Positions 1 to 64,000 of a stretch of 64,000 nt of DNA are shown one piece after another (positions within the stretch are counted from its first letter, which is position 1; every line of letters starts with the position of its first letter). Position numbers and translations under genes: made by a program. Location of the stretch: the NCBI GenBank assembly GCA_040767925.1, contig JAXGNN010000001.1:1344921-1408920 (forward strand), in the 5' to 3' direction. The stretch is from Christensenellales bacterium (GTDB taxonomy: Bacteria; Bacillota; Clostridia; Christensenellales; CAG-138). The notes below the pieces were generated by a model that searched no databases, had not been told where the DNA came from, and worked only from the letters and a program-made list of their open reading frames with translations.

Positions 1-65
1 TCCGCGCCGTCGCGGACGGGATAGAAGCCTATTTCGGAATACCGGCGAAGGACGGCGCGGCCTAA
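1..65 (+). CDS. 3' terminal fragment of an unidentified gene entering from the left edge
   Basis: Frame 3 is open from the window edge to TAA 63-65 (..RAVADGIEAYFGIPAKDGAA*). GC-rich third positions match the neighbouring genes. Too short to name. Confidence 0.25.
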   Translation, partial: RAVADGIEAYFGIPAKDGAA

Positions 66-124
66 GCGCGGCGCGTTTTTCCGCACGCATTTGAAAACTT
101 GCCATGAACTGTTCCGCCGCCGCG

Positions 125-153
125 TTGACGCGCGTTCTGCGCGGCGTTATGAT
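125..153 (+). promoter_or_regulatory. Candidate sigma-A promoter of the SpoIID-like gene
   Basis: TTGACG (125-130), 17 nt, TATGAT (148-153). Confidence 0.35.
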
Positions 154-233
154 AATTTATGTCAAAATCCCCCTAACAAATGATGCCAGGCAAAAGGCCG
201 CTTCGACGCGGCGCATTCGCAGGAAGGGCTCTC

Positions 234-1973
234 ATGAAAGCAAACCGGATTTTGGCGTCCGCGCTCGCGCTGCTGCTGGTTTTTTCCGCGGCGCCGGCGC
301 GCGCCGCCTCGTATCACACGCAGATACGGGTGCTGCTCTCCGTGGGCGCGAAAAGTTCCCTCGCCTTCACGCCGGTTGGGGAATATTACCTCAAGGAAGC
401 GCCGGAGATCGCGCTCAGCGGCGGGGAGCTCACCGTCTCCGCAATCGGCAGCAGGCCGTCCGTCACCGTGGGCGGAAAAACCGTCACCGCGGCGTCGCTC
501 ACCTTCGTCAGCCGCGATTACGGCGGCAGGGGCGCGTACATCCGCCTCGTCAACAGCGAGCACGGCACCTGCACGTATCTGGGCAACCTGACCTTCGATG
601 TGAAAGCCGGCGCGATCCGCGCCGTCAACACCCTTCCCCTCGAGCAGTATCTCTACGGCGTCGTGCCGCACGAGATGAGCAATTCCTTCCCCATGGACGC
701 GCTCAAGGCGCAGGCCGTCTGCGCGCGCAGCTACGCCATGGCGAAGTGCTCGCGCTATACTTCGCGCGATTACGACATCCGCGACACCTCGAGCGACCAG
801 GTCTACTGCGGCTACGCCAGCAAGAACGTCCGCGCCATCGCCGCGGTGGACGCCACGGCCGGGCAGGTGCTCACCTACGGGGGCGATATCATCGAAGCCT
901 TCTATTCCTCCTCCAACGGCGGGCAGACCGAGCGCACGGCGAACGTCTGGTCGGAGGATTATCCTTATTACATCAATCTGGACGACCCCTACGACCTGGC
1001 GAACCCCTCGAGCATGGAATATGCGGCGTTCATCCCCGCGCGCTTCGCGGAGGAAACCGTCCGCGCGATGGACAGGGACGTGTACGCGGCGCTCCTTCGC
1101 GGCGCGTACGAGGCGGCGGGCGAGGAAGTCGCCCTCCTCTCGACCGTGCGGGTCAAGCCGGGCGCACCCCTGTACGACGCGCCGAGCCGCTGCTATACGC
1201 TCGCGGACGTCACGCTGAACGTGAAGAAACAGGACGGGAGCGCTGGGCAGGTCACAGTGACGCTCCCGCTCGACGCGCTCCTCTACGACGAGGCGGAAAA
1301 CACGCTCGGCGCGTTCGGCGCGCGCACGTACACGCTGCGCATGCGCGGCGCGGAGCGCGCGCGGGTCAACATCGGCGGCGCCTTCTATGACGGCTGGAAC
1401 CTCACCATGCGCCGCTACGGGCACGGGGTGGGATTGAGCCAGCGCGGCGCGCAGCAGCGCGCGCGGATGGGGCAAAGCTACGCGGAGATCCTCGCGTTCT
1501 ACTATGCGGATACGACCCTCTCCACGGCGGGCACGTGGGAGAGCGCGCCGCGCATAACAAGCGAAAAATACAAGGTGAAATCCTCCGGCGTGAGCGGGAT
1601 CAAGCTTGGCACGACCCCCGCGGAGCTGATCGGGCGGCTTACGTGCGAGGGCGCGCTCTCGCTCGTCACCGCGCGGGGGGAAGAGAAGGCCGAGGGCGTC
1701 GCCGCGACGGGCAACTATGTGCGCGTCGCCTATGAAGGGGGCAAATGCTTCTTCGACCTGCCCGTCGTGATCTACGGCGACCTCGACGGGGACGGAAGCA
1801 TCGGCGAGAAGGATATCGCGGCGCTCGCCGGGCATTTGATGCGCGCGAGCCTCCTTTCGGGGGCGTATCTCGCGGCGGCGGACGTCAACCACGACGGCGG
1901 CGCGGACGCGCGGGACCTCGTCGCGCTCATCCGGAGCGTCCGGGGCGACGGAACAATCGCGCAGGAGGGGTAA
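234..1973 (+). CDS. SpoIID/LytB-domain protein with C-terminal dockerin-like module
   Basis: ORF 180..1973. Start moved to ATG 234 (AGGAAGGG 5 nt upstream), giving signal peptide MKANRILASALALLLVFSAAPARA. SpoIID blocks LEQYLYGVVPHEM, ALKAQAVCARSYA, SSDQVYCGY, EAFYSSSNGGQTE. The last ~70 aa hold two dockerin-type Ca-binding segments: DLDGDGSIGEKDIAALAGHLM and DVNHDGGADARDLVALIRSV. Confidence 0.85.
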   Translation: MKANRILASALALLLVFSAAPARAASYHTQIRVLLSVGAKSSLAFTPVGEYYLKEAPEIALSGGELTVSAIGSRPSVTVGGKTVTAASLTFVSRDYGGRGAYIRLVNSEHGTCTYLGNLTFDVKAGAIRAVNTLPLEQYLYGVVPHEMSNSFPMDALKAQAVCARSYAMAKCSRYTSRDYDIRDTSSDQVYCGYASKNVRAIAAVDATAGQVLTYGGDIIEAFYSSSNGGQTERTANVWSEDYPYYINLDDPYDLANPSSMEYAAFIPARFAEETVRAMDRDVYAALLRGAYEAAGEEVALLSTVRVKPGAPLYDAPSRCYTLADVTLNVKKQDGSAGQVTVTLPLDALLYDEAENTLGAFGARTYTLRMRGAERARVNIGGAFYDGWNLTMRRYGHGVGLSQRGAQQRARMGQSYAEILAFYYADTTLSTAGTWESAPRITSEKYKVKSSGVSGIKLGTTPAELIGRLTCEGALSLVTARGEEKAEGVAATGNYVRVAYEGGKCFFDLPVVIYGDLDGDGSIGEKDIAALAGHLMRASLLSGAYLAAADVNHDGGADARDLVALIRSVRGDGTIAQEG

Positions 1974-1978
1974 GGAAT

Positions 1979-3220
1979 ATGGGAAGCAAAAGAGAATTTA
2001 CGCGAAGATCGGCGGCGCTTCTTCTGGCGCTGTGCCTGCTTCTTCTTGGCTCCGCGGCGCTTGCGGATATCGAGGCCGAGGCGGATCAAACGGGCGTGCA
2101 GGCCGGGGACGTCCTCGCCGTCACGCTGACCATCACGGGAAAGAACCTCTCGGTGGCGGAAGGGCTCTTTACCTACGACCCCGCGCTCCTCGCCTTCCAG
2201 GAGAGCGACGGAAGCGCGACGGACGGCTTCTTCACCCTCTACTCCGCCGAGAAGAACGGCTCCTCCACGTTGAGCGCGCGCGTCGTGTTCACGGCGCTCG
2301 CCGCGGGCGAGGCGAAAATCACATTCACGCTCGAGACCCTCCTCGACTACAAGGGCAAGGCGCTCGACACGGGCAGCGCGAGCGTCGCCGTCGCGATCGC
2401 CGCGGCTCCCGCCACACCTTCGCCGCCGCCCGTCGACTACGGCGACCCCGCGCGCAGCGTCAAGGCCGAAAACGTCGCCGGCGCGACGGGCGACATGTAC
2501 GTCTGGCGCAGCATCGAGAACGTGACCATCCCCTCGCGCTACGGCGAAGCGGACGTCGTCTACCGCGGCGAAACCGTGAAGGGCGCCGCCGTCAAGGACT
2601 CGGACGCGCCCACGCTCCTCTACCTCTCCGACGCGGCGGGGAACAGCGCGAGCTATTACATCTACGACGCCGAAAGGGACGCGCTCTACCCCTACCGCAC
2701 GATCTCCTCCGTGAGCAAATCCTACATCCTCCTCGAGCCGGACGGGAGCGTTTCCGCGCCCGAGGGCTTCGCGGAGACGACGTTGGAGCTCGACGGCGGC
2801 GCGGTGCGCGCCTGGGTCAGGGAGGACGCGCAGGGCAGCCTCTACCTGCTCTACGCGCGCAACCCCGACGGGGAGACCGGCTTCTACCTCTACAACCTGG
2901 AGGACGCGTCGCTGCAGCGCTTTGCGGTCTTGCCCGCGCGGCCGGCCGTGACGCCGCCCGCGAGCCCCGCGACCCCCGCGCCCGCGACGGAGCCCGTCCC
3001 GCAGGAAACGGCGTTCGTGAAAGACCCCGCGCCGGGAGAGATCGTCCTCCCCCGGGCGCTGTTCTACGCCGTATGCGGCGCGGCGGCGCTGTTCCTCGGC
3101 CTGTTTGTCGCGGGCATCGTCCTGCGCTCCGCGGAGGACGCGCGGCGCAGGAAACGCGCCGCCGAGCGCCGCAGGGCGCGGGAAAAAGCCGAGGAGGAGA
3201 CCCGGCAGATCAGTTCCTAA
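1979..3220 (+). CDS. Membrane-anchored surface protein with N-terminal cohesin-like module
   Basis: ORF 1745..3220. Start at ATG 1979 (AGGAGGGG overlapping the upstream stop) gives a signal peptide. The N-terminal module is beta-rich (GVQAGDVLAVTLTITGKNLSVAEGLFTYDPALLAF..AKITFTLETLLDYKG) and cohesin-like. Pro/Ala linkers follow, then a C-terminal TM helix ALFYAVCGAAALFLGLFVAGIVL and a charged tail. The CDS is firm; the cohesin call is tentative. Confidence 0.6.
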   Translation: MGSKREFTRRSAALLLALCLLLLGSAALADIEAEADQTGVQAGDVLAVTLTITGKNLSVAEGLFTYDPALLAFQESDGSATDGFFTLYSAEKNGSSTLSARVVFTALAAGEAKITFTLETLLDYKGKALDTGSASVAVAIAAAPATPSPPPVDYGDPARSVKAENVAGATGDMYVWRSIENVTIPSRYGEADVVYRGETVKGAAVKDSDAPTLLYLSDAAGNSASYYIYDAERDALYPYRTISSVSKSYILLEPDGSVSAPEGFAETTLELDGGAVRAWVREDAQGSLYLLYARNPDGETGFYLYNLEDASLQRFAVLPARPAVTPPASPATPAPATEPVPQETAFVKDPAPGEIVLPRALFYAVCGAAALFLGLFVAGIVLRSAEDARRRKRAAERRRAREKAEEETRQISS

Positions 3221-3234
3221 CCGTACCAAATATT

Positions 3235-3260
3235 AAAAACCGGCTGCACGCCGGTTTTTT
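3235..3260. terminator. Bidirectional intrinsic terminator between the cohesin-like gene and the XRE gene
   Basis: AAAAACCGGC-TGCAC-GCCGGTTTTTT: 6-bp GC stem flanked by an A-run and a T-run. Confidence 0.7.
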
Positions 3261-3290
3261 GATCGATCCGTTGGGAGCCGCGCTGGGCGT

Positions 3291-3512
3291 TCATTTCTCC
3301 GGCGGCACAAACTCCAGCAAATCTCCGATTTCGCAATTCAGGACCGTGCACATCCGGGCGAGGACGTCGATATCCAGCCTGCTGATGCTGTTGCTGCAAT
3401 AATGGTTGATTTGGGAGCGCTGCATTTCCGCCCTATGACTCAGTTTGTTCTTGCTGATGCCTTCTCTTTCAATCAGTTCGTTCAGCTTGATTTTGATTGT
3501 TCCGTAATCCAT
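3291..3512 (-). CDS. XRE-family (Cro/CI type) helix-turn-helix regulator, 73 aa
   Basis: Only the last 73 codons of ORF 3291..3794 look real: MDYGTIKIKLNELIEREGISKNKLSHRAEMQRSQINHYCSNSISRLDIDVLARMCTVLNCEIGDLLEF. This is the typical HTH_3 pattern. Codon usage is AT-rich, unlike its neighbours. Confidence 0.85.
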   Translation of the reverse strand: MDYGTIKIKLNELIEREGISKNKLSHRAEMQRSQINHYCSNSISRLDIDVLARMCTVLNCEIGDLLEFVPPEK

Positions 3513-3545
3513 TCGGGGGCTTTCTCCTGCTGATGATCCACAACA

Positions 3546-3575
3546 TTGACATACATAGTATGGACTTAGTAGAAT
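3546..3575 (+). promoter_or_regulatory. Strong sigma-A type promoter for the small Spo0A-C-like gene
   Basis: TTGACA (3546-3551), 18 nt, TAGAAT (3570-3575), inside an AT-rich pocket. Confidence 0.5.
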
Positions 3576-3591
3576 CATTATGTAAGTTCTA

Positions 3592-3606
3592 TTATATCTG
3601 ATATAA
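3592..3606. promoter_or_regulatory. Perfect 7-1-7 palindrome, candidate operator
   Basis: TTATATC-T-GATATAA. It lies downstream of the + promoter. On the minus strand it overlaps a TATAAT that could be the -10 of the XRE gene. Confidence 0.4.
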
Positions 3607-3613
3607 CATCTTA

Positions 3614-3625
3614 CACATGCATGTG
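3614..3625. promoter_or_regulatory. Perfect 12-bp palindrome, second candidate operator
   Basis: CACATGCATGTG, immediately 5' of the GGAGG RBS of the 3639 gene. Confidence 0.3.
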
Positions 3626-3638
3626 AGGAGGGGCGCGA

Positions 3639-3848
3639 ATGGGCACCCGGAGGGCGAAAAAGGCGCTGGAGGAGCTTGCCAGGCAAAAGGGCGTGAGCAT
3701 CGGGGCGATACGCCGCGAAATCGAGCGCGCGATCGCGGAGGCGATGAAGAATCCCGACCCGGAGGCGCGGGCGTTCTGGGCCGCCGCGTCCCATTCAGGG
3801 AAAGCTCCGACGCCCGAGGAATTCATCGCCTATCTCGCGCGCAAATAA
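3639..3848 (+). CDS. Small stand-alone protein resembling the C-terminal end of the Spo0A DNA-binding domain
   Basis: 69 aa with GGAGG 8 nt upstream. GVSIGAIRREIERAIAEAM..GKAPTPEEFIAYLARK parallels the Spo0A segment SRVERAIRHAIEVAW..SKAKPTNSEFIAMVADKL, as recalled from memory. Confidence 0.6.
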   Translation: MGTRRAKKALEELARQKGVSIGAIRREIERAIAEAMKNPDPEARAFWAAASHSGKAPTPEEFIAYLARK

Positions 3849-3850
3849 AA

Positions 3851-3872
3851 ACGGATGCCTCTCGCATCCGTT
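3851..3872 (+). terminator. Hairpin after the Spo0A-C-like gene
   Basis: ACGGATGC-CTCTC-GCATCCGT followed by a weak T tract. Confidence 0.4.
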
Positions 3873-3894
3873 CTGTGCCGGACGGATAAGAACA

Positions 3895-3977
3895 GGGCGG
3901 ATATGGAATCCGCCCCTGCAAAATCCCCGCCGAAGCGGCGTTCTTGATTTTCAATTATCCATTGTCAATTGTCAATT
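3895..3977 (-). repeat. Modular intergenic repeat, full copy (locus 1), abutting the noc stop
   Basis: On the + strand: GGGCGGAT-ATGGA-ATCCGCCC, CTGCAAAATCCC, CGCCG-AAG-CGGCG, TTCTTGATTTTCAATTATCCATTGTCAATTGTCAATT. The last heptamer overlaps the TAA of noc (3976-3978). Confidence 0.9.
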
Positions 3978-4815
3978 ACTTATGTCTCGTCACCCGGATG
4001 CTGATGTCCACGCCGTCCTCGCGGTCGGCCTGCTCGACCTCGACCACCATGCCGGATTCGCGCAGCGCCTTCACCGCGTCGTTGATGGTGTTCATGAAGA
4101 TGCGGTAGTCCCGCACGAGGCGGATGATCATGGGCCGGGGCTTCGCGCCGTCGGCTTTTTCATCGTAAAGGCGGTTGAGCGTCTTTTCGACGTACTGCTC
4201 GGTCTCCTTGACCGAAAGCCCCTTCTGGGCGATTTTGTCCACGAGCTCGAGGCGCGCGCGGTCGTCCGCGAGCTTCAGGAGCGCGCGGGCGTGGCGCTCC
4301 GTGAGGCGCGCGTCCACCATGGCGCTCTTCACGTCGTCCGAAAGCTTCAGAAGGCGCAGCTTGTTGGCGATGGAGGACTGGCTTTTGCCGAGCCGCTCCG
4401 CGAGCTGCTCCTGCGTGAGGTTGTAGGTTTCAAGCAGGGACGCGTAGCACTGCGCCTCCTCGAGGAAGTGCAGGTCCTCGCGCTGCAGGTTCTCGATGAG
4501 CGCCATGACCGCCGAGGTCTCGTCCATGATTTCCTGCTGGATGATGCAGCTCACCGTCTCCATCCCGAGGCTCGTCGCCGCGCGCAGGCGGCGCTCCCCC
4601 GCGACCAGCTCGTACTCGTCGCCCACCCGCCTGACGAGCAAAGGCTGCAGCAGGCCCACCTGCCGGATGGACTGCGCGAGCTCCGCGATGCTCTCCTCGT
4701 CGAAGGTTGTCCGGGGTTGATAGGGGTTCGGGCGGATCTTTGCGACGGGCAGCTCCACGAGCAGCTTGACTGCCTCGGGGCTCCTGTTTTCCTTTAAGAA
4801 GTCGAATACGGGCAT
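3976..4815 (-). CDS. noc: Nucleoid occlusion protein Noc (ParB-family paralogue)
   Basis: ParB N-terminal box LLQPLLVRRVGDEYELVAGERRLRAA, HTH QEQLAERLGKSQSSIANKLRLLKL, and a Noc-type C-terminus RDYRIFMNTINDAVKAL. Sits directly downstream of rsmG as in Bacillus. GGGAGGA RBS. Confidence 0.85.
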   Translation of the reverse strand: MPVFDFLKENRSPEAVKLLVELPVAKIRPNPYQPRTTFDEESIAELAQSIRQVGLLQPLLVRRVGDEYELVAGERRLRAATSLGMETVSCIIQQEIMDETSAVMALIENLQREDLHFLEEAQCYASLLETYNLTQEQLAERLGKSQSSIANKLRLLKLSDDVKSAMVDARLTERHARALLKLADDRARLELVDKIAQKGLSVKETEQYVEKTLNRLYDEKADGAKPRPMIIRLVRDYRIFMNTINDAVKALRESGMVVEVEQADREDGVDISIRVTRHK

Positions 4816-4923
4816 ATGTGCGTCCTCCCTGATTGCGTGTTCTCCAACGGCCGTGATATTCCTGCCCTGCGGCGATATTCGCGCTTTTTCCCGAAAAGAA
4901 GTGATTTTCTTTTTCCGCGGCGC

Positions 4924-5610
4924 TCACAGGGGATTTTTCGCGGCGGCTCCCGCCTTTCGCGGATATTCCTTCGGCGTGGGCGCAAGCTTTTTCGCCTCGA
5001 TCACATGGCGCTCGCCCCACGGAACTTCAAATTTGAGCGTCTGCGCCTCGAGGCGCAGAATCTTCGCGGCGCGCGCGGCCGACGCGAGTTCCTCGTCCGC
5101 CTTCGGCCCTTTGTACATGAGGGAAACGCCGCCTGTTTTCAGGAGGGGCGCCGTCCACTCCATCAGGGCGGACGCTCCCGCGACCGCGCGCGTGAGGGCA
5201 ACGTCGTATTGCCCGCGGTGCGCGGGGTCCCGCCCCGCGTCCTCCGCCCGCGCGTGCACGAGCGCCGCCTGAAGGTTCAATTCCTCCAGCAGGGCCTTTA
5301 GGAAAACGAGGCGCTTATTGAGCGAGTCGAGCAGCGTCATCGAGAGGTCGCCCCGCATGATGAGCAGGGGCACGCCCGGGAAGCCCGCGCCCGTGCCCAC
5401 GTCGATGCAGCGCGCGCCCTCTTTGACGCGCGCCACGGGCAAAAGGCTGTCCGCGAAGTGCTTGGCGACAACTTCCTCCGCGCCCGTGATGGCGGTGAGG
5501 TTCATCCTTTCGTTCCAGGCGGCGAGCAGCGTGAAGTAGCGCGCGAATTTTCCAATTTGCGCCCCGTCCGCCTCCGGTATGTATCGATGGATCAGGCCTT
5601 CTATCTCCAT
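4924..5610 (-). CDS. rsmG: 16S rRNA (guanine527-N7)-methyltransferase RsmG/GidB
   Basis: WNERMNLTAI, KHFADSL, DVGTGAGFPGVPL motifs. Synteny mnmG-rsmG-noc. Confidence 0.93.
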   Translation of the reverse strand: MEIEGLIHRYIPEADGAQIGKFARYFTLLAAWNERMNLTAITGAEEVVAKHFADSLLPVARVKEGARCIDVGTGAGFPGVPLLIMRGDLSMTLLDSLNKRLVFLKALLEELNLQAALVHARAEDAGRDPAHRGQYDVALTRAVAGASALMEWTAPLLKTGGVSLMYKGPKADEELASAARAAKILRLEAQTLKFEVPWGERHVIEAKKLAPTPKEYPRKAGAAAKNPL

Positions 5611-5668
5611 TTCGTCAATTCCGCATTTCCTATATTGTTTTTCGGGGAAGGGACGCCGGCGGTTTCGC

Positions 5669-5689
5669 GGGCGGATATGGAATCCGCCC
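5669..5689 (-). repeat. Solo hairpin module of the repeat family (locus 2)
   Basis: GGGCGGAT-ATGGA-ATCCGCCC. Confidence 0.85.
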
Positions 5690-5841
5690 TGCTGTCCCCG
5701 ACAAGGCGGAGAGAGGCGTCCTTAAGGGTTCCGGGAACGGTCCCACCCTTTCCCCTTCCTTCATCGCCCCATGCAGCGTTCTGTACGGCGCGCCCACATC
5801 GCCCTCCTGCCCGCGGAACCGTCCCCGGGCGCGGATTCCCT

Positions 5842-5955
5842 CCCGCGGCGGCGTTCCCCGATTGTCAATTGTCAATTCTCAATTGTCAATTTCCCCTTCC
5901 CGCCCGCGGCGGCGTTCCCCGATTGTCAATTGTCAATTCTCAATTGTCATTTTCC
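5842..5955 (-). repeat. Two tandem 61-bp copies of the heptamer module (subfamily 2), overlapping the mnmG 3' end
   Basis: CCGCGGCGGCGTTCCCCGATTGTCAATTGTCAATTCTCAATTGTCA occurs twice (period 61: 5860 and 5921). Confidence 0.9.
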
Positions 5956-7819
5956 TCAAGTAAATCGTCAGCACCGCGATGTCCGAAGGCGACACGCCCG
6001 AGATGCGCCCCGCGCGGCCGAGGCTCTCGGGCTTCCTTGCCGCGAGCTTCTGGCGCGCCTCAAGGCGCAAGCCTTCCATCGCCATGTAGTCGAGGTCCGG
6101 GGGGAGGGGGGTGTCCTCCAGCTCGCGAAAGCGGCCGACGAGCGCCTTCTCCTTCTCGATGTAGCCCTCGTAGCGCGCGTCGAGCGTGACGGCCTCCGCC
6201 GCCTCGCGGCCGATGTTCGGCAGAAGATCCGGATAGAGCGCGAGGAGGTCCGTGTAGCCGACGCCGCGCCTTCGAAGCAGATCGAACAGCCTGACGCCCG
6301 AGGCGGGCGCGGACTCGCCCCGCGCCTCGAGCAGCCGCCGCAGCGCCTCCCCGGGCGCGACGGACGCGCCGAGCGCGGCCTTCGCCCGGGCGGCCTCCTC
6401 CCGCTTTCGCATCAGGCGGGAATAGCGCTCGTCGGAAACAAGCCCCGTCCGCCTGGAAAGCTCGGTCAGCCGCTCGTCCGCGTTGTCCTGCCGGAGCAGC
6501 AGCCGGTATTCCGCGCGGGAGGTCATCATCCGGTAGGGTTCGTTGGTGCCTTTGCCCGTGAGGTCGTCGCACAGCACGCCGATGTACGCGTCCGCGCGCG
6601 AGAGGAGAAGGGGCGGCTCGCCCCGAAGGTACAGGGCGGCGTTGATCCCCGCGTAAAGCCCCTGCGCCGCGGCCTCCTCATAGCCGGAGCTGCCGTTGAT
6701 CTGCCCCGCGAAGTAAAGGCCCTCTATCTCGCGGGAACGAAGCGCAGCGTCGAGCGCCGTGGGGTCGATGCAGTCGTACTCGATGGCGTAGCCGTAGCGC
6801 GTGACCTGGCAACGTTCAAGCCCTGGTATCGTATGGAGCATGTCCCTCTGCACGTCGGCGGGGAGCGAGGTGCTCATGCCCTGCACGTATTTCTCGTCGG
6901 TCGAGCGCCCTTCCGGCTCGATGAAGAGCTGGTGGCGCTCCTTGTCGGCGAAACGGGTGATCTTATCCTCGATGGAGGGGCAGTAGCGCGTGCCCGTCGC
7001 GCGGATGAGGCCGGAGTACATGGCGCTGCGCGCGATATTCGCGCGGATGACCGCGTGGGTCGCCTCGTTCGTATAGGTGAGGTAGCACGGGACCTGCTCC
7101 CGTTCAAGCTCCCCCGTGAGGAAGGAGAAGCGCGGCTGCGGCTCGTCCCCGAACTGCGGCTCCATTTTTGCATAATCGAGCGTGCGGCCGAGCACGCGCG
7201 CAGGCGTGCCCGTCTTGAAGCGGCGAAGCGCGAAGCCGATCTTTGCGAGCGCCGCGGAAAGCCCTTCCGCGCGCATCAGGCCGGAGGGCCCGCTCTCCCA
7301 TACGCAATCGCCGATGAGCACGCGGCTCTTTAAATACACGCCCGTCGCGACGACGACGGCGCGGCAGGGGATCCTCTCCCCCGCGCTCTTCATGCCGCCC
7401 GAGAGGCGTATGCCGATGACGCGGCCGTTTTCCACGTCGATATGGGCGCACTCGCCCTGCATCAGGGTCAGGCGCTCCTCGGTTTCGAGCGCGCGCTTCA
7501 TGCGCGCGTGATATTCCCGCTTGTCGATCTGCGCGCGAAGGGAGTGCACGGCGGGGCCCTTGCCCGTGTTGAGCATGCGCACCTGAAGGCAGGTGTCGTC
7601 CGCGGCGAGGCCCATCTCGCCGCCGAGCGCGTCGATTTCGCGCACGAGGTGCCCCTTCGACGTGCCGCCCACCGAGGGGTTGCACGCCATGAGGGCGACC
7701 GCGTCGAGGTTGAGCGTCAGGCACAGCGCAGTAAGCCCCATGCGCGATGCGGCAAGCGCGGCCTCAAGCCCTGCGTGCCCTGCTCCCAGTATCGCGATGT
7801 CGTATCCCGTTTCCGCCAC
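5933..7819 (-). CDS. mnmG: tRNA uridine-5-carboxymethylaminomethyl modification enzyme MnmG/GidA
   Basis: GTG start with GGAGGG RBS. FAD motif YDIAILGAGHAGLEAA; CNPSVGG, GQINGSSGYEEAAAQG. The last 5 codons (MTIEN) and the TGA lie inside the repeat. Confidence 0.95.
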   Translation of the reverse strand: MAETGYDIAILGAGHAGLEAALAASRMGLTALCLTLNLDAVALMACNPSVGGTSKGHLVREIDALGGEMGLAADDTCLQVRMLNTGKGPAVHSLRAQIDKREYHARMKRALETEERLTLMQGECAHIDVENGRVIGIRLSGGMKSAGERIPCRAVVVATGVYLKSRVLIGDCVWESGPSGLMRAEGLSAALAKIGFALRRFKTGTPARVLGRTLDYAKMEPQFGDEPQPRFSFLTGELEREQVPCYLTYTNEATHAVIRANIARSAMYSGLIRATGTRYCPSIEDKITRFADKERHQLFIEPEGRSTDEKYVQGMSTSLPADVQRDMLHTIPGLERCQVTRYGYAIEYDCIDPTALDAALRSREIEGLYFAGQINGSSGYEEAAAQGLYAGINAALYLRGEPPLLLSRADAYIGVLCDDLTGKGTNEPYRMMTSRAEYRLLLRQDNADERLTELSRRTGLVSDERYSRLMRKREEAARAKAALGASVAPGEALRRLLEARGESAPASGVRLFDLLRRRGVGYTDLLALYPDLLPNIGREAAEAVTLDARYEGYIEKEKALVGRFRELEDTPLPPDLDYMAMEGLRLEARQKLAARKPESLGRAGRISGVSPSDIAVLTIYLRKMTIEN

Positions 7820-8022
7820 AGCCTCAATCCCTCCGATGAACGCAAGGTCGATTATACCAAAACCGGAAGCATCTTGAAAGGGGGTATTTCCCGTTAGGAG
7901 AATTATTTCCCAAAGAACGGATTTCTACCCTCCCGCGCGCGGAACTTGCGTCAAGATTGTGGAAAATTTCCCCAGAAACAGGCATATTTCGCGCGGATCG
8001 CGCCGATTTGCGCAGGACCGCT

Positions 8023-8051
8023 TTACAGGAGGGCCATGCGTCTGTATAATG
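8023..8051 (+). promoter_or_regulatory. Candidate sigma-A promoter of the DMT transporter gene
   Basis: TTTACA (8023-8028), 17 nt, TATAAT (8046-8051). Confidence 0.45.
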
Positions 8052-8114
8052 AGTTGCTGTGAACCGCGCAGAACGCGCGCGCTTCTAGAAATTCTTAGAC
8101 AGGCGGAAAAGAAT

Positions 8115-9011
8115 ATGTGGTTTCCATTGTCGCTTGCCGCTCTCATCTGCTGGAGCGGGTCCGATCTTTTTGCCAAAATCGGCTGCCAGGACCCCAAGGA
8201 AAAACACAGCCACCTGAAGATGGTCATCGCCGTGGGCGCCGTGATGGGCCTTCACGCGGCGTATGAGATGCTCTTCGGCGGCGTCGTGATGACGGGCGAG
8301 GTCTTCTTGAAGTATCTGCCCGTGTCGATGCTCTACATCCTCTCGATGGCGCTCGGGTACCTCGGCCTTCGCTACATCGAGCTCTCGATCTCCTCCCCCA
8401 TCTGCAACACCTCGGGCGCGGTGGTGGCGCTCATCTACCTCCTCTCGGGCGAGCCGGTCGAAACGCCGCAGCTGATCGCGATCGGCCTCATCGGCGTGGG
8501 CGTACTGATGCTCGGCGTCGTGCAGATGACGGAGGACGAGCAGTTGCGCCTCGCCCGGCAGGAAGCCTCGAACATGAAGTATTCGAAGAGCCTCCTCGCG
8601 CTTTTCATCCCGGTCGTCTACTGCCTGCTCGACGCGGCGGGCACCTACGCGGACAGCCTCGTGCTCGAAACCCTCGACGAGAACGCCGCCAACGTCGCCT
8701 ATGAGCTGACGTTCCTCCTGTGCGGCGCCGTCAGCTTCCTCTATGTGAAGCTCGTCAAAAAAGAGAAGTTCACACTGAAGCTGGAGGCGCCCAAATACGT
8801 CGGCGCCGTGTTTGAAACGGCGGGCCAGTTCGCCTATATCTTCGCCCTTGGCGCGAACGCCATGTTCGCGGCGCCCGTGATCTCCTGCTACTGCGCGCTC
8901 TCGGTCGTGTGGAGCCGCGTGTTCCTCAAGGAAAAGCTCGGCTGGAAGCACTACGTCTGCATCGCGGGCATCATCGCCGGCATCGCCATTTTAGGCGCGT
9001 ACGACGCTTAG
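8115..9011 (+). CDS. EamA/DMT-family membrane transporter
   Basis: Start moved to ATG 8115 (MWFPLSLAALICWSGSDLFAKIG). About 10 predicted hydrophobic helices in a two-EamA-repeat layout. Confidence 0.7.
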   Translation: MWFPLSLAALICWSGSDLFAKIGCQDPKEKHSHLKMVIAVGAVMGLHAAYEMLFGGVVMTGEVFLKYLPVSMLYILSMALGYLGLRYIELSISSPICNTSGAVVALIYLLSGEPVETPQLIAIGLIGVGVLMLGVVQMTEDEQLRLARQEASNMKYSKSLLALFIPVVYCLLDAAGTYADSLVLETLDENAANVAYELTFLLCGAVSFLYVKLVKKEKFTLKLEAPKYVGAVFETAGQFAYIFALGANAMFAAPVISCYCALSVVWSRVFLKEKLGWKHYVCIAGIIAGIAILGAYDA

Positions 9012-10273
9012 AGCCGCCTTTCGCCCTCGCTCCACACGGCCGTCACCGCGCGGGGATCGTCCGCGTAGACGAGCCGCTCGAGCCGTTCCGCGCTCGAAAG
9101 CGTCCTCGAGGGGGGGAGCATCGTGTCGGAGAGGACGACGGCGTGGAGCCTGTCTCCCGCGGCGAAGCCCGGGCCCGCGCCGAAGTAGCGCGCGCCCGCG
9201 GAGGTCGCGAGGTAAAACGCCTCGGCGACGGTGAGGAATTTCTCCTCCTCCCGTTTGCCGGAGTAATAGTAGCGCAGCTTCGAGACGCGGATCGCCTCCG
9301 CCATGCAGTGGAACAGCGAAAGCTTCGCGCCGCCCGCGATGTCCGACCCGAGCGCGACGTTGATGCCCTCGCTGAGCATCAGCCGCACCGGCGCGACGCC
9401 GGAATAGATGTTCGTATTGGAATCCGGGCAGTGTGCGACCCACACGCCCGTTTTTTTGATGCCCTCGCGCTCGCGCGCGTCGCTGTGGACGCAGTGCGCC
9501 ATGACGGTCTTTTCGCGCCAGAGGCCGCGCTTATCGTAGCTGTCCCAATACTGCGGGCATTCGGGGCAGAGCCGCCTGACCCATTCGATCTCCACGTCGT
9601 TCTCCGAAAGGTGGGATTGGATGGGCACGCCGTATTCGTCGGCGATTTTCGAGAGGCCCTCCATGAGCGCGTCCGAGCACGAGGGCGTGAAGCGCGGCGT
9701 GATGATGGGCGCGAGGTTTTTGAACCTTCCGCGGCTCTCCTCGATGAAACGGCGCGTTTCAAGAAGCGACCCCTCCGTCGTCTCCAGGAGCTCGGGCGGG
9801 GTGTTCCTGTCCATGTTGACCTTGCCGACAAAGCCGGAAACCCCCGCGCGCTCCAGCTCCTCCATGAGGATGAGCGCGCTCTCCCGATGGATGCTCGCGT
9901 AGACGCACGCGCGCGTCGTACCGAGGCGGATGAGTTCGTCCGCGAGCGCGGAATAGACCTTCCTCGCGAAAACCGGATCGGCGAACAGCGCCTCGGTCTT
10001 GAACGTGTAGGCGTTGAGCCACTCGATGAGCGGCAGGTCCATGCCGAGGCCCAGCATCGCGTACTGCGGCGCGTGCAGGTGCAGGTCCGAAAACGCGGGG
10101 ATGACGAGCATGCCCGAGAAGTCGTGCGTCCGCTCGGGGACGCAGCCCTCGGGCAGGCTATGATAAATTCCCTCGATCGCGCCGTCCCGAAGGAGCAGGC
10201 AGCCGTCCTCGACGGCCTCCAATTCCCCCATGCGCGGCGCGTGGACGAAGGTGGACTTGATCGCTTCTAACAT
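9008..10273 (-). CDS. guaD: Guanine deaminase (amidohydrolase superfamily)
   Basis: Start at ATG 10273 (GAAAGGAGGG RBS). The longer ORF upstream is repeat-derived. Motifs FSDLHLHAPQY, PRFTPSCS, QSHLSEN, AHCVH, GSDIAGG. Its stop overlaps the convergent DMT gene stop by 3 bp (9008-9010 vs 9009-9011). Confidence 0.8.
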   Translation of the reverse strand: MLEAIKSTFVHAPRMGELEAVEDGCLLLRDGAIEGIYHSLPEGCVPERTHDFSGMLVIPAFSDLHLHAPQYAMLGLGMDLPLIEWLNAYTFKTEALFADPVFARKVYSALADELIRLGTTRACVYASIHRESALILMEELERAGVSGFVGKVNMDRNTPPELLETTEGSLLETRRFIEESRGRFKNLAPIITPRFTPSCSDALMEGLSKIADEYGVPIQSHLSENDVEIEWVRRLCPECPQYWDSYDKRGLWREKTVMAHCVHSDAREREGIKKTGVWVAHCPDSNTNIYSGVAPVRLMLSEGINVALGSDIAGGAKLSLFHCMAEAIRVSKLRYYYSGKREEEKFLTVAEAFYLATSAGARYFGAGPGFAAGDRLHAVVLSDTMLPPSRTLSSAERLERLVYADDPRAVTAVWSEGERRL

Positions 10274-10302
10274 CGTTTTCCCTCCTTTCGGGTCATGTGC
10301 GG

Positions 10303-10462
10303 GGGGACGGGGGTAATTGACAATTGACAATTGATAATTGACAATCGGGGAACGCCGCCGCGGGCGGGGACGGGGGTAATTGACAATTGACAATTGATAA
10401 TTGACAATCGGGAACGCCGCCGCGAGCGGGAAATTTTGTAGGGGCGGATTCCATATCCGCCC
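10303..10462 (+). repeat. Repeat locus 3: two 63-bp heptamer modules plus one hairpin module
   Basis: GGGGACGGGGGTAATTGACAATTGACAATTGATAATTGACAATCGGGGAACGCCGCCGCG twice (10314 and 10377), then TTTTGTAG-GGGCGGAT-TCCAT-ATCCGCCC (10442-10462). Confidence 0.9.
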
Positions 10463-10560
10463 GCCGTCCTTTCCCCGACGCGGGCGGGGGCAGTTCTGCT
10501 TGTTCGGGGTTCCGGATCTGTCGGCGCTTGCGGCTCCAGCGCCCCCTGCGCCCAAAATTC

Positions 10561-10586
10561 ATTGTCAATTGTCAATTATCAATTGC
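10561..10586 (-). repeat. Isolated heptamer block forming the 3' end of the MocA-like gene
   Basis: ATTGTCAATTGTCAATTATCAATTGC. This is the inverted complement of the blocks at 10314-10410. Confidence 0.85.
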
Positions 10587-11149
10587 TTCAGCTCTTCCGC
10601 GCCGTCCACGTCGGCGAGCTCGCCCGGGTCGGCGACCTGGTGAAGGGCGAGGGCGTCCTCGTGCCTTCTTATGACCTCGCTGCCGCCGCTGTCCCCCGCA
10701 AGGGCGCAGAGCTCGTCGAAGAAACGCCCGGGGAAGATCGCGGGGTTGCCGCGCCTCTGCCCGTTCCCCAGCGCGCGGATGACATGGGGATCCTTCTCAA
10801 ACGCGTCGACGAGGGCCAAGACGCTCTCCCGCGTGAGCCGCGGCTGATCCGCCACCATGAACATGGCGGCGTCTGCGCCGAGCGCCCTCGCGCGCTCAAG
10901 CCCCATGCGGATCGTACGGGAGACGCCCTCCTCCGGGCGGTCGTTCTTCACGGCGAAAAAGCCGCGCCTCTCGGCCTCCGCGAGGATCTCCCCGCTGCCG
11001 GAGACGACGATGGTCGCGCGAAGCTTCTCCGCAGGCACGGCGTCGAGCGCGCGCGCGTAGAGCGGCTTCCCCCGGTAGGGCGCGAGGAGCTTGTTCGAGC
11101 CGAAGCGCCTCCCGGCGCCCGCGGCCATCAATATGCATACGAGATTCAT
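10565..11149 (-). CDS. MobA/MocA-like molybdenum-cofactor nucleotidyltransferase (YgfJ type)
   Basis: ILMAAGAGRRFGSNKLL, VADQP, GNPAIFP motifs. ATGA overlap with the upstream hydantoinase stop. The last 6 codons (QLIIDN) and the TGA are repeat sequence. Confidence 0.75.
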   Translation of the reverse strand: MNLVCILMAAGAGRRFGSNKLLAPYRGKPLYARALDAVPAEKLRATIVVSGSGEILAEAERRGFFAVKNDRPEEGVSRTIRMGLERARALGADAAMFMVADQPRLTRESVLALVDAFEKDPHVIRALGNGQRRGNPAIFPGRFFDELCALAGDSGGSEVIRRHEDALALHQVADPGELADVDGAEELKQLIIDN

Positions 11150-12510
11150 CGCGTGTGTATGCAGCCCTTCCTGTGGAGGTACTTCCCCGCGCCGGAGATC
11201 GTGAAAACGCCGTTCTCCACGACGCGCGCGCCGTTGACGAACACGTCCCGCGCGCGGCCATGTACGGCAAAACCGGCGAACGGGGAGTTATCGCAATGAT
11301 GCGCCGTACCCGCGTCGCTTATGCAAGAAACGGCGTCCGGGTCCCACACGACGAGGTCCGCGGCGAAGCCCGGCGCGACGGCGCCCCTGTCCTCCATGCC
11401 GAAAAGGCGGGAGGGCGCGTAGGAGAGCAGCTCCACCATGCGCTCGAGCGTGATCCTCCCCGCGCGCACGCCGTAGTTGTAAAGGAGCTCGCCCCTGTGC
11501 TGCACGCCGGCGCCCCCGTTGGGGATGAGGGAGAAATCGCCCTTTCCCCGCGCCTTCTGCGCCAGGGTGAAGGAGCAGTGGTCGGTGCCGACGAAATCGA
11601 TCCCGCCCGAGGCGAGGCCGCCCCAGAGCGCCTCGCAGTCCGAGGCTTTGCGCAGCGGCGGGGACATCACGAACTTCGCGCCGTCCTCCCGTTTGTAGCA
11701 TTCGTCCGTTAAGAGCAGGTATTGCGGGCAGGTCTCGAGATAAACCTCCTGCCCCCGCTCGCGCGCGCGAAGCGCCTCGCGGTAGCCCTCCTCCGTGGAC
11801 AGATGCACGACGTAGACGGGCGCGCCCGCAAGCTCGGCGATGCGAAGATACCTTGCCACCGCCTCCGCCTCGACGGGCGACGGGCGGGAGAGCGGATGCC
11901 CTTCCGGCCCCGTGACGTCCGCGGCCTTGACCTCCGAAATCATGCGCCTTAGCACGTCCCAGTTTTCGCAGTGCGCGCCGAGAAGGGCGTTTTCTTTTTT
12001 TATGGCCTTGACGGCCGCATAGATGCTGCCGTCGTCCACGCGCAGCTTGTCGTACACCATGTACATCTTATATGAGGTCACGCCCGCCTCCGTCATGCGC
12101 GGAAGCTCGGCCTCGGTTTTTTCATCCCACCGGGCGACGGCCATGTGGAAGCCGTAGTTGCAGGAGCTGCCTCTCGCCTTCTCGTGCCAGGCGCAAAGCG
12201 CGTCCTCGAGCGTGCCGTCTATGTCCTGCGTCGCGAAGTCGAGCACCGCCGTCGTGCCGCCGAGCACGGCCGCGCGGCTGCCGGTCGTAAAATCGTCCGC
12301 CGTCTTCGTATAGCCCAAATCGAGGTCGAAGTGCGTGTGCGTGTCGATGAAGCCGGGCAAAACGAACATGCCCCGCGCGTCGAGCTCCCGCGCCCCGGCG
12401 CAGCGGAGGGAAGGGCCGACGTCTGCGATGCTTTCGCCCTCGACGAGCACGTCCGCGGCGAGCCTTCCGTTCCAATTGACGATCGTTGCGTTTTTGATGA
12501 GCGTTTTCAT
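11146..12510 (-). CDS. Cyclic amidohydrolase, dihydropyrimidinase/D-hydantoinase type
   Basis: Start at ATG 12510 (MKTLIKNATIV). Metal ligands GFIDTHTHFDL, SYKMYM (carboxylated Lys), HCEN, VVHLS, GTDHCSF. Confidence 0.85.
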   Translation of the reverse strand: MKTLIKNATIVNWNGRLAADVLVEGESIADVGPSLRCAGARELDARGMFVLPGFIDTHTHFDLDLGYTKTADDFTTGSRAAVLGGTTAVLDFATQDIDGTLEDALCAWHEKARGSSCNYGFHMAVARWDEKTEAELPRMTEAGVTSYKMYMVYDKLRVDDGSIYAAVKAIKKENALLGAHCENWDVLRRMISEVKAADVTGPEGHPLSRPSPVEAEAVARYLRIAELAGAPVYVVHLSTEEGYREALRARERGQEVYLETCPQYLLLTDECYKREDGAKFVMSPPLRKASDCEALWGGLASGGIDFVGTDHCSFTLAQKARGKGDFSLIPNGGAGVQHRGELLYNYGVRAGRITLERMVELLSYAPSRLFGMEDRGAVAPGFAADLVVWDPDAVSCISDAGTAHHCDNSPFAGFAVHGRARDVFVNGARVVENGVFTISGAGKYLHRKGCIHTR

Positions 12511-12580
12511 GCTTTCCTCGCGTCTGTTTTTCCAATGGGATTGCGGCGCGCGGGCCGGGGCCCGGCGGCGGGCGCCCCGC

Positions 12581-14350
12581 TCACGCGGGGAGGATGGCCT
12601 CATACTCGCGCAAAAACGCGCGCCCGTCGATATCCGAGGGCATTTCGAGCACCGAGGGGGCGATCGAAAGGCAGATCAGCGGCGCCTCGGGCGCGCAGTT
12701 GCGCTTGAACTGCTGCTGGAAGAAGCGCCGGAGGAAGATGCCCAGCACCCGGTGGATCTCCTCCTTCGGGAAGTCGAGCCGCGCAGAGGCTTCCTCATAA
12801 ATGCGCTTCGGGCGCATCCCCCGCATGAAATGGTAGAGGAAGAAATCGTGCAGCTCGTACGCGCCCACGAGCTCCTCTGTCTTCTGCGAGATCGCGCCGT
12901 CCACGGGGGGCAGAAGCTCCGGACTCACGGGCGTCGCGAGGATGTCCTCGAGCGTCGCCGCGGCCTCGGGGAAACGCCGGCACGCCTCCTTCACGACGCG
13001 GCGGATGACGGTCTTTGGGATGGAGGCGTTGACGCCGTACTGCGCGAGGTGGTCGCCGCCGAAGGTCGTCCAGCCGAGCGCAGCTTCCGAAAGATCGCCC
13101 GTGCCCACGTCGAGCAGGTTTTCGGCGTTGGAGATGGAGAGCAGGATCTGCGTCCTCTCGCGCGCCTGCGCGTTCTCAAAGACGCAGTCGTGCACGCTCT
13201 CGTCCCGCCCGAGGTCTATAAAATGCTGCCGGCACGCGGGCACGACGCTGATTTCCCGATAAGAGCAGCCGAGCGCTTTGACGAGCGCCTCCGCGTTGTT
13301 CTTCGTCCTGCCCGAGGTGCCGAAGCCCGGCATGGACACGCCGAGGATGTCCGCGCGCGGCCTGCCCGTTTTATCCATGGCAGCGCAGCACGCGATCAGG
13401 GCGAGCGCGCTGTCGAGCCCGCCGGACACACCCACGACGAAGCCCCGGCTGCCGATGTGGGACATGCGCCGCACGAGCGCCGCGGCCTGGAGGTCGAGTA
13501 TGCGCCCGAGCTGCTCGCGCGCGTGGGCGGGATTGTCGGAAACGTACATGCCCTCGTCCCCCGCGGCAGAGTACGGCTCGAAGGAGGAAAGCCTGTCCGG
13601 CTGCACGTCGGCGTAGACGAAGGGCTCCTCCTCGAGCGGCTCGGACAAGGCGAGCACCTCCCCCTGCGCGGCGATGGCCGAAAGCCCGTCGAACACGAAA
13701 CTCGTCGTGCTCTCCCCCGCGCCGGGCGAGGCGTAGGCGACGGCCATGCCCGTCCTGGCGGTGAAGGCGCAAAGCGCGTCCCGTGTGATATGATAGCTCT
13801 TCGCCGTGGCGTTGAGCGCGCTGGAAAGCAGCATCACGTAACCCTCGCGCGGCTCGTGGCCCGCGCGGAAAAGCTCGTTGCCAAAACCCGCGGCGAGCTT
13901 CGATACCGGCGTGAGCGGCTGGCGCGCGGGGATGGTCCTGTCCATGGCGGGGATGAAGCCAAAAGGGTTCTCGTCGCTCGAGGAGGGGAGTATGGCGATC
14001 ACGCGCGCGCCGCGGATGAGCGCGATGCAACTCCTCGGCATGCCGCCGATCACATACGGCAATCCCACAGCCGAGGTCACGCCGCACTGGCGCGTCGCCT
14101 CGCAGATGCGCGTGAGCGCCGCCTTCGAGGCTTCGAGCACCACCTCGCTCTTGAGCAGGGAGCCGAGCGTGGCCCCCGTAAGGCAAAGCTCCGGCAGCGC
14201 GAGATAGTCCGCGCCGATTTCCTCCGCCCGCTTGATCATGCGTATGACGGCCTCGGCGTTGGCGGCCGGATCCCCCGGCGCGATGGCCGGGGACGCCGCG
14301 CAGATGCGCACGGGCGTCGCGTACCCCATGGCGAGCATCGTGTTTGTCAT
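12581..14350 (-). CDS. nadE: Glutamine-dependent NAD+ synthetase
   Basis: Start at ATG 14350 (GGAGGTGAGG RBS). N-terminal CN-hydrolase domain (LALPELCLTG) plus a PP-loop domain (VVGVSGGLDSALAL). Confidence 0.9.
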   Translation of the reverse strand: MTNTMLAMGYATPVRICAASPAIAPGDPAANAEAVIRMIKRAEEIGADYLALPELCLTGATLGSLLKSEVVLEASKAALTRICEATRQCGVTSAVGLPYVIGGMPRSCIALIRGARVIAILPSSSDENPFGFIPAMDRTIPARQPLTPVSKLAAGFGNELFRAGHEPREGYVMLLSSALNATAKSYHITRDALCAFTARTGMAVAYASPGAGESTTSFVFDGLSAIAAQGEVLALSEPLEEEPFVYADVQPDRLSSFEPYSAAGDEGMYVSDNPAHAREQLGRILDLQAAALVRRMSHIGSRGFVVGVSGGLDSALALIACCAAMDKTGRPRADILGVSMPGFGTSGRTKNNAEALVKALGCSYREISVVPACRQHFIDLGRDESVHDCVFENAQARERTQILLSISNAENLLDVGTGDLSEAALGWTTFGGDHLAQYGVNASIPKTVIRRVVKEACRRFPEAAATLEDILATPVSPELLPPVDGAISQKTEELVGAYELHDFFLYHFMRGMRPKRIYEEASARLDFPKEEIHRVLGIFLRRFFQQQFKRNCAPEAPLICLSIAPSVLEMPSDIDGRAFLREYEAILPA

Positions 14351-14436
14351 ATCCTCACCTCCGCTTGATGATCCGATGAAATCCACGGCTGTCAAAGAAG
14401 ATTATAGCGCTTTTTGCCTGTATCTACCATGTTTTT

Positions 14437-14518
14437 TTCGATATAGGCGCTTTAGAAGCCTTTCGACAGGATTATGCCCGGCGCTTCGACAATGTATGCT
14501 CTCAGGACAAGCTATAAT
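14437..14518 (+). promoter_or_regulatory. Spo0A-dependent spoIIE promoter region
   Basis: 0A boxes in reverse orientation: TTCGATA 14437-14443, TTCGACA 14462-14468, TTCGACA 14485-14491 (complement of TGTCGAA). The -35-like TCGACA (14486-14491) is followed by 21 nt and then a perfect TATAAT (14513-14518). Confidence 0.6.
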
Positions 14519-14551
14519 GAATCCACTTATTGTGGAAGGGGACAGTTCGCC

Positions 14552-16045
14552 GTGCAGCTCTTCGCGTCAGGCAGCAAATCGCATCTCTCCGCCGCCGCCC
14601 TGCGCGCGGCGCCCAAGAAGGCCATGCGCATCGGGGCGGGCTTCATCTGCGGCGCGGCGGGCATGTTCGGGTTTTCGCCCCTGGCGCTGCCCGCCGTCGC
14701 CGCGGCGTGGCTGTGCCTGGACGACGCCTGCTATGTGCTCGTCGGCGCCCTAATGGGCACGCTCGTGTCGGAAAGCTTCGCATCCTTTTCGGCATGCGCG
14801 CTCTTTGGCGGGGCCGAGCTGCTGCTGGCGCTCTGGCGCGCGCCGCGGGGAAGGAACGCCGCGCTCCTGCGGGCGTTCCTCGTGATGGCCGCGGCGCAGG
14901 CGGCGCTGCTCCCCTTTATATATCCGCTCTGGGGGAACGAGTTTTTCGTGGGCATGGGCTGCCTTTTCATATCGCCTGCGGCGAGCGCCGTCATTGCGCG
15001 CGGCGTGCGCGCGCTCGCGGGCTATATGGACGGCAGGCGCCTCGCGCGCGCGGACGCTCTCACCCTGTTGATTCTCCTGTTGCTGCTCGTGGGGGCGCTG
15101 CTGCTCGCTCCCCCCGCCGCCGCGGCTGCCGGACTCGTCGCCATGCTCCTTGCGGCCTTCGCCGTGTGCCGGGAGCGGGCGGGCGCGGCCGGCGCGTTGA
15201 GAAAGACCCGCCGCAACCTCATCGACGCCGCAGGCGTCGCAAAGGGCATCGCCCAGTATATCGGAGGGAGCGCCGGCGGGGATTTACTGGCGCGAAGCCA
15301 GCTCGAGGGCATGGGGGGCGCCATGGAAAAGCTCGCCGCAGGGAGCGCGGCATTGATGCGGTGCCGCATCCGCCTGCGTACGGGGACGGCGGGCGTGCCC
15401 ATGCAAGGCAGCGCCCTCACGGGGGACGCGATCGCCATGCGCCGCGCGGGGGATACGGCGATATTCATCCTGAGCGACGGCATGGGGACCGGGGAGGCGG
15501 CGCACCGCGAGAGCGCGATGGCGGCGGCGCTCCTCGGGGACATGCTCTCGGTCGGGTACGACGAGGACGCGGCGCAGCGGGGCGTGAACGATCTGATGCT
15601 CCTCTCCGGGGAGGAGACCTACGCCACGCTCGACGCCGCGCTCATCGACCTGATGACGGGGGAAATGCGCATGCTCAAGTTCGGCGCGCCCCCCTCCTAC
15701 ATCCTGCGCGAGGGCCGCGTGCGCGCCGTGGAAAGCCCTGCGCCGCCCGCAGGCATCCTCGAAGGGGCGCGGGCGGGCGCGGGCAGCGCCCAGCTCAAGC
15801 GGGGCGACGCGCTCGTGATGATGACGGACGGCCTCATGGACGCGCTGGGCATGGAGCTTTTCGCCTCCATCGTGGAGCTCGTGGGCGGCGCCAACACGCC
15901 CGAGGACGCGGCCGAGGCGCTCGTCGCCCGCGCGCTCGAGCGCGGCTACAACGACGACATGAGCGTCCTCGTGGCGCGCGTCGAGGGTGAGCCGCTCGCG
16001 ATCCGGCGGGAAAGGATTGAGGAAGCCGCCGAAGCGCCCGCATAA
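14552..16045 (+). CDS. spoIIE: Stage II sporulation protein E (membrane PP2C phosphatase), compact form
   Basis: Start placed at in-frame GTG 14552 (GGAAGGGGA 9 nt upstream), because ATG 14474 lies inside the promoter. Polytopic N-terminal region. C-terminal PP2C domain ILSDGMGTGEAAHRES .. MMTDGLMD .. YNDDMSVLVARV. Confidence 0.8.
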   Translation: MQLFASGSKSHLSAAALRAAPKKAMRIGAGFICGAAGMFGFSPLALPAVAAAWLCLDDACYVLVGALMGTLVSESFASFSACALFGGAELLLALWRAPRGRNAALLRAFLVMAAAQAALLPFIYPLWGNEFFVGMGCLFISPAASAVIARGVRALAGYMDGRRLARADALTLLILLLLLVGALLLAPPAAAAAGLVAMLLAAFAVCRERAGAAGALRKTRRNLIDAAGVAKGIAQYIGGSAGGDLLARSQLEGMGGAMEKLAAGSAALMRCRIRLRTGTAGVPMQGSALTGDAIAMRRAGDTAIFILSDGMGTGEAAHRESAMAAALLGDMLSVGYDEDAAQRGVNDLMLLSGEETYATLDAALIDLMTGEMRMLKFGAPPSYILREGRVRAVESPAPPAGILEGARAGAGSAQLKRGDALVMMTDGLMDALGMELFASIVELVGGANTPEDAAEALVARALERGYNDDMSVLVARVEGEPLAIRRERIEEAAEAPA

Positions 16046-16067
16046 AAACTGCATAATAATTATTCGC

Positions 16068-16103
16068 GCGCCGCGGCCGACAACGCCGGGCGGCGCTTTT
16101 TTT
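16068..16103 (+). terminator. Intrinsic terminator after spoIIE
   Basis: GCGCCGC..GCGGCGC stem followed by TTTTTTT. Confidence 0.65.
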
Positions 16104-16198
16104 GCGCAAAATCGGCTGTGCCGTATTTTTATATTCGCATTATGCATTTCTCATTCGGTAATATACTATATATTTTGCATAAATATTTATAAATATGC

Positions 16199-16227
16199 TT
16201 GACAGCCCGCCTCAACAGGCGTATGCT
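16199..16227 (+). promoter_or_regulatory. Candidate sigma-A promoter of the polar amino-acid ABC operon
   Basis: TTGACA (16199-16204), 17 nt, TATGCT (16222-16227), preceded by an ~80-bp AT-rich tract. Confidence 0.5.
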
Positions 16228-16262
16228 GAACGGCATATTGATGCGTTGGAGGATACATAATC

Positions 16263-17144
16263 ATGAAGAAATCTTGCATGGCAATAGCGCTCGCGCTCGT
16301 CCTCTCCCTGGCGCTCCTCGGCTGCTCCGCCGGGGAAACCGGTTCCGGCGACGCCTACAAGCTCGTGGAAAAAGGCAAGCTGCTCGTGGCGCTCAGCCCC
16401 GACTTCGCGCCGATGGAGTTTGTGGACACCTCGAAAACCGGCCAGGAGCAGTACGTCGGCTTCGACGTGACGCTCGCGAACTTCATCGCCGAGGAGATGG
16501 GCCTCGAGCTCGTGATCAAGCCCATGTCCTTCGAGGCCTGCCAGACCGCCGTGCAGCTTGGGGCGGTCGACATGTCCATCTCCGGCTTCTCCTGGACGGA
16601 GGAGCGCGCGGAAAATTTCAGCCTTTCGGATTACTACTACGCGGGCGACAACGAGACGGAGCAGACCGTCATCACGCTCGCCGACAAAGCCGGGACCTTC
16701 TTTGAGCCCGCCGACTTTACCGGGCTGAAGATCGCCGCGCAGGCGGCCTCGCTGCAGGAGAACCTGTGCAACGAGCAGCTCAAGGAATACGCGGCTTCCA
16801 TCGAGCTTTATAAGTCCATAGACGACGCGGTGCTCGCGCTGAAGACGGGCAAGGTGGACGCCGTCGCGGTGGCGTACGGAAACGGCGAGGCCATCATCGC
16901 CAACAACCCCGACATCGGCATGTCCGGCTTCGAGTTCACGATCGACGAGGCCGCCGCCAACAACCTCATTCTGCTCAACAAAAGCGCCGCCGACCTGACC
17001 GAGGCCGTGAACGCGATCCTCGCCAAGGCCTACGACGCGGGTTATTACGGGCAGTGGTACGAGAAGGCCAAGGAGCTCGCGGGCATCCCGACGGCCGCGG
17101 ACGTCAGCTACGACGACGAGGGCAACGCCGCGCCGCAGGGCTGA
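16263..17144 (+). CDS. Polar amino-acid ABC transporter substrate-binding lipoprotein
   Basis: Lipobox LALLGCS. SBP_bac_3-like blocks LLVALSPDFAPMEF, GAVDMSISGFSWTEER. GGAGGA RBS. Confidence 0.88.
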   Translation: MKKSCMAIALALVLSLALLGCSAGETGSGDAYKLVEKGKLLVALSPDFAPMEFVDTSKTGQEQYVGFDVTLANFIAEEMGLELVIKPMSFEACQTAVQLGAVDMSISGFSWTEERAENFSLSDYYYAGDNETEQTVITLADKAGTFFEPADFTGLKIAAQAASLQENLCNEQLKEYAASIELYKSIDDAVLALKTGKVDAVAVAYGNGEAIIANNPDIGMSGFEFTIDEAAANNLILLNKSAADLTEAVNAILAKAYDAGYYGQWYEKAKELAGIPTAADVSYDDEGNAAPQG

Positions 17145-17291
17145 GGAAACACCCGCCCGCCCGCAGCCGGCAGCACTCCCCCGCTGCCGGCTGTCCGCGC
17201 GACGTGAGGCACAGAGCGTAACGACACGGAGCGCGAACCGCTCTTTCTAAGATACAGAAACGAATCCGCCGGCCCGGCGGGGAGGTACTGC

Positions 17292-17975
17292 ATGGACCTT
17301 GCGACGATCCTACAAAACATCGTAAAAATCCTGGCCAAATACTGGGACGTGTTCCTGATCAAGGGCGTGAGCGTCACGCTCTCCCTCGCGGCGATCACCG
17401 TCTTCTTCGGGGCGATCATCGGCGCGCTGCTGGCGCTGGCGCATCTCTCGCGCTCCCGGGTGCTGCGGTTTTTCGTGAGCGCGTTCGTCGAGGTGATCCG
17501 CGGGACGCCGATTCTGCTGCAGCTGTATTTCGGCTATTTCATCCTCCCGCTGATGTTCCCCGCGCTCGGGCTCAACGACTATTCGAGCATCGCGGTGGCG
17601 CTCGTCATCAACAGCTCCGCCTATGTTTCCGAGGTCATCCGTTCCGGCATACAGGCCGTGGACAAGGGGCAGAGCGAAGCCGCGCGCAGCCTGGGGCTCA
17701 ACAAGACACACACGATGCTGCGCGTCGTGCTGCCGCAGGCCGTCAAGAACATACTGCCCGCGCTGGGCAACGAGTTCGTGATGATCATCAAGGAAACGTC
17801 CCTGGCCTCCACCTTCTTCGTGGGCGATCTCATGACCTCCTACCTCATCGTCAAGGGCGCGACCTTCCTCGCCTTCGAGGGGCTGGTGATCGTCGGCGTG
17901 ATCTACTTCATCCTCACGTTCAGCCTAAGCAAGCTCATCGGCGTATACGAGCGCAAGCTCAAGAGCCGCGATTGA
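17292..17975 (+). CDS. Polar amino-acid ABC transporter permease (His/Glu/Gln/Arg family)
   Basis: EVIRGTPILLQLYF, EAARSLGL, IKETSLAS motifs. Confidence 0.9.
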   Translation: MDLATILQNIVKILAKYWDVFLIKGVSVTLSLAAITVFFGAIIGALLALAHLSRSRVLRFFVSAFVEVIRGTPILLQLYFGYFILPLMFPALGLNDYSSIAVALVINSSAYVSEVIRSGIQAVDKGQSEAARSLGLNKTHTMLRVVLPQAVKNILPALGNEFVMIIKETSLASTFFVGDLMTSYLIVKGATFLAFEGLVIVGVIYFILTFSLSKLIGVYERKLKSRD

Positions 17976-18005
17976 TTTTTTATAGAAACAGGAGGCGCGT
18001 TTGCC

Positions 18006-18782
18006 ATGAATGCATCCGATACGATAACGGCGGCCAAGGCCGCGGGTTATGAGGAGCCCATGATCCGCACGGTGGGGCTCGCCAAGAGCTTCGGCAAACT
18101 CGAGGTGCTTCGCGGCGTCGACGAGCAGGTCGCGCGCGGCGAGGTCGTCTCCGTCATCGGCCCGTCGGGCGGCGGAAAAAGCACGTTTTTGCGCTGCCTG
18201 AACCTGCTCGAGGAGCCGACGGGCGGCAGGATCTTCTTCGAGGGCGTCGACATCACCGGCAAAGGGGTGGACATCAACCTGCACAGGCAGAAAATGGGCA
18301 TGGTGTTTCAGCAGTTCAACGTCTTTGCGAACCTGTCCGTGAAGGAGAACATCACCTTGGCGCCGGTGCTGCTCAAAAAGAAAACGAAACCCGAGGCCGA
18401 CGAGCTGGCCCGGGAGCTGCTCGCCCGCGTCGGCCTCACCGACAAGATTGACGAGCGGCCGGGCCGCCTCTCCGGCGGGCAGAAGCAGCGCCTCGCCATC
18501 GTGCGCGCGCTCGCGATGGAACCGGACGTGATGCTTTTCGACGAGCCCACGAGCTCCCTCGACCCCGAGATGGTGGGCGAGGTGCTCGCGGTCATCCGCG
18601 ACCTCGTCGCCGAGGGCATGACGACCGTCATCGTCACGCACGAGATGGGCTTCGCGCGCGAAGTCTCCGACCGCGTACTCTTCATGGACGAGGGTCTCAT
18701 CGTCGAGAGCGGCCCGCCCGCGGAGCTGTTCTTCCGCCCAAGGATGGAGAGGACAAAGGAGTTTTTGAGCAAAGTATTATAA
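18006..18782 (+). CDS. Polar amino-acid ABC transporter ATP-binding protein
   Basis: Walker [10 protein letters not shown], signature [15 protein letters not shown], Walker B MLFDEPTS. Confidence 0.93.
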
Positions 18783-19122
18783 ACAATTGACAATTGACAA
18801 TGGATAATTGACAATCAGAAACGCCGCTTTGCGGGGATTTTGCAGGGGCGGATTCCATATCCGCCCCGTTCAACAATTGACAATGGATAATTGACAATCA
18901 GGAACGCCGCTTCGGCGGGGATTTTGCAGGGGCGGATTCCATATCCGCCCCGTTCAACAATTGACAATGGATAATTGACAATCAGGAACGCCGCTTCGGC
19001 GGGGATTCTGTAGGGGCGGATTCCATATCCGCCCTGTTCAACAATTGACAATGGATAATTGACAATCAGGAACGCCGCTTCGGCCGGGATTTTACAGGGG
19101 CGGATTCCATATCCGCCTTGTT
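18781..19122 (+). repeat. Four head-to-tail full copies of the modular repeat (90+84+84+84 bp)
   Basis: Unit: AACAATTGACAATGGATAATTGACAATCAGGAACGCCGCTTCGGCGGGGATTTTGCAGGGGCGGATTCCATATCCGCCCCGTTC. Copies at 18781-18870, 18871-18954, 18955-19038, 19039-19122. The array starts on the TAA of the ABC ATPase gene. Confidence 0.95.
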
Positions 19123-19215
19123 CTGTCCCCGCGAAATGATTGACGGCAGGCATCGGCAGGGACGGCTTTCGCGTTAAGGGCGAAGGCCGTATTTGGCCGT
19201 TTTTTCCCTCGCCCC

Positions 19216-19244
19216 TTGCATTCCTCCCATAACTTCTATATACT
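19216..19244 (+). promoter_or_regulatory. Candidate sigma-A promoter of the tandem-GNAT gene
   Basis: TTGCAT (19216-19221), 17 nt, TATACT (19239-19244). Confidence 0.45.
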
Positions 19245-19280
19245 GGTTGAAATTTCCGCACGGACGAGTTTGGGGGAAGC

Positions 19281-20309
19281 ATGATGCAGCTTAAAACGGA
19301 ACGCCTCATCCTGCGCGCCTTTCGCATGGACGACTTCGCCGCCGTCCACGCTTACGCGAGCACCATCGAAAACACCGTCTACATGCCCTTCGGGCCGAAC
19401 AGCGAGGGGGACACGCGCGCCTTCCTCGAGAAGGCGGTCGCTTGCGGCATGGAGGAGCCTTGCCGCCAATATGAATTCGCCGTGACGCTGCGCGATTCGG
19501 GGGAAGTGATCGGCGGCTGCGACCTCATCCTCACCTCCCCGGGGACGGGCGAAATCGGCTGGATCCTGCGCCGCGACTTCTGGCGGCAGGGCTACGGCGC
19601 GGAGCTCGGCCGCGCGCTCCTGCAGTTCGGGTTCGACGAATTGCGCCTGCATCGCATCACCGCCGTGTGCGACGCGGAAAACGCCCCCTCCTGGGGGCTG
19701 ATGGAGAAGCTCGGCATGCGCCGCGAGGCGTGTTTCCTCGACGCGCGGCGCGGGAACAAGCTTTCCGATAAGCCGTACGGAGACGAGCTGCGTTATGCGA
19801 TCCTGCGGGACGAGTGGGAAATTCAAAGGGAGGTCGCCTATTACAACGCGCTGCCGTGCGCGTTTTTTGGCTTCGTCGAGGTGCCCGAACTTGCGGGCGG
19901 GGACATCTACCTCGTCTGCACGCAGAAGAAGCCCGCCGATCCCGAAAAGAAATACGTGCCCGCCTATCAGTTCGCCATTTGCCGCAGCGGGGAGAAGATC
20001 GGCAACATCGGCCTTCGCGTCGGCTACACGGACGGCCTGTATTACGGCGGGCAGATCGGCTACGACGTCTACGAGCCCTTCCGGGGGCGCGGCTACGCGG
20101 CGGAAGCCTGCCGCCTGGTCCTTCCCATCGCGCGGGCGCACAAAATGGAGAAACTCCTCATCACCAACGCGGAGGCCAACGCGGCCTCGCGGCGCGTGTG
20201 CGAGAAGCTCGGCGCGCGGCGCGTCCGCCTCGCGCGGCTGCCGGAATGGACCGAGCTTTATCGGGACGGACTGAGGTACGTCAACATATTCGAGCTCGAG
20301 GTCCCGTAA
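19281..20309 (+). CDS. Two-domain GNAT N-acetyltransferase (RimJ/RimL-like)
   Basis: N-terminal half TERLILRAFRMDDFAAVHAY..WRQGYGAELGRAL. C-terminal half FRGRGYAAEACRLVL..NAASRRVCEKLG. Confidence 0.8.
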   Translation: MMQLKTERLILRAFRMDDFAAVHAYASTIENTVYMPFGPNSEGDTRAFLEKAVACGMEEPCRQYEFAVTLRDSGEVIGGCDLILTSPGTGEIGWILRRDFWRQGYGAELGRALLQFGFDELRLHRITAVCDAENAPSWGLMEKLGMRREACFLDARRGNKLSDKPYGDELRYAILRDEWEIQREVAYYNALPCAFFGFVEVPELAGGDIYLVCTQKKPADPEKKYVPAYQFAICRSGEKIGNIGLRVGYTDGLYYGGQIGYDVYEPFRGRGYAAEACRLVLPIARAHKMEKLLITNAEANAASRRVCEKLGARRVRLARLPEWTELYRDGLRYVNIFELEVP

Positions 20310-20327
20310 GCGCGGACTCCGTGTCGC

Positions 20328-21332
20328 TCACGCATCCCCTGCCTGGCAGCCTTTCATCTCCGCTTCCATCTCCCGAAGGAAACCCTCCAGCCGCCCGGCC
20401 AGGTTATGCATCCATTCCGGCCCGTTTTCCAGGCGGCCCCGCATGCAATAGAGCACGCGCGCATAAGCGAACGCCGTCTGGAACCTGCGCATCAGCGGGA
20501 ACAGCGCCTCGGTTTCGGCCGCAATCGGGACGACGGAATCATATCCCTGGAGGAAAGCCTTTTTCGCAACCTCGGGGTCGGCTCCGTCGATCTCCCGCGC
20601 CTCCTCCTCGATGGCGGCGAGCGCCTTGGCGAGATCGAGCGCGTAAAAGTGATACATGCCGTCCTCGAAGTCGATGGCGGTGCATGTTCTTGTCGTTTCG
20701 TCAAAAAAGAGGTTGTCCGGCTCGAAATCGAAATGCACGAGGCCGAAATTGGCGCGCGTTTTTTCCGCCGCGTTAAGCCCGTTTCGCACCCCGTCGAGCG
20801 CGGCGTACGCGTGCGGCGGCGCCCCGCTCGCGTCGAACTCGGCCAGCGCCCAGTCGAGCGCGTCCGCATAGCCCCATTTGCGCGCCTTCGGTTCGTATGC
20901 TTGCGAAAGCAGGTGCAGCCGCGCGAGCGTTTCGCCGCAGACGCGCAGGATGTCGCCGCGCATGTCCGTTCTGTCCACGCGGACGCCGGGCGCGCCCTCA
21001 AACGCGCAGGCGAAGTGTTCGCCCCATTGCGTGGGCAGGCGAAGGAGCGTTTCCCCGGAGCAGGCCGGAATGTTCCCCGCCGCGGGGAAGCCGCGCGCGT
21101 TCAGATACGCGATATATTCCAGTTCGCCCCGCACGTTCGATTCCAGCTTTTCCTCAGCCGGCGCGAGGCGCAAAAAGCACACTTTGCCTTCCCGCCGGAA
21201 GGGGTAGATGGCGTTCGAGGAGATGCGGAACCGGGCGAGCAGCTCGTCCAGCCCTTCCTCGTCGTGCTCCCAGTGGGAAAGCGCTTCCTTTGCAAGATCG
21301 AAGTTTTCAAAAAGATATTTCAGCTTGAGCAT
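20328..21332 (-). CDS. Phosphotransferase of the APH/choline-kinase fold
   Basis: Catalytic loop LVHFDFEPDNLFF and IDFEDG (DFG-like). Substrate unknown. Confidence 0.7.
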   Translation of the reverse strand: MLKLKYLFENFDLAKEALSHWEHDEEGLDELLARFRISSNAIYPFRREGKVCFLRLAPAEEKLESNVRGELEYIAYLNARGFPAAGNIPACSGETLLRLPTQWGEHFACAFEGAPGVRVDRTDMRGDILRVCGETLARLHLLSQAYEPKARKWGYADALDWALAEFDASGAPPHAYAALDGVRNGLNAAEKTRANFGLVHFDFEPDNLFFDETTRTCTAIDFEDGMYHFYALDLAKALAAIEEEAREIDGADPEVAKKAFLQGYDSVVPIAAETEALFPLMRRFQTAFAYARVLYCMRGRLENGPEWMHNLAGRLEGFLREMEAEMKGCQAGDA

Positions 21333-21441
21333 GTCGAATCCCCTAACCCGCTCGTTCCGTTATTATATAGAGTATACCATAAAAGGGGATGACCCGGAAA
21401 TCGAGGGACGGCGCGCCCGAGCGCGCGTCCGGGCAAGCGAA

Positions 21442-21465
21442 AAGGAGCGGCGCGTGCCGCTCCTT
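21442..21465 (-). terminator. Intrinsic terminator after the DUF885 gene
   Basis: On the minus strand: AAGGAGCGGC-ACGC-GCCGCTCCTT followed by TTC. Confidence 0.55.
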
Positions 21466-21484
21466 AGTGCGTTGAAAGCCGGTT

Positions 21485-23338
21485 TTACTTATGCTCCTCG
21501 ATCCACGCGTCCATGACGGGCATGATGAGGTTGAAGTAGGTCGGCCCGAGGTCGAGGAAGGTCTTGTTGTAATCGAGCCGGTCGAAGTTGTAGCCGCAGG
21601 CGGTCTGCGCCTTTCGGAGCTCCTGCTGGAACATCGTGAAGCCCATGGCGTACTTGAGGAAGTAGAACGGGTTTTCCACGGCGTACTGGTAATAGATGGG
21701 CGCGAGTTCCGCCGCGGTCTCCTCGGCATAATACTGGGCGATGCGCGCTTCAAGATCCTGCTCGGAAGCGCCGAAGTAGTTGACCTCGATGCTGAAGAGC
21801 GCCGGCAAAAGCAGGTTGCTCAAATTCGAATTCGCGCTCATGAAGCGGCAGTAATTGCTGCTAAAGCGCGTGTTGTACGTGTCGAAGAACACCTCGGCGG
21901 CCTGCGACCAGCACTCGTAATAGCCCGTCAGGTCGAACACCTGGCGCGCGTAGCCCGTCTGTTTCACAAGCGTGCGGATGTACTGGTAATGGTACATGTG
22001 GCCGGGATAGCCCTCGTGCGCGAGCGTGTCGAGGAAGCGCGTCTCGGTGCCGAGCGTCTTCTGGTTGAGGATGATGATGTTCTCGCTCGCGTCGTCCACG
22101 GGTGGCACGAGGTAGGCCGCGGGGCTGAACTGATCCTCGAGGTCCTCCGGGCAGTCCATGAAAGTGACCGCGTGTTCGGGCAGCTCCGGGAAATAGCGGT
22201 ACATGAGCGCCTCGAGGTAATCGAGGTTCTCCTCGGTGCTGCCGAGGCTCAGCGTGATTTTATCGAAATTCTCGGAGATGCTGGGCTCCTTCGCCATGCA
22301 CTCCTGGATGACGCTGATCTGATCGGCGATCTCGTCGTTGAGGATGCGCCGCGCCTCCTCGGGCGTCACGGTGGAGCAGGAATTATAGTTGAGCTCCTGC
22401 TCGAAGTAGCGGAGGCCTTCCTCGCCGTAGGCATAGAGCCCTTCTTCGTTGGTCGCCGTGCCGCGCAGCGCCTCCAGCCCGTCGTAGAGCGTCTGGTAGG
22501 AGTCGACGAGCGCGAACACGAGCGTCTCGTTGCGCGTTTCAAAATCCGCGCGCTGCGCGTCCGTCATGTCGATGTCGGCGATCATCTCGCCGAACGTGGC
22601 GTGGAGGAAGAGCGTGTCGCGCGCGTCGATGACGTCCTGGAGCTGATCGAGCACCTGATCGAGCGCGGCGTCCGTCATGAAGAGGCCCGCCGCCGACTTC
22701 TCCTGTTCGAATGTGAGCACGAGCCCCATGATGCGCGGCGTGTCCGCCAGAAGCGCGAGGTAGCCCTCGACGTCCTCGAGGGTGTCCATCTCATAGAACA
22801 CCATGTTGAGCGGCAGGTTGGAATGGAGGCCCACGAGCGTGTCGAGCACCTCACCGTAGTAATAATAATCGAAGCTCGCGATGTTCCACTCGAGGTATTG
22901 CGCGAGCGTGTCGTAGGTGAGCCGCTCGCTCTCGTTCAGCTTCTCCCGGTCGATGGCGCGCAGGCTGTCAAGCCAGGCCTTCTCCTGTTCGGTGGACGCC
23001 GCCGCCTCCTCGTACGTGAACGGGCCCCAGCCCGTTTCTGGCCTCGCGAGCTCGGGGAAGTTCTCCGGATGGGCGATGGTGAGGTGGTAGGTCAGCGCGT
23101 CGCTCGTGGCGTATTCCGCAAAGATCTCCCGGTCGATCGTGGCGATGGCAAGGCTTTCCTGCGAAAGCGGCTCTTCGCCGGACGCGTCCGTTTGGGAGGG
23201 CGTGGCCGCCGCCGTGGGCGCCGGCGTAGCCGCGGGCTTCGCGGTGCCTCCAGGGAAGAGGAGCGAACAGCCGGACACAAGGGGCAGAGCAAGAGACAGA
23301 ACCAGCAGCAGCGCAAAGAGGCGCTTCAATAGACGCAT
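21485..23338 (-). CDS. DUF885-family lipoprotein (putative metallopeptidase-like)
   Basis: Lipobox PLVSGCS. Family signature HEGYPGHMYHYQY. Confidence 0.75.
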   Translation of the reverse strand: MRLLKRLFALLLVLSLALPLVSGCSLLFPGGTAKPAATPAPTAAATPSQTDASGEEPLSQESLAIATIDREIFAEYATSDALTYHLTIAHPENFPELARPETGWGPFTYEEAAASTEQEKAWLDSLRAIDREKLNESERLTYDTLAQYLEWNIASFDYYYYGEVLDTLVGLHSNLPLNMVFYEMDTLEDVEGYLALLADTPRIMGLVLTFEQEKSAAGLFMTDAALDQVLDQLQDVIDARDTLFLHATFGEMIADIDMTDAQRADFETRNETLVFALVDSYQTLYDGLEALRGTATNEEGLYAYGEEGLRYFEQELNYNSCSTVTPEEARRILNDEIADQISVIQECMAKEPSISENFDKITLSLGSTEENLDYLEALMYRYFPELPEHAVTFMDCPEDLEDQFSPAAYLVPPVDDASENIIILNQKTLGTETRFLDTLAHEGYPGHMYHYQYIRTLVKQTGYARQVFDLTGYYECWSQAAEVFFDTYNTRFSSNYCRFMSANSNLSNLLLPALFSIEVNYFGASEQDLEARIAQYYAEETAAELAPIYYQYAVENPFYFLKYAMGFTMFQQELRKAQTACGYNFDRLDYNKTFLDLGPTYFNLIMPVMDAWIEEHK

Positions 23339-23474
23339 CGTGGTCTCCTTTCGATCGCGGCGGCCCCATAGAGGGGCCGTATGTTACCATCAATATGCAT
23401 AACACTACCACAAATGCGGCCGGGAAACAAGCAAATCCAGCGATCCCCTGCCGTTTTCGAGCCCGGTTTTCCCG

Positions 23475-23503
23475 TTGACAAAAGAAAGCGCTTGAATTAG
23501 AAT
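23475..23503 (+). promoter_or_regulatory. Strong sigma-A promoter upstream of tRNA-Gly and tuf
   Basis: TTGACA (23475-23480), 17 nt, TAGAAT (23498-23503). Confidence 0.6.
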
Positions 23504-23548
23504 AGTAATGCTGTATTGTTGAAAAAACAATGCGATCCCGCTGCGCTT

Positions 23549-23622
23549 GCGGGTGTAGCTCAGTGGCAGAGCTTCGGCTTCCCAAGCCGACTATGTGGGT
23601 TCGATTCCCATCACCCGCTCCA
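23549..23622 (+). tRNA. tRNA-Gly (anticodon CCC)
   Basis: Manual cloverleaf: acceptor GCGGGTG/CACCCGC, D arm GCTC-AGTGGCA-GAGC, anticodon arm TCGGC-TTCCCAA-GCCGA, T arm GTGGG-TTCGATT-CCCAT, discriminator U73, encoded CCA. Confidence 0.88.
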
Positions 23623-23682
23623 GCACGATCCCGTGTCATGCGGGAAACATACAGCGACAGATTTTTAGGAGGATGTCAAACG

Positions 23683-24894
<1,212 letters not shown>

Positions 24895-24916
24895 TTGGCA
24901 ATCAAACGAATAAGCG

Positions 24917-24947
24917 ACGGCCTCCGCGTCAAGCGGAGGCCGTTTTT
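24917..24947 (+). terminator. Intrinsic terminator after tuf
   Basis: ACGGCCTCCGC-GTCAA-GCGGAGGCCGT followed by TTTT. Confidence 0.85.
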
Positions 24948-24980
24948 GACGCCTTACAAATGAGATTATTGCATAAAATA

Positions 24981-25069
24981 AAGGCGGATATGGAATCCGC
25001 CCTTGTAATACCCCCGCCGCAGCGGCGTTCTTTTTATTGTCAATTGTCAATTGTCAATTGTTAATTAAT
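24981..25069 (-). repeat. Modular repeat, full copy (locus 5), abutting the upp stop
   Basis: GGCGGAT-ATGGA-ATCCGCC .. CGCCG-CAG-CGGCG .. ATTGTCAATTGTCAATTGTCAATTGTTAATT. The upp TAA is at 25070-25072. Confidence 0.9.
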
Positions 25070-25699
25070 TTACTTCGTCCCGAACAGCCTGTCGCCCGCG
25101 TCGCCGAGGCCCGGCACGATGTAGCCGTGGGAGTTGAGGTGGTCGTCGATGGCCGCGACGAAGATGTCCACGTCCGGGTGCGCCTTCTGCACCGCGGCGA
25201 TGCCCTCGGGCGCGGCGATGATGTTGACGAGCTTGACGTTCTTGCAGCCCGCCTTCTTCACGATATCGATGCCCTCCACGGCGGAGCCGCCCGTCGCCAG
25301 CATGGGATCGACGATGATGATGTCGCGCTCGCTGACGTCCGGCGGGAGCTTGCAGTAATAATCCACGGGAGCGAGCGTTTCCGGGTCGCGGTAGAGGCCG
25401 ATATGGCCCACCTTCGCGGCGGGGATGAGGTTGAGCATGCCGTCGACCATGCCGAGGCCCGCGCGCAAAATGGGGACGATGCCGAGCTTTTTGCCCGCGA
25501 GCACCTTGGTCGTCGCGGGGCCGATGGGCGTTTCCACCTGCGTTTCCTCGAGGGGGAGATCGCGCGTCGCCTCGTAGGTTAGAAGCGTCGCAAGCTCCTC
25601 GACAAGCTCCCGGAACTCCTTGGAGCCGGTGGACTTGTCCCGCAGATGCGTCAGCTTGTGCTGCACGAGGGGATGGTTGATGACGTGTACGTTGTTCAT
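25070..25699 (-). CDS. upp: Uracil phosphoribosyltransferase
   Basis: Start at ATG 25699 (AAGGAG RBS). [49 protein letters not shown]. Confidence 0.95.
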
Positions 25700-25744
25700 A
25701 AAAACTCCTTTCGCGGTATCGGAAGATTGCAAAAATAAAGAGGC

Positions 25745-26185
25745 TTACGCCTCATATCCGCCTATTTTGGAAATTCGCTTCGCGTGCCGTTCGGCGCCCG
25801 AGAAATCGGACGAAAGGAACGTTTTTGCGATGGATTTCGCAAGCTCCTCCCCGATGATGCGCCCGCCCAGCGCGAGGATGTTCGCGTCGTTGTGCTCGCG
25901 CGTGAGGCGCGCGGTGGTTTCTTCCGAGCAGAGCGCGCAGCGCGCGCCGCGGACCTTGTTCGCGCTGATGCAAACGCCCACGCCCGTGCCGCAGATGAGC
26001 ACGCCGCGCTCGTATTCCCCGCGCACGACCGCCTCCGCCACGGGGAAGGCGATGTCCGGGTAATCCACGCTGCAGGTGTCGGCGCAGCCGAAGTCGGCGA
26101 CGGTGTGGCCGAGCGATTCGAGAAAGGGGATCAGCGCCGCCTTGAGCGCGAAGCCGCCGTGGTCGCTGCCGATTGCGATGTTCAT
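25745..26185 (-). CDS. rpiB: Ribose-5-phosphate isomerase B
   Basis: IAIGSDHGGFALK, GVLICGTGVGVCISANK, REHNDANILALG. Confidence 0.93.
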   Translation of the reverse strand: MNIAIGSDHGGFALKAALIPFLESLGHTVADFGCADTCSVDYPDIAFPVAEAVVRGEYERGVLICGTGVGVCISANKVRGARCALCSEETTARLTREHNDANILALGGRIIGEELAKSIAKTFLSSDFSGAERHAKRISKIGGYEA

Positions 26186-26195
26186 CCGGTTCTCC

Positions 26196-27227
26196 TTACA
26201 TCGTGTTGAAGCCCGCCGCGCGCAAAAGTCGGTTCATGTACGCGAGGCCCAGTTCCCCTTCGGGCAAAGCCTCCGCGAACACCACGTCCACCTTGTCCGA
26301 ATACTCGCGCAGCCTTGCGAAAAGCTGCGCGCAAATGGTCGCGGGCTCATTTCTGTCGCCTATTATAACACAGCGTCGGTCGCGGTAAAAGGGTTGCGTT
26401 TGCTCCGTCGCGAAAATTATCGCTGTTTCCCCCAGGGAAACGCGGCGGTCGTACTCCCGGCAGATCTTGTATGCCGCGCCGCGCGCTTCCCCGCGGGCGA
26501 CGATGACCTCGCATTCCGGCGCGTAATGGCGGTACTTCATGCCGGGCGAGGCCGCGACCTCGCCCTCCCCCATCGGGGAGAGGATGGAGGGCGCGAGCTT
26601 CACGGCGCCCCACGCGGCCTCGAGCATCTCCTTGGTGACCGCGCCGGGGCGGAGGATCGTCGGCTCCCCCACGAGCGACAGAACCGTGGACTCGAGCCCG
26701 AAACGGCAGGGCCCGCCGTCTATGATGAGGTCGGCCTTGCCCTCCATGTCCTCGCGCACGTGCTGCGCGGTCGTGGGGCTGGGCTTTCCCGAGGCGTTGG
26801 CGCTGGGCGCCGCGACGGGCACGCCCGCCTCGCGGATGAGGGCGAGCGCGGTCTTGTTGTCCGGCATGCGCACGGCGAGCGTGGGAAGGCCCGCCGTGAC
26901 CTCGTCGGGCACGAGCGAGCTTTTGTTGAACACGAGCGTCAGCGGGCCGGGCCAGAAGGTATCCATCAACACGCGCGCGCTCTCCGGGATGCGCGCCCAG
27001 AGCCTTTTCACGTCGTTTTTCTTGGCGACGTGAAGGATGAGCGGGTTGTCGGCCGGGCGGCCCTTCGCCTCGAAGATGCGGCGCACGGCCTCCCCGTCGA
27101 GCCCGTTCGCGCCGAGGCCGTACACCGTTTCCGTGGGGAACGCCACAAGCCCGCCCTCGCGGAGGATCTTTCCGCCGAGCACGGTTCCGTTTTCCTTCTG
27201 GGTGGTGGCGTTCGCGTATTGGGTCAT
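26196..27227 (-). CDS. tsaC: L-threonylcarbamoyladenylate synthase (Sua5/YwlC type, with C-terminal Sua5 domain)
   Basis: Start at ATG 27227; the longer ORF upstream is repeat-derived. FPTETVYGLGAN, KGRPADNPLILHV, APSANASGKPSPT. Confidence 0.9.
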   Translation of the reverse strand: MTQYANATTQKENGTVLGGKILREGGLVAFPTETVYGLGANGLDGEAVRRIFEAKGRPADNPLILHVAKKNDVKRLWARIPESARVLMDTFWPGPLTLVFNKSSLVPDEVTAGLPTLAVRMPDNKTALALIREAGVPVAAPSANASGKPSPTTAQHVREDMEGKADLIIDGGPCRFGLESTVLSLVGEPTILRPGAVTKEMLEAAWGAVKLAPSILSPMGEGEVAASPGMKYRHYAPECEVIVARGEARGAAYKICREYDRRVSLGETAIIFATEQTQPFYRDRRCVIIGDRNEPATICAQLFARLREYSDKVDVVFAEALPEGELGLAYMNRLLRAAGFNTM

Positions 27228-27269
27228 TTTTCCTCTTTCTTTTCGCCGAAAGGACGGTTCTGCCGAAAG

Positions 27270-27357
27270 GCGGGCGGATATGGAATCCGCCCCTACAAAA
27301 ACCCCGCCGCAGCGGCGTCTCTTTATTGTCAATTGTCAATTATCAATTGTCAATTGC
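27270..27357 (-). repeat. Modular repeat, full copy (locus 6), abutting the prfA stop
   Basis: GGGCGGAT-ATGGA-ATCCGCCC CTACAAAAACCC CGCCG-CAG-CGGCG .. ATTGTCAATTGTCAATTATCAATTGTCAATTGC. The prfA TGA is at 27358-27360. Confidence 0.9.
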
Positions 27358-28425
27358 TCATTCCGCGTTCGATAATTTCTCACTCTGCTCCTTGAGGATA
27401 AGCGCCTCGATGACCTCGTCCATGTCCCCGTCGAGAAAGGCCTCGAGCTTGTAGAGCGTGACGCCCACGCGGTGGTCGCTCACGCGCCCCTGCGGGAAGT
27501 TGTAGGTGCGGATGCGCTCGCTGCGGTCTCCGCTGCCCACCTGCGCGCGGCGCGCGCCCGCCTCGGCCTCCGCCGCGCGGGCCTGATAGAGCTCGAGAAG
27601 GCGGCTTTTGAGCACGCGCATGGCCTTCTCCCTGTTCTTGTGCTGGCTCCGCTCGTCCTGGCACTGCACGATGAGGCCCGTAGGGAGGTGCGTGATGCGT
27701 ATGGCGCTCTCGGTTTTGTTGACGTGCTGGCCGCCCGCGCCGCCGCTGCGGTAGGTGTCGATCGAAAGCTCGTCGGGGTTGATGTCCACCTCGACGTCCT
27801 CGGCCTCCGGCAGCACCGCGACCGTGGCCGCGCTCGTATGGATGCGCCCCTGGGACTCCGTCTCCGGCACGCGCTGCACGCGGTGAACGCCGCTCTCGTA
27901 TTTCATGCGGGAGTAGGCGCCGCGCCCCTGCAGGCTCAGCACGACCTCCTTCACGCCGCCGATTTCGGTGTAGTTCTCGTACATCAATTCGCTTTTGTAG
28001 CCGTGGCGCTCCGCGTAGCGCTGGTACATGCGAAGCAGGTCCGCGCCGAAGAGGGAGGCTTCCTCGCCGCCCGTGCCCGCGCGGATTTCGATCATCACGT
28101 CCCTCTCGTCGTTGGGGTCCTTCGGGAGGAGCATCAGGCGGAGCTTTTCCACAAGCGCCTTCTCCTTCCCCTGGAGCGCGTCGAGCTCCTCGCGCGCGAG
28201 TTCCCGCAGTTCGGGCTCGAGCTTGCCCTCGAGCAGGGCGCGGCACTCCCCGATGTCACGCGTCAGCGCCGCGTATTCGTCGTACGCCCCAGCGATATCT
28301 ATAAGCCCCGCGTGCTCGCGCGCGAACGCGCGGAACCTCTGCTGGTCCGCGATCACCTCGCTTTGGGACATGAGCCGCGCGAGCTCGTCGCTGCGCGCCT
28401 TAATCGATTGGAGTTTCTCCAGCAT
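27358..28425 (-). CDS. prfA: Peptide chain release factor 1
   Basis: [16 protein letters not shown] (GGQ motif), PETES region. Confidence 0.97.
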
Positions 28426-29722
28426 ATTCGGATGCGTCTCCCCGTTTGATCAGCGCAACGCCTTCCCCCGCGCAGATTTTCACGACGTGCGAGAAGGCTT
28501 TCTTGGATGCGCCCGCCTCGTCCCCGAAGCAGGGTTTCACCCTGTGCACTCCGTCACGATAGCACAACAGGGGCAGATACGCAAGCTCTTCGCATTTGAC
28601 CTCGCCCGAGGGGGATTTGACGAGCGTGAGGCGCGCGAACACGCCGTAATTGACGTTGGGCTGCGCCATGTTGGAGATGAAGTTGCCCAGCGAGTAGGCG
28701 ACGGGCACCGCCACGGGTTTTCCGTCCCGCTCGCCCGCCCGCCATTCCATGGGCTGCGCGACGTGCGGGTGCGCGCCGATGATGGCGTCCGCGCCGATTT
28801 CGATGAGCGCGTCCGCCGCCTTCCGCTGCGCCGCGCTCTCGGCGTTGCTGTGCTCCGCGCCCCAGTGGACGATGGCGACGACGAACTCCGCGCCCGCCTC
28901 CCTGCACGCGGCGATCTGCGCGGCGAGCAGGTCCGTGTCCGAGAGCATGGCGATCGCGTAGGCCTTCTCCTCTTTCGACAGGGAGGGCACGCCGCTGTTG
29001 AGGAAGCCCGCCGCCGCGACGAAGCCCACCTTGATGCCGTTGATCGCGGCGACGCGCGGGGTCAGGGCGTCCGCCGCGTCCGTATAGGTGCCCACCTGCA
29101 GCATGCCCGCCTCGCGGAGGCGAAGCGCCGTGCGGTAGAGCCCTTCGGCGCCCTTGTCCATGCTGTGGTTGTTCGCCGTGGAGAGCAGATCGAAGCCCGC
29201 CTCAAAAAGGTCTCGCGCGAGCTCGTCCGGCGCGTTGAAGCGCTGGAAGGGCGCCTTGGGCGTGGGGTTCTCCTCCGTCGCGGGCGGGGGCGTCTGCCGG
29301 GGCAGGGAATAGCCCGCGTCTTCCCCCGCGAGCGTGCACTCGAAGTTGCCGCAGAGGAAGTCCACCGAGGAAAAAACCTCCTCCATTTCGGCGAAGCTTC
29401 GCGAAAAATCGTAGCCGTCCCCGGTTTTCGCGCCCGCGATCTGCAAGCTCATAATTAAAATGTCCCCTACGAAACCGAGCGTGGCGGTCTGCACGGCGGG
29501 CGTGCTTTCCGCCGTGGGCGCCGGAAAAGGCGTCGCGGCGGGTGCGCTCGCGGGGGTCTCCTCGGGCGTGCTCGCCGCCGTCGCCGCGGGCGTCGCCGCT
29601 TTCGTCGGGATGGGGGTGATGTCGATGCCGGGCGGCGTGCCGCGCGGCGCGGAACAGGCGGAGGCGAAGATGCAGATGCAGCAAAACAGAAGGGGCAGCG
29701 CCCATACGAAAACGCGCTTCAT
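28400..29722 (-). CDS. CapA/PGA_cap-family metallophosphoesterase-like lipoprotein
   Basis: Start at ATG 29722 (ATGA overlap with the prmC stop). Signal/lipobox FASACS, Pro/Thr/Ala linker, [25 protein letters not shown]. Confidence 0.8.
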
Positions 29723-30540
29723 CGGTATGCCGTCACCACCCTCTCGATCCCGTTGAGGTCGCGCGCGATGGCTGTCGCGCAGAACATCGCCGCGACCGCC
29801 CGCGCCTGGCCGAAGCCGACCTCCATCAACAGCGCGCCGCCGGGGGCGATATGGTTCATCGCGTCCCTCGCGAGGACGCGGTAGAAATCCAAACCGTCCT
29901 CCCCGCCGTAGAGCGCGTTTTCCGGCTCGAAGGTCAATTCCTTCTGGAGGGAGCGCATATCCTCCTTTGAGAGATACGGCGGGTTGCAGACGACGAGGTC
30001 GTACCGCCCGCGGATGTTTGAAAACATGTCCGTCAACAGGAATTCCGCCTGAACGCCGTTTTTTTTCGCGTTCTCCCGCGCGAGCGAGAGCGCCGCCGCG
30101 TCGCAGTCGGCGAGCGTCACGCCGACGCCCGCGAGCTTCGCGAGCGCTATGCCGACGCAGCCCGTGCCGCAGCACAAATCGAGGCAGGCGCGGTACGCCT
30201 TTTTTTCGATGAGCCGGAGGGCCTCCTCGCAGAGCGTTTCGGTATCCTGCCGCGGAATGAGCGCGCGCGCGTCCGTTTGAAAGGGCAGGCCCATGAACTC
30301 CCATTCGCCCAGCACATATTGCAGCGGCTTCCCGCTGAGCCGCTCGGCCGTGAGGCGCGCGAGGGCGTCCCCCTGCCCCTGCGTCAGTTCCTTTTCGCGG
30401 TTCTGAGCGAGCGTTTGATGGGGGATACCCGCCGCGCGCGCGACGATAAGCCCCGCCTCGAAGCGGGCGTCGTCCGGCGCGATTTCTCTTAGCGTTTCAG
30501 CCGTTTTCGTTACGGCGCAACCGATAGTCAGTCGATTCAT
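29719..30540 (-). CDS. prmC: Release-factor glutamine N5-methyltransferase PrmC/HemK
   Basis: DLCCGTGCVGIAL, VCNPPY. Confidence 0.92.
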   Translation of the reverse strand: MNRLTIGCAVTKTAETLREIAPDDARFEAGLIVARAAGIPHQTLAQNREKELTQGQGDALARLTAERLSGKPLQYVLGEWEFMGLPFQTDARALIPRQDTETLCEEALRLIEKKAYRACLDLCCGTGCVGIALAKLAGVGVTLADCDAAALSLARENAKKNGVQAEFLLTDMFSNIRGRYDLVVCNPPYLSKEDMRSLQKELTFEPENALYGGEDGLDFYRVLARDAMNHIAPGGALLMEVGFGQARAVAAMFCATAIARDLNGIERVVTAYR

Positions 30541-30542
30541 GG

Positions 30543-33500
30543 TCAGTTGGTTTCCTTTATTTCCACGGCCTGTTTGGCGTGGAACAGATAGATCCAGCGC
30601 TCCGCGACGGGGACGCCCGTGAGCCGCGCGAGCGCGTCGGCGTATAGGTTCACCTGGCGCGCGTGCCGTGCGGCGGCAGCCTCAATATCCGCCCCCGGCG
30701 CGACGGAATCGGTCTTATAATCGAGGAGCACCCACGCGCCGTTTTCCATAAAACAGCAGTCGATGACGCCCTGGAGCACCACGGGCGCGTCGGAATCGGC
30801 GAGGCCGAGAGAACGCGCGCCAAGGCTGATGGCGAACTCCATCTCGCGGCGGACGCGTTCCGCCCGGACGAGCCTTTGCCCGATGTCCGCCGCGAAGAAC
30901 GCGGCGATCTCGTCCGGCAGAATCGCCTCCGCCTGCAGCCCTGATAAATAGCCTTCCCCGACGAGGCGCGAAATTTCCTTCGCGACGCCCGCTTCGTCGT
31001 GCGCCGCAAGCGGGATGCGCTGCATGAGCGCGTGGTAGGCGCTGCCGCGGTCCGCGGGGGTCATGCGGCGCTCGAGCAGGAAGTCCGGCGCCTCCGCCAT
31101 GTTGATCTCGTGCCCGGCAAGCCGCGTCACGCTGAGCTTGCTGGGCAGGTTCGTATCCGCGAGATGGGGGTAGGAGCGGCAGAACAGCCTTTCGTCCGGG
31201 GGAAGCGCCAGCGCCTCGCGGCGAAAGCGCTCGAAGGCGGCCTCGCCCATGCGCCCCGTCCCCGGGAGCGGAGAGGCGCAAAGCTCCGTCGATACGGCGA
31301 CGCCGAGGCTCTCCTTTGCGCCGCACGGGGGCAGCCCGTAGCGGGCGCGGAGCGCCTCGCCCTCCTTCGCGTGGAGGACGCAGCGGAGCAGCCACCCCGC
31401 GAAGCTCGTGTCCTGCGCGATTTGGGCGGGCTCCCCGGGCAGCGCGGCCCTCGCGACGAGCTTATCCCCGTGCGTCGAGGCCGCGAGCATCACGAGCTTT
31501 TCTCGGGCGCGCGTCATGGCGACGTAGAATACGCGCATCTCCTCGGCGACGCTCTTGTTCTCCAGGCGGCAGGTGATGGCGCGCGCGTAAAGGGACTGCG
31601 TGCGGATGCCCGCCAGGTTGAAGCGCGCGGCGAGGCCGAGGTCCGGATCGTAAACGAGCTTTTTCCTCGTGAAGTCGATGTTGAACCTCCTGGCGAGGCC
31701 CGCGAGGATCACGTACGGAAATTCCAGCCCCTTGCTGCCGTGAATGCTCATGAGCCGGACGACGTCCGCCCCGACGGACTGCGCGGAGCCCGCGGCGCCC
31801 ATGCTCCTGAGCCTGTCCGCGTAGGTCAAAAACGCGTGGAGGCCCGCGGCGCCCGTCGCCTCGAACAGGCGCGCCTTCTCGCACAGCGCGTCGAGGTTCG
31901 CCTCGCGCTGCCTTCCGCCGGGGAGCGCGCGGCAGAAGAGCGCGTAATCCGTCTCATCCATGAGAAGGCCGATGAGGGACTGCACGCTCATCAGGTTCGC
32001 CATGCGCTGCCAGCGCCCGAGCTTTAATAGAAATTCCCTTGCCTTACAGCCGAGCTCCGTATCCTCCTTTGCGGCGGCTTTCAGCGAATCGAAGCAGCGC
32101 CACGGGCCTTCTCCCGCAACCTCGCGGCCATAGGCCGTGCGAAGCTCGATCAGTTCCTCCGTCGTGAAGTTGCCGATGGGGGAACGCAGCACCGCGGCCA
32201 TGGGGATGTCCTGCAGGCGGTTGTCGATGACGCGCAGAAGCTCCATGAAGACCCTGACCTCGACCGCCTCGAAAAAGCCGCCCGCGATCTCGCCGTAGGC
32301 GGGGACGCCCTCTAGGCTCAGCGCCGAAAGCCAGTCCTCCGCGACGTTTTTATAAGAGCGCAGGAGGATCGCGAAGTCGGAATAGCGCGGCTTGCGCGTC
32401 TCGCCCGTGCGGGGGTCGCAGATCGTTTCCGTCTCCATGATTTCGCGGATGCGCATTGCCGCGAGCGCCGCCTCGACCTCCGCCGCGCCGCGCGCCTCGC
32501 GGGGTTCGTCCTCAACTCCGCCCGCGCCCGCGCCCTCGTCCTCGTCCTCCCCGTCCGGCTCGTCGATTTCGTCTTCCGCGGCGCTCTCGGCGAGCAGGTC
32601 GGCGAAGACGAACTCCGCGGCGGGGGAGGCGGAAAACTCCTCCCGCTCCGCGCGCCCGTGCACGAGCGCGGCCCGCCCGTCGTACTCGAGCTCGGCGACC
32701 TCCTCTCGCATCAGGCGGGAAAAGACGGCGTTGACCGCGCCGATCACGCCCGGGGAGCTGCGGAAGTTCGCGTTGAGGTCGATGCGCGCGCCCTTTTCGG
32801 GGTCGGAATAGGCGAGATAGCGCCGCAGGAACAGCCGCGGCTCCGCGAGCCGGAAGCGGTAGATGGACTGCTTCACGTCGCCCACGAGGAAGAGCGCGCC
32901 CGGGTTCGCGACAGCGCGGATGATCTCCTCCTGCACGGCGTTGCAGTCCTGATACTCGTCCATAAAAACATATCGGAAGCGGCGGCGGTATTCGTCCGCG
33001 ATCTGCTCCTTTTTTAAGAGCGCGAGGCAGAACTGCTCCATGTCCCCGTAGTCGATGACGGAGCGCTCGCGCTTTTCCGCCGCGAAGCGCCCGGCAAAGC
33101 CGCGCACGGCGGCGCAAAGCTCCGAGATGAGCGGAGCCTGCCTGCGAAGGAGCGCGGCCTCCGCCTCGGCGTCCCGCCGCCAGGCGTCCGCTTCCTTCTC
33201 AAGCGCCTTTTTGAGCTTCTTTCTGGCGTCGTCGGCCGCCTGTTTGACCTCCCCGCCGCATTTTCCCCAGGAGATCTTTTTGCCGGGGTGGGGCTTCGTC
33301 GCGAGCGCCGCCATGAGGCCGCCCGCCGTTTTCTGCATCGCGATCATGCGCGCGTGGAGGATCTCCTCGTCGAGGAACGCCGCGACGGCGGGGAACTCCT
33401 TTGCGACCGCGTCCCGCGCCGCTTCGAGCGGGCCGACCGCCCCGCGGATACGCTGCTGCGCGCGGCGGATGAGCTCCTCCATTTCCTCGGAGGCCGCAAG

Positions 33501-34100
33501 CTCGTCCGCCGTCGCGCGATACTTGCGCTCGGCCCTCTCAAGGAAGCCGAAGGGGTCGGGCAGGGAGCGGCAGAAGTCATAAAGCTCGCTCACCGCGTGG
33601 AACGCCTCCTCGTCGCCGCCCATCGCCTCGAGGAGCGCGGCGAACCCCCCGCCGTCCGAGGAGAGGCGCGCCTCGGAGAATTCGTCCCACACGGCCTCGC
33701 GCATCAGCGCGGCCTCGCTCTCGTCCGCCACGCGGAAATCCGGGTCGAGCTCCGCCTCGTTGAAATGGCGGCGCAGCACCTGCGTGCAGAAGGAATGCAG
33801 GGTCGATATGGAGGCCGAGGCGCTCTCGCGTGCGGCGTCGTTGAGCCGCGCGGCCTCGTTTTCGCTCCCGGCGTTCGCCGCGGCATCGTAGAGCGCGCGC
33901 TCGATGCGCTTTTTCATCTCGTTGGCAGCCGCGATGGTGAACGTCACGCAGAGGAGCTCCTTCACGTCGAGCCCCTCGCGCACGAGGCGCACGATGCGCT
34001 CCGTGAGCACCGCGGTCTTGCCGGAGCCCGCGCCCGCGCTCACGAGGATGTCGCCTTTTTCCTCTATGGCGCGGCGCTGCTCATTCGTCCAGTTCGCCAT
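30543..34100 (-). CDS. addA: ATP-dependent helicase/nuclease AddA
   Basis: UvrD-type motifs WTNEQRRAI, AGAGSGKTAVLTER, FMDEYQDCN, plus a C-terminal nuclease domain (QGVIDCCF..LDYKTD). Confidence 0.95.
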   Translation of the reverse strand: MANWTNEQRRAIEEKGDILVSAGAGSGKTAVLTERIVRLVREGLDVKELLCVTFTIAAANEMKKRIERALYDAAANAGSENEAARLNDAARESASASISTLHSFCTQVLRRHFNEAELDPDFRVADESEAALMREAVWDEFSEARLSSDGGGFAALLEAMGGDEEAFHAVSELYDFCRSLPDPFGFLERAERKYRATADELAASEEMEELIRRAQQRIRGAVGPLEAARDAVAKEFPAVAAFLDEEILHARMIAMQKTAGGLMAALATKPHPGKKISWGKCGGEVKQAADDARKKLKKALEKEADAWRRDAEAEAALLRRQAPLISELCAAVRGFAGRFAAEKRERSVIDYGDMEQFCLALLKKEQIADEYRRRFRYVFMDEYQDCNAVQEEIIRAVANPGALFLVGDVKQSIYRFRLAEPRLFLRRYLAYSDPEKGARIDLNANFRSSPGVIGAVNAVFSRLMREEVAELEYDGRAALVHGRAEREEFSASPAAEFVFADLLAESAAEDEIDEPDGEDEDEGAGAGGVEDEPREARGAAEVEAALAAMRIREIMETETICDPRTGETRKPRYSDFAILLRSYKNVAEDWLSALSLEGVPAYGEIAGGFFEAVEVRVFMELLRVIDNRLQDIPMAAVLRSPIGNFTTEELIELRTAYGREVAGEGPWRCFDSLKAAAKEDTELGCKAREFLLKLGRWQRMANLMSVQSLIGLLMDETDYALFCRALPGGRQREANLDALCEKARLFEATGAAGLHAFLTYADRLRSMGAAGSAQSVGADVVRLMSIHGSKGLEFPYVILAGLARRFNIDFTRKKLVYDPDLGLAARFNLAGIRTQSLYARAITCRLENKSVAEEMRVFYVAMTRAREKLVMLAASTHGDKLVARAALPGEPAQIAQDTSFAGWLLRCVLHAKEGEALRARYGLPPCGAKESLGVAVSTELCASPLPGTGRMGEAAFERFRREALALPPDERLFCRSYPHLADTNLPSKLSVTRLAGHEINMAEAPDFLLERRMTPADRGSAYHALMQRIPLAAHDEAGVAKEISRLVGEGYLSGLQAEAILPDEIAAFFAADIGQRLVRAERVRREMEFAISLGARSLGLADSDAPVVLQGVIDCCFMENGAWVLLDYKTDSVAPGADIEAAAARHARQVNLYADALARLTGVPVAERWIYLFHAKQAVEIKETN

Positions 34101-37100
34101 CGGCTGGAACCTCCCGGAAGAAATCGGCCGGCTTCATGTTGCGCACGTTCCTGTACGCGCAGCCCGCGAGCGCGGGGTCGAACCCGCACACGGTCGGAAA
34201 ATCACAAAGGCCGCAGGCGCTGCGGTTCCTCCCCTTGCGGTAGGGAAGGGTTTCGGCGCGCCCCTCAAAAATCGCGCCCGCGGTGTTCGCCGCCTTTTCG
34301 AGCGCGTAGCGCGAGGCCATGTGAAAGCGGGCCTCGTCGAGCGCGTACCGGCTGCCCGCGCCCGGTATCGCCACGCCCGCGCCGCCCGCCGCCATCAGCT
34401 CCGGATCTTTGAGCGTGAGCCCTGCCATGCGAAACTCCTTTTCGAGGGCTTTTACGAGGTCGGCTTCGCTCCCCTCGGGGAGCGCGATCTCCGCCACGGG
34501 CTGGTAGTACATGCCGGCGGCCCGGGCGGACCGCGCCTCCGCGCGGGAGGTCGCCGCGATGGCGCCGGCGTAGAGCGGGAGCTGCAGCCGGATGCCCTCG
34601 TAGAGGTCCCCCAGGGGGAGCGCCGCCTGCCCCGTCTTATAGTCGACGACGCGGACGAATTTCTCGCCCGACTGCGCCGTGTAGCCGTCGATCCGGTCGA
34701 TGCGGCCGGAAACTTCGTACGTGCCTCCGCCCGGGATTTCGAGCAGGAGGGGAGGATACGCCCGGTCGCGGCCGAAGGCCACCTCGCAACCCTCGGGGCG
34801 GAAGTTCCCCGCGGCGAGCTGGCGCACGACCGCCTTCGCCGTCGCCGCGATCTTTCGCGTGAGGCGCGCGAGCAGCGCGCGGCTGCGCGCCGTGTCGAGC
34901 AGAATGCCCCCGTTGTGCGACGCCGCGAGCGGGGGGAGGATTTCCGACAAGAGCGCGTCGATCTCCTCCTCCGCGAACGCGCCGGGCGCGCGCCCGGAGT
35001 CGATGAGCGCCCGCGTGAAGGCGCACAGCGCGTCGTGGCAGAAGACGCCCTCCTCGAGCTTTCTTTCGCGGTATTCCCTGCGCGGCTCGAGCCGCAACCC
35101 ATAGCGCGCGAAGTGGCGGAACGGGCAGGCGTTGAACGCCTCGAGGCGGCTCGCGCTGCCGCGAAGCGGCGCGCCGTACAGGAGGGAGGCGAGCTCCCGC
35201 CCGAAGGGTTCGGGCGAGGCGTTGTGAAACAGCGCGCGCTCGATGGTTTCCAACCGGGGGAGGTAGCCCTCGCAGGCGTCCCGCGCGGCGAAGGCGGCGT
35301 AGATGGCCGCGGCGTCCAGGGGCATCTCGCCCGCGTCCGCCCCCGCGCGAAGGCCCGCCGCGAGGCGGCGAAGCGCGCTTGCCGGGGAAACGGGAAACCC
35401 GGGCGTTATGTCCGTTTCCGGAACGACGTCGGGGAAAAGCTCCCGGATGCGGTCGACGAGCGCGCAGGGCGCGCCGTCCGCGCCCGAGAGGGAATAAGAG
35501 AGGTATAAAAGCTTTTTCGGCTTGGTGACGGCGCCGTACACGTCGGAAAGCTCCTTGTCGGAGCGCATGCCCGTGTCGGGCAGCTCCGAGAGGCCGAGGC
35601 GGGCGAGGGAGGCGATCTCCTCGTCGCTGATCATGCCGTCGTCCGCGACGGAGGCGGGGAACGCCCCCTGCGACGCGCCGAGTACGAACAGCGCCTCGAG
35701 GTCGCGCGCGCGGCTCCTGCCGAGGCTGCCGAAGAGCAGCTGGTCCGCGTTGGAGGGGATGGCGCCCACCTCGTAGGAGGAGACGCCCTCCTCGAAGATG
35801 TCGATGAAGCGCGCCGTGGAGAGCGGCGTGTCGCCCATGATGGCGTGAAGCTGGCTGATGAGCTCGAGCAGCATGTTGAAGACCTGCGCGGTCTCCTCCA
35901 TCAGTTCGAGCCGCCCCTCGAGCCGCAGCTCCTCCGTGAGCTCTATGAGCTGGTCGCGCAGCGAGAGGGAGAGCATGTAGTCATAAATCGCGGCCGCCTT
36001 GCCCGAAGCCGTGCGCGAGGAGGAGAGCCCCGCGCGCAGCGCGAGCAGGAGCTGGGCGAGCTTTTCCCGCGCCGCCTCCGCCGCCTCCGGCGCTTCCTTC
36101 GGGAAGGGTTTTGTGAACATGGAGCCGCGGGCGTTCTTTTCGATAAGATAGTTTTCAAGCGCCTCCGCCTCCTCGCGCGAGACGCCCGCGAGGCCCGTTT
36201 TGGCGAGCTTTAAGATTTCCTCGCCCGGGAAGCCGCGCGCGGCCGCGCGCAGCGCGGAAACCGCCAGCACCGCGGCGGGATAGGAGGAAAGCGGGTGTTT
36301 CGCGTCCGTGAAGAAGGGGATTCCCCGCGCGCGCAGCGCCCGGCTCACCGGCTCGATGTACTTCTCCATGTCCGCCGCGATGACGGCCATGTCCCGGTAA
36401 CGCACGCCCGCGTCCGCCGCAGCCAGCGCCGCGTCCGCCGCGGCCTCCGCCTCGGCGCGCACGTCCGTGCCCGCGAAGACGCGGATGGAGCCGCGCGCCT
36501 CCCCGTCGAACGGATGATACGGATAGGCGAAGCCCTCGCGCTCGAGATGGGCGAGCGCCGCCGCCTTTTCGCTTTCCCCGGCTTTCTTTTCGCCCTCGCG
36601 GGGCAGGTAGAGATACTCGATCGACTTGCCCTTTTCCTTCGCGATGCGCCGGATGCGCGCGTGCACGCGCTCCTCTATGGAAAACACGCGCGCGTCCCGG
36701 CAGCGGGAGGAGAAATCCGCCCTGAGCGCCACCGTGACGCGCGGGGAAACGTCCATGAGCGCGGATATGATGTCGAAAAGCTGCTCGCTGATGAGGTCGA
36801 ACCCGTCTATGATGATCTCCGCGCCGCAAACGGACGAGGCGGGGAGTTTCTCGCAGAGCGCGAAAAACGCGTCCTCGGCGTCCATGTTCCGCCCGGTGAG
36901 GTGCGCGGCGTACGCCGAATAGACGAGGGAAAGGTCCTCGAGCTTCGCGCGGAAGGGCGATCCCTCGGGGAGTTTTCCCGCAGCGTCCGCAAGCGAGTCG
37001 GGAAAAATGTCGAAGCGCTTGCAGAGGGTGAAAAAATCGTCGCACTTGGCGGAGAAGCCGGGGCGGTCGTACACGCGGGAGAAGGGGACGAGCTTTTTTG

Positions 37101-37395
37101 CGTTGTCCTCCGCGCATTTGCGGATGACCATGCGCCTCCCCTGCCGCGTGAGGAACACGCGCCGCTCGCCCGCTTCGCGCAGCACCCTCTCGGCGAGCGT
37201 CGTGAACGAGCACACCTTGATGTCGACGAGGCCGCCGAGGCTTTCGCACAGCGCGCGCTCCGTTTCGAATGTGAACTGCTCGGGCACGATATAATAGGCC
37301 CGCGCGCCCGCTTCGGCGAGCGAGGCCGCGTAGGCCCTCAGCGCCCTGCTTTTCCCCGCGCCGGCGCGCCCGACGACGAAGGTGACCTCCGCCAT
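34081..37395 (-). CDS. addB: ATP-dependent helicase/deoxyribonuclease AddB
   Basis: VVGRAGAGKS Walker A. C-terminal nuclease with Fe-S cysteines (..CPFRHF.., CGLCDFPTVC). Overlaps the addA start by 20 nt. Confidence 0.93.
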   Translation of the reverse strand: MAEVTFVVGRAGAGKSRALRAYAASLAEAGARAYYIVPEQFTFETERALCESLGGLVDIKVCSFTTLAERVLREAGERRVFLTRQGRRMVIRKCAEDNAKKLVPFSRVYDRPGFSAKCDDFFTLCKRFDIFPDSLADAAGKLPEGSPFRAKLEDLSLVYSAYAAHLTGRNMDAEDAFFALCEKLPASSVCGAEIIIDGFDLISEQLFDIISALMDVSPRVTVALRADFSSRCRDARVFSIEERVHARIRRIAKEKGKSIEYLYLPREGEKKAGESEKAAALAHLEREGFAYPYHPFDGEARGSIRVFAGTDVRAEAEAAADAALAAADAGVRYRDMAVIAADMEKYIEPVSRALRARGIPFFTDAKHPLSSYPAAVLAVSALRAAARGFPGEEILKLAKTGLAGVSREEAEALENYLIEKNARGSMFTKPFPKEAPEAAEAAREKLAQLLLALRAGLSSSRTASGKAAAIYDYMLSLSLRDQLIELTEELRLEGRLELMEETAQVFNMLLELISQLHAIMGDTPLSTARFIDIFEEGVSSYEVGAIPSNADQLLFGSLGRSRARDLEALFVLGASQGAFPASVADDGMISDEEIASLARLGLSELPDTGMRSDKELSDVYGAVTKPKKLLYLSYSLSGADGAPCALVDRIRELFPDVVPETDITPGFPVSPASALRRLAAGLRAGADAGEMPLDAAAIYAAFAARDACEGYLPRLETIERALFHNASPEPFGRELASLLYGAPLRGSASRLEAFNACPFRHFARYGLRLEPRREYRERKLEEGVFCHDALCAFTRALIDSGRAPGAFAEEEIDALLSEILPPLAASHNGGILLDTARSRALLARLTRKIAATAKAVVRQLAAGNFRPEGCEVAFGRDRAYPPLLLEIPGGGTYEVSGRIDRIDGYTAQSGEKFVRVVDYKTGQAALPLGDLYEGIRLQLPLYAGAIAATSRAEARSARAAGMYYQPVAEIALPEGSEADLVKALEKEFRMAGLTLKDPELMAAGGAGVAIPGAGSRYALDEARFHMASRYALEKAANTAGAIFEGRAETLPYRKGRNRSACGLCDFPTVCGFDPALAGCAYRNVRNMKPADFFREVPADGELDE

Positions 37396-37396
37396 G

Positions 37397-37930
37397 TCAG
37401 AACACCTCTTTGTGAAGCTGCCTGTAGACCATGCGCCCTTCCTGCCTGACGCTCTCGAAGAGCGTGATGCCGAATACCGTCATGCTGGCGTTGGGGGAGA
37501 GGGCCTTCATTTCCGCGTCCGTCAATTCGTCGTGCTCGACGTTGCGCCCGAGCGTGATGTGCGGCGTGAAGCGCTTCATGTCCCGCGAGAAGCCGTTGTC
37601 GTAAAGCGCGCTCTCGAGGGATTCGTGCAGCGCGTTGAGCTCCTTGAGTTCGCCCTTCACCTCGACGACGGAAGTGCGCGCGCTGCCCCGCGCGAAGCTC
37701 GTATACTTACCCAAATGCAGCGTGAAGGGGCGCATACCCCGCGCCGCCTCGCGCATGGAGGCCGCGGCGCCGGAAAGGTCGCCGCTCTCTCCGATAAAGT
37801 GGAGCGTGATGTGGAAGCTGTCCTCCGGCACGAAGCGCCCGCCGCAGCTTAATATCTTGAGCTGCTTCTGGATGCGGGAAAGCTCCGCTTTGAAGGATTT
37901 GGGCAGTTCGATCGCGATAAATAATCTCAT
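37397..37930 (-). CDS. thpR: RNA 2',3'-cyclic phosphodiesterase ThpR (2H / LigT family)
   Basis: Two HxT/S motifs: FHITLHFIG and PHITLGR. Confidence 0.88.
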   Translation of the reverse strand: MRLFIAIELPKSFKAELSRIQKQLKILSCGGRFVPEDSFHITLHFIGESGDLSGAAASMREAARGMRPFTLHLGKYTSFARGSARTSVVEVKGELKELNALHESLESALYDNGFSRDMKRFTPHITLGRNVEHDELTDAEMKALSPNASMTVFGITLFESVRQEGRMVYRQLHKEVF

Positions 37931-38087
37931 CGGCGCCTCCGTGCTTTTGCTGGTTTTTATTATAGCATGCCCGGGGGCGTTCCCGCATCCGCAAATCGCG
38001 GCGCGGGGAAAATGCGCGAAGCGTGTCGCGCGGCCGCCAGCCTGACACTTCTTAACAATGTTTTATCGCAATCGCGGGGGGGAAACA

Positions 38088-38096
38088 TGTTATAAT
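38088..38096 (+). promoter_or_regulatory. Extended -10 promoter element for the nucleotidyltransferase gene
   Basis: TGTTATAAT (TGn + TATAAT). No good -35. Confidence 0.45.
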
Positions 38097-38124
38097 ATCA
38101 TCAGCATACTCCGGAGGTAGAGAA

Positions 38125-39039
38125 ATGGGCGCACCCGTGCTCCTCATCATGGCTGCCGGCATGGGCAGCCGCTACGGCGGACTGAAGCAGATGGACCCCG
38201 TCGACGCGTACGGCAACCTCATCATCGATTTCTCCATCTACGACGCGCTGCGCGCGGGCTTCGGGGAGATCGTGTTCCTCATCAAGCGCGAAATCGAGCG
38301 GGACTTCCGCGAGGGGGTCGGCAATCGGGCCGCCCGACGCGCGAAGATCGGCTACGCTTTTCAGGAGCTCGACAAGGTCCCTTCGGGCGTCAGGATCCCG
38401 GAGGGGCGCGTGAAGCCCCTCGGCACCACGCACGCCGTACTCTGCGCGAGGGAGGCCGTGGCGGGGCGGCCGTTCGCCGTCGTCAACGCGGACGATTTTT
38501 ACGGCGCGGAGGCGTTTTCCATCCTCGCGGGCTTCCTTAGGGAGCCGCGCGACAAAAACGAGCACGCGGCCGTGGGCTACCGGGTCGAGAACACGCTCAC
38601 CGACTTCGGCGCGGTCACGCGCGGCGTGTGCGAGGTGGACGGAAACGGGTACCTCACCGACATCGCGGAGCGCATGAAGATCATTCGGACCGGAAACGGA
38701 GCGGCCTACATCGGCGAGGACGGGAAGGAAGTGCCTATCCCGCGCGGCACGACGGTTTCTATGAACTGCTGGGCGTTCAACGAGGGCATATTCGACAAAT
38801 TCCAAAACCGCTTCGAGCGCGATCTCGCGCCCGGGCTTGAAAGAAACCCGCTCAAGTACGAGGACCTCCTGCCCATGGCCGTGTGCGAAGCGATCCAAGG
38901 CGGGGAAACGAGCGTCAAAGTCATCCCCACGCGCGAGAGCTGGTTCGGCGTGACCTACCGGGAGGATAAGCCGGGGGTCGAGGCGAGTCTCGCGGCGCTC
39001 AAGGCGCGGGGGCTTTATCCCGAGAAGCTTTGGGAATAG
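38125..39039 (+). CDS. Sugar-phosphate nucleotidyltransferase family protein
   Basis: LLIMAAGMGSRYGGLKQ (GxGxR signature), VVNADDFYG. Substrate not assignable. Confidence 0.75.
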   Translation: MGAPVLLIMAAGMGSRYGGLKQMDPVDAYGNLIIDFSIYDALRAGFGEIVFLIKREIERDFREGVGNRAARRAKIGYAFQELDKVPSGVRIPEGRVKPLGTTHAVLCAREAVAGRPFAVVNADDFYGAEAFSILAGFLREPRDKNEHAAVGYRVENTLTDFGAVTRGVCEVDGNGYLTDIAERMKIIRTGNGAAYIGEDGKEVPIPRGTTVSMNCWAFNEGIFDKFQNRFERDLAPGLERNPLKYEDLLPMAVCEAIQGGETSVKVIPTRESWFGVTYREDKPGVEASLAALKARGLYPEKLWE

Positions 39040-39117
39040 GCGCGTACAAAGCGCGCAATCGCAAAAAAGCGGCGCGGCCGTTTTGTGAATCCCTATCGGA
39101 TGAAAGGAGTATTTGGT

Positions 39118-40077
39118 ATGGAAGCATCGTCCGTGCGCAAACGCGAACCTCTCACCCCGGGGCAGAGAAGGAAGCGCCTGAGGAGGATCCTCATTTCTTT
39201 GGGCCTGTTGGTCGCGCTCACGCTGATCGTATGGCTGGGGGGCAACTACCTGTGGAACTACTATTTGCAGCCGCGCGCCTCGCAGAAGGAGGCCTACGAG
39301 AGGGCGCAGCTCGCGCTTGAAGGGAACGACGCCGCGGCCGCCATCGAGGCGCTCGCGCACGCGGGGGAACGCGAAGCGCTCGGCAGCTTTTTCCTCTCGC
39401 CGCGCGGCGGCCTCGCGCAATACCAGGGTGCGGACGACCAGCGCCTCGCGCTGCAGCTGGAACTCCTCCAAAGCGCCGCAGTGGGCGACGTCGTCTACTG
39501 GGGACGCTACGAGCAGAACACCAACCCGCTCGACGGACGCGAGGCGATCGCCTGGCGGGTGGTCGCGCGGGAGGGGAACGCGCTCACGCTCATCTCGCTC
39601 TACGGGCTCGACTGCAAGCCGTTTCAGAACACCCATCTGCCCGTGAGCTGGGCGACCTGCACGCTGCGGGAATGGCTCAACGAGGCGTTCTACCAGGCCG
39701 CCTTCCTCGGCTCCGAGCGGCTGATGATGGCGCAGCACGAGAACGCGGACGAGGCGAACCCCGTTTTCGGCACCACGGGCGGCAAGACCGTGCGGGACAT
39801 GGTTTATGTGCCGAGCATTTCGGAAGCGCTCGCGTGGTTTTCAAGCGACGCGGATCGGATCACCAGGAGCACCGCCTACGCCAAGGCCTGGGGCGCCAAC
39901 TACCGCGAGGAAACCTGCTGGTACTGGCTGCGCAACCCGGGGGACAACGAATTCCGCAAGGCCATCGTGCACAACGACGGCTCGATCTATTACGAGGGAT
40001 ATATGGTGACGCTCTCCACCACGGCGACCATACGCCCCGTCGTCAACGTCGACCTTTCGGGCAAGGTCAAAGGCTAA
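39118..40077 (+). CDS. Membrane-anchored DUF6273-like protein
   Basis: Start at ATG 39118 (AAAGGAG RBS). N-terminal TM ILISLGLLVALTLIVWL. C-terminal pattern IAWRVV..LREWLN..WYWLRNPG..ATIRPVV is typical of that family, as recalled from memory. Confidence 0.6.
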   Translation: MEASSVRKREPLTPGQRRKRLRRILISLGLLVALTLIVWLGGNYLWNYYLQPRASQKEAYERAQLALEGNDAAAAIEALAHAGEREALGSFFLSPRGGLAQYQGADDQRLALQLELLQSAAVGDVVYWGRYEQNTNPLDGREAIAWRVVAREGNALTLISLYGLDCKPFQNTHLPVSWATCTLREWLNEAFYQAAFLGSERLMMAQHENADEANPVFGTTGGKTVRDMVYVPSISEALAWFSSDADRITRSTAYAKAWGANYREETCWYWLRNPGDNEFRKAIVHNDGSIYYEGYMVTLSTTATIRPVVNVDLSGKVKG

Positions 40078-40108
40078 GGCAGCGCATCACACAACCGGAG
40101 GAAACCGC

Positions 40109-40738
40109 TTGAGGACCATACTGTGCTACGGCGACTCGCTCACCTGGGGCTATACCCCCGTTTCGGGCGCGCGCTATCCGAGGGACGTCCGCTGGACGGG
40201 CGTGCTCGCGCGCGAGCTTGGGGCCTGCTATGAGATCATCGAGGAAGGACTCAACGGCCGCACCACCGCCTTCGACGTTTTCTATAACCCCAACCTCAAC
40301 GGCGCGGCGCATCTGGAGACGGAGCTTCTGACGCACGCGCCGCTCGACCTCGTGATCCTCATGCTCGGCACCAACGACCTCGTGCTCAGGCGTACCGCGT
40401 GGGAGGCTTCGCGCGGCGCGTCACGGCTCGTTTCCATCGTCCGGGGGAACCCCGGCTGCTTTTTGGATGGGGAGCCGCGCGCGCTGCTCGTCGCCCCGCC
40501 GCACATCGGCGAGAACATCGCCCGGGTGGACATGTCCCCCCTCGCCGAAACCGGCTGTGAGGAGGCGAAGAAGTTCGCCCCTCTGTACCTGCTCGTCGCC
40601 CGGAAGAACGACTGCCATTTCCTCGACGCGGGCGCCATCGCGGAGCCCGGCAAGCTCGACGCGGTACATTTCGATGAAGCCGGCCACCGCCTTTTCGGCG
40701 AGGCCGTTGCAAAAAAAGTGAGGAGCATATTCAAATGA
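40109..40738 (+). CDS. SGNH/GDSL hydrolase (arylesterase-like)
   Basis: TTG start with GGAGGA RBS. Block I ILCYGDSLTWG, block V DAVHFDEAGH. Confidence 0.85.
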   Translation: MRTILCYGDSLTWGYTPVSGARYPRDVRWTGVLARELGACYEIIEEGLNGRTTAFDVFYNPNLNGAAHLETELLTHAPLDLVILMLGTNDLVLRRTAWEASRGASRLVSIVRGNPGCFLDGEPRALLVAPPHIGENIARVDMSPLAETGCEEAKKFAPLYLLVARKNDCHFLDAGAIAEPGKLDAVHFDEAGHRLFGEAVAKKVRSIFK

Positions 40739-42150
40739 ACTACGACATTGCCGCGCTCGACGCGGCGCTCGAGGCCCGCATCCTGAAAAAGAAGCTCCCC
40801 GGCGTTTCAGTTTCGATCCGCGGGCGGGAAGGCGTCATCTTCGAGAAGGGCTACGGCTTCGCGGACGTCGAGGCCGGCCGCGCCATCAACGAGCACACCG
40901 TGATGGGCATCGCCTCCATGAGCAAGTCCATGGTGACGCTTTGCCTCGCCATCCTCGGGGCGGAGGGGAAATTCAGCTTCGACGACCCCGTCGTGAAGTA
41001 TTTCCCCAAATTCCGCGTGCCCGGCAACCCCGCGGAGGACGTCACCTGCCGCCACCTCGCGATGCACACCTCGGGCATACCGCCCATGGAGCCGCTCGAG
41101 TGGTCCATCGTGATGAACACGCCCCCGGGGCGCGAGAGCGAATGGCGCAACGAGCTCATGCGCAGCGCCCCCAACAAAATGGAAACCATCGACGAGATCG
41201 TCGACTACATCGCCGAGGGGCGGCACAAGACGCTCGGCCAGGCGGGCGAGTACATGAGCTACTCGAACGAGGGCTACGCCATCCTTTCCTACATCGTCGA
41301 CATGGCCTCGGGCACGACGCTCGAGGAGTTTTTGAAAGAGCGCGTGTTCGGCCCCCTCGGCATGACGCGCAGCGTGCTCGACGTGGACGCCTCCGAAGCG
41401 AAGAGGATCGCTTCCGACGGCAACATCACGCGCCTCTACGGCGCGGACGAGAAGGGCAACCTCACCGTGGACGACATCTGGTCCGTGCTGCCCCCGTTCC
41501 GCGGCTGCGGCTGCGTCAAGAGCACGGCGCACGACATGGCGCGCTATTACCAGTGCCTTTCGGACGGCGGCAGGATCGACGGCAGGCAGGCCATCCCCGA
41601 AACGGCGGTGGAGCTTCTGATTGGCGCGGGCTTCCCCGAGCAGGAGAAGGCGTTCTACTGCTGCGGCCTCAACAAGCGCGTGAAGCACGGCCACGTGTTC
41701 TGCGAGCACGCGGGCGGGCTGCACGGCGTCTCCACCTTCGGCGGGCTTATAAAGGGCGAGGGCTTCGGCGTGAGCGCTTTGTGCAACAAGGGCGACGAGG
41801 ATACGGACGACCTCGCGTGGATGATGTACAACATGCTCATCGGGAGGCCGCTCGGGGAGGACCACCGCTGGCTCTATCCCGCGGGCCGCGATTTCTCCGA
41901 GCCGGAGATGATCCTCGGCAGCTATATCTGCTACGAGGGGCAGCCCGTCGTGGTCGAGGTCTATCTCCGGGACGGCAAGCTCAAGGCGCATAACCCCTAC
42001 GGCGAGGGCGACATGGTCTATTGCGGCGGCACGTGGTTCACCATCTACCGGGAGGGCAAATACGCCGGCCGTGTGCGCTTCCTCATCCGCGACGGCAAGG
42101 CGTGGGGCGCCATGTTCTATACGCGGATTTACGAAAGGCTGGAGAATTGA
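40735..42150 (+). CDS. Serine hydrolase of the beta-lactamase/PBP4-related family
   Basis: SxxK motif IASMSKSM. ATGA overlap with the SGNH gene. Confidence 0.8.
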   Translation: MNYDIAALDAALEARILKKKLPGVSVSIRGREGVIFEKGYGFADVEAGRAINEHTVMGIASMSKSMVTLCLAILGAEGKFSFDDPVVKYFPKFRVPGNPAEDVTCRHLAMHTSGIPPMEPLEWSIVMNTPPGRESEWRNELMRSAPNKMETIDEIVDYIAEGRHKTLGQAGEYMSYSNEGYAILSYIVDMASGTTLEEFLKERVFGPLGMTRSVLDVDASEAKRIASDGNITRLYGADEKGNLTVDDIWSVLPPFRGCGCVKSTAHDMARYYQCLSDGGRIDGRQAIPETAVELLIGAGFPEQEKAFYCCGLNKRVKHGHVFCEHAGGLHGVSTFGGLIKGEGFGVSALCNKGDEDTDDLAWMMYNMLIGRPLGEDHRWLYPAGRDFSEPEMILGSYICYEGQPVVVEVYLRDGKLKAHNPYGEGDMVYCGGTWFTIYREGKYAGRVRFLIRDGKAWGAMFYTRIYERLEN

Positions 42151-42198
42151 GCCGAAGGGGCGGCTCCCGCGGCGCTTAAAACAGCGTCGCCCGTCGCC

Positions 42199-42280
42199 GG
42201 GCGGATATGGAATCCGCCCCTAAATGGACACCGACATGGGCGCGAACATCAAAACGGGGGTGGATATGGTATCCGCCCCC
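42199..42280. repeat. Two direct copies of the hairpin module only (locus 7)
   Basis: GGGCGGAT-ATGGA-ATCCGCCC (42199-42219) and GGGGGTGGAT-ATGGT-ATCCGCCCCC (42256-42280). Confidence 0.85.
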
Positions 42281-42306
42281 GCCGGTTTTATCCTGAGTTG
42301 CCTCAA

Positions 42307-43932
42307 TTATCTCAATTCCCGCTCGTAGACCACCCTGCCGTCCACCATGGTCATGACCGGGAGGATATCCCGTATTTTTTCCACGTCGCAGGTGAAGATG
42401 TCTTCGTCCAGCACGATGAGGTCGGCGCAGTGGCCGGGCCTGATGCGGCCTTTGACATTCTCCAGGAACTGCGCGTAAGCCGAGCCCTCGGTGAAAAGGT
42501 CGATCGCGAGCGGCACGTCGAGGCATTCCTCCGGGAAGAAGCCGGCCTCGGGCGCGCCCGTGGTGTCCTTGCGGGTGACGGCGCAGTAGATGCCGAGGAA
42601 CGGGTTGATCTCCTCCACAGGCCCGTCGGAGCCGAATGCCATGCCCACGCCCTTCTCGTGCATGGTTTTAAAGGGGAGGAACCAGCGGTTCATCTCCATC
42701 GGGAAGCGCGCCGCGACGGTGTAGGGGTCGGTGTTCAGGAAGATCGGCTGCACGTGGGTGATGACGCCCAGTTGCGCCGTGCGCTCGATGAGGGGCACGT
42801 CGAGGCACTGGTAATGGACGACGGCGTGGCGCAGGCGGTTTTCGCCGTCCGTCAAAACTTTTTCATAGGAATCGAGCACCATTTCGATGGCGCGGTCGCC
42901 CAGCGCGTGCGTGATGACCTGCATGCCGTTCCCGACGGCCAAGCCGACCATGGAGTCGATCAGCTCGTTGCTCATCGTCTCGGTGCCATAGTTGCCGGGA
43001 TCGTCGAGATAGCCCCCGCGCACCACGGCCGTGCGGCCGCCGAGAGAGCCGTCCTTGAAAAGCTTCAAGGGGCCGCGCGTGAGCATGCCGCCGTATTTGC
43101 CGGTTTTGTGCTCGCCCTTAAGATACGCCCTGAATTCGTCGGGGCTGTGGAAGCAGAGCTGGTGCTCGTAGCGAACGGGGGCCTTTCCCTCGTCGTAGAT
43201 CTCGTGCATGAGGCGGAAGAACTCCGCGTCCTCCATATAGGGGTTCATGCCGATGTCGTTGGACTGCACGGAGGTCAGGCCGTGCGAGACGGCGAACTCC
43301 ATCGCCCGGAGGATCCACGCCTTGAATTCCTCGCGCTCGGGCGGCTTCACCGCGCCCTGGATCGGATAGATGGCGCCTTCCGCGAAATAGCCGCTGGGGA
43401 AGCCGTCCTCCTCGATCCCGAAAAAGCCGTCCTTGTACTGGGGGGCGCCCGGGCCGAGGCCGACGGCCTCGATAACTTTGGTGTTGGCGGCGGCGACGTG
43501 GACGCAGGCCCGGATCAGGACCACCGGGATTTCCGTGGAAATGCGGTCGACGTCGTGCCGGTTGGGGTAACGCTTCTCCCCCGGGGGAAAGAGGTCCTGG
43601 TTCCAGCCGGAGGCGATCATGCCGTTTTTGACCGCGGCGGGATGCTCTTCGATGAACCTGCGGCAGCGCGCCACGATTTCGTCGATGGAACGGCAGCCGC
43701 GAAGGTCCGCCTGGTTGAGGCGCTGTGCCACCATCGAGAGGTGCAGGTGGGAATCGTTCAGGCCGGGGATCACGGTCCTGCCTCCGCAGTCGTAAACGTC
43801 GCATCCGCCCGCGCGCGCGAGAATCTCCTCGTCGGAACCCACGCTTTTGATGACGCCGTCCTCGATCAGCATCGCCTCGGCGAACCGGTCGCGGCCGAGA
43901 TAGACCTTCCCGTTGATGATTGCCCTCTTCAT
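42307..43932 (-). CDS. Amidohydrolase (Amidohydro_3 / YtcJ-like)
   Basis: PGLNDSHLHL, long lid insertion, HALGDRA, HVQPIF. Confidence 0.8.
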   Translation of the reverse strand: MKRAIINGKVYLGRDRFAEAMLIEDGVIKSVGSDEEILARAGGCDVYDCGGRTVIPGLNDSHLHLSMVAQRLNQADLRGCRSIDEIVARCRRFIEEHPAAVKNGMIASGWNQDLFPPGEKRYPNRHDVDRISTEIPVVLIRACVHVAAANTKVIEAVGLGPGAPQYKDGFFGIEEDGFPSGYFAEGAIYPIQGAVKPPEREEFKAWILRAMEFAVSHGLTSVQSNDIGMNPYMEDAEFFRLMHEIYDEGKAPVRYEHQLCFHSPDEFRAYLKGEHKTGKYGGMLTRGPLKLFKDGSLGGRTAVVRGGYLDDPGNYGTETMSNELIDSMVGLAVGNGMQVITHALGDRAIEMVLDSYEKVLTDGENRLRHAVVHYQCLDVPLIERTAQLGVITHVQPIFLNTDPYTVAARFPMEMNRWFLPFKTMHEKGVGMAFGSDGPVEEINPFLGIYCAVTRKDTTGAPEAGFFPEECLDVPLAIDLFTEGSAYAQFLENVKGRIRPGHCADLIVLDEDIFTCDVEKIRDILPVMTMVDGRVVYERELR

Positions 43933-44199
43933 TGTTCTTGTTCCTCGCGATCGTCCTGGAAAAGTTTGTTTTGCCCGCCGCCTGCAGGAGCCGGGCGCCG
44001 CACTTGCGGGAAGACGCCCCGCCCTTTTCGGCCACGTGCATCATATCACAGCGCCTTGCGCGGCGCAATCCTCCCGGCCGCCAAAAAATAGCTCTGATTT
44101 CCGCGCTGTAAGATGAAAAAGAGGAGCGGCGGCCCGCTCTCCCGCTTCCGCCGTCGCCGCGCCGGGGAATGTGACGCCATGCAGGGGAGGAAATATAGC

Positions 44200-44227
44200 T
44201 TGCAATTCTCAAAGCGCTATGTATAAT
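44200..44227 (+). promoter_or_regulatory. Candidate promoter of the liv operon (implies a ~250-nt leader)
   Basis: TTGCAA (44200-44205), 16 nt, TATAAT (44222-44227). Confidence 0.35.
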
Positions 44228-44487
44228 AGAGTCATGTTGCGGCCGAAATATGGTACATGCGTTTCGGCGGCGCACCCATCGGGCTTATAGCCATCTGAGA
44301 GCCGGCGAACGGCACCCCGAAAAACTGTTTTTTAGACATATGCGGTAAATGATCGTTTTGCGGCAAACTGCGGAATGTATGCGACGGCGAGAAGCATCCG
44401 GATGGAATGCTTCTGAGAGGCGCGGAGCTTCGCCTTATGACCGACTGATTGCGCGTTTTTAGATATCACAAAAAAGGAGGAAAACCA

Positions 44488-45654
44488 ATGAACAGAAAAG
44501 TTACGGCCGTTGCACTCGCGTGTATGATCCTGCTCTCCCTGACGGTGTGGGGCTGCGGCACGAAGACCGGCGGAGAAGACACGATTAAAATCGGATGGTA
44601 CGGCCCTCTGACCGGCCCGCAGGCCGTGTGGGGCACGGCCGAATTGAACGGCGCGAAGATGGCCGCCGAGGAGATCAACGACGCCGGCGGCGTGCTCGGC
44701 AAGAAGATCGAGATCATCGGCTACGACACGAAGGCCGAGTCTCAGGAAGCGGTCAACGCCGTCAAGCGCCTGGTCGGGCAGGATAAGGTCGTCGCGATCC
44801 TCGGGCCGAACTCGAGCGGAAGCGCCATCGCGGCCAACCCCATCCTGGAGGAGTACAAGATCCCCGCCGTTGCGACGGTCGCGACCAACCCCAAGGTGAC
44901 GGTGCTCGATGGGAAGGTCAACCCCTTCCACTTCCGGGTCTGCTTCATCGATCCCTATCAAGGCGCTGTCGCTGCCGGCTTCTCGTACGACGTGCTGCAG
45001 GGGAAAACCGCCGCCATCATGTATGACGTGAGCAGCGAGGGCTCCGAGGGCATCGTGGAGTTTTTCGAGGCCGCCTTCATCAAGAAGGGCGGCACCATCG
45101 TCGCCAAGGAAGTGTTCCGCGGCGGTGATGTCGACTTCAGACCCCAGCTGAGCAAAATCAAGGAAGCCAACCCCGACGTCATCTTCCTGCCGGTCGCCTA
45201 CAAGGAAGTCGCCCTGTGCACGACGCAGGCGAGGGACCTCGGGATCACGGTGCCGTTCATGGGAACCGACCTGTGGCCTTCCGAAGATCTGCTGACCATG
45301 GCGGGCGCCGCCGTGGAGGGATGCTATTTTGTTAACCACATGGATCTTGACGACCCGTCGGTGGCAGAATACAGGGAGAAGTACGAAGAGAAGTACGGCA
45401 TACCGGCGGAGGTCAACATCTTCCTCGTCCACGACGCGCTGCACATGGTGGTCGACGCGATCAAGCGGGCGGGCGTCGCCGATCCGGTGAAGATCGCCGA
45501 GGCGCTCGAAACGACCGACATTCCCGGGCTGACCGGAAGGATCGTCATCAACAAGGACACCCACGACCCCGAGGGGAAAGAGGCGGCCATCATTAAAATC
45601 GAAAACGGAAAGTTCGTTTTCACGCAGAGGTATTCGCCCGAGGATGTCCAGTGA
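44488..45654 (+). CDS. Branched-chain amino-acid ABC transporter substrate-binding lipoprotein
   Basis: Start at ATG 44488 (AAGGAGG RBS). Lipobox LTVWGC. IKIGWYGPLTGPQAVWG, ILGPNSSGSA. Confidence 0.88.
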   Translation: MNRKVTAVALACMILLSLTVWGCGTKTGGEDTIKIGWYGPLTGPQAVWGTAELNGAKMAAEEINDAGGVLGKKIEIIGYDTKAESQEAVNAVKRLVGQDKVVAILGPNSSGSAIAANPILEEYKIPAVATVATNPKVTVLDGKVNPFHFRVCFIDPYQGAVAAGFSYDVLQGKTAAIMYDVSSEGSEGIVEFFEAAFIKKGGTIVAKEVFRGGDVDFRPQLSKIKEANPDVIFLPVAYKEVALCTTQARDLGITVPFMGTDLWPSEDLLTMAGAAVEGCYFVNHMDLDDPSVAEYREKYEEKYGIPAEVNIFLVHDALHMVVDAIKRAGVADPVKIAEALETTDIPGLTGRIVINKDTHDPEGKEAAIIKIENGKFVFTQRYSPEDVQ

Positions 45655-45740
45655 TTAGTTGCTAAACGGTTCTTTGAAGCAGGGAAGACTACATCCTTAG
45701 TTTTCCCTGCTTCAATCATAACGGTGAGGAGGAGAACACC

Positions 45741-46625
45741 ATGTCCCAGTTTTTACAGCAGCTGGTAAACGGCCTGTCGATCGGCAGTGTCTACGCGCTC
45801 ATGGCGGTCGGCTATTCGCTCGTTTACAGCATCATGAACTTCAGCAATTTCGCCCACGGCGGCGTCATCATGCTCGGCGCCTACTTCGGCTATTTTTATC
45901 TCACCACGATAAAGCTGCCTTTTTCATTCGCATTTATCGTTGCGGCGCTGACGACGTGCCTCGTGGCGGTCATCATCGAAAGCTTCGCCTACAGGCCGCT
46001 TCGGGCGAGAAAGGCCCCGTTCCTGTATTTCATCATTTCCGCCATGGGGGTTTCGATTTTCCTCGAGAATCTCATAATCGCCATTCCTTCCATCGGCCCG
46101 AATTTCAGGACCTACCCCGCGATCTTCCCGCCCGAGCCCATCTCGCTGGGAAGCGTCACCATCGGAAGGATTGATTTCGTTATGTTCATCATATCCGCCG
46201 TCTGCCTCCTCTTCCTGATCTTCTTCATCGACCACACGAAGATCGGCAAGGCGATCCAGGCGACCGCCTACAATCCCAAGGCCAGCGCCCTGATGGGGAT
46301 CAACACCAACCTCGTCGTCGTGATCGTCTTCGCGCTCGGCGGCTTTTTCGCCGGCATCGCGGGCGTGCTGTTCGGCATGAAATACACGGTCTATCCCCAG
46401 ATCGGCCTTATCACGAACAAATCCTTCATCGCAGCGGTGTTCGGCGGGCTCGGGAGCCTGCCGGGGGCGGTAGTCGGCTCGGTGCTGCTGGGGATCATTG
46501 AGACCCTGACGGCCGGATACCTGTCCTCCCAGTTCCGGGACCTGATCGCGTTCGTGTTGCTTCTGGGCATACTGATCGTGCGTCCCACGGGGCTGATGGG
46601 CAAGGCCACCGAAGACAAGGCTTAA
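45741..46625 (+). CDS. livH: Branched-chain amino-acid ABC permease LivH
   Basis: LVNGLSIGSVYALMAVGYSLVYS, NFAHGG. Confidence 0.9.
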   Translation: MSQFLQQLVNGLSIGSVYALMAVGYSLVYSIMNFSNFAHGGVIMLGAYFGYFYLTTIKLPFSFAFIVAALTTCLVAVIIESFAYRPLRARKAPFLYFIISAMGVSIFLENLIIAIPSIGPNFRTYPAIFPPEPISLGSVTIGRIDFVMFIISAVCLLFLIFFIDHTKIGKAIQATAYNPKASALMGINTNLVVVIVFALGGFFAGIAGVLFGMKYTVYPQIGLITNKSFIAAVFGGLGSLPGAVVGSVLLGIIETLTAGYLSSQFRDLIAFVLLLGILIVRPTGLMGKATEDKA

Positions 46626-46642
46626 GAAAAAGGGGCGAACAT

Positions 46643-47545
46643 ATGGATTCTATGTATCTTCAAGGCATACTGATCCTGGTGGGGATCAACCTCATGGCCG
46701 TGCTGGGGTTGTGCCTGCTCACCGGCTTCACCGGCCTTTTCTCCTTCGGGCACGCGGGCTTCATGGCCATCGGCGCGTACGCGTCGGCCTTCATGACGGT
46801 GAAACTGGGCTGGCCCTTCATCCCCGCCCTTTTGGTGGGCGCCCTGGCGGCGGCCCTCATCAGCGCCCTCATCGGCAAGGTGACGCTGAACTTAAAGGGC
46901 GACTACTTCTGCATCGCGACGCTGGGCTTCGGCGAGGCGATGCGGCTCATCCTCGAAAACGTCCGGTATTTCGGCGGCGCGCGCGGATGGCCCGGCATCC
47001 CTTCGCACACGTCGCTTCTCAACGTGGTCCTCATCAACATCGTCGCCGTATTCCTTCTTGCGAACCTCAAGCGCTCGCGGCACGGCAGGAACATGATCGC
47101 CGTGCGGGAGGAGGAACTCGCCTCGCAGGTGGTGGGGATCGACGTGTTCCGCTACAAGCTGATTTCGCTCATGATCAGCGCCGCCTACGCGGGCGTCGCC
47201 GGCGGCCTCATGGGGCATTACATGACCTTCCTCCAGCCCGCCATGTTCAGCCTGGTGAAATCCACCGAGCTGACCATCATCGTCATCTTCGGCGGCCTAG
47301 GCAGCATATCGGGCAGCATCCTCGGGACGCTCGTGCTCACGGCCCTGCCGGAAGCGCTCCGGACCTTCTCGAACTGGCGCCTCGTCATCTACGGCCTGTC
47401 CGTCGTCGTCATCATGATCTCCCGGCCCAGCGGCCTCATGGGCGGGTACGAGCTGACCCTGGGCAGCATGAGAAAGCTCATCGCCAAATTGAGGCGCAAA
47501 AGAACAGGCTCTCCCGAGGACGGGGAGGGAGGTGAAACCGCGTGA
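46643..47545 (+). CDS. livM: Branched-chain amino-acid ABC permease LivM
   Basis: TGFTGLFSFGHAGFMAIGAY. Confidence 0.9.
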   Translation: MDSMYLQGILILVGINLMAVLGLCLLTGFTGLFSFGHAGFMAIGAYASAFMTVKLGWPFIPALLVGALAAALISALIGKVTLNLKGDYFCIATLGFGEAMRLILENVRYFGGARGWPGIPSHTSLLNVVLINIVAVFLLANLKRSRHGRNMIAVREEELASQVVGIDVFRYKLISLMISAAYAGVAGGLMGHYMTFLQPAMFSLVKSTELTIIVIFGGLGSISGSILGTLVLTALPEALRTFSNWRLVIYGLSVVVIMISRPSGLMGGYELTLGSMRKLIAKLRRKRTGSPEDGEGGETA

Positions 47546-48306
47546 ATAAGCTTGAGTTGAAAAACCTGACGAAGACTTTCGGCGGCCTCACTGCGGTGGG
47601 CAACGTCGATTTTGAGGTGCCCGCGGACCGCATCAGCGGGCTCATCGGCCCGAACGGCGCCGGGAAGACCACGATTTTCAACCTGATCACCGGCGTATAT
47701 AAGGTGACGGAAGGCCAGGTCCTCTTCGAGGAGCAGGACATCACCGACAAGCCCCCCTATATGATCGCCCAGCACGGCATCACGCGGACCTTTCAGAATA
47801 TCCGGCTCTTCAAGAAGCTGACCGTTTATGAAAACGTGCTGGTCGCCTGCCACGACAACGCGAACTATACGCTCGCGGAATCCCTGCTCCGGCTGCCGCG
47901 CTGCAGCAGGCAGGAAAAGCTGCTCAAAGAGAAGAGCGAAACCCTCCTCGAGATCATGGGGCTGCAGAACAGGAAGGATCTCGTCGCCAACAACCTTCCG
48001 TACGGTCTGCAGCGGCGGCTTGAAATCGCCCGGGCGCTCGCGCTCAACCCAAGGCTCCTTCTGCTCGACGAGCCCGCCGCCGGCATGAACCCGGACGAGA
48101 CGGCGCAGCTCATGCGGCTCATCCTCGAAATCAAGGAGAAGTTCGGGCTCACCATACTCATCATCGACCACCATATGGACCTGGTGATGGGCGTGTGCGA
48201 GAAGATCATGGTGCTCAACTTCGGGTGCAAACTGGCTGAAGGCACCCCCCAGGAAGTGCAGAACAACCCGAAGGTTGTCGAGGCCTATCTGGGAGTGGAG
48301 GGATAA
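47542..48306 (+). CDS. livG: Branched-chain amino-acid ABC ATP-binding protein LivG
   Basis: GTG start in a GTGA overlap with livM. GPNGAGKTT, LPYGLQRRLEIARAL, LLLDEPAAG. Confidence 0.93.
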   Translation: MNKLELKNLTKTFGGLTAVGNVDFEVPADRISGLIGPNGAGKTTIFNLITGVYKVTEGQVLFEEQDITDKPPYMIAQHGITRTFQNIRLFKKLTVYENVLVACHDNANYTLAESLLRLPRCSRQEKLLKEKSETLLEIMGLQNRKDLVANNLPYGLQRRLEIARALALNPRLLLLDEPAAGMNPDETAQLMRLILEIKEKFGLTILIIDHHMDLVMGVCEKIMVLNFGCKLAEGTPQEVQNNPKVVEAYLGVEG

Positions 48307-48309
48307 GCG

Positions 48310-49017
48310 ATGTTAAAGATTGAGAATCTGAACATTTACTACGGCGGCATCCACGCCATACGCGGGGTCGACCTCGAGATCAACCAGGGCGAGATCGTGA
48401 CCATCATCGGCTCCAACGGCGCCGGGAAGTCCACGCTGCTCAACGCGATCTCCGGCTTTTTGAAGAGCAAGCAGGGTTCGATTTCCTATAAGGGAGAGAA
48501 ACTGCCGCTGAGCCCCAGCAGGGTCGTGAAGAAGGGCATCTGCCAGATCCCCGAGGGGAGGCTGGTGTTCGCGAACCTGAGCGTCGCGGAGAACCTGATG
48601 CTCGGCGCGTTCCTTCGAAAGGACCACAAGAAGATCAGGGAGGATCTCGAGGGCGTGTATTCCCTGTTCCCCAGGCTGAAGGAGAGGGAAAAGCAGCCCG
48701 CGGGCACCTTGAGCGGGGGCGAGCAGCAGATGCTCGCCATCGGCCGCGGCCTGATGAGCGATCCCGAGCTGATGCTACTCGATGAACCCTCGCTCGGCCT
48801 TTCCCCCATCCTGATCCAGACGGTGTTCGAGATCATCGTCAACATCCGGGAGATGGGCAAAACCATCCTCCTCGTCGAGCAGAACGCCTACAAGGCGCTC
48901 TCGGTCGCGGACCGGGCGTACGTGCTCGAGCAGGGCAAGATCATCCTCGAGGGCAACGCCCGCGACATTTCCAACGATCCGAGCATCAAGCAGGCGTATC
49001 TCGGCGCCGGCAAATAA
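48310..49017 (+). CDS. livF: Branched-chain amino-acid ABC ATP-binding protein LivF
   Basis: GSNGAGKST, LSGGEQQMLAIGRGL, LLDEPSLGL. Confidence 0.93.
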   Translation: MLKIENLNIYYGGIHAIRGVDLEINQGEIVTIIGSNGAGKSTLLNAISGFLKSKQGSISYKGEKLPLSPSRVVKKGICQIPEGRLVFANLSVAENLMLGAFLRKDHKKIREDLEGVYSLFPRLKEREKQPAGTLSGGEQQMLAIGRGLMSDPELMLLDEPSLGLSPILIQTVFEIIVNIREMGKTILLVEQNAYKALSVADRAYVLEQGKIILEGNARDISNDPSIKQAYLGAGK

Positions 49018-49028
49018 TCTTCATTCCT

Positions 49029-49056
49029 GCCGTTTCCGGGCTTGCCCGGGGACGGC
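49029..49056 (+). terminator. Nested GC hairpin after livF
   Basis: GCCGT-TT-CCGGGC-TT-GCCCGG-GG-ACGGC. No T tract, so termination is uncertain. Confidence 0.3.
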
Positions 49057-49118
49057 ATCCGTCTGCCCCGGCGCGCAAGCGGCCCGGCGGCGCCCACTAA
49101 CCACAGGGGAGGAGAACT

Positions 49119-50789
49119 ATGCCCATTCGCGCATTCGACGAGATCCGGTCCATTACCGAAAAGCTGGTGGCCATCCCCAGCGTCGTCCGGGAGCCGGGCG
49201 GAGAGACCAAATGCGCCGAGGCCATCGCCGGCTACTATCGGCAATTGCCGTATTTTCAGCGGCACCCCGAGCGGGTGCGCGTTTTCAAGACCCACGAGGA
49301 GGCGTTCCTTCGCCACTCGACCTACGCCTACGTCAAGGGGACCGGCGCGCCTTCGGCTTCCGCGCGGACGGTGATTCTGATCGGCCACATCGACACGGTG
49401 GGCGTCGAGGATTACGGCAAGGACCCGACCCTCGCCTTCGATCCCGCGCGCATCCCGGAAGTCCTCCGGCGGATGCGGGTTTCCCCGGAGGTCCTTTCCG
49501 ACATCGAGAGCGGGGAATACCTGTTCGGCCGGGGCGTGCTCGACATGAAGTCCGGCGTCGCGGTGCACATGTACCTGATCAAATACTTTTCCGAGCACCC
49601 GGAGGAACTCTGCGGCAACCTGATCGCCGTCGCCGCGTGCGACGAGGAGGAGGGCTCCGCGGGCATCATCTCCGCGCTGGACGAATTGAACGAGCTTCGC
49701 CTGCGCGAGGGCTTCGAGTATGTGGCCTGCGTCAACGCCGACTATACGACCGGCTATTATCCCGGCGACCCGGGGCGCTATGTGTATTTGGGGAGCGTGG
49801 GAAAGCAGCTTCCCGCGGCCTACGTGCTGGGCAAGGAGACGCACGTGGGCCAGCCCTTCGGCGGGTTCGACCCCAACCTGCTCACGGCGGAAATCACGCT
49901 CCGCACCTCCCTCAACGCCGAACTCTGCGACAGCGCGCACGGCGAAACGAGCGTACCCCCCGTTTCCCTCAAGCAGGCCGACTTCAAGGACGAATACACG
50001 GTGCAAACGCCGCTCAACGCCTACGCCTACTATAACGTCTTCAGCTATGTTTCCTCCCCCGTGCAGGTCATGGAGCGCTTCCTGCGGATCGTGGAGGAGG
50101 CCTTCGACGCGACGATCGGGCGCATGAACGCGCAGTACCAGAGCTACTGCGACAAGGTGGGCATCCCCTTCGCCCCGCTGCCCTGGAAGCGCAGGGTCTA
50201 TACATGGGAGCGCCTTTGCCGCGAGCTTGCGGCGGAGCACCCGGGGTTCGAAGAACATATCGCCGGCTTCGCCGCCGAACTCAACCGGCGCAACCCGAAG
50301 ATGGACCTTCGCCTGTTCAGCGTGCGGGTCATCGAGGAGGCGTGGGGCTTCATGGCCGACAAGAGCCCCGCCGCGGTGCTGTTCTTCGGCTCGAGCTTCT
50401 GCTCGAGGGTCGAGGTTTCCGGCAGGAACGCGCGCGAGCGGGAGCTGATGGAGGCGCTGCGCCTTGCGGTGGACGAGGTTTCTCCCGCGTGCCCCGATCC
50501 CATCCAGATCAAGATGTTCTATCCGTATATCGCCGACGCGAGTTTCCTCGCCCTCAGCGACAGCCCGGAGGACATTTCCGCCATGCTGCGCAACATGCCC
50601 GCGCACGGCACGAAATACCGTTTCCCCATGGAAAAAATCCTGGCGATCAACGTACCTACGGTCAACATCGGCGCGCAGGGCTGGGACGGGCACCAGGTAG
50701 CCGAGCGGGTGCACATGCGCTACACCTTCGAGACCGTGCCCGAACTCTCTTACCGCGTGATCCGCCGCCTGCTCTCCCCAAGGGATTAG
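49119..50789 (+). CDS. M20/M25/M40-family metallohydrolase, RocB-like
   Basis: LIGHIDTVG, GRGVLDMKSG, ACDEEEGSAG. ~550 aa, like RocB. Confidence 0.75.
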   Translation: MPIRAFDEIRSITEKLVAIPSVVREPGGETKCAEAIAGYYRQLPYFQRHPERVRVFKTHEEAFLRHSTYAYVKGTGAPSASARTVILIGHIDTVGVEDYGKDPTLAFDPARIPEVLRRMRVSPEVLSDIESGEYLFGRGVLDMKSGVAVHMYLIKYFSEHPEELCGNLIAVAACDEEEGSAGIISALDELNELRLREGFEYVACVNADYTTGYYPGDPGRYVYLGSVGKQLPAAYVLGKETHVGQPFGGFDPNLLTAEITLRTSLNAELCDSAHGETSVPPVSLKQADFKDEYTVQTPLNAYAYYNVFSYVSSPVQVMERFLRIVEEAFDATIGRMNAQYQSYCDKVGIPFAPLPWKRRVYTWERLCRELAAEHPGFEEHIAGFAAELNRRNPKMDLRLFSVRVIEEAWGFMADKSPAAVLFFGSSFCSRVEVSGRNARERELMEALRLAVDEVSPACPDPIQIKMFYPYIADASFLALSDSPEDISAMLRNMPAHGTKYRFPMEKILAINVPTVNIGAQGWDGHQVAERVHMRYTFETVPELSYRVIRRLLSPRD

Positions 50790-50853
50790 GGGACGGGATT
50801 CGTTTGCTTGCGGGGCAGCGGGGACGGTCCTGCCCTTCTCCCTGTGGGCAGCC

Positions 50854-50874
50854 GGGCGGATATGGAATCCGCCC
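50854..50874. repeat. Solo hairpin module (locus 8)
   Basis: GGGCGGAT-ATGGA-ATCCGCCC followed by CTAC. Confidence 0.85.
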
Positions 50875-50907
50875 CTACATAGGGCGCAATATCCCCGTCA
50901 CATGAAA

Positions 50908-50940
50908 ACGGCCTCCGCTTGAAGCGTCGGCCGTTTGTTT
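50908..50940. terminator. Imperfect hairpin between convergent genes
   Basis: AACGGCC..GGCCGTT outer stem with an A-run before and TTGTTT after. Confidence 0.4.
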
Positions 50941-50967
50941 CTTCGCATGATTCGGATTGTCGATCGC

Positions 50968-52107
50968 TCAGCGGTTCAGCATCCGCGCGACGAACGTCCT
51001 GTGCACGCGCATGGCGCCTTTGGGGCAGAACTCCTGGCAGCAGAAGCAGCGGATGCATTTCTTTTTATCAATAATGGGCAGGCGGTTTTTCATGACGATG
51101 GCCTTGGCGGGGCAGAGCTTCGCGCACTCCGCGCAGCCGATGCATAGGGGTTTTTCAACCCTGGGCCTGCGCTTGAGGAGCATCATCATCAGCGAGCGCG
51201 TGACCCCGCGCGTGTTCTTGACCGAGGTGATCTCCACCTGCGGCAGGCGCTCGCAATCGGGGATTTCAAAGGCCCTGGGGTCGCCGTAAACGGCGGCTTT
51301 CGCGAGGTCGAGGTTCACGAGCCCGCGCGCCGCGGCGCGCTCCATGGTGGGGATCTCGGAGGGATTCGCGCCGATCATGGCGCAGGCGGCGAGGTCCGCC
51401 TCGTACGGGGAGGTCGAGGCGATGACGGCGTACGCCTTGCGCGGCCTGCCGGAGGTCGGGCCGTTGCCGTCCATGGCGACGACGGCGTCGATGAGCGAGA
51501 GCCGCGGCGCGGTGTAGGCGCAAAGATCGACCAGCATGTCGGCGAACTCCGCGTGGTTCGCGTGGAGGTAATGGTATTCGAGCTTGACGGTGCCGGGCAC
51601 TGTGCCATAAAGGTTCTTGACCGCGCCGGTCAGGCCCATCATGCCATGGGTTTTCAGCTTCGAGAAGTTGATGACGGCGTCCGCGTCCCTGAGCCACGCC
51701 GTGCGCGCGAACCGCTTGGCGACGGCGGCCTCGGGATACGCGGCCTCGTACTGGGAAACGTCTAAATTGAGCTGCGCGCCGGTTTCCAGCACGCGGTCCA
51801 TCCCCGTCATGGCGTAGCTGCGCTCGAGATGCGCCTGGCTGAAGATGCCGGCGGGGCTGTCCCCCACGGTGACGGACGCGCCGCGCGCGACGAGCATGCG
51901 GCAGAGCGCCGACACCGCCGCGGGGTCCGTGCAGACCGCGAACTCCGGCGCCTTGGGCGCGGCGAGGTTGACCTTGAGGGCGATCTTCATGCCGGGCGCG
52001 ACCCAATCGAGCCCGCCGACGGCCTCTATGGCCTCGGCGAGCGCCGCGTCGAGCGCGGAGGGCGAATAATCCTCACAGCGGACGATGGCTGTGGTATAAG
52101 CGTTCAT
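50968..52107 (-). CDS. DUF362 protein with C-terminal 2x[4Fe-4S] ferredoxin domain
   Basis: KIALKVNL, and CIGCAECAKLCP .. CIRCFCCQEFCP. ATGA overlap with the typA stop. Confidence 0.78.
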   Translation of the reverse strand: MNAYTTAIVRCEDYSPSALDAALAEAIEAVGGLDWVAPGMKIALKVNLAAPKAPEFAVCTDPAAVSALCRMLVARGASVTVGDSPAGIFSQAHLERSYAMTGMDRVLETGAQLNLDVSQYEAAYPEAAVAKRFARTAWLRDADAVINFSKLKTHGMMGLTGAVKNLYGTVPGTVKLEYHYLHANHAEFADMLVDLCAYTAPRLSLIDAVVAMDGNGPTSGRPRKAYAVIASTSPYEADLAACAMIGANPSEIPTMERAAARGLVNLDLAKAAVYGDPRAFEIPDCERLPQVEITSVKNTRGVTRSLMMMLLKRRPRVEKPLCIGCAECAKLCPAKAIVMKNRLPIIDKKKCIRCFCCQEFCPKGAMRVHRTFVARMLNR

Positions 52108-53927
52108 TGCGTATCGCGCGCGGACTTTTTCATCCGCATCTCCTTACTGAGGATGCGCTTGCGCATCCGGATATTCCTGGGCGTCACCTCGACGAGTTCG
52201 TCGTCCTCGATGAACTCGAGGCACTGCTCGAGCGAGAGCACGGTGGGCGGCGTGAGGCGCAGCGCCTCGTCCGAACCGGACGCGCGCATGTTGGTGACGT
52301 GCTTCTTCTTGCAGACGTTGACCACGATGTCCTCTCCGCGCGAACATTCGCCCACGACCTGCCCTTCGTATACGGGCACGCCGGGGCCGATGAAGAGCCT
52401 GCCGCGCTCCTGCGTGTTGTAGAGGCCGTAGCTCGAGGATTCCCCCGTCTCGCTGCAGACGAGCGAGCCGTGCTCGCGCTCGTCGATCTCTCCCTTATAG
52501 GGCTCGTAGCCGTGGAAGATGTGGCTCATCACGCCGTTGCCGCGCGTGTCGGTCAACAGCTCGCTGCGGTAGCCCATCAGCCCCCGCGCGGGGATGTTGA
52601 AAAGGATGCGCACGCTCCCCTCGGTCTCGGAATGCATGTCGACGAGCTCGGCCTTTCTCGAGCCGAGTTTTTCCATGACGGCGCCGACATATTCCGCGGG
52701 AACGTCGATGGTCAACTCCTCGATGGGCTCGAGCAGCGTACCGTCCTCCTCCCGGCGGAGGATGGCCTTCGGGCGGGAAACCGCGAATTCGTAGCCCTGC
52801 CGCCGCATCTGCTCGATGAGGATCGAGAGGTGCAATTCGCCGCGGCCGGACACCTTGAAGGTATCGGTCGACTCCGTCTCCTCCACGCGCATGGAGACGT
52901 TGGTCTCCACCTCCTTCATGAGGCGGTCGCGCAGGTTCCTGGAGGTGACGTACTTTCCCTCGCGCCCCGCGAAGGGCGAGTCGTTGACGAGGAACATCAT
53001 CGAGACCGTCGGCTCGTCGATGTGCACGAAGGGCATGGGATCTATATGCTCGGGGTCGCAGGCGGTCTCGCCCACGGCGAGGCCCGTGACGCCCGCGACG
53101 GCGACGATATCCCCCGCGCAGGCCGCATCCACCTCGACGCGCCGCAATCCCTCGAACCGGTAGAGCCGCGTGAGCTTCACCGTACGCACGTTGTTCTCCT
53201 GCCCGCCGCAGAGCGCCAGCTGCTGCCCGCACCGGGCCGTGCCGCGCTCGATGCGGCCGATGCCGATCCTGCCCACGTACTCGTCGTAATCGATCGTGGA
53301 AAAGAGGATTTGCAGAGGCGCTTCCGCGTCGCACTCCGGCGCGGGGATGGCCGAAAGGATCGTATCGAACAGCGCGCCCATGTCCTCCCCCAAAACGTCC
53401 GGTTCCATGCCGGAGACGCCCTCGCGCGCCGAGGCGTACACGACGGGAAAGTCGATCTGCTCCGCCGTCGCGCCAAGCTCCATGAAAAGCTCCAGCGCCT
53501 CGTCCACGACCTCCATGGGACGCGCGCCGGGCCGGTCGACCTTGTTGACGACGACGATTGGGATTTTCTTCAGTTCGAGCGCCTTTCGAAGCACGAAGCG
53601 CGTCTGCGGCATGCAGCCCTCGAACGCGTCCACGAGGAGCAGTACGCCGTCCACCATCTGGAGGATGCGCTCCACCTCGCCGCCGAAATCCGCGTGGCCG
53701 GGCGTGTCGATGATGTTGATTCGGTACCCTTTATAGGACACCGCCGTGTTCTTGGAAAGTATGGTGATGCCGCGCTCCCGCTCGAGGTCGCCGGAATCGA
53801 GCACGCGCTCCTGCACGACCTCGTTGGCGCGGAAAACGCCGCTCTGCCTCAAAAGGCAGTCGACGAGCGTGGTCTTGCCGTGGTCGACGTGCGCGATGAT
53901 GGCGATGTTGCGGATCTTGTCGTTCAT
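52104..53927 (-). CDS. typA: Translational GTPase TypA/BipA
   Basis: [46 protein letters not shown]. Confidence 0.96.
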
Positions 53928-54012
53928 GCTTTAATCTCCTTCGTGAAACCGATCTATTATACTCTGATTTGATCTGCATAGCAAGTTTTCCGTCCAAAGC
54001 CCGCCCGCGCCG

Positions 54013-54041
54013 TTGACAAAGCCGCCGCGCGATGCTACCAT
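54013..54041 (+). promoter_or_regulatory. Candidate promoter of the TPP riboswitch-thiT unit
   Basis: TTGACA (54013-54018), 17 nt, TACCAT (54036-54041). Confidence 0.45.
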
Positions 54042-54061
54042 AAGGGCGAACGGAATACCGC

Positions 54062-54144
54062 CCGCTGGGGGAGCCGACGCGCATGCGTTCGTGCTGAGAG
54101 ATACCCTTGGAACCTGTCCGGGTAATGCCGACGAAGGGAAGCGG
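54062..54144 (+). promoter_or_regulatory. TPP (THI-box) riboswitch aptamer
   Basis: CCGCT-GGGGAGC..GCTGAGAGATACCCTTGGAACCTGTCCGGGTAATGCCGACGAAGGGA-AGCGG. Matches the conserved CUGAGA, ACCUGAUCYGGRUAAUGCC and GGGA blocks, with a P1 closing helix. Confidence 0.88.
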
Positions 54145-54182
54145 AGGACAAATACATCAAACCGCCTTCGGCGTTTGACTGT

Positions 54183-54209
54183 CCCCGCAAAAGCGCGGGG
54201 ATTTTTGTT
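54183..54209 (+). terminator. Riboswitch expression-platform terminator
   Basis: CCCCGC-AAAAGC-GCGGGG followed by ATTTTTGTT, 18 nt before the thiT ATG. Confidence 0.7.
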
Positions 54210-54226
54210 CGGAAAGGATTCGTTCC

Positions 54227-54892
54227 ATGAAATTCGTGCTGTTTGAAAAGCTCGCGGAGCTTTCGGGCAAAGAATGGGCGATGCTCATCGCGGCGCTCGT
54301 GATAGCCGCCGCGCTCATCGCCCTTTTGGCGCGGCTCAACAAGCGCCGCAAGGCAGAGGCCGCCGCGAAACCCGGCATCCCCACGCGCGTGCTCGTGCAG
54401 GGCGCGCTCTGCCTTTCCATGGCGTTCGCCTTAAGCTACGTCAAGCTCTTCTCGATGCCGCTCGGCGGCTCTGTGACGCTCTGCTCCATGCTGCCCATCG
54501 TGGTCTTCGGCTATCTGTACGGCCCGGCCTACGGCTTCTCCGTGGCGTTCGCGTACAGCATCCTCCAGATCGTGCAGGGCGCGTGGATCGTCCACCCCGT
54601 GCAGTTCGCGCTCGACTATTTCATCGCCTTCACGGCGCTGGGCCTCGGCTCCCTCTTCCCGAGAAGCTTGCCCTTGGGCATGGCGGTTTCCGGCCTCGCC
54701 CGCCTTTTGTGCAGCGTCGTCTCCGGCACGGTGTTCTTCGCGGAATACGCGACGGAGGCCGGCTACGCGAGCGCGCTGTGGTATTCCGTCGTCTACAACG
54801 CCTCGACCATCGGCGTGGAAACCGCGCTGTGCGCCGTCGTCGCGGCGCTGCCGCCCGTCGCGCGCGCGATAGAGCGGATCAGGAAAGCGTAA
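54227..54892 (+). CDS. thiT: Energy-coupling-factor thiamine transporter S component ThiT
   Basis: Small polytopic membrane protein directly behind a TPP riboswitch. ThiT-like helices (LSYVKLFSMPLGGSVTL..). Extra N-terminal TM segment. Confidence 0.78.
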   Translation: MKFVLFEKLAELSGKEWAMLIAALVIAAALIALLARLNKRRKAEAAAKPGIPTRVLVQGALCLSMAFALSYVKLFSMPLGGSVTLCSMLPIVVFGYLYGPAYGFSVAFAYSILQIVQGAWIVHPVQFALDYFIAFTALGLGSLFPRSLPLGMAVSGLARLLCSVVSGTVFFAEYATEAGYASALWYSVVYNASTIGVETALCAVVAALPPVARAIERIRKA

Positions 54893-54902
54893 CAAGCCCC
54901 TC

Positions 54903-54928
54903 AAAGCCGGTTGCCCGCCGGCTTTTTT
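54903..54928 (+). terminator. Intrinsic terminator after thiT
   Basis: AGCCGG-TTGCCCG-CCGGCT followed by TTTTT. Confidence 0.7.
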
Positions 54929-54951
54929 ATCCCCGTACATAGAAAATTCAC

Positions 54952-54980
54952 TCGCCAGAACGGGGCTTCGGCGGTATAAT
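54952..54980 (+). promoter_or_regulatory. Candidate promoter placing the TSS at or next to the M23 gene ATG
   Basis: TCGCCA (54952-54957), 17 nt, TATAAT (54975-54980). ATG at 54988, only 7 nt after the -10. Confidence 0.35.
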
Positions 54981-54987
54981 TTAGGAC

Positions 54988-56178
54988 ATGAGGAAAAACG
55001 CGAACATCGTGTCGGACGAAGCGGAGCGGCTTGAGCGGGAGGAACGGCGCACGCAGGGCCGCCGTCGCGCGTTGCTCTATGCCTTCGCGCTGCTGATGGG
55101 GGGCGCCATCGCCGGCGCCTATTTCGCGCGCGGCGCGAGCTTCGCGCCCGTCTGGGCGCTCGCGACGCCCGCTCCCTCCCCCTCTCCCTCCGCCATGCCC
55201 GCATCCTCGCCCTCCCCGGGGGCGGCAAAGGACACGCCGGGCCCTTCGCCGGACGATACGAAGCCATTCTCCCCGACGGCCATCTATGTGGACGGGGCGC
55301 TCGCGGGCGTCATCGCCAGCCGGGAGGCCGCCGAGGCGCTGCTGGCCGACGTTTCCTCTTACTTCCAGATGAAGGTGGACGGCATCGGCGTCCTTGTGAC
55401 GAGCGTCGAGAGCGAGATCGAGTTGAAGGACGCGCCGCCCGACGAAATTGCCGGGCTTTCCACCTACGAGTCGCTCTTCGCGCGCTTCACGGCGGAGGAC
55501 ACGCCCCTTACCGTCGTCACTTTGCTCAGCTCGGAGAGCTTTTCCTCTGTTTCATGCGAAACAAAAACGGGAACCACAAAATATCTCCTCCGGGGCACGC
55601 GGCTCATCGCCAGCATGGGGCGGGACGGCAGCACGCACACGGTGAGCGTTTCCCGCTACGTCAACGGCAGGCCCGACGGCAAGCCGGAGGAGGTGAGCGC
55701 GAGCGTCGTCGCGCCGGTCGACGCCGTCGTATTCGAGGGGACGAAAGCCGTCGATAAAGACGCGGAACCCGGCAAAAGCGAGGGGCAGAAAGGCCCGGAC
55801 GCGGGAGAACTTTCCTTCATACGGCCTGCGCGCGGTGCGGACATTGTGGTGAACTTCGGGCAGTACCGCGGCGTGCTGCACCTCGGCCTCGATTTCGGCG
55901 TCGCCGCGGGCGATCCGGTGCTCGCCTCGTGCGCGGGGGTCGTCGTCTGCGCGATGGAGCGCGGCGGCTACGGATTGATGATCGAGATCGACCACGGAAA
56001 CGGCTTCGTCACGCGCTACGCGCACCTTCAGAGCGCCGCGGTGGATCTCGGGCAGACGGTTGCCCAGGGGGACGTGATCGGCGCGGCGGGCATGAGCGGC
56101 AACTGCAAAAATCCCGTGCTGCATTTTGAACTCCGCGTCGACGGCATCGCCTACAACCCGCGCTTTTATCTCGATTGA
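54988..56178 (+). CDS. Membrane-anchored M23 (LytM) peptidase
   Basis: N-terminal TM ALLYAFALLMGGAIAGAYF, Pro/Ser/Ala linker. Catalytic HLGLDF .. GYGLMIEIDHGNGFVTRYAHL .. PVLHFELR. Confidence 0.88.
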   Translation: MRKNANIVSDEAERLEREERRTQGRRRALLYAFALLMGGAIAGAYFARGASFAPVWALATPAPSPSPSAMPASSPSPGAAKDTPGPSPDDTKPFSPTAIYVDGALAGVIASREAAEALLADVSSYFQMKVDGIGVLVTSVESEIELKDAPPDEIAGLSTYESLFARFTAEDTPLTVVTLLSSESFSSVSCETKTGTTKYLLRGTRLIASMGRDGSTHTVSVSRYVNGRPDGKPEEVSASVVAPVDAVVFEGTKAVDKDAEPGKSEGQKGPDAGELSFIRPARGADIVVNFGQYRGVLHLGLDFGVAAGDPVLASCAGVVVCAMERGGYGLMIEIDHGNGFVTRYAHLQSAAVDLGQTVAQGDVIGAAGMSGNCKNPVLHFELRVDGIAYNPRFYLD

Positions 56179-56262
56179 CGGCGCGGTGCGGCGCGCTTGC
56201 AAAGAAGGCCCGTTTAGTGGTAAGATACAAAGGCTGACGATTTGAAGGAGGCTTTTTTAGAC

Positions 56263-56466
56263 ATGCCTTTTTTGAAATTCCGCTGCAAAAAGTGCGGCAA
56301 GGTGTTTGACGAGCTGGTGGCGCTCTTAGCCATGGACAAGGTCAGATGCCCCGAATGCGCGGGCGAAACCGAGAGGGCTTACGAAGGGAAATGCGCGGGC
56401 GGCAAGGGATGCTGCGGCGACGGGTGCGGGGGCGACTGCTGCACCTGCGGCGGCTGCTCCCACTGA
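56263..56466 (+). CDS. FmdB-family zinc-ribbon protein with Cys/Gly-rich tail
   Basis: Start at ATG 56263 (GAAGGAGG RBS). FRCKKCG..RCPECAG zinc ribbon. Tail GKCAGGKGCCGDGCGGDCCTCGGCSH. Confidence 0.8.
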   Translation: MPFLKFRCKKCGKVFDELVALLAMDKVRCPECAGETERAYEGKCAGGKGCCGDGCGGDCCTCGGCSH

Positions 56467-56483
56467 GCGCTGAAAGAACGGAT

Positions 56484-57752
56484 ATGGCTTATTACATCAT
56501 CAACGGCGGCAACAGGCTCGAAGGCAGCGTGACGGTGAGCGGCGCGAAGAACGCCGCGCTCGCCATCGTCCCGGCGACGATCCTCGCGGGAGAGAGCTGC
56601 AGGCTCGAAAACCTCCCCCGCATCGAGGACGTCCACATGCTCGAGCAGATCCTTCTGAAGATCGGCGCGACGGTGGAGTCGACCGAGGACGGGAGCATGC
56701 GCATCGACCCGCGCGGCATCAACAACTACCACGTCACCTTCGACATGGTGACGAAGATGCGCGCGTCTTACTATCTCCTGGGCGCGCTGCTCGGCCGCTA
56801 CGGCCACGCGGAGGTGGCGCTCCCCGGCGGGTGCTCCATCGGGCAGCGCCCCATCGACCAGCACATCAAGGGGCTTCGCGCGCTGGGCGCGGAGGTCTCG
56901 ATCGAGCGCGGCATCGTCAAGGCGAAGGCGAAGGAGCTCGTCGGCGCGGACATCTACCTCGACGTGGTCTCCGTGGGCGCGACGATCAACATCATGCTCG
57001 CGGCGGTCGCCGCGCGCGGGCAGACCATCATCTCCAACGCGGCGAAGGAGCCGCACGTGGTCGACACGGCGAACTTCCTCAACATGATGGGCGCGCAGGT
57101 CAAGGGCGCGGGCACGGACCTCATCCGCGTCAACGGCGGCATGAAGCTGCACGGCTGCACCTACGCCATCATCCCCGACCAGATCGAGGCCGGCACCTAC
57201 ATGATCGCCGCCGCCGCGACGCGGGGCGACGTCGTTTTAAACAACATCATCCCCACCCACCTCGAGGCCATCTCCGCGAAGCTGATGGAGAGCGGCGTGC
57301 ACGTCTACGAGGGGGACGACGGGCGCGAGTTCTACATGCGCGTGAGCTGCGACGGCCGCCCCCGCGCCGTAAACATCAAGACGCTGCCGTACCCCGGCTT
57401 CCCCACCGATTTGCAGCAGCCCATGATGGCGCTCCTTACAAAGGCGGAGGGCAACAGCTTCATCGTGGAGAACATCTTCGAGTCGCGCTACAACCACGTG
57501 AGCGAGTTGCAGCGGATGGGCGCGGCTATCCTCATCAACGGCCGCACAGCGATGGTCGAGGGCGTGCCCTCGCTTTCCGGCGCGCCCCTCTACGCGAGCG
57601 ACCTGCGCGCGGGCGCGGCGCTCATCGTCGCCGCCCTCTCGGCCGAGGGGCGCAGCGAAATCCACAACATCGAATATATCGACCGCGGATACGAGTTCCT
57701 CGAGCAGAAGCTGCGCGCGCTCGGCGCGGACATCACGAGAATAGAGGAATAA
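56484..57752 (+). CDS. murA: UDP-N-acetylglucosamine 1-carboxyvinyltransferase
   Basis: Start at ATG 56484. VSGAKNAALAI, LPGGCSIGQRPIDQH (active-site Cys), PGFPTDLQ. Confidence 0.96.
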   Translation: MAYYIINGGNRLEGSVTVSGAKNAALAIVPATILAGESCRLENLPRIEDVHMLEQILLKIGATVESTEDGSMRIDPRGINNYHVTFDMVTKMRASYYLLGALLGRYGHAEVALPGGCSIGQRPIDQHIKGLRALGAEVSIERGIVKAKAKELVGADIYLDVVSVGATINIMLAAVAARGQTIISNAAKEPHVVDTANFLNMMGAQVKGAGTDLIRVNGGMKLHGCTYAIIPDQIEAGTYMIAAAATRGDVVLNNIIPTHLEAISAKLMESGVHVYEGDDGREFYMRVSCDGRPRAVNIKTLPYPGFPTDLQQPMMALLTKAEGNSFIVENIFESRYNHVSELQRMGAAILINGRTAMVEGVPSLSGAPLYASDLRAGAALIVAALSAEGRSEIHNIEYIDRGYEFLEQKLRALGADITRIEE

Positions 57753-57763
57753 AAGAACTTATA

Positions 57764-57786
57764 AAAGCCGGAAACGGCTTTTTTTA
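57764..57786 (+). terminator. Intrinsic terminator after murA
   Basis: AGCCG-GAAA-CGGCT followed by TTTTTTT. Confidence 0.75.
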
Positions 57787-57804
57787 CGGAGAAACGGAGC
57801 CGTT

Positions 57805-58257
57805 ATGCAGATCCTGTCCGTCCGCAAAGCTCCCGGGCGCGCCGAAGAATTCGTCGCGTATTTTCAGAAGCGCTGGGCGAGCGAAAAAGGCAAGCCGGTC
57901 TATGAGGACTGCATCAAGAACTGCCTCACTTCCCCGTCCCCCCTGCCGCAGTGGTACCTGCTTTTTGAAAACGGCAGGATCGCAGGCTGCGCGGGGCTGA
58001 TCCCCAACGATTTTATCAGCCGGATGGACCTCTGGCCGTGGCTGTGCGCGCTGTATGTCGAGGAGGATTGCCGCGGGCGCGGCCTCGGCGCGCTTCTCAT
58101 AGAGCGCTGCAAGCAGGATGCGAAGAAGCTCGGCTTTCCCGCGCTCTACCTCTGCACGGATCACATCGGCTATTACGAGCGGTATGGCTTTGAATACTTG
58201 GCCCAAGGCTATCATCCCTGGGGCGAGAGCTCGAGGATATACGAAGTACAAGTATAA
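57805..58257 (+). CDS. GNAT-family N-acetyltransferase
   Basis: LYVEEDCRGRGLGALLIERC .. YYERYGFEY. Confidence 0.78.
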   Translation: MQILSVRKAPGRAEEFVAYFQKRWASEKGKPVYEDCIKNCLTSPSPLPQWYLLFENGRIAGCAGLIPNDFISRMDLWPWLCALYVEEDCRGRGLGALLIERCKQDAKKLGFPALYLCTDHIGYYERYGFEYLAQGYHPWGESSRIYEVQV

Positions 58258-58274
58258 TGCAGGTTTATGGGAAA

Positions 58275-58301
58275 ACCGCGCGGCCGATATAACCGCGCGG
58301 T
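58275..58301. terminator. Bidirectional terminator between the GNAT gene and parB
   Basis: ACCGCGCGG-CCGATATAA-CCGCGCGGT with an A-run before and GTTT after. Confidence 0.6.
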
Positions 58302-58327
58302 CGTTTCATGTCAAATTGTGGGGAATC

Positions 58328-59206
58328 CTATTCCGCCGCCCCCTGCATCAATATTTCATACAGCCATTCGAGGTTTTCCCGCGTGTAATACTCGATGGTG
58401 ATCCTGCCGCGCTTCTCGGTGCCTTCTATGGAAACCTTGGTGCCCAATTGCTCGCGCAGTTTCTCCTGCGCGGCGAACATGTCTCCCGTCTGCTTCGGGC
58501 GCTTTTCGGGCTTCTCCTCCCGCGCGTTGGGGAAAAGCTCCGCGTTGTTGACGGACGCGGCCTTGTTCTCCACCTCGCGCACCGACCAGCCGAACTTCAC
58601 GGCGTCGGTCGCGAGCGTTTTTTGCCTGTTCTCATCCCTGACGCCCGCGATGGCGCGCGCGTGGCCGGAGGAAAGCTCCCCCTCGCGCACGAGCTTCTGC
58701 ACGTCCTCCGGCAGGTTCAAGAGGCGCAGCGCGTTGGCGATGACCGGGCGGGATTTTCCCAAGCGCTGCGAGACCTCCTCCTGCGTGAGGTCGTGCTGGA
58801 GCATCAAAAACCGGATCGCCGCCGCCTCCTCGATGGGGTTCAGGTTCTCGCGCTGGAGGTTTTCCACGAGCGCCACCTCGTGCACCTCGGCGTCGTCGAA
58901 CTCCTTAACGATGACGGGCACCTTCTGCATCCCGGCGAGCCTCGCCGCGCGGTAGCGCCGCTCGCCCGCGACGATGCTGTACCGCTCGCCGACGCGCCGG
59001 ACGATGATCGGCTGTACCATGCCGTGCCGCTCGATGCTCGAGGCGAGCTCGCGCAGCCTTTCCTCGTCGAACGTCTTTCGCGGCTGCTCCGCGTTGGTGT
59101 CGATGAGGTAAATATCCGCCTGCACGACGCCCTCGGGCGGCTCCGTCGAAAAGTCCCCCAAAAGCGCGTCCAGCCCCCGGCCGAGTCCCTTCTTGTTCAC
59201 AGCCAT
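58328..59206 (-). CDS. parB: Chromosome partitioning protein ParB/Spo0J
   Basis: GLGRGLDALL, QPRKTFDEE, VQPIIVRR..YSIVAGERRYRAA, HTH QEEVSQRLGKSRPVIANALRLLNL. TAATG overlap with parA. Confidence 0.95.
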   Translation of the reverse strand: MAVNKKGLGRGLDALLGDFSTEPPEGVVQADIYLIDTNAEQPRKTFDEERLRELASSIERHGMVQPIIVRRVGERYSIVAGERRYRAARLAGMQKVPVIVKEFDDAEVHEVALVENLQRENLNPIEEAAAIRFLMLQHDLTQEEVSQRLGKSRPVIANALRLLNLPEDVQKLVREGELSSGHARAIAGVRDENRQKTLATDAVKFGWSVREVENKAASVNNAELFPNAREEKPEKRPKQTGDMFAAQEKLREQLGTKVSIEGTEKRGRITIEYYTRENLEWLYEILMQGAAE

Positions 59207-59979
59207 TACGCCTTCCCTCCGTCGTTCGCGATGACCTCTTCCGCAAGCGCCTGATAGGCCTTCGCGCCGACGCAGCGCGGGTCATACTGGTTGATGGGCA
59301 GCCCGAAGCTCGGCGCCTCCCCGAGGCGGATCGAGCGCGGGATGATGGTCCTGTATACTTTATTCTTGAAGAACTTCTTGACCTCGAGCACCACCTGCTC
59401 GGAGAGGTTCGTGCGCGCGTCGAACATGGTGAGCACCACGCCTTCCACGTCGAGCATGGGATTGAGGTGCGTGCGCACGAGCTTCACCGTGTTCATCAGA
59501 TCCGAAAGGCCCTCGAGCGCATAGTATTCGCACTGGATGGGGGCGAGCAGCGTGTCCGCCGCGGTCAGGGCGTTCACCGTCAGAAGCCCGAGCGAGGGCG
59601 GGCAGTCGATGAAGATGAAGTCGTATTCCTCGCGCAGCGGCGCGAGCGCGCGCTTTAAGACCGTTTCCCGGGCGAGCGCGCTCACGAGCTCCACCTCCGC
59701 GCCGGAAAGCTCCTTCCTCGAGCAAAGCAGGTCCAGGTTGTCCGCCACGGTCTTCACGATGGCGTCCTTCGCCGGGACGCCGTTGATGAGCACGTCGTAA
59801 ACGCTGTGCTCCGGCTCGTCCTTGTTGACGCCCACGCCCGTCGTCGAATTGCCCTGCGGGTCGATGTCCACGCAGAGCACCTTTTTGCCCTTCTCCGCGA
59901 TGCAGGCGGAGAGGTTCACGGTCGTCGTCGTCTTGCCCACGCCGCCCTTCTGGTTGGCGACGGCTATCACTCTTGCCAT
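59206..59979 (-). CDS. parA: Chromosome partitioning ATPase ParA/Soj
   Basis: Start at ATG 59979 (GGAGG 7 nt upstream). Deviant Walker A NQKGGVGKTTT, IFIDCPPSLG. Confidence 0.95.
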   Translation of the reverse strand: MARVIAVANQKGGVGKTTTTVNLSACIAEKGKKVLCVDIDPQGNSTTGVGVNKDEPEHSVYDVLINGVPAKDAIVKTVADNLDLLCSRKELSGAEVELVSALARETVLKRALAPLREEYDFIFIDCPPSLGLLTVNALTAADTLLAPIQCEYYALEGLSDLMNTVKLVRTHLNPMLDVEGVVLTMFDARTNLSEQVVLEVKKFFKNKVYRTIIPRSIRLGEAPSFGLPINQYDPRCVGAKAYQALAEEVIANDGGKA

Positions 59980-59993
59980 CGTTTTCCTCCGAA

Positions 59994-60527
59994 TCAAAGA
60001 TAGAGATCCATCATGATCTCGTCGTGGTAGGCCCCGCCCACGAAAAAGCGTCCCTTATGCCTGCCGACCTCCTCGAAGCCGAAGCGCCTGTAGAGCGCCC
60101 GCGCCCGCGCGTTGTCGGCGTATACGCCAAGCTCGATGGTCTTGACCCCCTGCTCCCTTGCGAGCGCGATCAGCGTTTCCATGATGGCGCTCCCCACGCC
60201 GATGCCCCAGAACTTCCTCTGCACGGCCACGGCGATTTCCGCCACGTGCTTGAGGCGCTCCCGCCCGTAGCAGGAGATGTTACACGTGCAGGCGATCTCC
60301 CCGTCGATGCGGCCGGCGAAGAAGCCGCCGCGCGGCGCTTTCTTGTAGTTCTCCATCACTTCCGCTTCCTGCTCGACGGTATAGGGCAGCCCGGTCGCGT
60401 CGAAAAGCAGGAAATCCGTCTCCCCGCCGACGATCTTCAGGTATTCCAGCAGCTCCGCGGCATCCTCTTTGCCCGGGCGGTACAGGCGCAGCGTGCGGCC
60501 GTCCTTTAACACAACGTTGCGTTCCAT
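59994..60527 (-). CDS. GNAT-family N-acetyltransferase, first gene of the parAB operon
   Basis: Start at ATG 60527 (GGAGG RBS, downstream of the predicted promoter). VAVQRKFWGIGVGSAIME .. ALYRRFGFEEVG. Confidence 0.8.
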   Translation of the reverse strand: MERNVVLKDGRTLRLYRPGKEDAAELLEYLKIVGGETDFLLFDATGLPYTVEQEAEVMENYKKAPRGGFFAGRIDGEIACTCNISCYGRERLKHVAEIAVAVQRKFWGIGVGSAIMETLIALAREQGVKTIELGVYADNARARALYRRFGFEEVGRHKGRFFVGGAYHDEIMMDLYL

Positions 60528-60555
60528 GTTTCCTCCATTTGTCATTTCCTGTGTC

Positions 60556-60584
60556 ATTATACTGTATGGGGCGCTCAAAAACAA
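60556..60584 (-). promoter_or_regulatory. Candidate promoter of GNAT-parA-parB
   Basis: Minus strand: TTGTTT (60584-60579), 17 nt, TATAAT (60561-60556). The -35 lies 5 nt from parS-1. Confidence 0.45.
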
Positions 60585-60589
60585 TGCAT

Positions 60590-60605
60590 TGTTTCACATG
60601 AAACA
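60590..60605. promoter_or_regulatory. parS site 1 (one mismatch from the palindrome)
   Basis: TGTTTCACATGAAACA vs Firmicute consensus TGTTNCACGTGAAACA. Confidence 0.8.
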
Positions 60606-60626
60606 TCCGCGCCGCGCTTGAAGCGA

Positions 60627-60642
60627 TGTTTCACGTGAAACA
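60627..60642. promoter_or_regulatory. parS site 2 (perfect palindrome)
   Basis: TGTTTCACGTGAAACA. Confidence 0.9.
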
Positions 60643-60666
60643 TCCGCAATGCGCTCCGAAGAACAT

Positions 60667-60682
60667 TGTTTCACGTGAAACA
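60667..60682. promoter_or_regulatory. parS site 3 (perfect palindrome)
   Basis: TGTTTCACGTGAAACA. Confidence 0.9.
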
Positions 60683-60709
60683 AGCCTCGCTTTCCCCTTC
60701 TTTCCCGTC

Positions 60710-60723
60710 ATTGCCCGGGAAAT
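60710..60723. promoter_or_regulatory. Noc-binding-site-like palindrome
   Basis: ATTGCCCGGGAAAT: 13/14 match to the B. subtilis NBS core ATTTCCCGGGAAAT. Confidence 0.45.
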
Positions 60724-60898
60724 TGACAGGATTCGCCCTCCGCGCGGCGGGTTATTGCCCCTCATTCTCGGCCGCGCGGCCTAAAACGAAAAAGCGTCGC
60801 GTCTGGGCGGCGTTCATAGAACCGGACGCACCGGAAACGTTGGAGACTCCGTCCCCAGGCCCTTGGAACCCATATGCGGCCATGTGTACAGGATAAGC

Positions 60899-60925
60899 AG
60901 AAGCGCCGCATTCCGCGGCGCTTCT
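60899..60925 (-). terminator. Hairpin immediately after jag
   Basis: AGAAGCGCCGC-ATTCC-GCGGCGCTTCT (11-bp stem). No clear U tract. Confidence 0.5.
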
Positions 60926-60938
60926 GTGGAGATTGTCT

Positions 60939-61892
60939 TTATTTCGCTGCCCCGTTCTTGTCATCCCTGCCCTTCGGGGCGACGACCACGCGGCGGTTGG
61001 GCTCCTCGCCCTCGCTGTAGGTCGTAACGTACGGGTGGCTCTGGAGCGTGGCGTGCATCACGCGCCTCTCGTAGGGGTTCATCGGCTCCATCGTACGGGA
61101 GCGCCCGGTGCTCCTGACCTGCGAGGCGACCTTGCGCGCGAGGCGGACGAGGGTCTCCTCGCGCTTGTCGCGATACCCTTCCGTGTCGATGGTGACGCGC
61201 GTGTAACCCGTTTCCTTGCGCGCGCGGTTGACGTGCAGCGAGGCGAGGTACTGGATGGCGTCGAGCGTTTCCCCCCTGTGGCCGATGAGGATGCCCATGG
61301 CGGCGCTGTCGATGCGAAGCCGGATGCCCTCCTCGGAGACGTTGGCGAGCACCGTGGCGTCGATGCCCATAAGACCGAGCATGCCTTTCAGGAACTCCGC
61401 TGCCGCGTTGCCCTCCGCGGCGTCGAGCGAGTAGTCGATCTTGGGCCTTTCGGGCGCCGGGGCATAGTCCTCCCTGCGGCGCGGCCTCTCGGCCTCGTGG
61501 CGGTCGTCGCGCCGCCCGTCGCGGGGGGGCCTGTTCCCCTCGCGCCTCTGCGGCGGGCGCGGGCCCTGGCCCTGCGGCCTCTGGCTCTGGTCCTGCTGCG
61601 GGCGCGGCCGGTCGTCCCGGCGCGGGGGCCGCGCGGGCCGCTCGCTGCGGGGGCCGCTGCGCTCGCCCGGGCGCATGCGCTCGGCGTCGGTCAGGTATTC
61701 GGGAATCACGATCTGCTCGGGTTCGCGCTCGATGAGCCGCACGATGGCGGGCCGCGCGCCGATGCCGAGCACGCCCTTTGTTTCATGCTGCACGATATCG
61801 ATCTCAACTTCGTCGATGGAAAGATCCAACTCGTGCAGGCCGTTGAAAATGGCCTCGTCTATGGTCTTGCCTATGGCTTCGAACGTTCTCAT
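60939..61892 (-). CDS. jag: RNA-binding protein Jag/KhpB (Jag_N + KH + R3H)
   Basis: Start at ATG 61892 (ATGA overlap with the yidC stop). MRTFEAIGKTIDEAI.., Arg/Pro/Asp-rich linker, KH (IGHRGETLDAIQYL), R3H (MNPYERRVMH). Confidence 0.9.
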   Translation of the reverse strand: MRTFEAIGKTIDEAIFNGLHELDLSIDEVEIDIVQHETKGVLGIGARPAIVRLIEREPEQIVIPEYLTDAERMRPGERSGPRSERPARPPRRDDRPRPQQDQSQRPQGQGPRPPQRREGNRPPRDGRRDDRHEAERPRRREDYAPAPERPKIDYSLDAAEGNAAAEFLKGMLGLMGIDATVLANVSEEGIRLRIDSAAMGILIGHRGETLDAIQYLASLHVNRARKETGYTRVTIDTEGYRDKREETLVRLARKVASQVRSTGRSRTMEPMNPYERRVMHATLQSHPYVTTYSEGEEPNRRVVVAPKGRDDKNGAAK

Positions 61893-62875
61893 TTTTTTGT
61901 TTCCTCCTGCAGGTCGGCCGTGCGCGGATATTTCCTGTTGAGTATGACGTTGACGATCACCATCAAAACGCTGCTGAACGTCCAGTAAATAGCGAAGGCG
62001 GCGTTGTTCGAAAGGCAGAAGACGAAGGACATCACCGGGAACATGTAGTTCATCCACTTGGTGGACTTCGCCGCCTGCTCGTTGGCCCCGGTCTGCGGCT
62101 GGCTCTTCTGCATCAGCCAGGCTGAAAGGAAGTTCGAGCCGCCCGCGAACACGGACATCAGGAACCAGCCGTTATTATATCCGGCGTAAACGTCCTTATA
62201 TACCTGCATGGCGTTGTTGAACGCGGCGACGGACGCCTCGGTGTTGATGATCCTGTAGCCGACCTCCCCGCCGGCCACGCTCTTGAGCGCGATGCCGAGT
62301 TCCACCAGCTTCTCCCACACGCCGGGGTTGTTGTGCAGATAAAGGAGGTTGGAGAGGTTCGCCGTCGCGAGGAAGGTCGAACCTTCCGCCACGACGGGCA
62401 TGAGGCCGTTGTCCGGCTGCCAGATGTTGTTGATCCAGAGAAATTTGAAGGAGCGGAAAAGCCCCATGGCGTTTTCGTCGACGAGCAGGCGCAGCGTCAT
62501 CTCGTGGCCCCAATACCGGAACGCCGCGAAGAAGCAGAAGAACAGGGGCATCGTGATGAGCATGGGCAGGCAACTGCCCCACATGCTAACGCCGCGCTCC
62601 TTCATGAGCTTGTTCTGCTCGAGCTGGGCCTTTCTCGGGTCGTTGGCGTATTTCTTCTGAATTTTCTGTATCTCGGGCTGTATGCGCGCCATGTCGGCGG
62701 AGGACTTGCGCGTTTTGATGTCCGAATAAAGCGTCGCGAGCTTGAGCAGCGCCGTGCAGAGCACGATGGTCAGCACGATGCTCCCGAACCCTCCGGGCAG
62801 TATGCTGATCGTCAGGTTGTACACCCAGCGCAGCATTTCAAGAAACCAGTTTGTAAGGAAAAAATCGCCTCGCAC
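61889..62875 (-). CDS. yidC: Membrane protein insertase YidC/OxaA
   Basis: GTG start. PEIQKIQKKYANDPRKAQLEQNKLMKERGVS, CLPMLITMPLFF. Confidence 0.92.
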   Translation of the reverse strand: MRGDFFLTNWFLEMLRWVYNLTISILPGGFGSIVLTIVLCTALLKLATLYSDIKTRKSSADMARIQPEIQKIQKKYANDPRKAQLEQNKLMKERGVSMWGSCLPMLITMPLFFCFFAAFRYWGHEMTLRLLVDENAMGLFRSFKFLWINNIWQPDNGLMPVVAEGSTFLATANLSNLLYLHNNPGVWEKLVELGIALKSVAGGEVGYRIINTEASVAAFNNAMQVYKDVYAGYNNGWFLMSVFAGGSNFLSAWLMQKSQPQTGANEQAAKSTKWMNYMFPVMSFVFCLSNNAAFAIYWTFSSVLMVIVNVILNRKYPRTADLQEETKK

Positions 62876-62896
62876 GGTCGTTCTCTCTTTCTTGTG

Positions 62897-63145
62897 TTAT
62901 TGTGCCGTCTTTTTGCGGCGCGGCGCCGGCCAGATTTCCGGCACGGGGTCGTAGCCGCCGCGGGAGAAGGGATTGCAGCGCAAAACGCGCCATATGCTGA
63001 TGAAGCCGCCTTTCCACGCGCCGTGCTTTTCCAGCGCCTCGAGCGCATAGGTCGAGCAGGTCGGCGTATAACGGCAGCACGGCGCGTGCACCGGCGATAT
63101 CCAGGCGCGATAGCCGCGGATAAGGTAGAGCAGCAAGCGCTTCAC
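62897..63145 (-). CDS. yidD: Membrane protein insertion efficiency factor YidD
   Basis: Start at GTG 63145 (GTGA overlap with the rnpA stop). YRAWISP..CRYTPTCSTYALEAL..HG..KG..RCNPF. Confidence 0.88.
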   Translation of the reverse strand: MKRLLLYLIRGYRAWISPVHAPCCRYTPTCSTYALEALEKHGAWKGGFISIWRVLRCNPFSRGGYDPVPEIWPAPRRKKTAQ

Positions 63146-63495
63146 AGTCGCGTTTCTTCCTTTTTCAGCAGGTCGGCGCGGTTTAAAAGGTTCCATACCG
63201 CGCTCTGTAGGGAGGTGAACTTAGCATCCACAACCGGCTCTCTGGCAATGAAGATGAGGTCGTATCCGTCTTTCACGCGCGGTATCGCAGGGCCGAAAGA
63301 TTCCCTCAACCGGCGTTTGACGCGATTGCGGACGACGCTGTTGCCGAGTTTTTTGCTTGCGGAAAACCCAACGTGCACCCCCGTCCCGCGGGACTTCGTC
63401 CAGATCAGGACCAGCATGGGATTCGCCTTGGAGTTCCCCTTGCGGTATACATGGCGGAAATCCTTGTTCCGCTTCAAAGAAAAACAGCGTTTCAC
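63142..63495 (-). CDS. rnpA: RNase P protein component
   Basis: LKRNKDFRHVYRKG, SKKLGNSVVRNRVKRRLRE. The GTG start at 63495 has no clear RBS, so the start is uncertain. Confidence 0.88.
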   Translation of the reverse strand: MKRCFSLKRNKDFRHVYRKGNSKANPMLVLIWTKSRGTGVHVGFSASKKLGNSVVRNRVKRRLRESFGPAIPRVKDGYDLIFIAREPVVDAKFTSLQSAVWNLLNRADLLKKEETRL

Positions 63496-63581
63496 CTATA
63501 ATCGATTCAAAGTACGTTTTTTGTCCCTCCCGCACGGATACGATGGCGGGATGCGTTCGTTTGTGCCGCCGCGGCGCCGCC

Positions 63582-63613
63582 ATGCAAATATGCAAATATG
63601 CAAAAATGCGAAA
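63582..63613. repeat. Four tandem octamers in the rpmH-rnpA spacer
   Basis: ATGCAAAT ATGCAAAT ATGCAAAA ATGCGAAA. Confidence 0.8.
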
Positions 63614-63666
63614 GCATCGGCGGCGCGCGGTCATCCGCTCCGGGCTTGCCGGGCGGTTCTACCGTC

Positions 63667-63801
63667 TCAGGCGGATATGGTCTTGCGGCCCTTGAGCCTT
63701 CTGCGGGCGAGCACCTTGCGGCCGTTGCGGGTCTTCATGCGCTGGCGGAACCCGTGGACCTTGCTGCGCTGCCTCTTCTTGGGTTGATACGTACCGAGCA
63801 T
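63667..63801 (-). CDS. rpmH: 50S ribosomal protein L34
   Basis: Not in the ORF track (44 aa). Hand translation: [44 protein letters not shown]. Confidence 0.95.
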
Positions 63802-63882
63802 CTCTTGCACCTCTTTCCGGTATAGATTGGGGATGCGCTTTTAGGACGCCATTCCCTCGTTTGCCTTTTCCATCAGTCTATG

Positions 63883-63912
63883 ATTATATAAGAAACGCGC
63901 GAGCTCTGTCAA
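63883..63912 (-). promoter_or_regulatory. Candidate rpmH promoter
   Basis: Minus strand: TTGACA (63912-63907), 18 nt, TATAAT (63888-63883). Confidence 0.5.
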
Positions 63913-64000
63913 GGAAATCATCCCGCCCGAAAGGCTGAAAAAGCCCGCATACCATATCTTGCACACGGCGCCCGGCCCGCCTACAAGCGCGCAAAAATTT

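Follow-up and report, generated by a model that had tools for sequence, protein, structure and literature searches.

The 64-kb window, meaning the whole stretch of DNA that was analysed, carries two closely spaced genes on the plus strand, of which gene 1 (234..1973; ATG at 234, TAA at 1971–1973) encodes a protein of 579 aa and gene 2 (1979..3220; ATG at 1979) a predicted type I membrane protein of 413 aa. The two are 5 nt apart, with the gene 2 ATG 6 nt past the last stop base, as in the original prediction; the ribosome-binding site of gene 2, which had been placed over the stop codon, instead lies just before it, within the last three codons of gene 1 (AGGAGGGG; 1963..1970, plus strand). 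A sequence scan located a putative promoter of the sigma-70 type (TTGACG-17 nt-TATGAT; 125..153, plus strand) ~80 nt upstream of the gene 1 ATG, and the corresponding motif, TTGACN-(16–18)-TANNNT, was present upstream of the orthologous gene at 32 of 44 loci compared to 21 of 1080 control windows (2%). The bicistronic unit is closed by a bidirectional intrinsic-terminator-like hairpin (AAAAACCGGC-TGCAC-GCCGGTTTTTT; 3235..3260), positioned 15 nt past the gene 2 stop, and the gene downstream of the hairpin is a convergent HTH gene on the minus strand. Together, the putative promoter, gene 1, gene 2, and the terminator are a self-contained bicistronic operon.

Gene 1 combines a signal peptide, a SpoIID/LytB catalytic domain, a small β-rich ‘X’ module, and a C-terminal dockerin, and the SpoIID plus dockerin architecture is common to >120 orthologue clusters. 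The protein is predicted to be exported via a cleavable signal peptide (234..305, plus strand; MKANRILASALALLLVFSAAPARA, with the cut before AS) which, as read from the sequence, has an AxA site without a lipobox; the AxA motif is kept in the gene 1 orthologues. Residues 126–215 match the Pfam SpoIID family (PF08486; 2e-29), gene 1 passes the NCBIfam model for the SpoIID/LytB domain (TIGR02669; 7e-61, 206.5 bits against a cut-off of 83.3), and the match in the PDB is to the SpoIID structure 4rwr (4.3e-32). Based on alignment to SpoIID structures, the catalytic domain covers residues 126–437 (609..1544, plus strand) and is split by a ~120-residue insert (residues 263–385, nt 1020–1388), with gene 1 aligning in two stretches to the Bacillus anthracis and Clostridioides difficile SpoIID structures and the glutamate aligned. 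The predicted catalytic residue, Glu147 in the motif VVPHEMS (nt 672–674), aligns with the glutamate of the ‘VVASEM’ motif in 4rwr and is invariant among 45 gene 1 orthologues. Characterised SpoIID/LytB-family members are lytic transglycosylases that cut the glycan strands of peptidoglycan and, with its catalytic glutamate retained, gene 1 is predicted to be a glycan-cleaving enzyme.

The X module (residues 438–510; 1545..1763, plus strand), for which there was no Pfam match, abuts the dockerin without a linker. The dockerin (residues 511–570; 1764..1943, plus strand; PF00404) consists of two calcium-loop plus helix segments, DLDGDGSIGEKD at residue 515 and DVNHDGGADARD at residue 549 of the translation, both of which have Asp or Asn at loop positions 1, 3, 5, and 12, and these loop residues are conserved in the alignment of the locus. 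Residues 514–569 match Dockerin_1 (1.9e-9, 38.0 bits against a cut-off of 22.9), so that the SpoIID/LytB-type enzyme and the two-segment dockerin of the original prediction both pass curated HMM thresholds. Dockerins in the PDB were matched at 1e-8 to 1e-2, with 8x39 the best. The X module and dockerin are also homologous to the C-termini of GH73-dockerin proteins from distantly related gene modules (BLASTP, 2e-14 and 4e-16; see below).

Gene 2 is organised as a signal peptide of the AxA type, a cohesin-fold domain, an all-β mid-domain, a Pro-rich linker, a transmembrane (TM) helix, and a basic tail. The AlphaFold2 (AF2) model of the protein has a pLDDT of 86, and there are 133 homologues of ~400 aa, some of which are named ‘cohesin domain-containing protein’ by NCBI. 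The N-terminal domain (residues ~30–140; 2066..2398, plus strand; AF2 and Foldseek) had been described as cohesin-like, a description that holds for the predicted fold and fails for the protein’s own Pfam score, which lies under the Cohesin threshold (PF00963; E = 0.057, 14.1 bits against 24.1). Residues 30–140 are modelled at a pLDDT of ~95–98, and ranks 1–10 of the Foldseek matches in the PDB are cohesins throughout (probability 1.0; target-normalised TM values of 0.71 for 2jh2, 0.69 for 2vo8, and 0.63 for 2xdh), with type I and type II cohesins also among the top matches. A few gene 2 relatives pass the Pfam cohesin threshold in precomputed annotation, and 35 of 36 match Cohesin at E < 0.1 (best, 8.1e-6). 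The cohesin assignment is based on these matches among relatives and on the predicted fold; the model thus supports an N-terminal domain that folds as a cohesin, while the sequence score itself is weak.

The C-terminal part of gene 2 agrees with the original prediction of a secreted protein with a single C-terminal TM segment. Beyond the AxA signal peptide there is one hydrophobic stretch (residues 360–382) within the predicted TM helix (~358–382), which is followed by a basic cytoplasmic tail (383–413; helix and tail, 3050..3217, plus strand) and has a disordered linker rich in Pro and Thr (residues 323–357) ahead of it. In the AF2 model, the helix extends over residues 359–412 and the low-pLDDT linker over residues 319–352, and the family as a whole keeps this arrangement of linker, TM helix, and basic tail. 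Lipoprotein anchoring was rejected for both gene 1 and gene 2, as neither has a conserved lipobox Cys.

Between the cohesin-fold domain and the linker lies the mid-domain (residues 146–322; 2414..2944, plus strand; AF2), which is better conserved than any other part of gene 2, the cohesin included. It was modelled with high confidence (pLDDT, 94; pTM, 0.86), and searches of the PDB (best E = 0.2) and BFVD returned no significant match to it and Pfam no match. A profile search with the mid-domain found 2008 representative proteins (clusters). The original prediction overlooked both the mid-domain and the wider family that it defines. The mid-domain could serve as a spacer, bind the wall, or regulate the enzyme and, as a confidently modelled domain without a counterpart among solved structures or in Pfam, offers a well-defined subject for work on its structure and function.

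Co-occurrence of the two genes, put forward in the original prediction as a check on the pairing, was borne out, and tightly so. At each of the 51 informative loci, all from species-representative genomes of Christensenellales-like metagenome-assembled genomes (MAGs), the SpoIID-dockerin gene lay directly upstream of the cohesin gene. The window itself contains no rRNA, and its taxonomy is taken from the names given to related MAGs. This adjacency in every informative genome is far above chance. Among 49 related loci with a called gene 2 start, 48 had a gap of −26 to +19 nt, often as an ATGA overlap. Gene 1 and gene 2 were the only gene families conserved across loci, with variable flanks; the origin-region genes for Noc, RsmG, and MnmG were considered as part of the system and rejected, as they adjoin the pair in just the four closest relatives. 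Covariation between dockerin and cohesin, calculated as mutual information with APC correction for gene 1 C-terminal columns against gene 2 columns, was not enriched over other region pairs, in a set of 47 pairs with little power.

Outside of these close relatives, a peptidoglycan glycan-cleaving enzyme was encoded directly upstream of the mid-domain anchor in nine of ten distant modules examined, and the tenth (L063) had no enzyme gene upstream. The enzyme was of the SpoIID type in three modules (L056, L059, and L062) and of the GH73 type in six (L054, L055, L057, L058, L061, and L065), with the identity of the GH73 enzymes indicated by matches to AtlE (PDB; 2.9e-13) and SagB (PDB, and the NCBIfam SagB model at 3e-20). 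In seven of these nine enzymes there is an X-dockerin with homology to the one in gene 1. The remaining two, the GH73 enzymes of L057 and L058, sit beside the anchor without a dockerin; L057 is missing the dockerin and the cohesin alike, while the L058 anchor retains a cohesin-like domain. The dockerin-less enzymes suggest that docking is perhaps not the sole or essential link between enzyme and anchor. Overall, the gene 1–gene 2 pair appears to be part of a larger, undescribed clostridial family of anchors for wall-cutting enzymes.

The reading preferred here is that cohesin-dockerin docking probably holds the secreted glycan-cleaving enzyme of gene 1 on the membrane anchor encoded by gene 2. 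The gene 1 enzyme would be exported and its signal peptide cleaved, while gene 2 would present the cohesin as its outermost module, above the mid-domain, a flexible Pro-rich stalk, the TM helix, and the cytoplasmic tail. Calcium-dependent binding of cohesin to dockerin would then dock the soluble enzyme onto the anchor, and glycan cutting would be limited to a layer at a fixed distance outside the membrane as opposed to the whole wall. Physical binding between gene 1 and gene 2 is predicted, and so are the stage at which the operon is expressed and its physiological role, the role being membrane-proximal strand cleavage (the trimming or releasing of nascent strands, or septal remodelling) in ordinary growth. 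That the anchor family is also paired with X-dockerin GH73 enzymes in other Clostridia suggests that the shared need is membrane-proximal cleavage of glycan strands. Counting against this mechanism, characterised SpoIID enzymes require denuded glycan from an amidase partner (PMC6934232), and there is no amidase gene in the gene 1–gene 2 operon.

The enzyme had originally been described as a cell-wall or sporulation enzyme, and the second option would make gene 1 an engulfment SpoIID that gene 2 localises to the mother-cell or septal membrane, with docking replacing the N-terminal TM anchor of canonical SpoIID and the localisation pathways missing in Clostridia. Such a role is compatible with solved SpoIID structures being the closest to gene 1 and with the retained catalytic glutamate, and Galperin et al. 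noted that Clostridia are without the known pathways for localising SpoIID, SpoIIM, and SpoIIP (PMC3533761). Further, sporulation genes adjoin two of the related modules (gpr in L062 and spoIIR in L065), suggesting that some carriers are spore-formers. Gene 1, however, falls well under the cut-off of the NCBIfam SpoIID equivalog model (TIGR02870; 132.6 bits against 234.75), the putative promoter conserved upstream of it is of the sigma-70 type, and the partner in five distant modules and in L065 is a GH73 glucosaminidase and no engulfment enzyme, all of which disfavour the sporulation option and make it unlikely. None of the ~35 annotated genes of the window is specific to sporulation, the only hits being a PP2C phosphatase, which falls in Pfam's SpoIIE family, and a small ORF resembling Spo0A_C with a score under the threshold, and in contrast to the engulfment DMP machinery there is no SpoIIP or SpoIIM gene within the 64 kb. 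The named relatives are Christensenellales, the cultured members of which are described as non-spore-forming.

The two proteins might also cooperate without any cohesin-dockerin binding, in which case the N-terminal β-sandwich of gene 2 would have another role, coupling would occur via the mid-domain (as a glycosidase activator or inhibitor, or as a wall-binding ruler), and the dockerin would have another binding partner or serve only as a calcium-stabilised tail. The greater conservation of the mid-domain, common to all 2008 relatives, the sub-threshold cohesin score, the absence of a covariation signal (with the little power noted above), and the adjacency kept without a dockerin in L057 and L058 are what would be expected of such an arrangement. 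It is nevertheless improbable, given that X-dockerins occur on unrelated SpoIID and GH73 enzymes ahead of cohesin-bearing anchors (seven of ten distant modules plus the 51 close loci), that L057 lacks dockerin and cohesin together, and that the structures best matching the N-terminal module are all cohesins that bind dockerins. A cellulosome-like function in polysaccharide degradation, with the gene 1 dockerin plugging into a scaffoldin encoded elsewhere in the genome, is more improbable by far. The dockerin does belong to the Pfam type I family, and dockerins and a cohesin of Christensenellales have been listed under ‘cellulosome components’ (PMC10266427), but the cargo is a peptidoglycan enzyme and no plant-cell-wall CAZyme, and the partner has one cohesin, a TM anchor, and no CBM. 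The pair is self-contained and co-inherited, with the only dockerin motif and the only cohesin within the window, supporting the non-cellulosomal pair of the original prediction.

Docking of gene 1 on gene 2 has parallels among known cohesin-dockerin systems. The glycoside hydrolase and toxin pairs of Clostridium perfringens (2vo8, 2jh2, 2w1n) and the Archaeoglobus fulgidus protein 2xdh are likewise cases of cohesin and dockerin outside of plant-wall degradation, and the gene 2 N-terminal domain has cohesins of both organisms among its best structural matches. Those pairs join secreted enzymes, whereas gene 2 places a single cohesin on a TM-anchored protein, and gene 1, unlike them, is predicted to act on the cell’s own wall as part of a fixed two-gene operon. 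The X-dockerin of CipA with SdbA or OlpB (2b59, 5m0y, 3l8q) offers a similar layout, in which the X module abuts the dockerin and the cohesin is on a surface anchor, and gene 2 has type II cohesins among its highest-ranking fold matches; the gene 1 dockerin, in contrast to this type II cohesin/X-dockerin anchoring, matches the Pfam type I model. Cellulosome anchors are attached by SLH modules or by sortase to the wall, bear several cohesins, and hold a scaffoldin, while gene 2 spans the membrane once and combines its one cohesin with a conserved domain that is unrelated. Compared to SpoIID of Bacillus subtilis, B. anthracis, and C. difficile (4rwr, 5i1t), gene 1 has a homologous catalytic domain with the glutamate conserved, and additionally an N-terminal β domain, the ~120-residue insert, the X module, and the dockerin; it also appears to differ in having a putative AxA signal peptide in place of an N-terminal membrane anchor, and a sigma-70-like promoter.

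An analogy in mechanism is SagB–SpdC of Staphylococcus aureus, where a membrane partner scaffolds a glycan-cleaving hydrolase (bioRxiv 10.1101/2020.05.21.109470). There, as also with LytH–ActH and MltG, a strand-cleaving hydrolase is kept at the membrane by a dedicated membrane protein, and the gene 1–gene 2 pair would be a functional analogue of SagB–SpdC or MltG. The likeness is one of mechanism and not of family membership: the GH73 enzymes found in the sister modules are related in sequence to SagB and AtlE, but SpdC is an 8-TM, CAAX-protease-like protein to which the single-pass gene 2 has no homology, and SagB has its own TM helix while the coupling of gene 1 is proposed to occur via an extracellular cohesin-dockerin plug. 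A broader and more tentative reading, which we hold to be possible though rather less than probable, is that gene 2 belongs to an undescribed clostridial anchor family, comprising 2000 or more clusters at 50% identity and each with an extracytoplasmic domain unmatched by solved structures, recruiting interchangeable SpoIID-type and GH73 enzymes, mostly via the X-dockerin/cohesin plug, and forming a membrane-proximal ‘glycan cutter’, a Firmicute-wide counterpart of SagB–SpdC and MltG made from cellulosome parts. If true, nascent glycan strands would be released or sized near the membrane.

How Gram-positive bacteria confine wall cutters to a layer, and how new glycan strands are detached from the membrane, is partly understood, and the few known solutions (SagB–SpdC, LytH–ActH, and MltG) came to light separately, organism by organism. 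A cohesin-dockerin operon of enzyme and anchor would, if the proposal is true, be a new modular solution in many uncultured Clostridia of guts and digesters. No paper linking a membrane cohesin to SpoIID, GH73, or any other peptidoglycan hydrolase was found in the literature, and prior literature notes only the oddity of a dockerin on SpoIID, read as part of a cellulosome. In the cockroach gut, transcription has been seen for Christensenellales dockerin genes that were assigned to K06381 (spoIID) (PMC10266427), and if the proposal is true, cohesin-dockerin modules would serve housekeeping on the cell’s own wall, correcting counts of ‘cellulosome components’ in metagenome surveys such as this one.

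The gene for a secreted, dockerin-bearing SpoIID/LytB-family protein (gene 1; ATG at 234 to TAA at 1971–1973, + strand, 579 aa) and the gene for a cohesin-like, single-TM protein directly downstream (gene 2; ATG at 1979 to 3220, + strand, 413 aa) are strictly co-inherited. Across one genome per species (GTDB), 53 loci encoded a relative of gene 2, all from MAGs under such labels as Clostridia, Christensenellaceae, Feifaniaceae, and Pelethousia, with a SpoIID-dockerin gene directly upstream in 51; the remaining two begin at a contig end, inside gene 2, and are uninformative, such that the predicted partners were adjacent in 51 of 51 informative loci. Of the 49 loci with a called gene 2 start, 48 have a gap of −26 to +19 nt between the genes, frequently with an ATGA overlap. 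When ORFs were clustered over the loci, genes 1 and 2 were the only conserved families (next family, 10 loci), and the Noc-RsmG-MnmG neighbourhood of the window was common only to the four closest relatives. No other dockerin, cohesin, or copy of the central domain of gene 2 was found within the 64-kb window.

In the window, the gap is 5 nt, which bears out the close spacing of the original prediction, though the Shine-Dalgarno sequence of gene 2 (AGGAGGGG, 1963–1970) falls within the final three gene 1 codons, just before the stop rather than over it as had been proposed. A sigma-70-type promoter-like element (TTGACG-17-TATGAT) occurs at 125–153, and the pattern TTGACN-(16–18)-TANNNT was present upstream of the orthologous gene at 32 of 44 loci compared to 21 of 1080 control windows. 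Past the gene 2 stop, at a distance of 15 nt, is a hairpin with a trailing T-run (3235–3260), and the gene after the hairpin is convergent with the operon. Based on these features, genes 1 and 2 constitute a closed bicistronic unit with a putative housekeeping-type promoter. Besides the −35 and −10 hexamers, comparison with the corresponding regions of 11 related loci (L002–L008, L023, L030, L037, and L038) revealed two more conserved blocks (window 88–115 and 158–170): block 1, TTGAAAAC(A/T)TG..ATGAAC, which in close relatives precedes the −35 by ~15–35 nt, with GTTCA-type repeats (~11 nt spacing) present in more distant relatives, and block 2, ATGTC(G/A)AA, ~10–15 nt downstream of the −10. 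Speculatively, these could be sites for a regulator, such as an OmpR/WalR-type response regulator.

The SpoIID/LytB-type assignment of gene 1 was confirmed (Pfam SpoIID, 2e-29; NCBIfam SpoIID/LytB domain family TIGR02669, 7e-61), while its score against the NCBIfam sporulation SpoIID equivalog model was below the cut-off (132.6 vs. 234.75). A typical AxA-type signal peptide motif, kept in the orthologues, is present at the N-terminus (MKANR-ILASALALLLVFSAA-PARA, with AS following the predicted cleavage site). Over residues 126–437, gene 1 aligns in two blocks, with ~120 inserted residues between them, to solved SpoIID structures from B. anthracis (4rwr, 4.3e-32) and C. difficile (5i1t). E147 of the motif VVPHEM, invariant in 45 orthologues, lies opposite the Glu that is catalytic in the solved proteins (motif 'VVASEM'); the product is probably an active enzyme. 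A small beta module (residues 438–510) runs directly into the dockerin (residues 511–570; Dockerin_1, 1.9e-9, 38.0 bits vs. a cut-off of 22.9), the two together referred to here as the X-dockerin. As anticipated, the dockerin consists of two segments, each carrying Asp/Asn in its calcium loop (positions 1, 3, 5, and 12). Its best solved-structure match was PDB 8x39/8x3a (1.4e-8), a 151-residue chain whose deposited name is 'Serine protease' and not a cellulosomal enzyme, for which the literature search returned no describing publication; a dockerin from a distant related locus (L055) matched a second region of the same chain (residues 73–131). The chain may be a further dockerin from outside cellulosomes, perhaps a tandem one.

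Gene 2 was modelled with AlphaFold on a 36-member family alignment (mean pLDDT, 86). An AxA-type signal peptide precedes a beta-sandwich (residues 30–140, pLDDT ~95–98), a second beta domain (mid-domain; residues ~150–318, pLDDT >90), a disordered Pro/Thr-rich stretch (residues 319–352), and a single long helix (residues 359–412) holding a hydrophobic TM segment (360–382) and a basic tail, in agreement with the secreted, C-terminally anchored protein first envisaged. The predicted cohesin stands on its fold and falls short on its own Pfam score: the sole Pfam match was a sub-threshold Cohesin (E 0.057; 14.1 vs. 24.1). However, 35 of the 36 relatives matched Cohesin at E<0.1 (best, 8.1e-6), several carry the NCBI name 'cohesin domain-containing protein', and ranks 1–10 of a Foldseek search of PDB with the N-terminal module, along with most lower ranks, were cohesins, including the non-cellulosomal C. 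perfringens 2vo8 and 2jh2 (target TM 0.69–0.71), A. fulgidus 2xdh, and type I and II cellulosomal cohesins. The module, as modelled, is therefore a cohesin by fold, divergent by sequence. The mid-domain, the part of gene 2 with the highest conservation, was confidently modelled alone (pLDDT 94, pTM 0.86), without a Pfam match or a significant structural match in PDB or BFVD.

A profile built from the mid-domain only and searched against 1.84 billion cluster representatives recovered 2008 representative proteins at E ≤ 1e-3 (807 at ≤ 1e-10), mostly of 350–780 aa with 150–300 residues ahead of the domain, which in sampled proteins comprised a cohesin and, in many cases, a Cadherin-like sandwich after it. 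One giant protein (P0283, 2869 aa) had 17 matches to the last mid-domain beta-hairpin (profile positions ~145–173), suggesting that part of the domain may be built from a repeat unit also found as long arrays elsewhere. For nine of ten distant members, the same-strand gene directly upstream encodes an enzyme that cleaves peptidoglycan glycans: a SpoIID-type protein at L056, L059, and L062, and a GH73 glucosaminidase at L054, L055, L057, L058, L061, and L065 (PDB AtlE, 2.9e-13, with SagB/Atl; NCBIfam SagB, 3e-20; 1e-45 to 1e-59 among themselves by phmmer). No enzyme gene was found upstream of the L063 anchor. In seven of the nine upstream enzymes, the C-terminus is an X-dockerin with homology to gene 1 residues 451–578 (BLASTP, 2e-14 and 4e-16; HMM, 1e-14 to 1e-27). 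The other two lack a dockerin: the L057 enzyme has three PG_binding_1 domains and an anchor without a detectable cohesin, and the L058 enzyme has seven SH3 domains and an anchor that keeps its cohesin-like domain.

The module at L056 (ena:ERZ27301263 k141_2111741, 327–9156) is expanded, with a SpoIID-SH3-dockerin gene, two cohesin and mid-domain genes in succession (393 and 472 aa), an LCP-family (LytR_cpsA_psr) wall-polymer ligase with Big_3 domains downstream, and then a 529-aa protein with a weak cohesin match; the arrangement resembles a small gene cluster for wall assembly. The germination protease gene gpr (Peptidase_A25) is downstream of the L062 module (3819–4742), and a SpoIIR gene (1615–2187) is 200 nt upstream of the L065 GH73-dockerin gene; therefore, at least some carriers of related modules are spore-formers.

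The best-supported mechanism, as read from sequence, would be tethering of the enzyme at the membrane: once secreted, the gene 1 enzyme would dock via its dockerin onto the cohesin of gene 2, the outermost part of a membrane anchor with a stalk and a single TM pass, and would be restricted to the membrane-proximal wall. The observed pattern, with one cassette on two unrelated glycan-cutting domains, each encoded just before a cohesin-bearing membrane protein, is the one expected of such a plug-and-socket tether, and it argues that the system requires glycans to be cut by an enzyme kept at the membrane surface. Direct cohesin-dockerin contact is probable on these grounds, while coupling through the mid-domain instead, to which the dockerin-less enzyme-anchor pairs and the absence of a covariation signal point, is unlikely given that the X-dockerin is kept across enzyme families.

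As for expression timing and physiological role, growth is favoured over engulfment because the sigma-70-type promoter is conserved, gene 1 fails the SpoIID equivalog test, and GH73 variants exist. The same three observations make it rather improbable that gene 1 is a SpoIID dedicated to sporulation and localised by a new device, a reading to which the gpr and spoIIR genes adjoining two related modules and the lack of known SpoIID localisation pathways in Clostridia lend some weight. The one paper to have noted dockerins under K06381 (spoIID), in single-cell genomes of Christensenellales, labelled them cellulosome components (PMC10266427), but a peptidoglycan enzyme as cargo, a single cohesin, and a TM anchor fit a cellulosome so poorly that this is very improbable for the pair. 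The nearest functional precedent for the tethered pair is SagB-SpdC of S. aureus, in which a membrane protein scaffolds a glucosaminidase that cuts nascent strands; gene 2 has no homology to SpdC, and the likeness is one of analogy only. Non-cellulosomal cohesin-dockerin pairs and membrane partners of wall hydrolases are already known, whereas the literature search returned no description of this operon, of the mid-domain family, or of a dockerin-tagged SpoIID or GH73 paired with a membrane cohesin. The pair is noteworthy in that the family is large and the tether hypothesis directly testable.

Elsewhere in the window, the operon converges on noc-rsmG-mnmG (3976–4815, 4924–5610, and 5933–7819, − strand), an origin-proximal gene order in which the ParB-like gene passes the nucleoid-occlusion model Noc (TIGR04285, 325.7 vs. 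315); no parA/parB follows noc, and the converging arrangement is common only to the four closest relatives. Between operon and noc are a 71-aa Cro/C1-type HTH protein (HTH_26, 3e-16; 3291–3506, − strand) and a 69-aa ORF (3639–3848, + strand) with sub-threshold Spo0A C-terminal similarity (E 7.7e-5; 23.1 vs. 25 bits), preceded by a strong sigma-70-like promoter match (TTGACA-18-TAGAAT, 3546–3575). In a 523-aa protein (14474–16045, + strand), the last 200 residues form a PP2C phosphatase belonging to the SpoIIE Pfam family (2.3e-26), and the first 300 are unassigned; the protein scores far under the SpoIIE equivalog cut-off and was rejected as evidence of sporulation. A tRNA-Gly(CCC) (23549–23622, + strand) is immediately upstream of tuf (EF-Tu, ~23665–24894), and a TPP riboswitch (54057–54156, + strand; 57.2 bits, above gathering) is upstream of the gene at 54227–54892. 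The genes prmC and prfA (27358–30540, − strand) are split by a 438-aa PGA_cap (CapA-like) gene (28400–29716, 3.2e-60), with prmC upstream of prfA, the opposite of the usual prfA-prmC order.

Follow-up and report, generated by a model that had tools for sequence, protein, structure and literature searches.

Composite repeats at gene ends

The window, meaning the whole 64-kb stretch analysed here, belongs to a high-GC clostridial genome and carries a non-coding composite repeat of ~90 bases, made of tandem AATTGAC heptamers, a small hairpin and a GTAG-tagged REP hairpin and placed at the stop codons of housekeeping genes (Table 1). Three separable modules make up the composite: A, AATTGAC-type heptamers in sense orientation, 3-5 in number; S, a GC hairpin with a 5-bp stem, an A-run on one side and a T-run on the other; and R, the GTAG-tagged REP hairpin of 8-9 bp, which lies 26-45 nt downstream of the array. 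Pattern search confirmed all 12 large hairpins (GGGCGGAT-N5-ATCCGCCC) that an earlier note on this DNA had located, against 0.07 expected, and none of 100 shuffles reached that number, while (AATTGAC)2 matched 34 times against 0.14 expected; all matches of both kinds were intergenic. Heptamer runs were present at each of the six loci where that note had placed them, although it had missed a degenerate array at locus 7, and its statement that no copies lie right of 51 kb agrees with our finding none in the window beyond 50874. The gene it called mocA-like encodes a MobA-like NTP transferase by Pfam, and the odd peptides it noticed in spurious ORFs (GGYGIRP, ADMESAP, VGADSIS) come from translating the REP.

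Table 1 Repeat modules and adjoining genes in the window
Feature	Coordinates	Strand	Remarks
ParB/Noc-like gene	3976..4815	-	Pfam
Heptamer array AATTGAC AATTGAC AATGGAT AATTGAA AAT	3947..3977	-	2-nt overlap with TAA of ParB/Noc-like gene
S hairpin CGCCG-CTT-CGGCG, then GGGATTTTG	3928..3940	-	
REP hairpin GCAG-GGGCGGAT-TCCAT-ATCCGCCC	3894..3916	-	native noc terminator 3851-3876 beyond
MnmG gene	5933..7819	-	Pfam
Heptamer array	5922..5952	-	mnmG stop is TGA of unit 3 (5933-5935)
Second array (5861-5891) and two small hairpins	5836..5921	-	61-nt tandem duplicate of array + S, without REP
REP hairpin, mnmG-rsmG interval	5669..5689	-	
MobA-like NTP transferase gene	10565..11149	-	Pfam
Lone heptamer array	10561..10584	-	stop of MobA-like gene is TGA of unit 3 (10565-10567)
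Two array + S modules (63-nt tandem), then GTAG-REP (10442-10462)	10303..10462	+	inverted relative to array 10561-10584; modules (10315-10408) have no gene upstream and stand upstream of a (-) amidohydrolase start (10273)
ABC ATPase gene	18006..18782	+	Pfam
Four tandem 84-nt composite units (array + S + REP)	18783..19122	+	begin 2 nt past ABC ATPase TAA
UPRTase gene (upp)	25070..25732	-	Pfam
Composite unit: array 25036-25066, S 25015-27, REP 24982-25002	24980..25066	-	begins 3 nt past upp stop; bidirectional tuf/upp terminator follows
RF1 gene (prfA)	27358..28425	-	Pfam
Composite unit: array 27325-27355, S 27305-17, GTAG-REP 27272-92	27270..27355	-	2 nt past prfA stop, upstream of sua5
Degenerate array AATTGAG-AT-AATTGAG (~42296-42318), then two REP hairpins (42258-78, 42199-219)	42199..42318	-	array provides TAA of amidohydrolase 42307..43932(-)
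Solitary GTAG-REP	50854..50874	-	downstream of DUF362 gene terminator

Nine copies of array, S and REP, one of them from another MAG, were colinear at 81% identity over ~90 nt, with the same module order and spacing, and by this alignment the copies in the window are therefore shown to be colinear paralogues of one composite element. Copies are also shown to multiply locally in tandem, with higher-order repeats of 84 nt × 3.9 (18790-19117), 61 nt × 2 (5836-5955) and 63 nt × 2 (10303-10430). The alignment revealed no terminal inverted repeats, and no target motif, target-site duplication or conserved flank was found at the insertions; short-read contigs end at the REP repeat. Inverted array pairs occur at some loci only (locus 3 of the window, L078 and L127), and the opposite-orientation element already noted at locus 3 is indeed there, as two (+) modules with a GTAG-REP, except that these modules follow no gene. 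In an Rfam scan of the whole window only a tRNA and a TPP riboswitch were at or above the gathering threshold, and in a permissive scan of 18700-19200 the best match was RsmV, with 21 bits against 100 required.

Heptamer arrays and stop codons

All seven arrays that follow a gene in the window are sense-oriented on Pfam-verified genes, which bears out the proposal that these repeats form a modular family with one polarity at the 3′ ends of genes, and at three of the seven the array supplies the stop codon. The accompanying proposal, that arrays start on or within ~3 nt of the stop, was right for noc, the ABC ATPase gene, prfA and upp but not for mnmG and the mobA-like gene, where the array begins 17 nt before a stop formed by the third-heptamer TGA and the proteins end in ..KMTIEN* and ..QLIIDN*, respectively. 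Other Oscillospirales have the same layout built from different heptamers, TAATGCG, CAGTTGA and AATGAGG among them and mostly in 4-5 units, and across genomes 19 of 20 upstream ORFs tested were Pfam-verified genes (d = -15 to +14 from stop to array), with several of their domains extending to the C-terminus. Among 125 metagenome AATTGAY arrays, 55 abut the end of a sense ORF versus ~9 on the antisense side, and unit number was 4 in 58 and 5 in 38.

In most window arrays the sense strand has a stop in each of the three frames, whereas its complement has none. To this extent the earlier label of a universal stop cassette holds, but stops are not enriched: 69% of 68 period-7 arrays had three-frame stops on at least one strand, compared to 72% expected for random AT-matched heptamers, and the sister families AGATACA and GAATGCA contain none, so that stop content is no evidence of design. 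As far as the sequences can tell, sense orientation alone, not stop content, is such evidence. Sense orientation also holds for arrays that leave the native stop untouched (d = +2/+3) and is not accounted for there by harm avoidance alone, while the 4-5-unit mode across unrelated heptamers looks like constraint rather than neutral decay. Strict orientation and stop abutment at intact native stops, and the sharpness of this mode across heptamers and phyla, also speak for the array as a functional cis-element tied to translation termination, near which REP and small hairpin would merely accumulate. On this view the array would mark the 3′ UTR or the gap between cistrons in a species-specific way, and either the ribosome after termination or a trans-acting factor that binds RNA or ssDNA would recognise it. 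In keeping with such a role, prfA and upp ends bear arrays of different heptamers in two lineages, and metagenomes contain stop-array-ATG junctions without a Shine-Dalgarno sequence, matching the TAACTGA repeats of Beggiatoaceae (PMC4679880). We nevertheless consider it unlikely, as close relatives (90% UPRTase identity) have no arrays at any examined site, and arrays are thus dispensable; no candidate for such a factor is known, the genes involved have unrelated functions, and the site sharing amounts to two of four gene ends (chance ~1 in 6) and is explained equally well by hot-spot insertion (L256). Arrays without a REP occur at 10561-10584 and in many metagenome contigs with contiguous stop, array and ATG, so the array may have spread by a mechanism unrelated to RAYT.

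TTGACA is embedded in the arrays, as had been pointed out, and a 4-unit array plus AAT gives TTGACA-N17-GACAAT, for which 31 nt is the exact minimum length. The 4-unit arrays each score 9-10/12 against the sigma-70 consensus (7-9 sites versus 1.1-1.5 in shuffles), four of six composite loci lie between co-directional genes, and ~10 metagenome contigs have the same array between inverted Bacteroidetes -7 boxes. These observations would fit a portable sigma-A promoter that restarts transcription of the downstream gene past the insert, with the composite as insulator and S and R as 5′ stabilising stem-loops. We give this reading little credence, given that families of equal length (4-5 units; TAATGCG, AGATACA, AATGAGG) do not match -35/-10, the gene faced by the repeat is convergent at three window loci, many metagenome ATGs are 0-7 nt from the array and hence too near for a transcription start, and the consensus match follows arithmetically from repeating the heptamer.

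The description of S as a terminator-like hairpin with a U-tract fared poorly. Under a rule demanding that at least 5 of the 8 nt right after a GC-rich stem be U, one S hairpin (27305-27317, -) and two REP hairpins passed in sense orientation, and MFE folds bracket S with pairing A- and U-runs, both of which would be consistent with a family of intrinsic terminators made alike by convergent evolution or gene conversion. Such an origin is very improbable: most S copies fail the rule, the stem has 5 bp and the T-run is not conserved in the alignment, native noc and upp terminators persist downstream of the inserts, and relatives show translational coupling in the operons where the inserts lie.

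The large hairpin and insertion at gene junctions

Judged by sequence and gene neighbourhood, the large hairpin is shown to be an ordinary GTAG-tagged REP of the type on which Y1 HuH transposases (TnpA_REP/RAYT) act, because the exact 21-mer stands behind GTAG and RAYT homologues adjoin it, the hallmark of TnpA_REP subclass 2.4 (PMC6006769). Every MFE fold gave a perfect 8-9-bp stem with a 5-nt loop, the identical 21-mer was present in at least 119 genome stretches from many taxa, and of its 143 occurrences in other genomes nearly all followed GTAG. Within the window, where GTAG or GCAG had been thought the normal prefix, each precedes 4 of 12 hairpins and the other four have ACAG, ACAA, TTAG or none. 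The proposed RAYT-type mobilisation gained support from eight loci in other genomes where the 21-mer lies beside or inside Y1 (RAYT/TnpA_REP) transposase genes, and from a Y1_Tnp domain match (E = 5e-7) in another genome carrying the 21-mer; a tblastn search of the 64-kb window returned no RAYT gene, and RAYT genes in the examined loci of other genomes had no flanking heptamer arrays. REPs in the window clusters run head-to-tail (18846-19118; 42199/42258) without alternating pairs, and no inverted doublets of the REPIN type were found in the window.

Comparison of orthologous intergenic regions, as the earlier note had advised, revealed both empty sites (L124-126, L130-131) and sites filled with the same family (L121-123, L132), and since relatives carry empty sites the composite is shown by this comparison to be an insertion. 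At empty sites ATGA is shared by prfA and sua5, mnmG is separated from rsmG by 4-19 nt or overlaps it, and noc and upp stops lead directly into ordinary terminators; the noc stop codon has the same position in the window and L130, and the native noc terminator persists beyond the insert in the window. Junctions that hold the composite in the window hold another heptamer family in L127-129 and other REPs in L256, and gene-end junctions appear to show hot-spot behaviour for insertion. Unit number varies between orthologous sites (at upp, 4 in the window versus ~1 in L121), which would fit local microsatellite-type expansion by replication slippage, in place and without mobility; slippage is said to favour 7-nt units, and in many prokaryotes no long simple repeats are more frequent than heptanucleotide ones, according to a summary of Mrazek 2007 in PMC4679880. 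Such slippage in place is already disfavoured and hardly credible, as the same heptamer, unit variants and flanking S and R recur at seven unlinked loci and in other genomes, and no seed heptamer was seen at the empty sites.

The explanation we prefer, with a confidence slightly better than even, is that two selfish repeat classes have joined into a BIME-like composite, which was inserted at the 3′ ends of genes. The composite would be copied as a unit, probably via a RAYT-type single-strand DNA pathway, for which the TTGAC/TTGAT-rich array may be a landing pad or left boundary. Persistence at stops could reflect how few nucleotides compact genomes leave free after a stop before an RBS or terminator follows, as well as the capacity of a sense array to shut all reading frames within 21 nt, such that insertion on, or a few codons before, a stop would swap only the last residues. 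For the host, insertion may have uncoupled formerly overlapping genes, added stem-loops to the 3′ UTR with partial termination or 3′-end protection as potential results, and turned a sigma-A-like TTGACA-N17-GACAAT site towards the downstream gene. Several of the findings above weigh against the preferred explanation: the window search returned no RAYT gene, the RAYT genes of other genomes had no heptamer arrays around them, no target motif or target-site duplication was found, some arrays lack a REP, sense orientation holds at intact native stops, and the 4-5-unit mode looks constrained.

Relation to known repeat systems

The closest precedents are REP/BIME elements and TAACTGA heptamer repeats. 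The element had been considered undescribed, which is true of the composite, absent together with its presence in Clostridia from Rfam and the searchable literature, but not of its parts, since GTAG REPs with TnpA_REP subclass 2.4 (PMC6006769) and TAACTGA repeats (PMC4679880) are published. MITEs (Correia/NEMIS, RUP, ERIC) are likewise short non-autonomous repeats near ORF ends that fold in mRNA and show presence/absence polymorphism between relatives; the composite was not assigned to them, as it has neither terminal inverted repeats nor target-site duplication. With enterobacterial BIMEs it shares a mosaic of REP and conserved non-REP motifs, tandem reiteration of whole units, sites after genes and between operon genes, and proposed roles in mRNA 3′-end stability and attenuation. 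BIMEs pair REPs of alternating orientation and include motifs such as L, S, A and B, whereas the window REPs are head-to-tail, for which reason the class was rejected, and what is added to them here is a tandem repeat of 7 nt abutting a stop codon.

Like GTAG REPs (RAYT/TnpA_REP, especially subclass 2.4, equal to RAYT group 4), the window REP is a GC-rich 8-9-bp hairpin with a 5-nt loop and GTAG or near-GTAG at its 5′ foot, extragenic and multi-copy, single or in head-to-tail tandem. It differs in being joined in fixed order to a small hairpin and heptamer array, in retaining exact GTAG in only the minority of copies given above, and in its clostridial host, published catalogues covering Proteobacteria, Cyanobacteria, Chloroflexi and PVC but no Firmicutes. 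Among heptamer repeats, cyanobacterial STRR heptamers are also comparable, and heptanucleotide long simple repeats were reportedly treated by Mrazek in 2007.

TAACTGA direct repeats with three-frame stops are published from Beggiatoaceae, Cyanobacteria and Bacteroidetes, and a regulator-binding role was proposed for those of Beggiatoaceae (MacGregor 2015, PMC4679880). They share with our arrays tandem 7-mers in few copies per set, intergenic and strand-specific placement, three-frame stops in the 'forward' orientation and a patchy phylogenetic distribution; some overlap the upstream gene's stop and directly precede the next start, as here, and they are found in phyla where TnpA_REP subclass 2.4 is abundant. 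In contrast, the unit here is AATTGAC/AATTGAT (sister genomes have TAATGCG, CAGTTGA and others), the arrays occur in Clostridia and are physically coupled to a REP, stop rather than start codons are emphasised, and insertion polarity is documented by empty sites. The REP part is thus already known, and its coupling to stop-codon heptamer runs is poorly described and present in other gut bacteria too.

Modules of the composite and its large hairpin

Pattern search of the whole window recovered exactly all 12 copies of the large hairpin that an earlier reading of the sequence had placed (GGGCGGAT-N5-ATCCGCCC, 12 occurrences vs 0.07 expected with at most two mismatches), and (AATTGAC)2 occurred 34 times where 0.14 were expected at the same tolerance. 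Tandem Repeats Finder reported period-7 arrays at each of the six heptamer loci, with 3.6-4.7 copies, and three higher-order tandems (see table). The feature is real, and its modules follow a single polar order, in which three to four heptamers and an AAT are followed after ~8 nt by the small hairpin (5-bp GC stem) and after a further ~10 nt by the large one. Nine composite copies, including one found in another MAG (L034), aligned colinearly over ~90 nt at 81% mean identity, indicating paralogues of one composite element rather than look-alikes. The CAATTG of the array (for example at 18785-18815) is palindromic, so that the array and its reverse complement share 6/7 identity; for this reason array RNA can form a weak CAAUUG/CAAUUG hairpin, which is seen in RNA folds.

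The exact 21-mer of the large hairpin, scanned against 185,579 species genomes, was found in at least 119 stretches. Hosts among the matches listed included many MAGs of Oscillospiraceae, Ruminococcus, Gemmiger and Christensenellaceae and some of Desulfobacteraceae, Coriobacteriaceae and Bulleidia; among these matches, GTAG preceded the hairpin in nearly all 143 occurrences, and neighbouring sister hairpins had different stems on the same GTAGGGG foot. At two loci (L084 and L109) the hairpin is in frame within an ORF, just after the HuH motif (..MPNHFHGIIEI-VGADSISAP..) and before the Y---NP motif, and this type of ORF matches Pfam Y1_Tnp; by tblastn, Y1_Tnp-type genes adjoin the hairpin in at least eight loci among the matches listed. 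The near-universal foot and the adjoining genes bear out the earlier identification of the large hairpin as a REP of the kind tied to RAYT, the Y1 HuH transposase TnpA_REP. Such transposase genes have the REP beside or inside them in other genomes, but tblastn found no RAYT gene in the 64-kb window, and no heptamer arrays flanked the RAYT genes at RAYT loci in other genomes.

At L084, the partial REP copies are followed by a second, different REP (AEMDSAPT), making this a REP expansion inside its own transposase with the reading frame preserved. The 21-mer also occurred in 25 viral contig stretches (IMG/VR; L260, L261, L270, L275), several contigs carrying three copies, all on the same strand. 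The GAATGCA-type array at L080 has zero stop codons on both strands.

Positions of features in the window and at loci from other genomes
Locus	Feature	Position	Strand	Detail	Source
Window	Higher-order tandem	18790-19117		84 nt, ×3.9	Tandem Repeats Finder
Window	Higher-order tandem	5836-5955		61 nt, ×2	Tandem Repeats Finder
Window	Higher-order tandem	10303-10430		63 nt, ×2	Tandem Repeats Finder
Window	Native noc terminator	3851-3876			
Window	Two modules following no gene	10315-10408	+	Point towards the (-) array of the mobA-like gene; upstream of where the following gene starts	
Window	Seventh, degenerate array	about 42296-42318	-	Supplies the amidohydrolase TAA	
Window	Three parS sites	60590-60682		TGTTTCACATGAAACA, then TGTTTCACGTGAAACA twice, within a 37-bp tandem repeat	
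Window	TPP riboswitch	54057-54156	+	57 bits	Rfam
Window	tRNA	23549-23619	+	Just upstream of tuf	Rfam
L084	RAYT gene with in-frame REP	2338-2958		Then three 24-nt partial REP copies (DSISAPNT ×3)	
L080	Four REP copies	324-466		41-nt tandem, directly 3' of a GAATGCA-type array	
L127-L129	Inverted pair of TAGTGAA/TAGCTAA arrays	about 740-965		prfA/sua5, around ~140 nt	
L256	mnmG/rsmG gap	2150-2470		~320 nt, packed with unrelated GTAG/CTAC REP hairpins, no heptamers	

Stop codons, polarity and transcription signals

Every gene entering a sense array, that is, one oriented along the gene running into it, was confirmed by Pfam (ParB/Noc-like, MnmG, MobA-like NTP transferase, ABC ATPase, UPRTase and RF1). 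Heptamers had been described as starting on or near the stop codon at six loci. This describes four of them, where the array and the noc TAA share 2 nt or the array starts 2-3 nt past the stops of the ABC ATPase gene, prfA and upp, but in mnmG and the mobA-like gene the stop lies inside the array, supplied as the TGA of the third heptamer (protein tails ..KMTIEN* and ..QLIIDN*). Arrays occur on the minus strand at six loci (five perfect and the degenerate seventh) and on the plus strand at one (18.8 kb). As these are interleaved and polarity tracks the gene, not the chromosome, a replication-strand explanation is unlikely. Only two (+) copies follow no gene.

The element had also been called a universal stop cassette, a description that comparison with chance does not support. 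Three-frame stops on at least one strand were present in 69% of period-7 arrays vs 72% for random AT-matched heptamers, and some families have no stops at all. The stops were dropped as evidence of a designed cassette, since any AT-rich heptamer yields them in three frames, and the informative feature of the arrays is their orientation only, not their stop content. The small hairpin is also a weaker candidate than proposed for a terminator-like hairpin with U-tract: in sense orientation it satisfies a terminator-like rule at a single locus, and its T-run is not conserved in the composite alignment. Predicted folds lengthened the small hairpin by A-run/U-run pairing, and the REP formed in every fold.

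The TTGACA in each heptamer, noted earlier as a -35 hexamer, is part of TTGACA-N17-GACAAT in a 4-unit array with its AAT, and promoter-like sites numbered 7-9 vs 1.1-1.5 in shuffles. Other heptamer families of equal length lack such a match, so the promoter reading was kept to the AATTGAC family; many arrays, moreover, leave too little room before the next ATG. In eight metagenome loci (L151, L160, L182, L200, L211, L212, L233, L236), AATTGAY arrays lie exactly between inverted TGCAAAGGTAC ... GTACCTTTG boxes, which in both directions fit the -7 promoter motif of Bacteroidetes, TAnnTTTG, such that the array would occupy the -33 region of two divergent promoters.

Rfam gave nothing relevant at gathering and permissive thresholds, the only gathering-level matches in the window (GC content 58-70%) being the TPP riboswitch and the tRNA. 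Together the parS sites make up a clustered site for ParB loading, which lies ~56 kb away from the noc/parB-like gene.

Insertion at orthologous gene junctions

Orthologous loci in relatives were reached through UPRTase and RsmG homologues; uncultured Clostridia and Christensenellaceae-like MAGs encode proteins that share 80-93% identity with the window UPRTase. All four sites are empty in one lineage (L124-126, L130-131), in which sua5 overlaps prfA by ATGA and has its RBS within prfA, the mnmG-rsmG gap is 19 nt, and ordinary terminators lie within 4-26 nt of the noc and upp stops. The mnmG/rsmG junction is likewise empty in L133-135. In other relatives (L121-123, L132) the prfA, upp and mnmG sites are occupied by the AATTGAC family, with MnmG ending in ..ETIDN* in L132. 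The noc stop of the window is at a codon position identical to that of the empty relative, and the native noc terminator is retained beyond the insert. The element is therefore an insertion, placed either between a stop and its terminator or between genes that are coupled. By landing on stop codons, the REP cassette separates genes whose translation is coupled (prfA/sua5, mnmG/rsmG) and alters the final codons of housekeeping proteins.

Identical junctions were struck repeatedly. A relative with an 88% identical UPRTase (L127-129) has a different heptamer family, TAGTGAA/TAGCTAA, at its prfA and upp stops, and the REP-packed mnmG/rsmG gap of another Clostridia genome (L256) marks that junction as a recurrent landing site. 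Upstream of 123 arrays, no target motif or target duplication was found beyond a degenerate partial unit. The ~140 nt between the inverted arrays of L127-L129 contain a called 40-aa ORF without a Pfam match, and the layout resembles a MITE with heptamer arrays in the role of terminal inverted repeats. Logan short-read contigs of the source organism and of a 93% relative end within the array or REP (L001 6082-6111; L121-L123 3' ends).

Arrays across genomes, interpretation and precedents

Within 840 kb around the REP from about 100 genomes, Tandem Repeats Finder detected 60 period-7 arrays, most of 4.4-4.9 copies, with genus-specific units (TAATGCG/TAATTCG, CAGTTGA, AATGTAG, AATGAGG, AAGAGTT, AGATACA, GAATGCA). 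Among 20 arrays translated, 19 of the 20 ORFs ending at the array carried Pfam domains (including GDH, AdoHcy hydrolase, ClpB, ProRS, L20, UppS, HPr and V-ATPase), a measure preferred to plain ORF-end counts, which are biased because an array closes any open frame entering it and by spurious antisense ORFs in high-GC loci (e.g. L008 5388), the longest-ORF heuristic being too noisy above about 55% GC. These arrays start -15 to +14 nt relative to the stop, and several domains extend to the last residues, leaving native C-termini intact. A GTAG REP lay 26-45 nt 3' of 13 arrays from different genera, and ~40 nt 3' in Ruminococcus. The REP is systematically coupled to arrays of fixed 4-5-unit size, the heptamer differing by genus and the layout staying constant.

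A metagenome scan for AATTGAYAATTGACAAT matched at least 120 contigs of 29-66% GC. Among the matches listed, arrays shared unit variants with the window, and the 125 distinct arrays had four units in 58 cases and five in 38; at 55 of the 125 a sense ORF of 100 aa or longer ends against the array, with a sense start immediately after in 19 of these, vs only about 9 arrays that abut on the antisense side.

We lean slightly towards a BIME-like composite (BIMEs being mosaic elements built with REPs), in which RAYT-type REP, small hairpin and heptamer array would be copied as one unit, be amplified in tandem, and persist at stops. Compact genomes leaving almost no other free nucleotides may favour persistence there, as may the closing of all frames at once by a sense array. 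This composite reading leaves unexplained the sense orientation despite an intact native stop, the 4-5-unit mode across unrelated heptamers, and the arrays without REPs, which keep other readings alive. All three leave room for a functional array bound by a factor, which we consider rather unlikely, and they also sustain a promoter or insulator, which is quite improbable given the families without a promoter match and the arrays crowding the next ATG. Less likely than not, stop-abutting sense arrays of 4-5 heptamers could form a cross-phylum gene-boundary class, coupled in Clostridia to subclass-2.4-type GTAG REPs. The same three points leave room for the idea that such arrays are placed as translation ends, perhaps when single-stranded DNA inserts into the non-template strand at the point where ribosomes no longer cover it; or the arrays might be read by a lineage-specific binding factor, the heptamer turning over genome-wide while the tagged genes stay unchanged. 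An ancient array with genome-wide turnover was set aside, as only two sites are shared and L256 has unrelated REPs at the same junction.

Few bacterial repeats are as abundant as REPs, whose spread and permitted landing sites are still unclear and which, to our knowledge, are hardly documented in Firmicutes. The window and its relatives offer a clean natural experiment of filled vs empty orthologous sites. Coupling of REP and array links two puzzles and makes both testable, namely how REPs disseminate and what explains the heptanucleotide repeats of Cyanobacteria, Bacteroidetes and Beggiatoaceae. In practice, these repeats interrupt short-read assemblies, and in annotation they give rise to long spurious ORFs and to proteins falsely extended at the C-terminus.

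Full-text literature searches found no relevant paper on the exact REP, heptamer or sister-heptamer strings, and none on heptamer repeats in Clostridia or gut bacteria. The earlier statement that this is not a described family holds for the composite as far as these searches and Rfam go, but GTAG REPs and heptamer repeats are published as kinds. What is new is the joining, in Clostridia, of a REP to heptamers that abut the stop codon, any function of this composite being hypothetical. Phyla rich in subclass 2.4 TnpA_REP are, as a correlation, those with reported heptamer arrays. Cyanobacterial STRR heptamers are a further precedent for such arrays, and in E. coli, Liang, Rudd and Deutscher (2015) reportedly saw ribosomes stalled by REPs that lie within 15 nt of a stop. 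Closest as precedents are GTAG REPs with TnpA_REP, which frequently donate stop codons and whose published catalogue has no Firmicutes entries (PMC3733652), BIMEs, and the TAACTGA heptamer repeats of Beggiatoaceae, Cyanobacteria and Bacteroidetes, whose author had already pointed out their unknown function, their stops in all three frames and their overlap with the stops of upstream genes (PMC4679880).

Follow-up and report, generated by a model that had tools for sequence, protein, structure and literature searches.

Arrays of the directly repeated heptamer TAACTGA have been described in Beggiatoaceae, cyanobacteria and Bacteroidetes (MacGregor 2015, PMC4679880). These arrays close all three reading frames, and one Beggiatoaceae genome has 13 sets that overlap the stop of the gene upstream (PMC4679880). 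They lie a few nucleotides upstream of start codons, where they replace the Shine-Dalgarno sequence; regulation of translation was proposed and heptamer binding by CspB was discussed (PMC4679880). GTAG-tagged REP elements and BIMEs, mobilised by RAYT/TnpA-REP, form the other closely related group (Di Nocera 2013, PMC3733652; PMC2817692; PMC8266576). GTAG-REPs are found downstream of ORFs, and their termini often supply the stop codon; the words 'Firmicutes' and 'Clostridi' are absent from the main text of that paper (PMC3733652).

We analyzed a 64-kb stretch of DNA with ~64% GC, hereafter the window. Genes were mapped by ORF length and third-position GC content, followed by a Pfam check; gene calls beyond the annotated loci are heuristic and use the same two measures. 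Nine repeat loci were found in the 64 kb. The 14-mer ATTGTCAATTGTCA (<=2 mismatches) had 45 matches in the window, where shuffled sequence gave an expectation of 0.09, and the hairpin GGCGGATTCCATATCCGCC occurred 12 times against 0.03 expected. The full unit was clearest in the four tandem 84-bp copies at 18783-19122. It consisted of AATTGAC heptamers (usually four), a linker AATC(R)GGA, a short GC hairpin, and a palindrome tagged G(T/C)AG, in this order. The short hairpin was ACGCCGC(C)-loop-(G)GCGGGG, with AUUUUG or UUUUUG next in some copies; a U-tract (UUUU or UUUUU) followed it in copies A, E, and G and was missing in the mnmG copy. The REP-like palindrome of 8-9 bp after G(T/C)AG was GGGGCGGAT-TCCAT-ATCCGCCCC. 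The loci other than mnmG, with the MobA-like gene, were as follows.

3891-3978, minus strand: full element behind parB, whose stop is a TAA arising from a preceding T plus AATTGAC; the native terminator lies beyond the element.
10303-10465, plus strand: two 63-bp modules of array and short hairpin, then a GTAG hairpin; the sole window copy antisense to its flanking genes.
10561-10587, minus strand: heptamer array without the hairpin module, from which the MobA-like gene takes (Q)LIIDN and its TGA.
10565-11149, minus strand: gene of a MobA-like NTP transferase ('MocA-like' in an earlier note on this DNA; PF12804, E = 2.5e-33).
18783-19122, plus strand: four tandem 84-bp full elements, beginning 2 nt past the TAA of an ABC ATPase gene.
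24978-25069, minus strand: full element adjoining the upp TAA; the neighboring tuf gene converges on the element.
27268-27357, minus strand: full element 2 nt past the prfA TGA; the short hairpin is followed by UUUUU.
42195-42312, minus strand: degenerate heptamers (AATTGAG ATAATTGAG) holding the TAA of an amidohydrolase gene, then two hairpins.
50850-50967, minus strand: heptamer remnant (CGACAATCC), ordinary terminator, and GTAG hairpin, after a DUF362 gene.

The modules were separable. Within the window, heptamers stood alone at 10561-10587, and hairpins with only degenerate heptamers were present at 50855 and 42200-42277. The heptamer array and the hairpin were also found apart from each other in other genomes. 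Units of array plus short hairpin were duplicated at the mnmG locus and at 10303-10430, and the 10303-10465 copy together with the 10561-10587 array formed a long inverted repeat spanning the intergenic region. Tandem copies (18783-19122; 42200-42277) were arranged head-to-tail, and the remaining copies were single. All 12 hairpin copies in the 64 kb were intergenic, and all except the copy at 10443 were co-oriented with the upstream gene.

The GTAG-type hairpin had a stem of 8-9 bp and a loop of 5 nt; 92.6% of cells were paired, and two pairs were changed on both sides across genomes. It was uniform within a genome and carried compensatory stem changes between genomes (GGGCGGAT/ATCCGCCC, GGGCCGAT/ATCGGCCC, and GGGGACGAT/ATCGTCCCC). 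Every hairpin recovered by a [GAC][TC]AG-seeded scan was tagged GTAG or GCAG, apart from two that read ATAG. Neither terminal inverted repeats nor a target-site duplication was found in the window copies. The base preceding the array was T, C, A, or G, and no consistent insertion target was seen at arrays of the window and its relatives. Rfam at the gathering threshold gave no match on the repeats, and neither the heptamer string nor the hairpin string occurred in the searchable literature. An RsmV or rsmX identity of the four 84-bp copies was rejected as chance, with 21 and 19 bits in relaxed Rfam searches against the 100 and 56 required. The RsmV match, the stronger of the two, was on the antisense strand, and the hairpin loop there reads AUGGA.

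Arrays were 3-5 heptamers (AATTGAN) long, with copy numbers of 3-4 being the commonest. Among 111 heptamers from the window and its relatives, conservation was 91-99% at positions 1-6 (AATTGA) and 74% at position 7. The CAATTG palindrome (an MfeI-type site) was rejected as the conserved unit, because its C is the variable position and AATTGA is conserved. In the sense direction an array presents TGA every 7 nt, and three heptamers shut all three frames within ~20 nt. The element had been claimed to carry built-in three-frame stops, and all 12 window arrays indeed closed every frame, as did 23 of the 33 arrays overall. In the antisense direction the array is without stop and translates as ...PIVNYQLSIVNYP.... 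Heptamer variants without TGA often acquired TAA (AATTAAC; GGATAAT). The in-array stops were located ~9-38 nt ahead of the first hairpin.

These properties can also be read as those of a binding site. An oligomeric RNA- or ssDNA-binding protein, contacting the array with one subunit per 7 nt, would regulate the hairpin, the terminator, or mRNA decay, and the stops would be a by-product; HutP-type UAG-N4 triplets and TRAP are analogues. The strongly conserved AATTGA core, the narrow copy number of 3-5, and a sequence kept across genomes of 31-65% GC all fit such a protein, as do the constant placement beside the hairpin and the co-orientation even past a native stop. A regulatory role has also been proposed for TAACTGA arrays (PMC4679880). 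However, no candidate protein was identified, the model needs no stop within 14 nt, and the genes it adjoins, housekeeping and phage structural ones, are unrelated. The frequent gain of TAA by variants that lost TGA fits selection on the stops themselves. We consider a binding array rather unlikely.

The translation of mnmG was full-length, with the C-terminus ...AVLTIYLRKMTIEN (ORF 5933-7819, minus strand), and a database protein identical to it (628 aa) carries GIDA Pfam domains. The features around its 3' end were as follows.

5933-7819, minus strand: mnmG, a 628-codon ORF; native part to about K623 (…IYLRK), with MTIEN and the TGA (5933-5935) encoded by the repeat.
About 5922-5952, minus strand: gene-proximal heptamer array AAATGAC AATTGAG AATTGAC AATTGAC AAT; the third heptamer gives the mnmG stop.
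5897-5921, minus strand: short GC hairpin of the proximal copy, CGGGGAACGCCGCC-GCG-GGCGGGAAGGGG, without U-tract.
5836-5896, minus strand: distal copy of a 61-bp duplication, with GGAAA, four heptamers, and the short hairpin.
5831-5840, plus strand: GCGGATTCCC, a possible inverted remnant of half a hairpin, not significant alone.
5689-5830, no strand: unique spacer between arrays and hairpin, about 147 nt.
5666-5692 (core 5670-5688), minus strand: REP-like hairpin GGGCGGAT-TCCAT-ATCCGCCC with a GCAG tag, ahead of where rsmG starts (5610).
4924-5610, minus strand: rsmG (gidB), the next gene down the operon from mnmG.

On the minus strand the mnmG 3' end reads AGG AAA ATG ACA ATT GAG AAT TGA, and the final TGA is that of the third heptamer of the gene-proximal array. 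Tandem Repeats Finder reported a 61-nt period with 2.0 copies and 96% identity at 5836-5955. The heptamer arrays inside the duplication (ATTGTCA as read forward) were at 5861-5891 and about 5922-5952. ORF translation and Tandem Repeats Finder thus agreed with the earlier note, which had placed MTIEN and the TGA of mnmG inside a 61-bp tandem heptamer module. The same was true of its second example, a gene end of QLIIDN plus TGA within the repeat. The MobA-like gene ends CAA TTG ATA ATT GAC AAT TGA, its TGA (10565-10567) lies within the array at about 10561-10587, and the protein ends ...AEELKQLIIDN (ORF 10565-11149, minus strand). The C-terminal peptides predicted from the sequence are …IAVLTIYLRKMTIEN for MnmG and …AEELKQLIIDN for the MobA-like protein. 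Arrays encoded 1-6 residues per fused gene, and the final residue was always Asn.

The distal copy starts GGAAA/TTGAC (the slash marks the junction) and carries part of the mnmG AGG AAA codons. Because it opens with GGAAA, like these codons, the 61-bp duplication must have arisen in place. A later TTG to ATG change in the proximal copy turned L to M. The separation of the hairpin from the heptamer modules, noted earlier as ~150 bp, was confirmed: about 147 nt lie between them, with no match within the window or in any fetched locus. The truncated fragment reported at ~5831-5840 fared less well. The 10-mer GCGGATTCCC is present, and it resembles the hairpin solely when read on the opposite strand. 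By our own estimate, made without a tool, ~1-2 such 10-mer matches are expected by chance anywhere in 64 kb, so the fragment is near chance expectation and weak evidence alone. Its position beside the element is the sole pointer to a remnant and is suggestive. As the mnmG copy is without a U-tract and is within an operon, it cannot be a strong terminator.

Orthologues with and without the repeat were compared. The best GTDB representative had 67% MnmG identity, and no arrays were found in 1.36 Mb of loci from GTDB relatives (<=67% MnmG identity). The protein database contained a dozen MnmG relatives at 77-85% identity, plus the identical protein. After the conserved ...VLMIYLKK, some tails were heptamer-encoded (LTIEN, LTMDH, LTIN, and RADE-TIDN) and others were unrelated (SAGPD, AAKSAEQK, TAGR, SRG, and TSATV, or QTSATV). 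The L209 tail, QAAEDGREGN, looks unrelated as protein; its DNA showed the end of an array, which gives the final N. DNA from eight syntenic mnmG loci was compared with that of the window, with the following 3' ends.

Window, L081, and L085: AAG AAA / TTG ACA AT...; array, same junction.
L088: AAA TTA ACC ATT AAC TAA; array, a decayed form of the same junction.
L087: ...CGC GCA GAC GAA / ACA ATT GAT AAT TGA; array, second junction.
L209: ...CGC GAG GGT AAT TGA CAATTGAC...; array, third junction.
L210, L211, and L212: unrelated mnmG tails without array; rsmG overlapping or 5-19 nt on.

The three protein junctions in repeat-bearing relatives were KK/LTIEN, KKRADE/TIDN, and ...GREG/N; they occur in different species, all among the final 12 codons of mnmG. 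MnmG tails in repeat-free relatives were QTSATV (L210), AAKSAEQK (L211), and SAGPD (L212), and the mnmG-rsmG spacer was 0-19 nt. The MobA-like protein ended QLIIDN in the window and in L087, where the TAA was inside the array; the end was QLGN in L209, decayed in L211, and LERLLRM in L210, which is without the repeat. Of the parB loci, only that of the window had the element, which sits past the coding sequence and ahead of the native terminator GGATGC...GCATCC-UUUUUAUUU and provides the TAA used as stop. L081 also carried a different heptamer, GTGAATA x3, 4 nt ahead of the rsmG start.

The earlier note had suggested checking whether orthologues without the repeat end with the same residues. 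They did not, for either MnmG or the MobA-like protein. Its claim that the heptamer block is tolerated as coding sequence and ends translation extended to other species, in which MnmG orthologues with the repeat finish LTIEN, LTMDH, LTIN, TIDN, or N. An origin of the repeat from the mnmG end was rejected, because the same module and the downstream AATC-purine-AACGCCGC hairpin are located behind many unrelated genes. The comparison showed that the mnmG and MobA-like tails are chimeric, with the array acting as the translational stop. The fusion is tolerated because the native tails are short and variable.

The mnmG fusion is old. The window and its sister L081 (84% MnmG identity) share the junction AAG AAA/TTG ACA ATT GAG AAT TGA, with the variant AATTGAG as second heptamer, and the AATC-purine-AACGCCGC hairpin downstream of the array is also common to both. 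Four-fold degenerate sites of mnmG differed by 32-46% between the window and its relatives and by 35% between the window and L081. The common junction despite these diverged sites shows that the fusion predates the split of the two, and it was kept intact either by constraint or by homogenization with other copies. L081 has a single array copy at this junction; the 61-bp duplication is a window-specific event, added to an older fusion. The MnmG tree was star-like, with filled and empty states interleaved. With this pattern and three junction types, several gains or losses must have occurred at mnmG, and the inner branches are too short to count them.

Placement relative to stop codons was analyzed for the whole family. 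In the window, six of the seven arrays heading a repeat locus adjoin a same-strand stop (7/8 with the degenerate array). An array placed and oriented at random, in intergenic sequence or in the final 20 nt of a gene, would do so with a chance of 4.4% (0.044); P is then 5e-8 to 3e-9, for a small sample from 64 kb of the source genome. The genes concerned were parB, mnmG, the MobA-like gene, the ABC ATPase gene, upp, and prfA; the inverted copy at 10303-10465 was the sole exception. The degenerate array behind the amidohydrolase gene holds the stop of that gene, and at the ninth locus, DUF362, only a heptamer remnant was present, likewise just past the stop. We then counted the 27 arrays of the window, relatives, and metagenome contigs that have a clear same-strand upstream ORF. 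The stop was inside the array in 20 of them, at offsets -1, 3, 10, or 17. Offset -1 is the TAA formed by T and AATTGAC, and offsets 3, 10, and 17 are in-array TGAs. In the other seven the native stop was 4-14 nt upstream of the array, and in none was it farther away. Stop supply by the repeat is the rule of the family, more than a two-gene curiosity.

Frame closing alone was insufficient to explain the co-orientation of the seven arrays past native stops, which points to a real 3'-end function or strand-specific targeting. No arrays were found beyond terminators between convergent genes, though a purely selfish element should sit there too. Of the eight copies in the window, three have a convergent neighbor (upp/tuf, 42307/40735-42150, and 50968/49119-50789), which disfavors promoter activity or translational coupling as the general explanation.

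The promoter reading takes the array as a portable sigma-70-type promoter (TTGACA-17 nt-GACAAT) for the downstream gene, such as rsmG. A consensus scan flagged every array with 9-10/12 matches, giving 8 sites in 8 kb against 1.1 expected, and several arrays precede same-strand genes (rsmG, amidohydrolase, tsaC, and GNAT). However, the consensus match follows automatically from the heptamer sequence, and the transcript would begin just before hairpins, some of them terminator-like. From the three copies facing a convergent gene only antisense RNA would be made. The array is very unlikely to be such a promoter.

Another reading is active homing to stop codons or gene ends, so that the pattern would stem from targeting and not from selection after insertion; single-strand transposition beside a target containing TTGA or TGA, as in the IS200/IS605 and RAYT systems, is one way. 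Insertion of IS200/IS605 elements takes place 3' of short, specific sequences, TTGAT for example. The narrow offsets with no array >14 nt from a stop, the three mnmG junctions across species with filled and empty states interleaved on the tree, and a hairpin GTAG-tagged like RAYT substrates are in line with homing. On the other side, no transposase or RAYT was found by domain scan of the scanned window proteins (64 kb out of a contig of 1.6 Mb or more), and a crude motif scan of the fetched loci gave no credible HUH/Y1 candidate. The arrays have no conserved flanking target, arrays and hairpins occur independently of each other, and the inner tree branches are too short for event counts. Homing is improbable in our judgment.

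The explanation we prefer is that the repeat is probably a modular, non-coding, REP/BIME-like element with a leading array that closes every frame, and that copies at the last codons of genes swap a dispensable tail. In an uncultured lineage of Christensenellales-like Clostridia, the AATTGA family would have colonized the 3' ends of genes. A copy landing in, or recombining into, the last codons would replace the dispensable tail with 1-6 residues and a new stop, as happened to mnmG and the MobA-like gene. Copies would persist only where an all-frame stop and a hairpin, with or without a terminator, are harmless or useful, namely at gene ends. From its distribution only, we infer present or past mobility of the repeat. 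Retention of the module as gene-end punctuation was suggested by its co-orientation, its close association with stops, and the hairpin or terminator that often lies downstream. At a gene end the array probably frees the mRNA of ribosomes before the 3' hairpins, whose role would be transcription termination or mRNA stabilization.

Arrays were also found in viral sequences. In IMG/VR, 48 loci with GC contents of 31-65% contained the exact 20-mer AATTGACAATTGACAATTGA, and 24 different ones (38-64% GC) contained the exact 25-mer GTAGGGGCGGATTCCATATCCGCCC, which was also present in human fecal contigs labeled 'Bacteriophage sp.'. The two modules were never together in those IMG/VR loci. The 24 exact 25-mer matches carry GTAG by query design; near-exact extra copies there carried GTAG too. 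Of the array-bearing loci checked, three were real phage, with scaffold, major capsid E, and tail endopeptidase genes, and their arrays were placed straight behind the scaffold and capsid genes. An ORF of at least 100 codons was ended by 28 of the 91 viral arrays, 19 of these at offsets -1, 3, 10, or 17. A GC hairpin with a T-run followed 15/91 viral arrays, eight times the 1.9% at random positions, and an inverted array was within 150 nt of 30/91. A recurrent viral cassette was [AATTGAC x4]-GTCGCC-TTC-GGCGAC-UAUUUU-...-[inverted array]. In a fecal contig of 46% GC, an ORF ended ...QLAMDN in an array. In the metagenome pattern scan ~10 of 120 stretches were real, and the rest were chance matches.

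The array phenomenon is broader than the Christensenellales-like Clostridia lineage. A wider proposal is that AATTGA(N) arrays are an undescribed, horizontally spread gene-end punctuation cassette, maintained by selection in anaerobic and gut Clostridia and their phages. Their placement would be targeted or functional, and by clearing ribosomes or recruiting a protein with a 7-nt period they would set termination and 3'-end stability of housekeeping and phage structural genes. This proposal is tentative, and we think it doubtful as a whole.

The MnmG case documents real chimeric C-termini that persist across species. A small repeat is tolerated within the coding end of essential, conserved genes, where it brings its own stop in every frame. 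For annotation, ends such as ...TIEN, ...IIDN, and ...MDN in this clade and in phages are repeat-derived and represent no conserved protein motif. The array can serve as a marker of true gene ends and gene orientation in poorly annotated metagenome-assembled genomes. Should the array function at 3' ends, synthetic biology's three-frame-stop-plus-terminator insulators would have a natural counterpart, and the array would offer a tractable handle on 3'-end formation in uncultured Clostridia.

Small dispersed repeats at or inside coding ends include mycobacterial MIRUs, Rickettsia palindromic elements, and Neisseria Correia elements, which alter C-termini or overlap stop codons. MIRUs overlap a stop and the next start, resulting in translational coupling; Rickettsia palindromic elements insert in-frame within genes; terminal inverted repeats plus a TA duplication mark Correia elements. 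To our knowledge, none of the three uses a heptamer array closing every frame. E. coli REPs within ~15 nt of a stop codon reportedly stall ribosomes (Liang, Rudd and Deutscher, Mol Cell, 2015), and the same work is said to link the distance from the stop to the 3' hairpin with translation and mRNA fate. That work gives a rationale for an unstructured, frame-closing spacer ahead of the hairpin.

AATTGA and TAACTGA arrays are both tandem direct heptamers in few copies, AT-rich, TGA-containing, and three-frame closing. Some of either kind overlap an upstream stop, and both have a patchy spread across phyla. The units differ, the window unit being AATTGAC or AATTGA(N); in the best register TAACTGA and AATTGAC have 5/7 positions in common (TGAYAAY). 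Unlike TAACTGA arrays, which are at starts, AATTGA arrays adjoin stops, even when facing convergent genes, and they precede GC hairpins, terminators, or the REP-like palindrome.

The hairpin module is similar to GTAG-REPs. It is a GC-rich palindrome of 21-23 nt with GTAG or GCAG in front, occurs in many copies outside genes and downstream of ORFs, and has a stem that co-varies between genomes. Unlike in GTAG-REPs, the stop comes from the separate heptamer module, not from the GTAG tag. Like BIMEs, the AATTGA repeat is built from several modules; unlike BIMEs, its copies are head-to-tail or single, with no alternating orientation. REPs are normally species-specific, whereas an identical 25-mer was found here in contigs of 38-64% GC, including the fecal virome. 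Unlike MITEs, the window copies are without terminal inverted repeats or target-site duplication. The principle is known, as TAACTGA arrays and GTAG-REPs already supply stops. The AATTGA family differs in its sequence, its host lineage, its position at stops, the combination of a stop array with a short hairpin and a REP-like palindrome, and its presence in phages.

Near its right end, the window carried a group of neighbouring features, as follows.

58328-59206, a second parB gene
60586-60682, three parS-like sites (TGTTTCACGTGAAACA) inside a 37-bp tandem repeat
61889-62875, yidC
~63650-63790, minus strand, a putative rpmH (the sequence reads as such)

One of the three parS-like sites was a ...CACATG... 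variant. As the parS-like sites, the second parB, yidC and the putative rpmH are all found here, oriC probably adjoins the right end of the window. The sequence ATGCAAAT was repeated 3.5 times at 63582-63609, within a lower-GC stretch immediately upstream of the putative rpmH end.

Further features of the window were as follows.

18783-19122, four 84-bp full elements (heptamer array, short GC hairpin and GTAG-tagged palindrome), head-to-tail, flanked by the genes for an ABC ATPase and a GNAT protein
54057-54156, a TPP riboswitch (57 bits, exceeding the gathering threshold)
54227-54892, a YuaJ-type thiamine transporter gene, downstream of the riboswitch

A TPP riboswitch before a YuaJ-type transporter gene is an ordinary arrangement. 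For the four-copy tandem, a relaxed Rfam search returned two weak matches, both far under threshold: RsmV at 21 bits on the minus strand and rsmX at 19 bits on the plus strand. AUGGA formed the hairpin loops of these elements on the antisense strand, and AAUGGAU and CAGGAA motifs were present on the sense strand. A CsrA sponge is a candidate reading of this tandem, and an unsupported one.

The inverted element at 10303-10465 and the array at 10561-10587 made up a long inverted repeat, which spans the intergenic region between the MobA-like gene and the amidohydrolase gene. In a read-through transcript, base pairing between the two arrays could yield a stem of ~25 bp. Phage contigs likewise often contained inverted array pairs (30 of the 91 viral arrays).

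A second TGA-containing heptamer, (A/G)GTGAAT(A/G), was found in tandem in two syntenic mnmG-rsmG loci of relatives (L081, 2595-2627 and 4260-4290; L088, 3298-3318). At one site it replaced the AATTGAC array ahead of the short hairpin. At another, 4 nt separated its end from the start of rsmG, without an obvious Shine-Dalgarno sequence, a placement resembling that of TAACTGA arrays. In the window, a single AATTGAC precedes the start codon of rsmG by 3 nt (5613-5622, GCGG AATTGAC GAA ATG), which could be an array remnant or chance. Three IMG/VR viral loci of 42% GC (L233, L245 and L256) contained long mixed arrays (>100 nt), with AATTGAC/AATGGAC followed by AATTCAT/AATTCAG/AATTCGT. Thus, AATTNNN arrays diversify inside phage genomes.

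The exact 25-mer GTAGGGGCGGATTCCATATCCGCCC, a GTAG hairpin, was found, often in several copies per contig, in two sets of sequences: IMG/VR viral contigs of 38-64% GC (L261-L284) and, among INPHARED records (MT836295 and others), 'Bacteriophage sp.' contigs from human faeces with lengths of 4-21 kb. Further GTAG hairpins, GTAGGGGCGAAC-ATTG-TTCGCCC, accompanied it. Because GTAGGGGCGGATTCCATATCCGCCC is identical across contigs of very different base composition, its distribution suggests that a small element is actively spreading; for REP-like hairpins, such identity is unusual.
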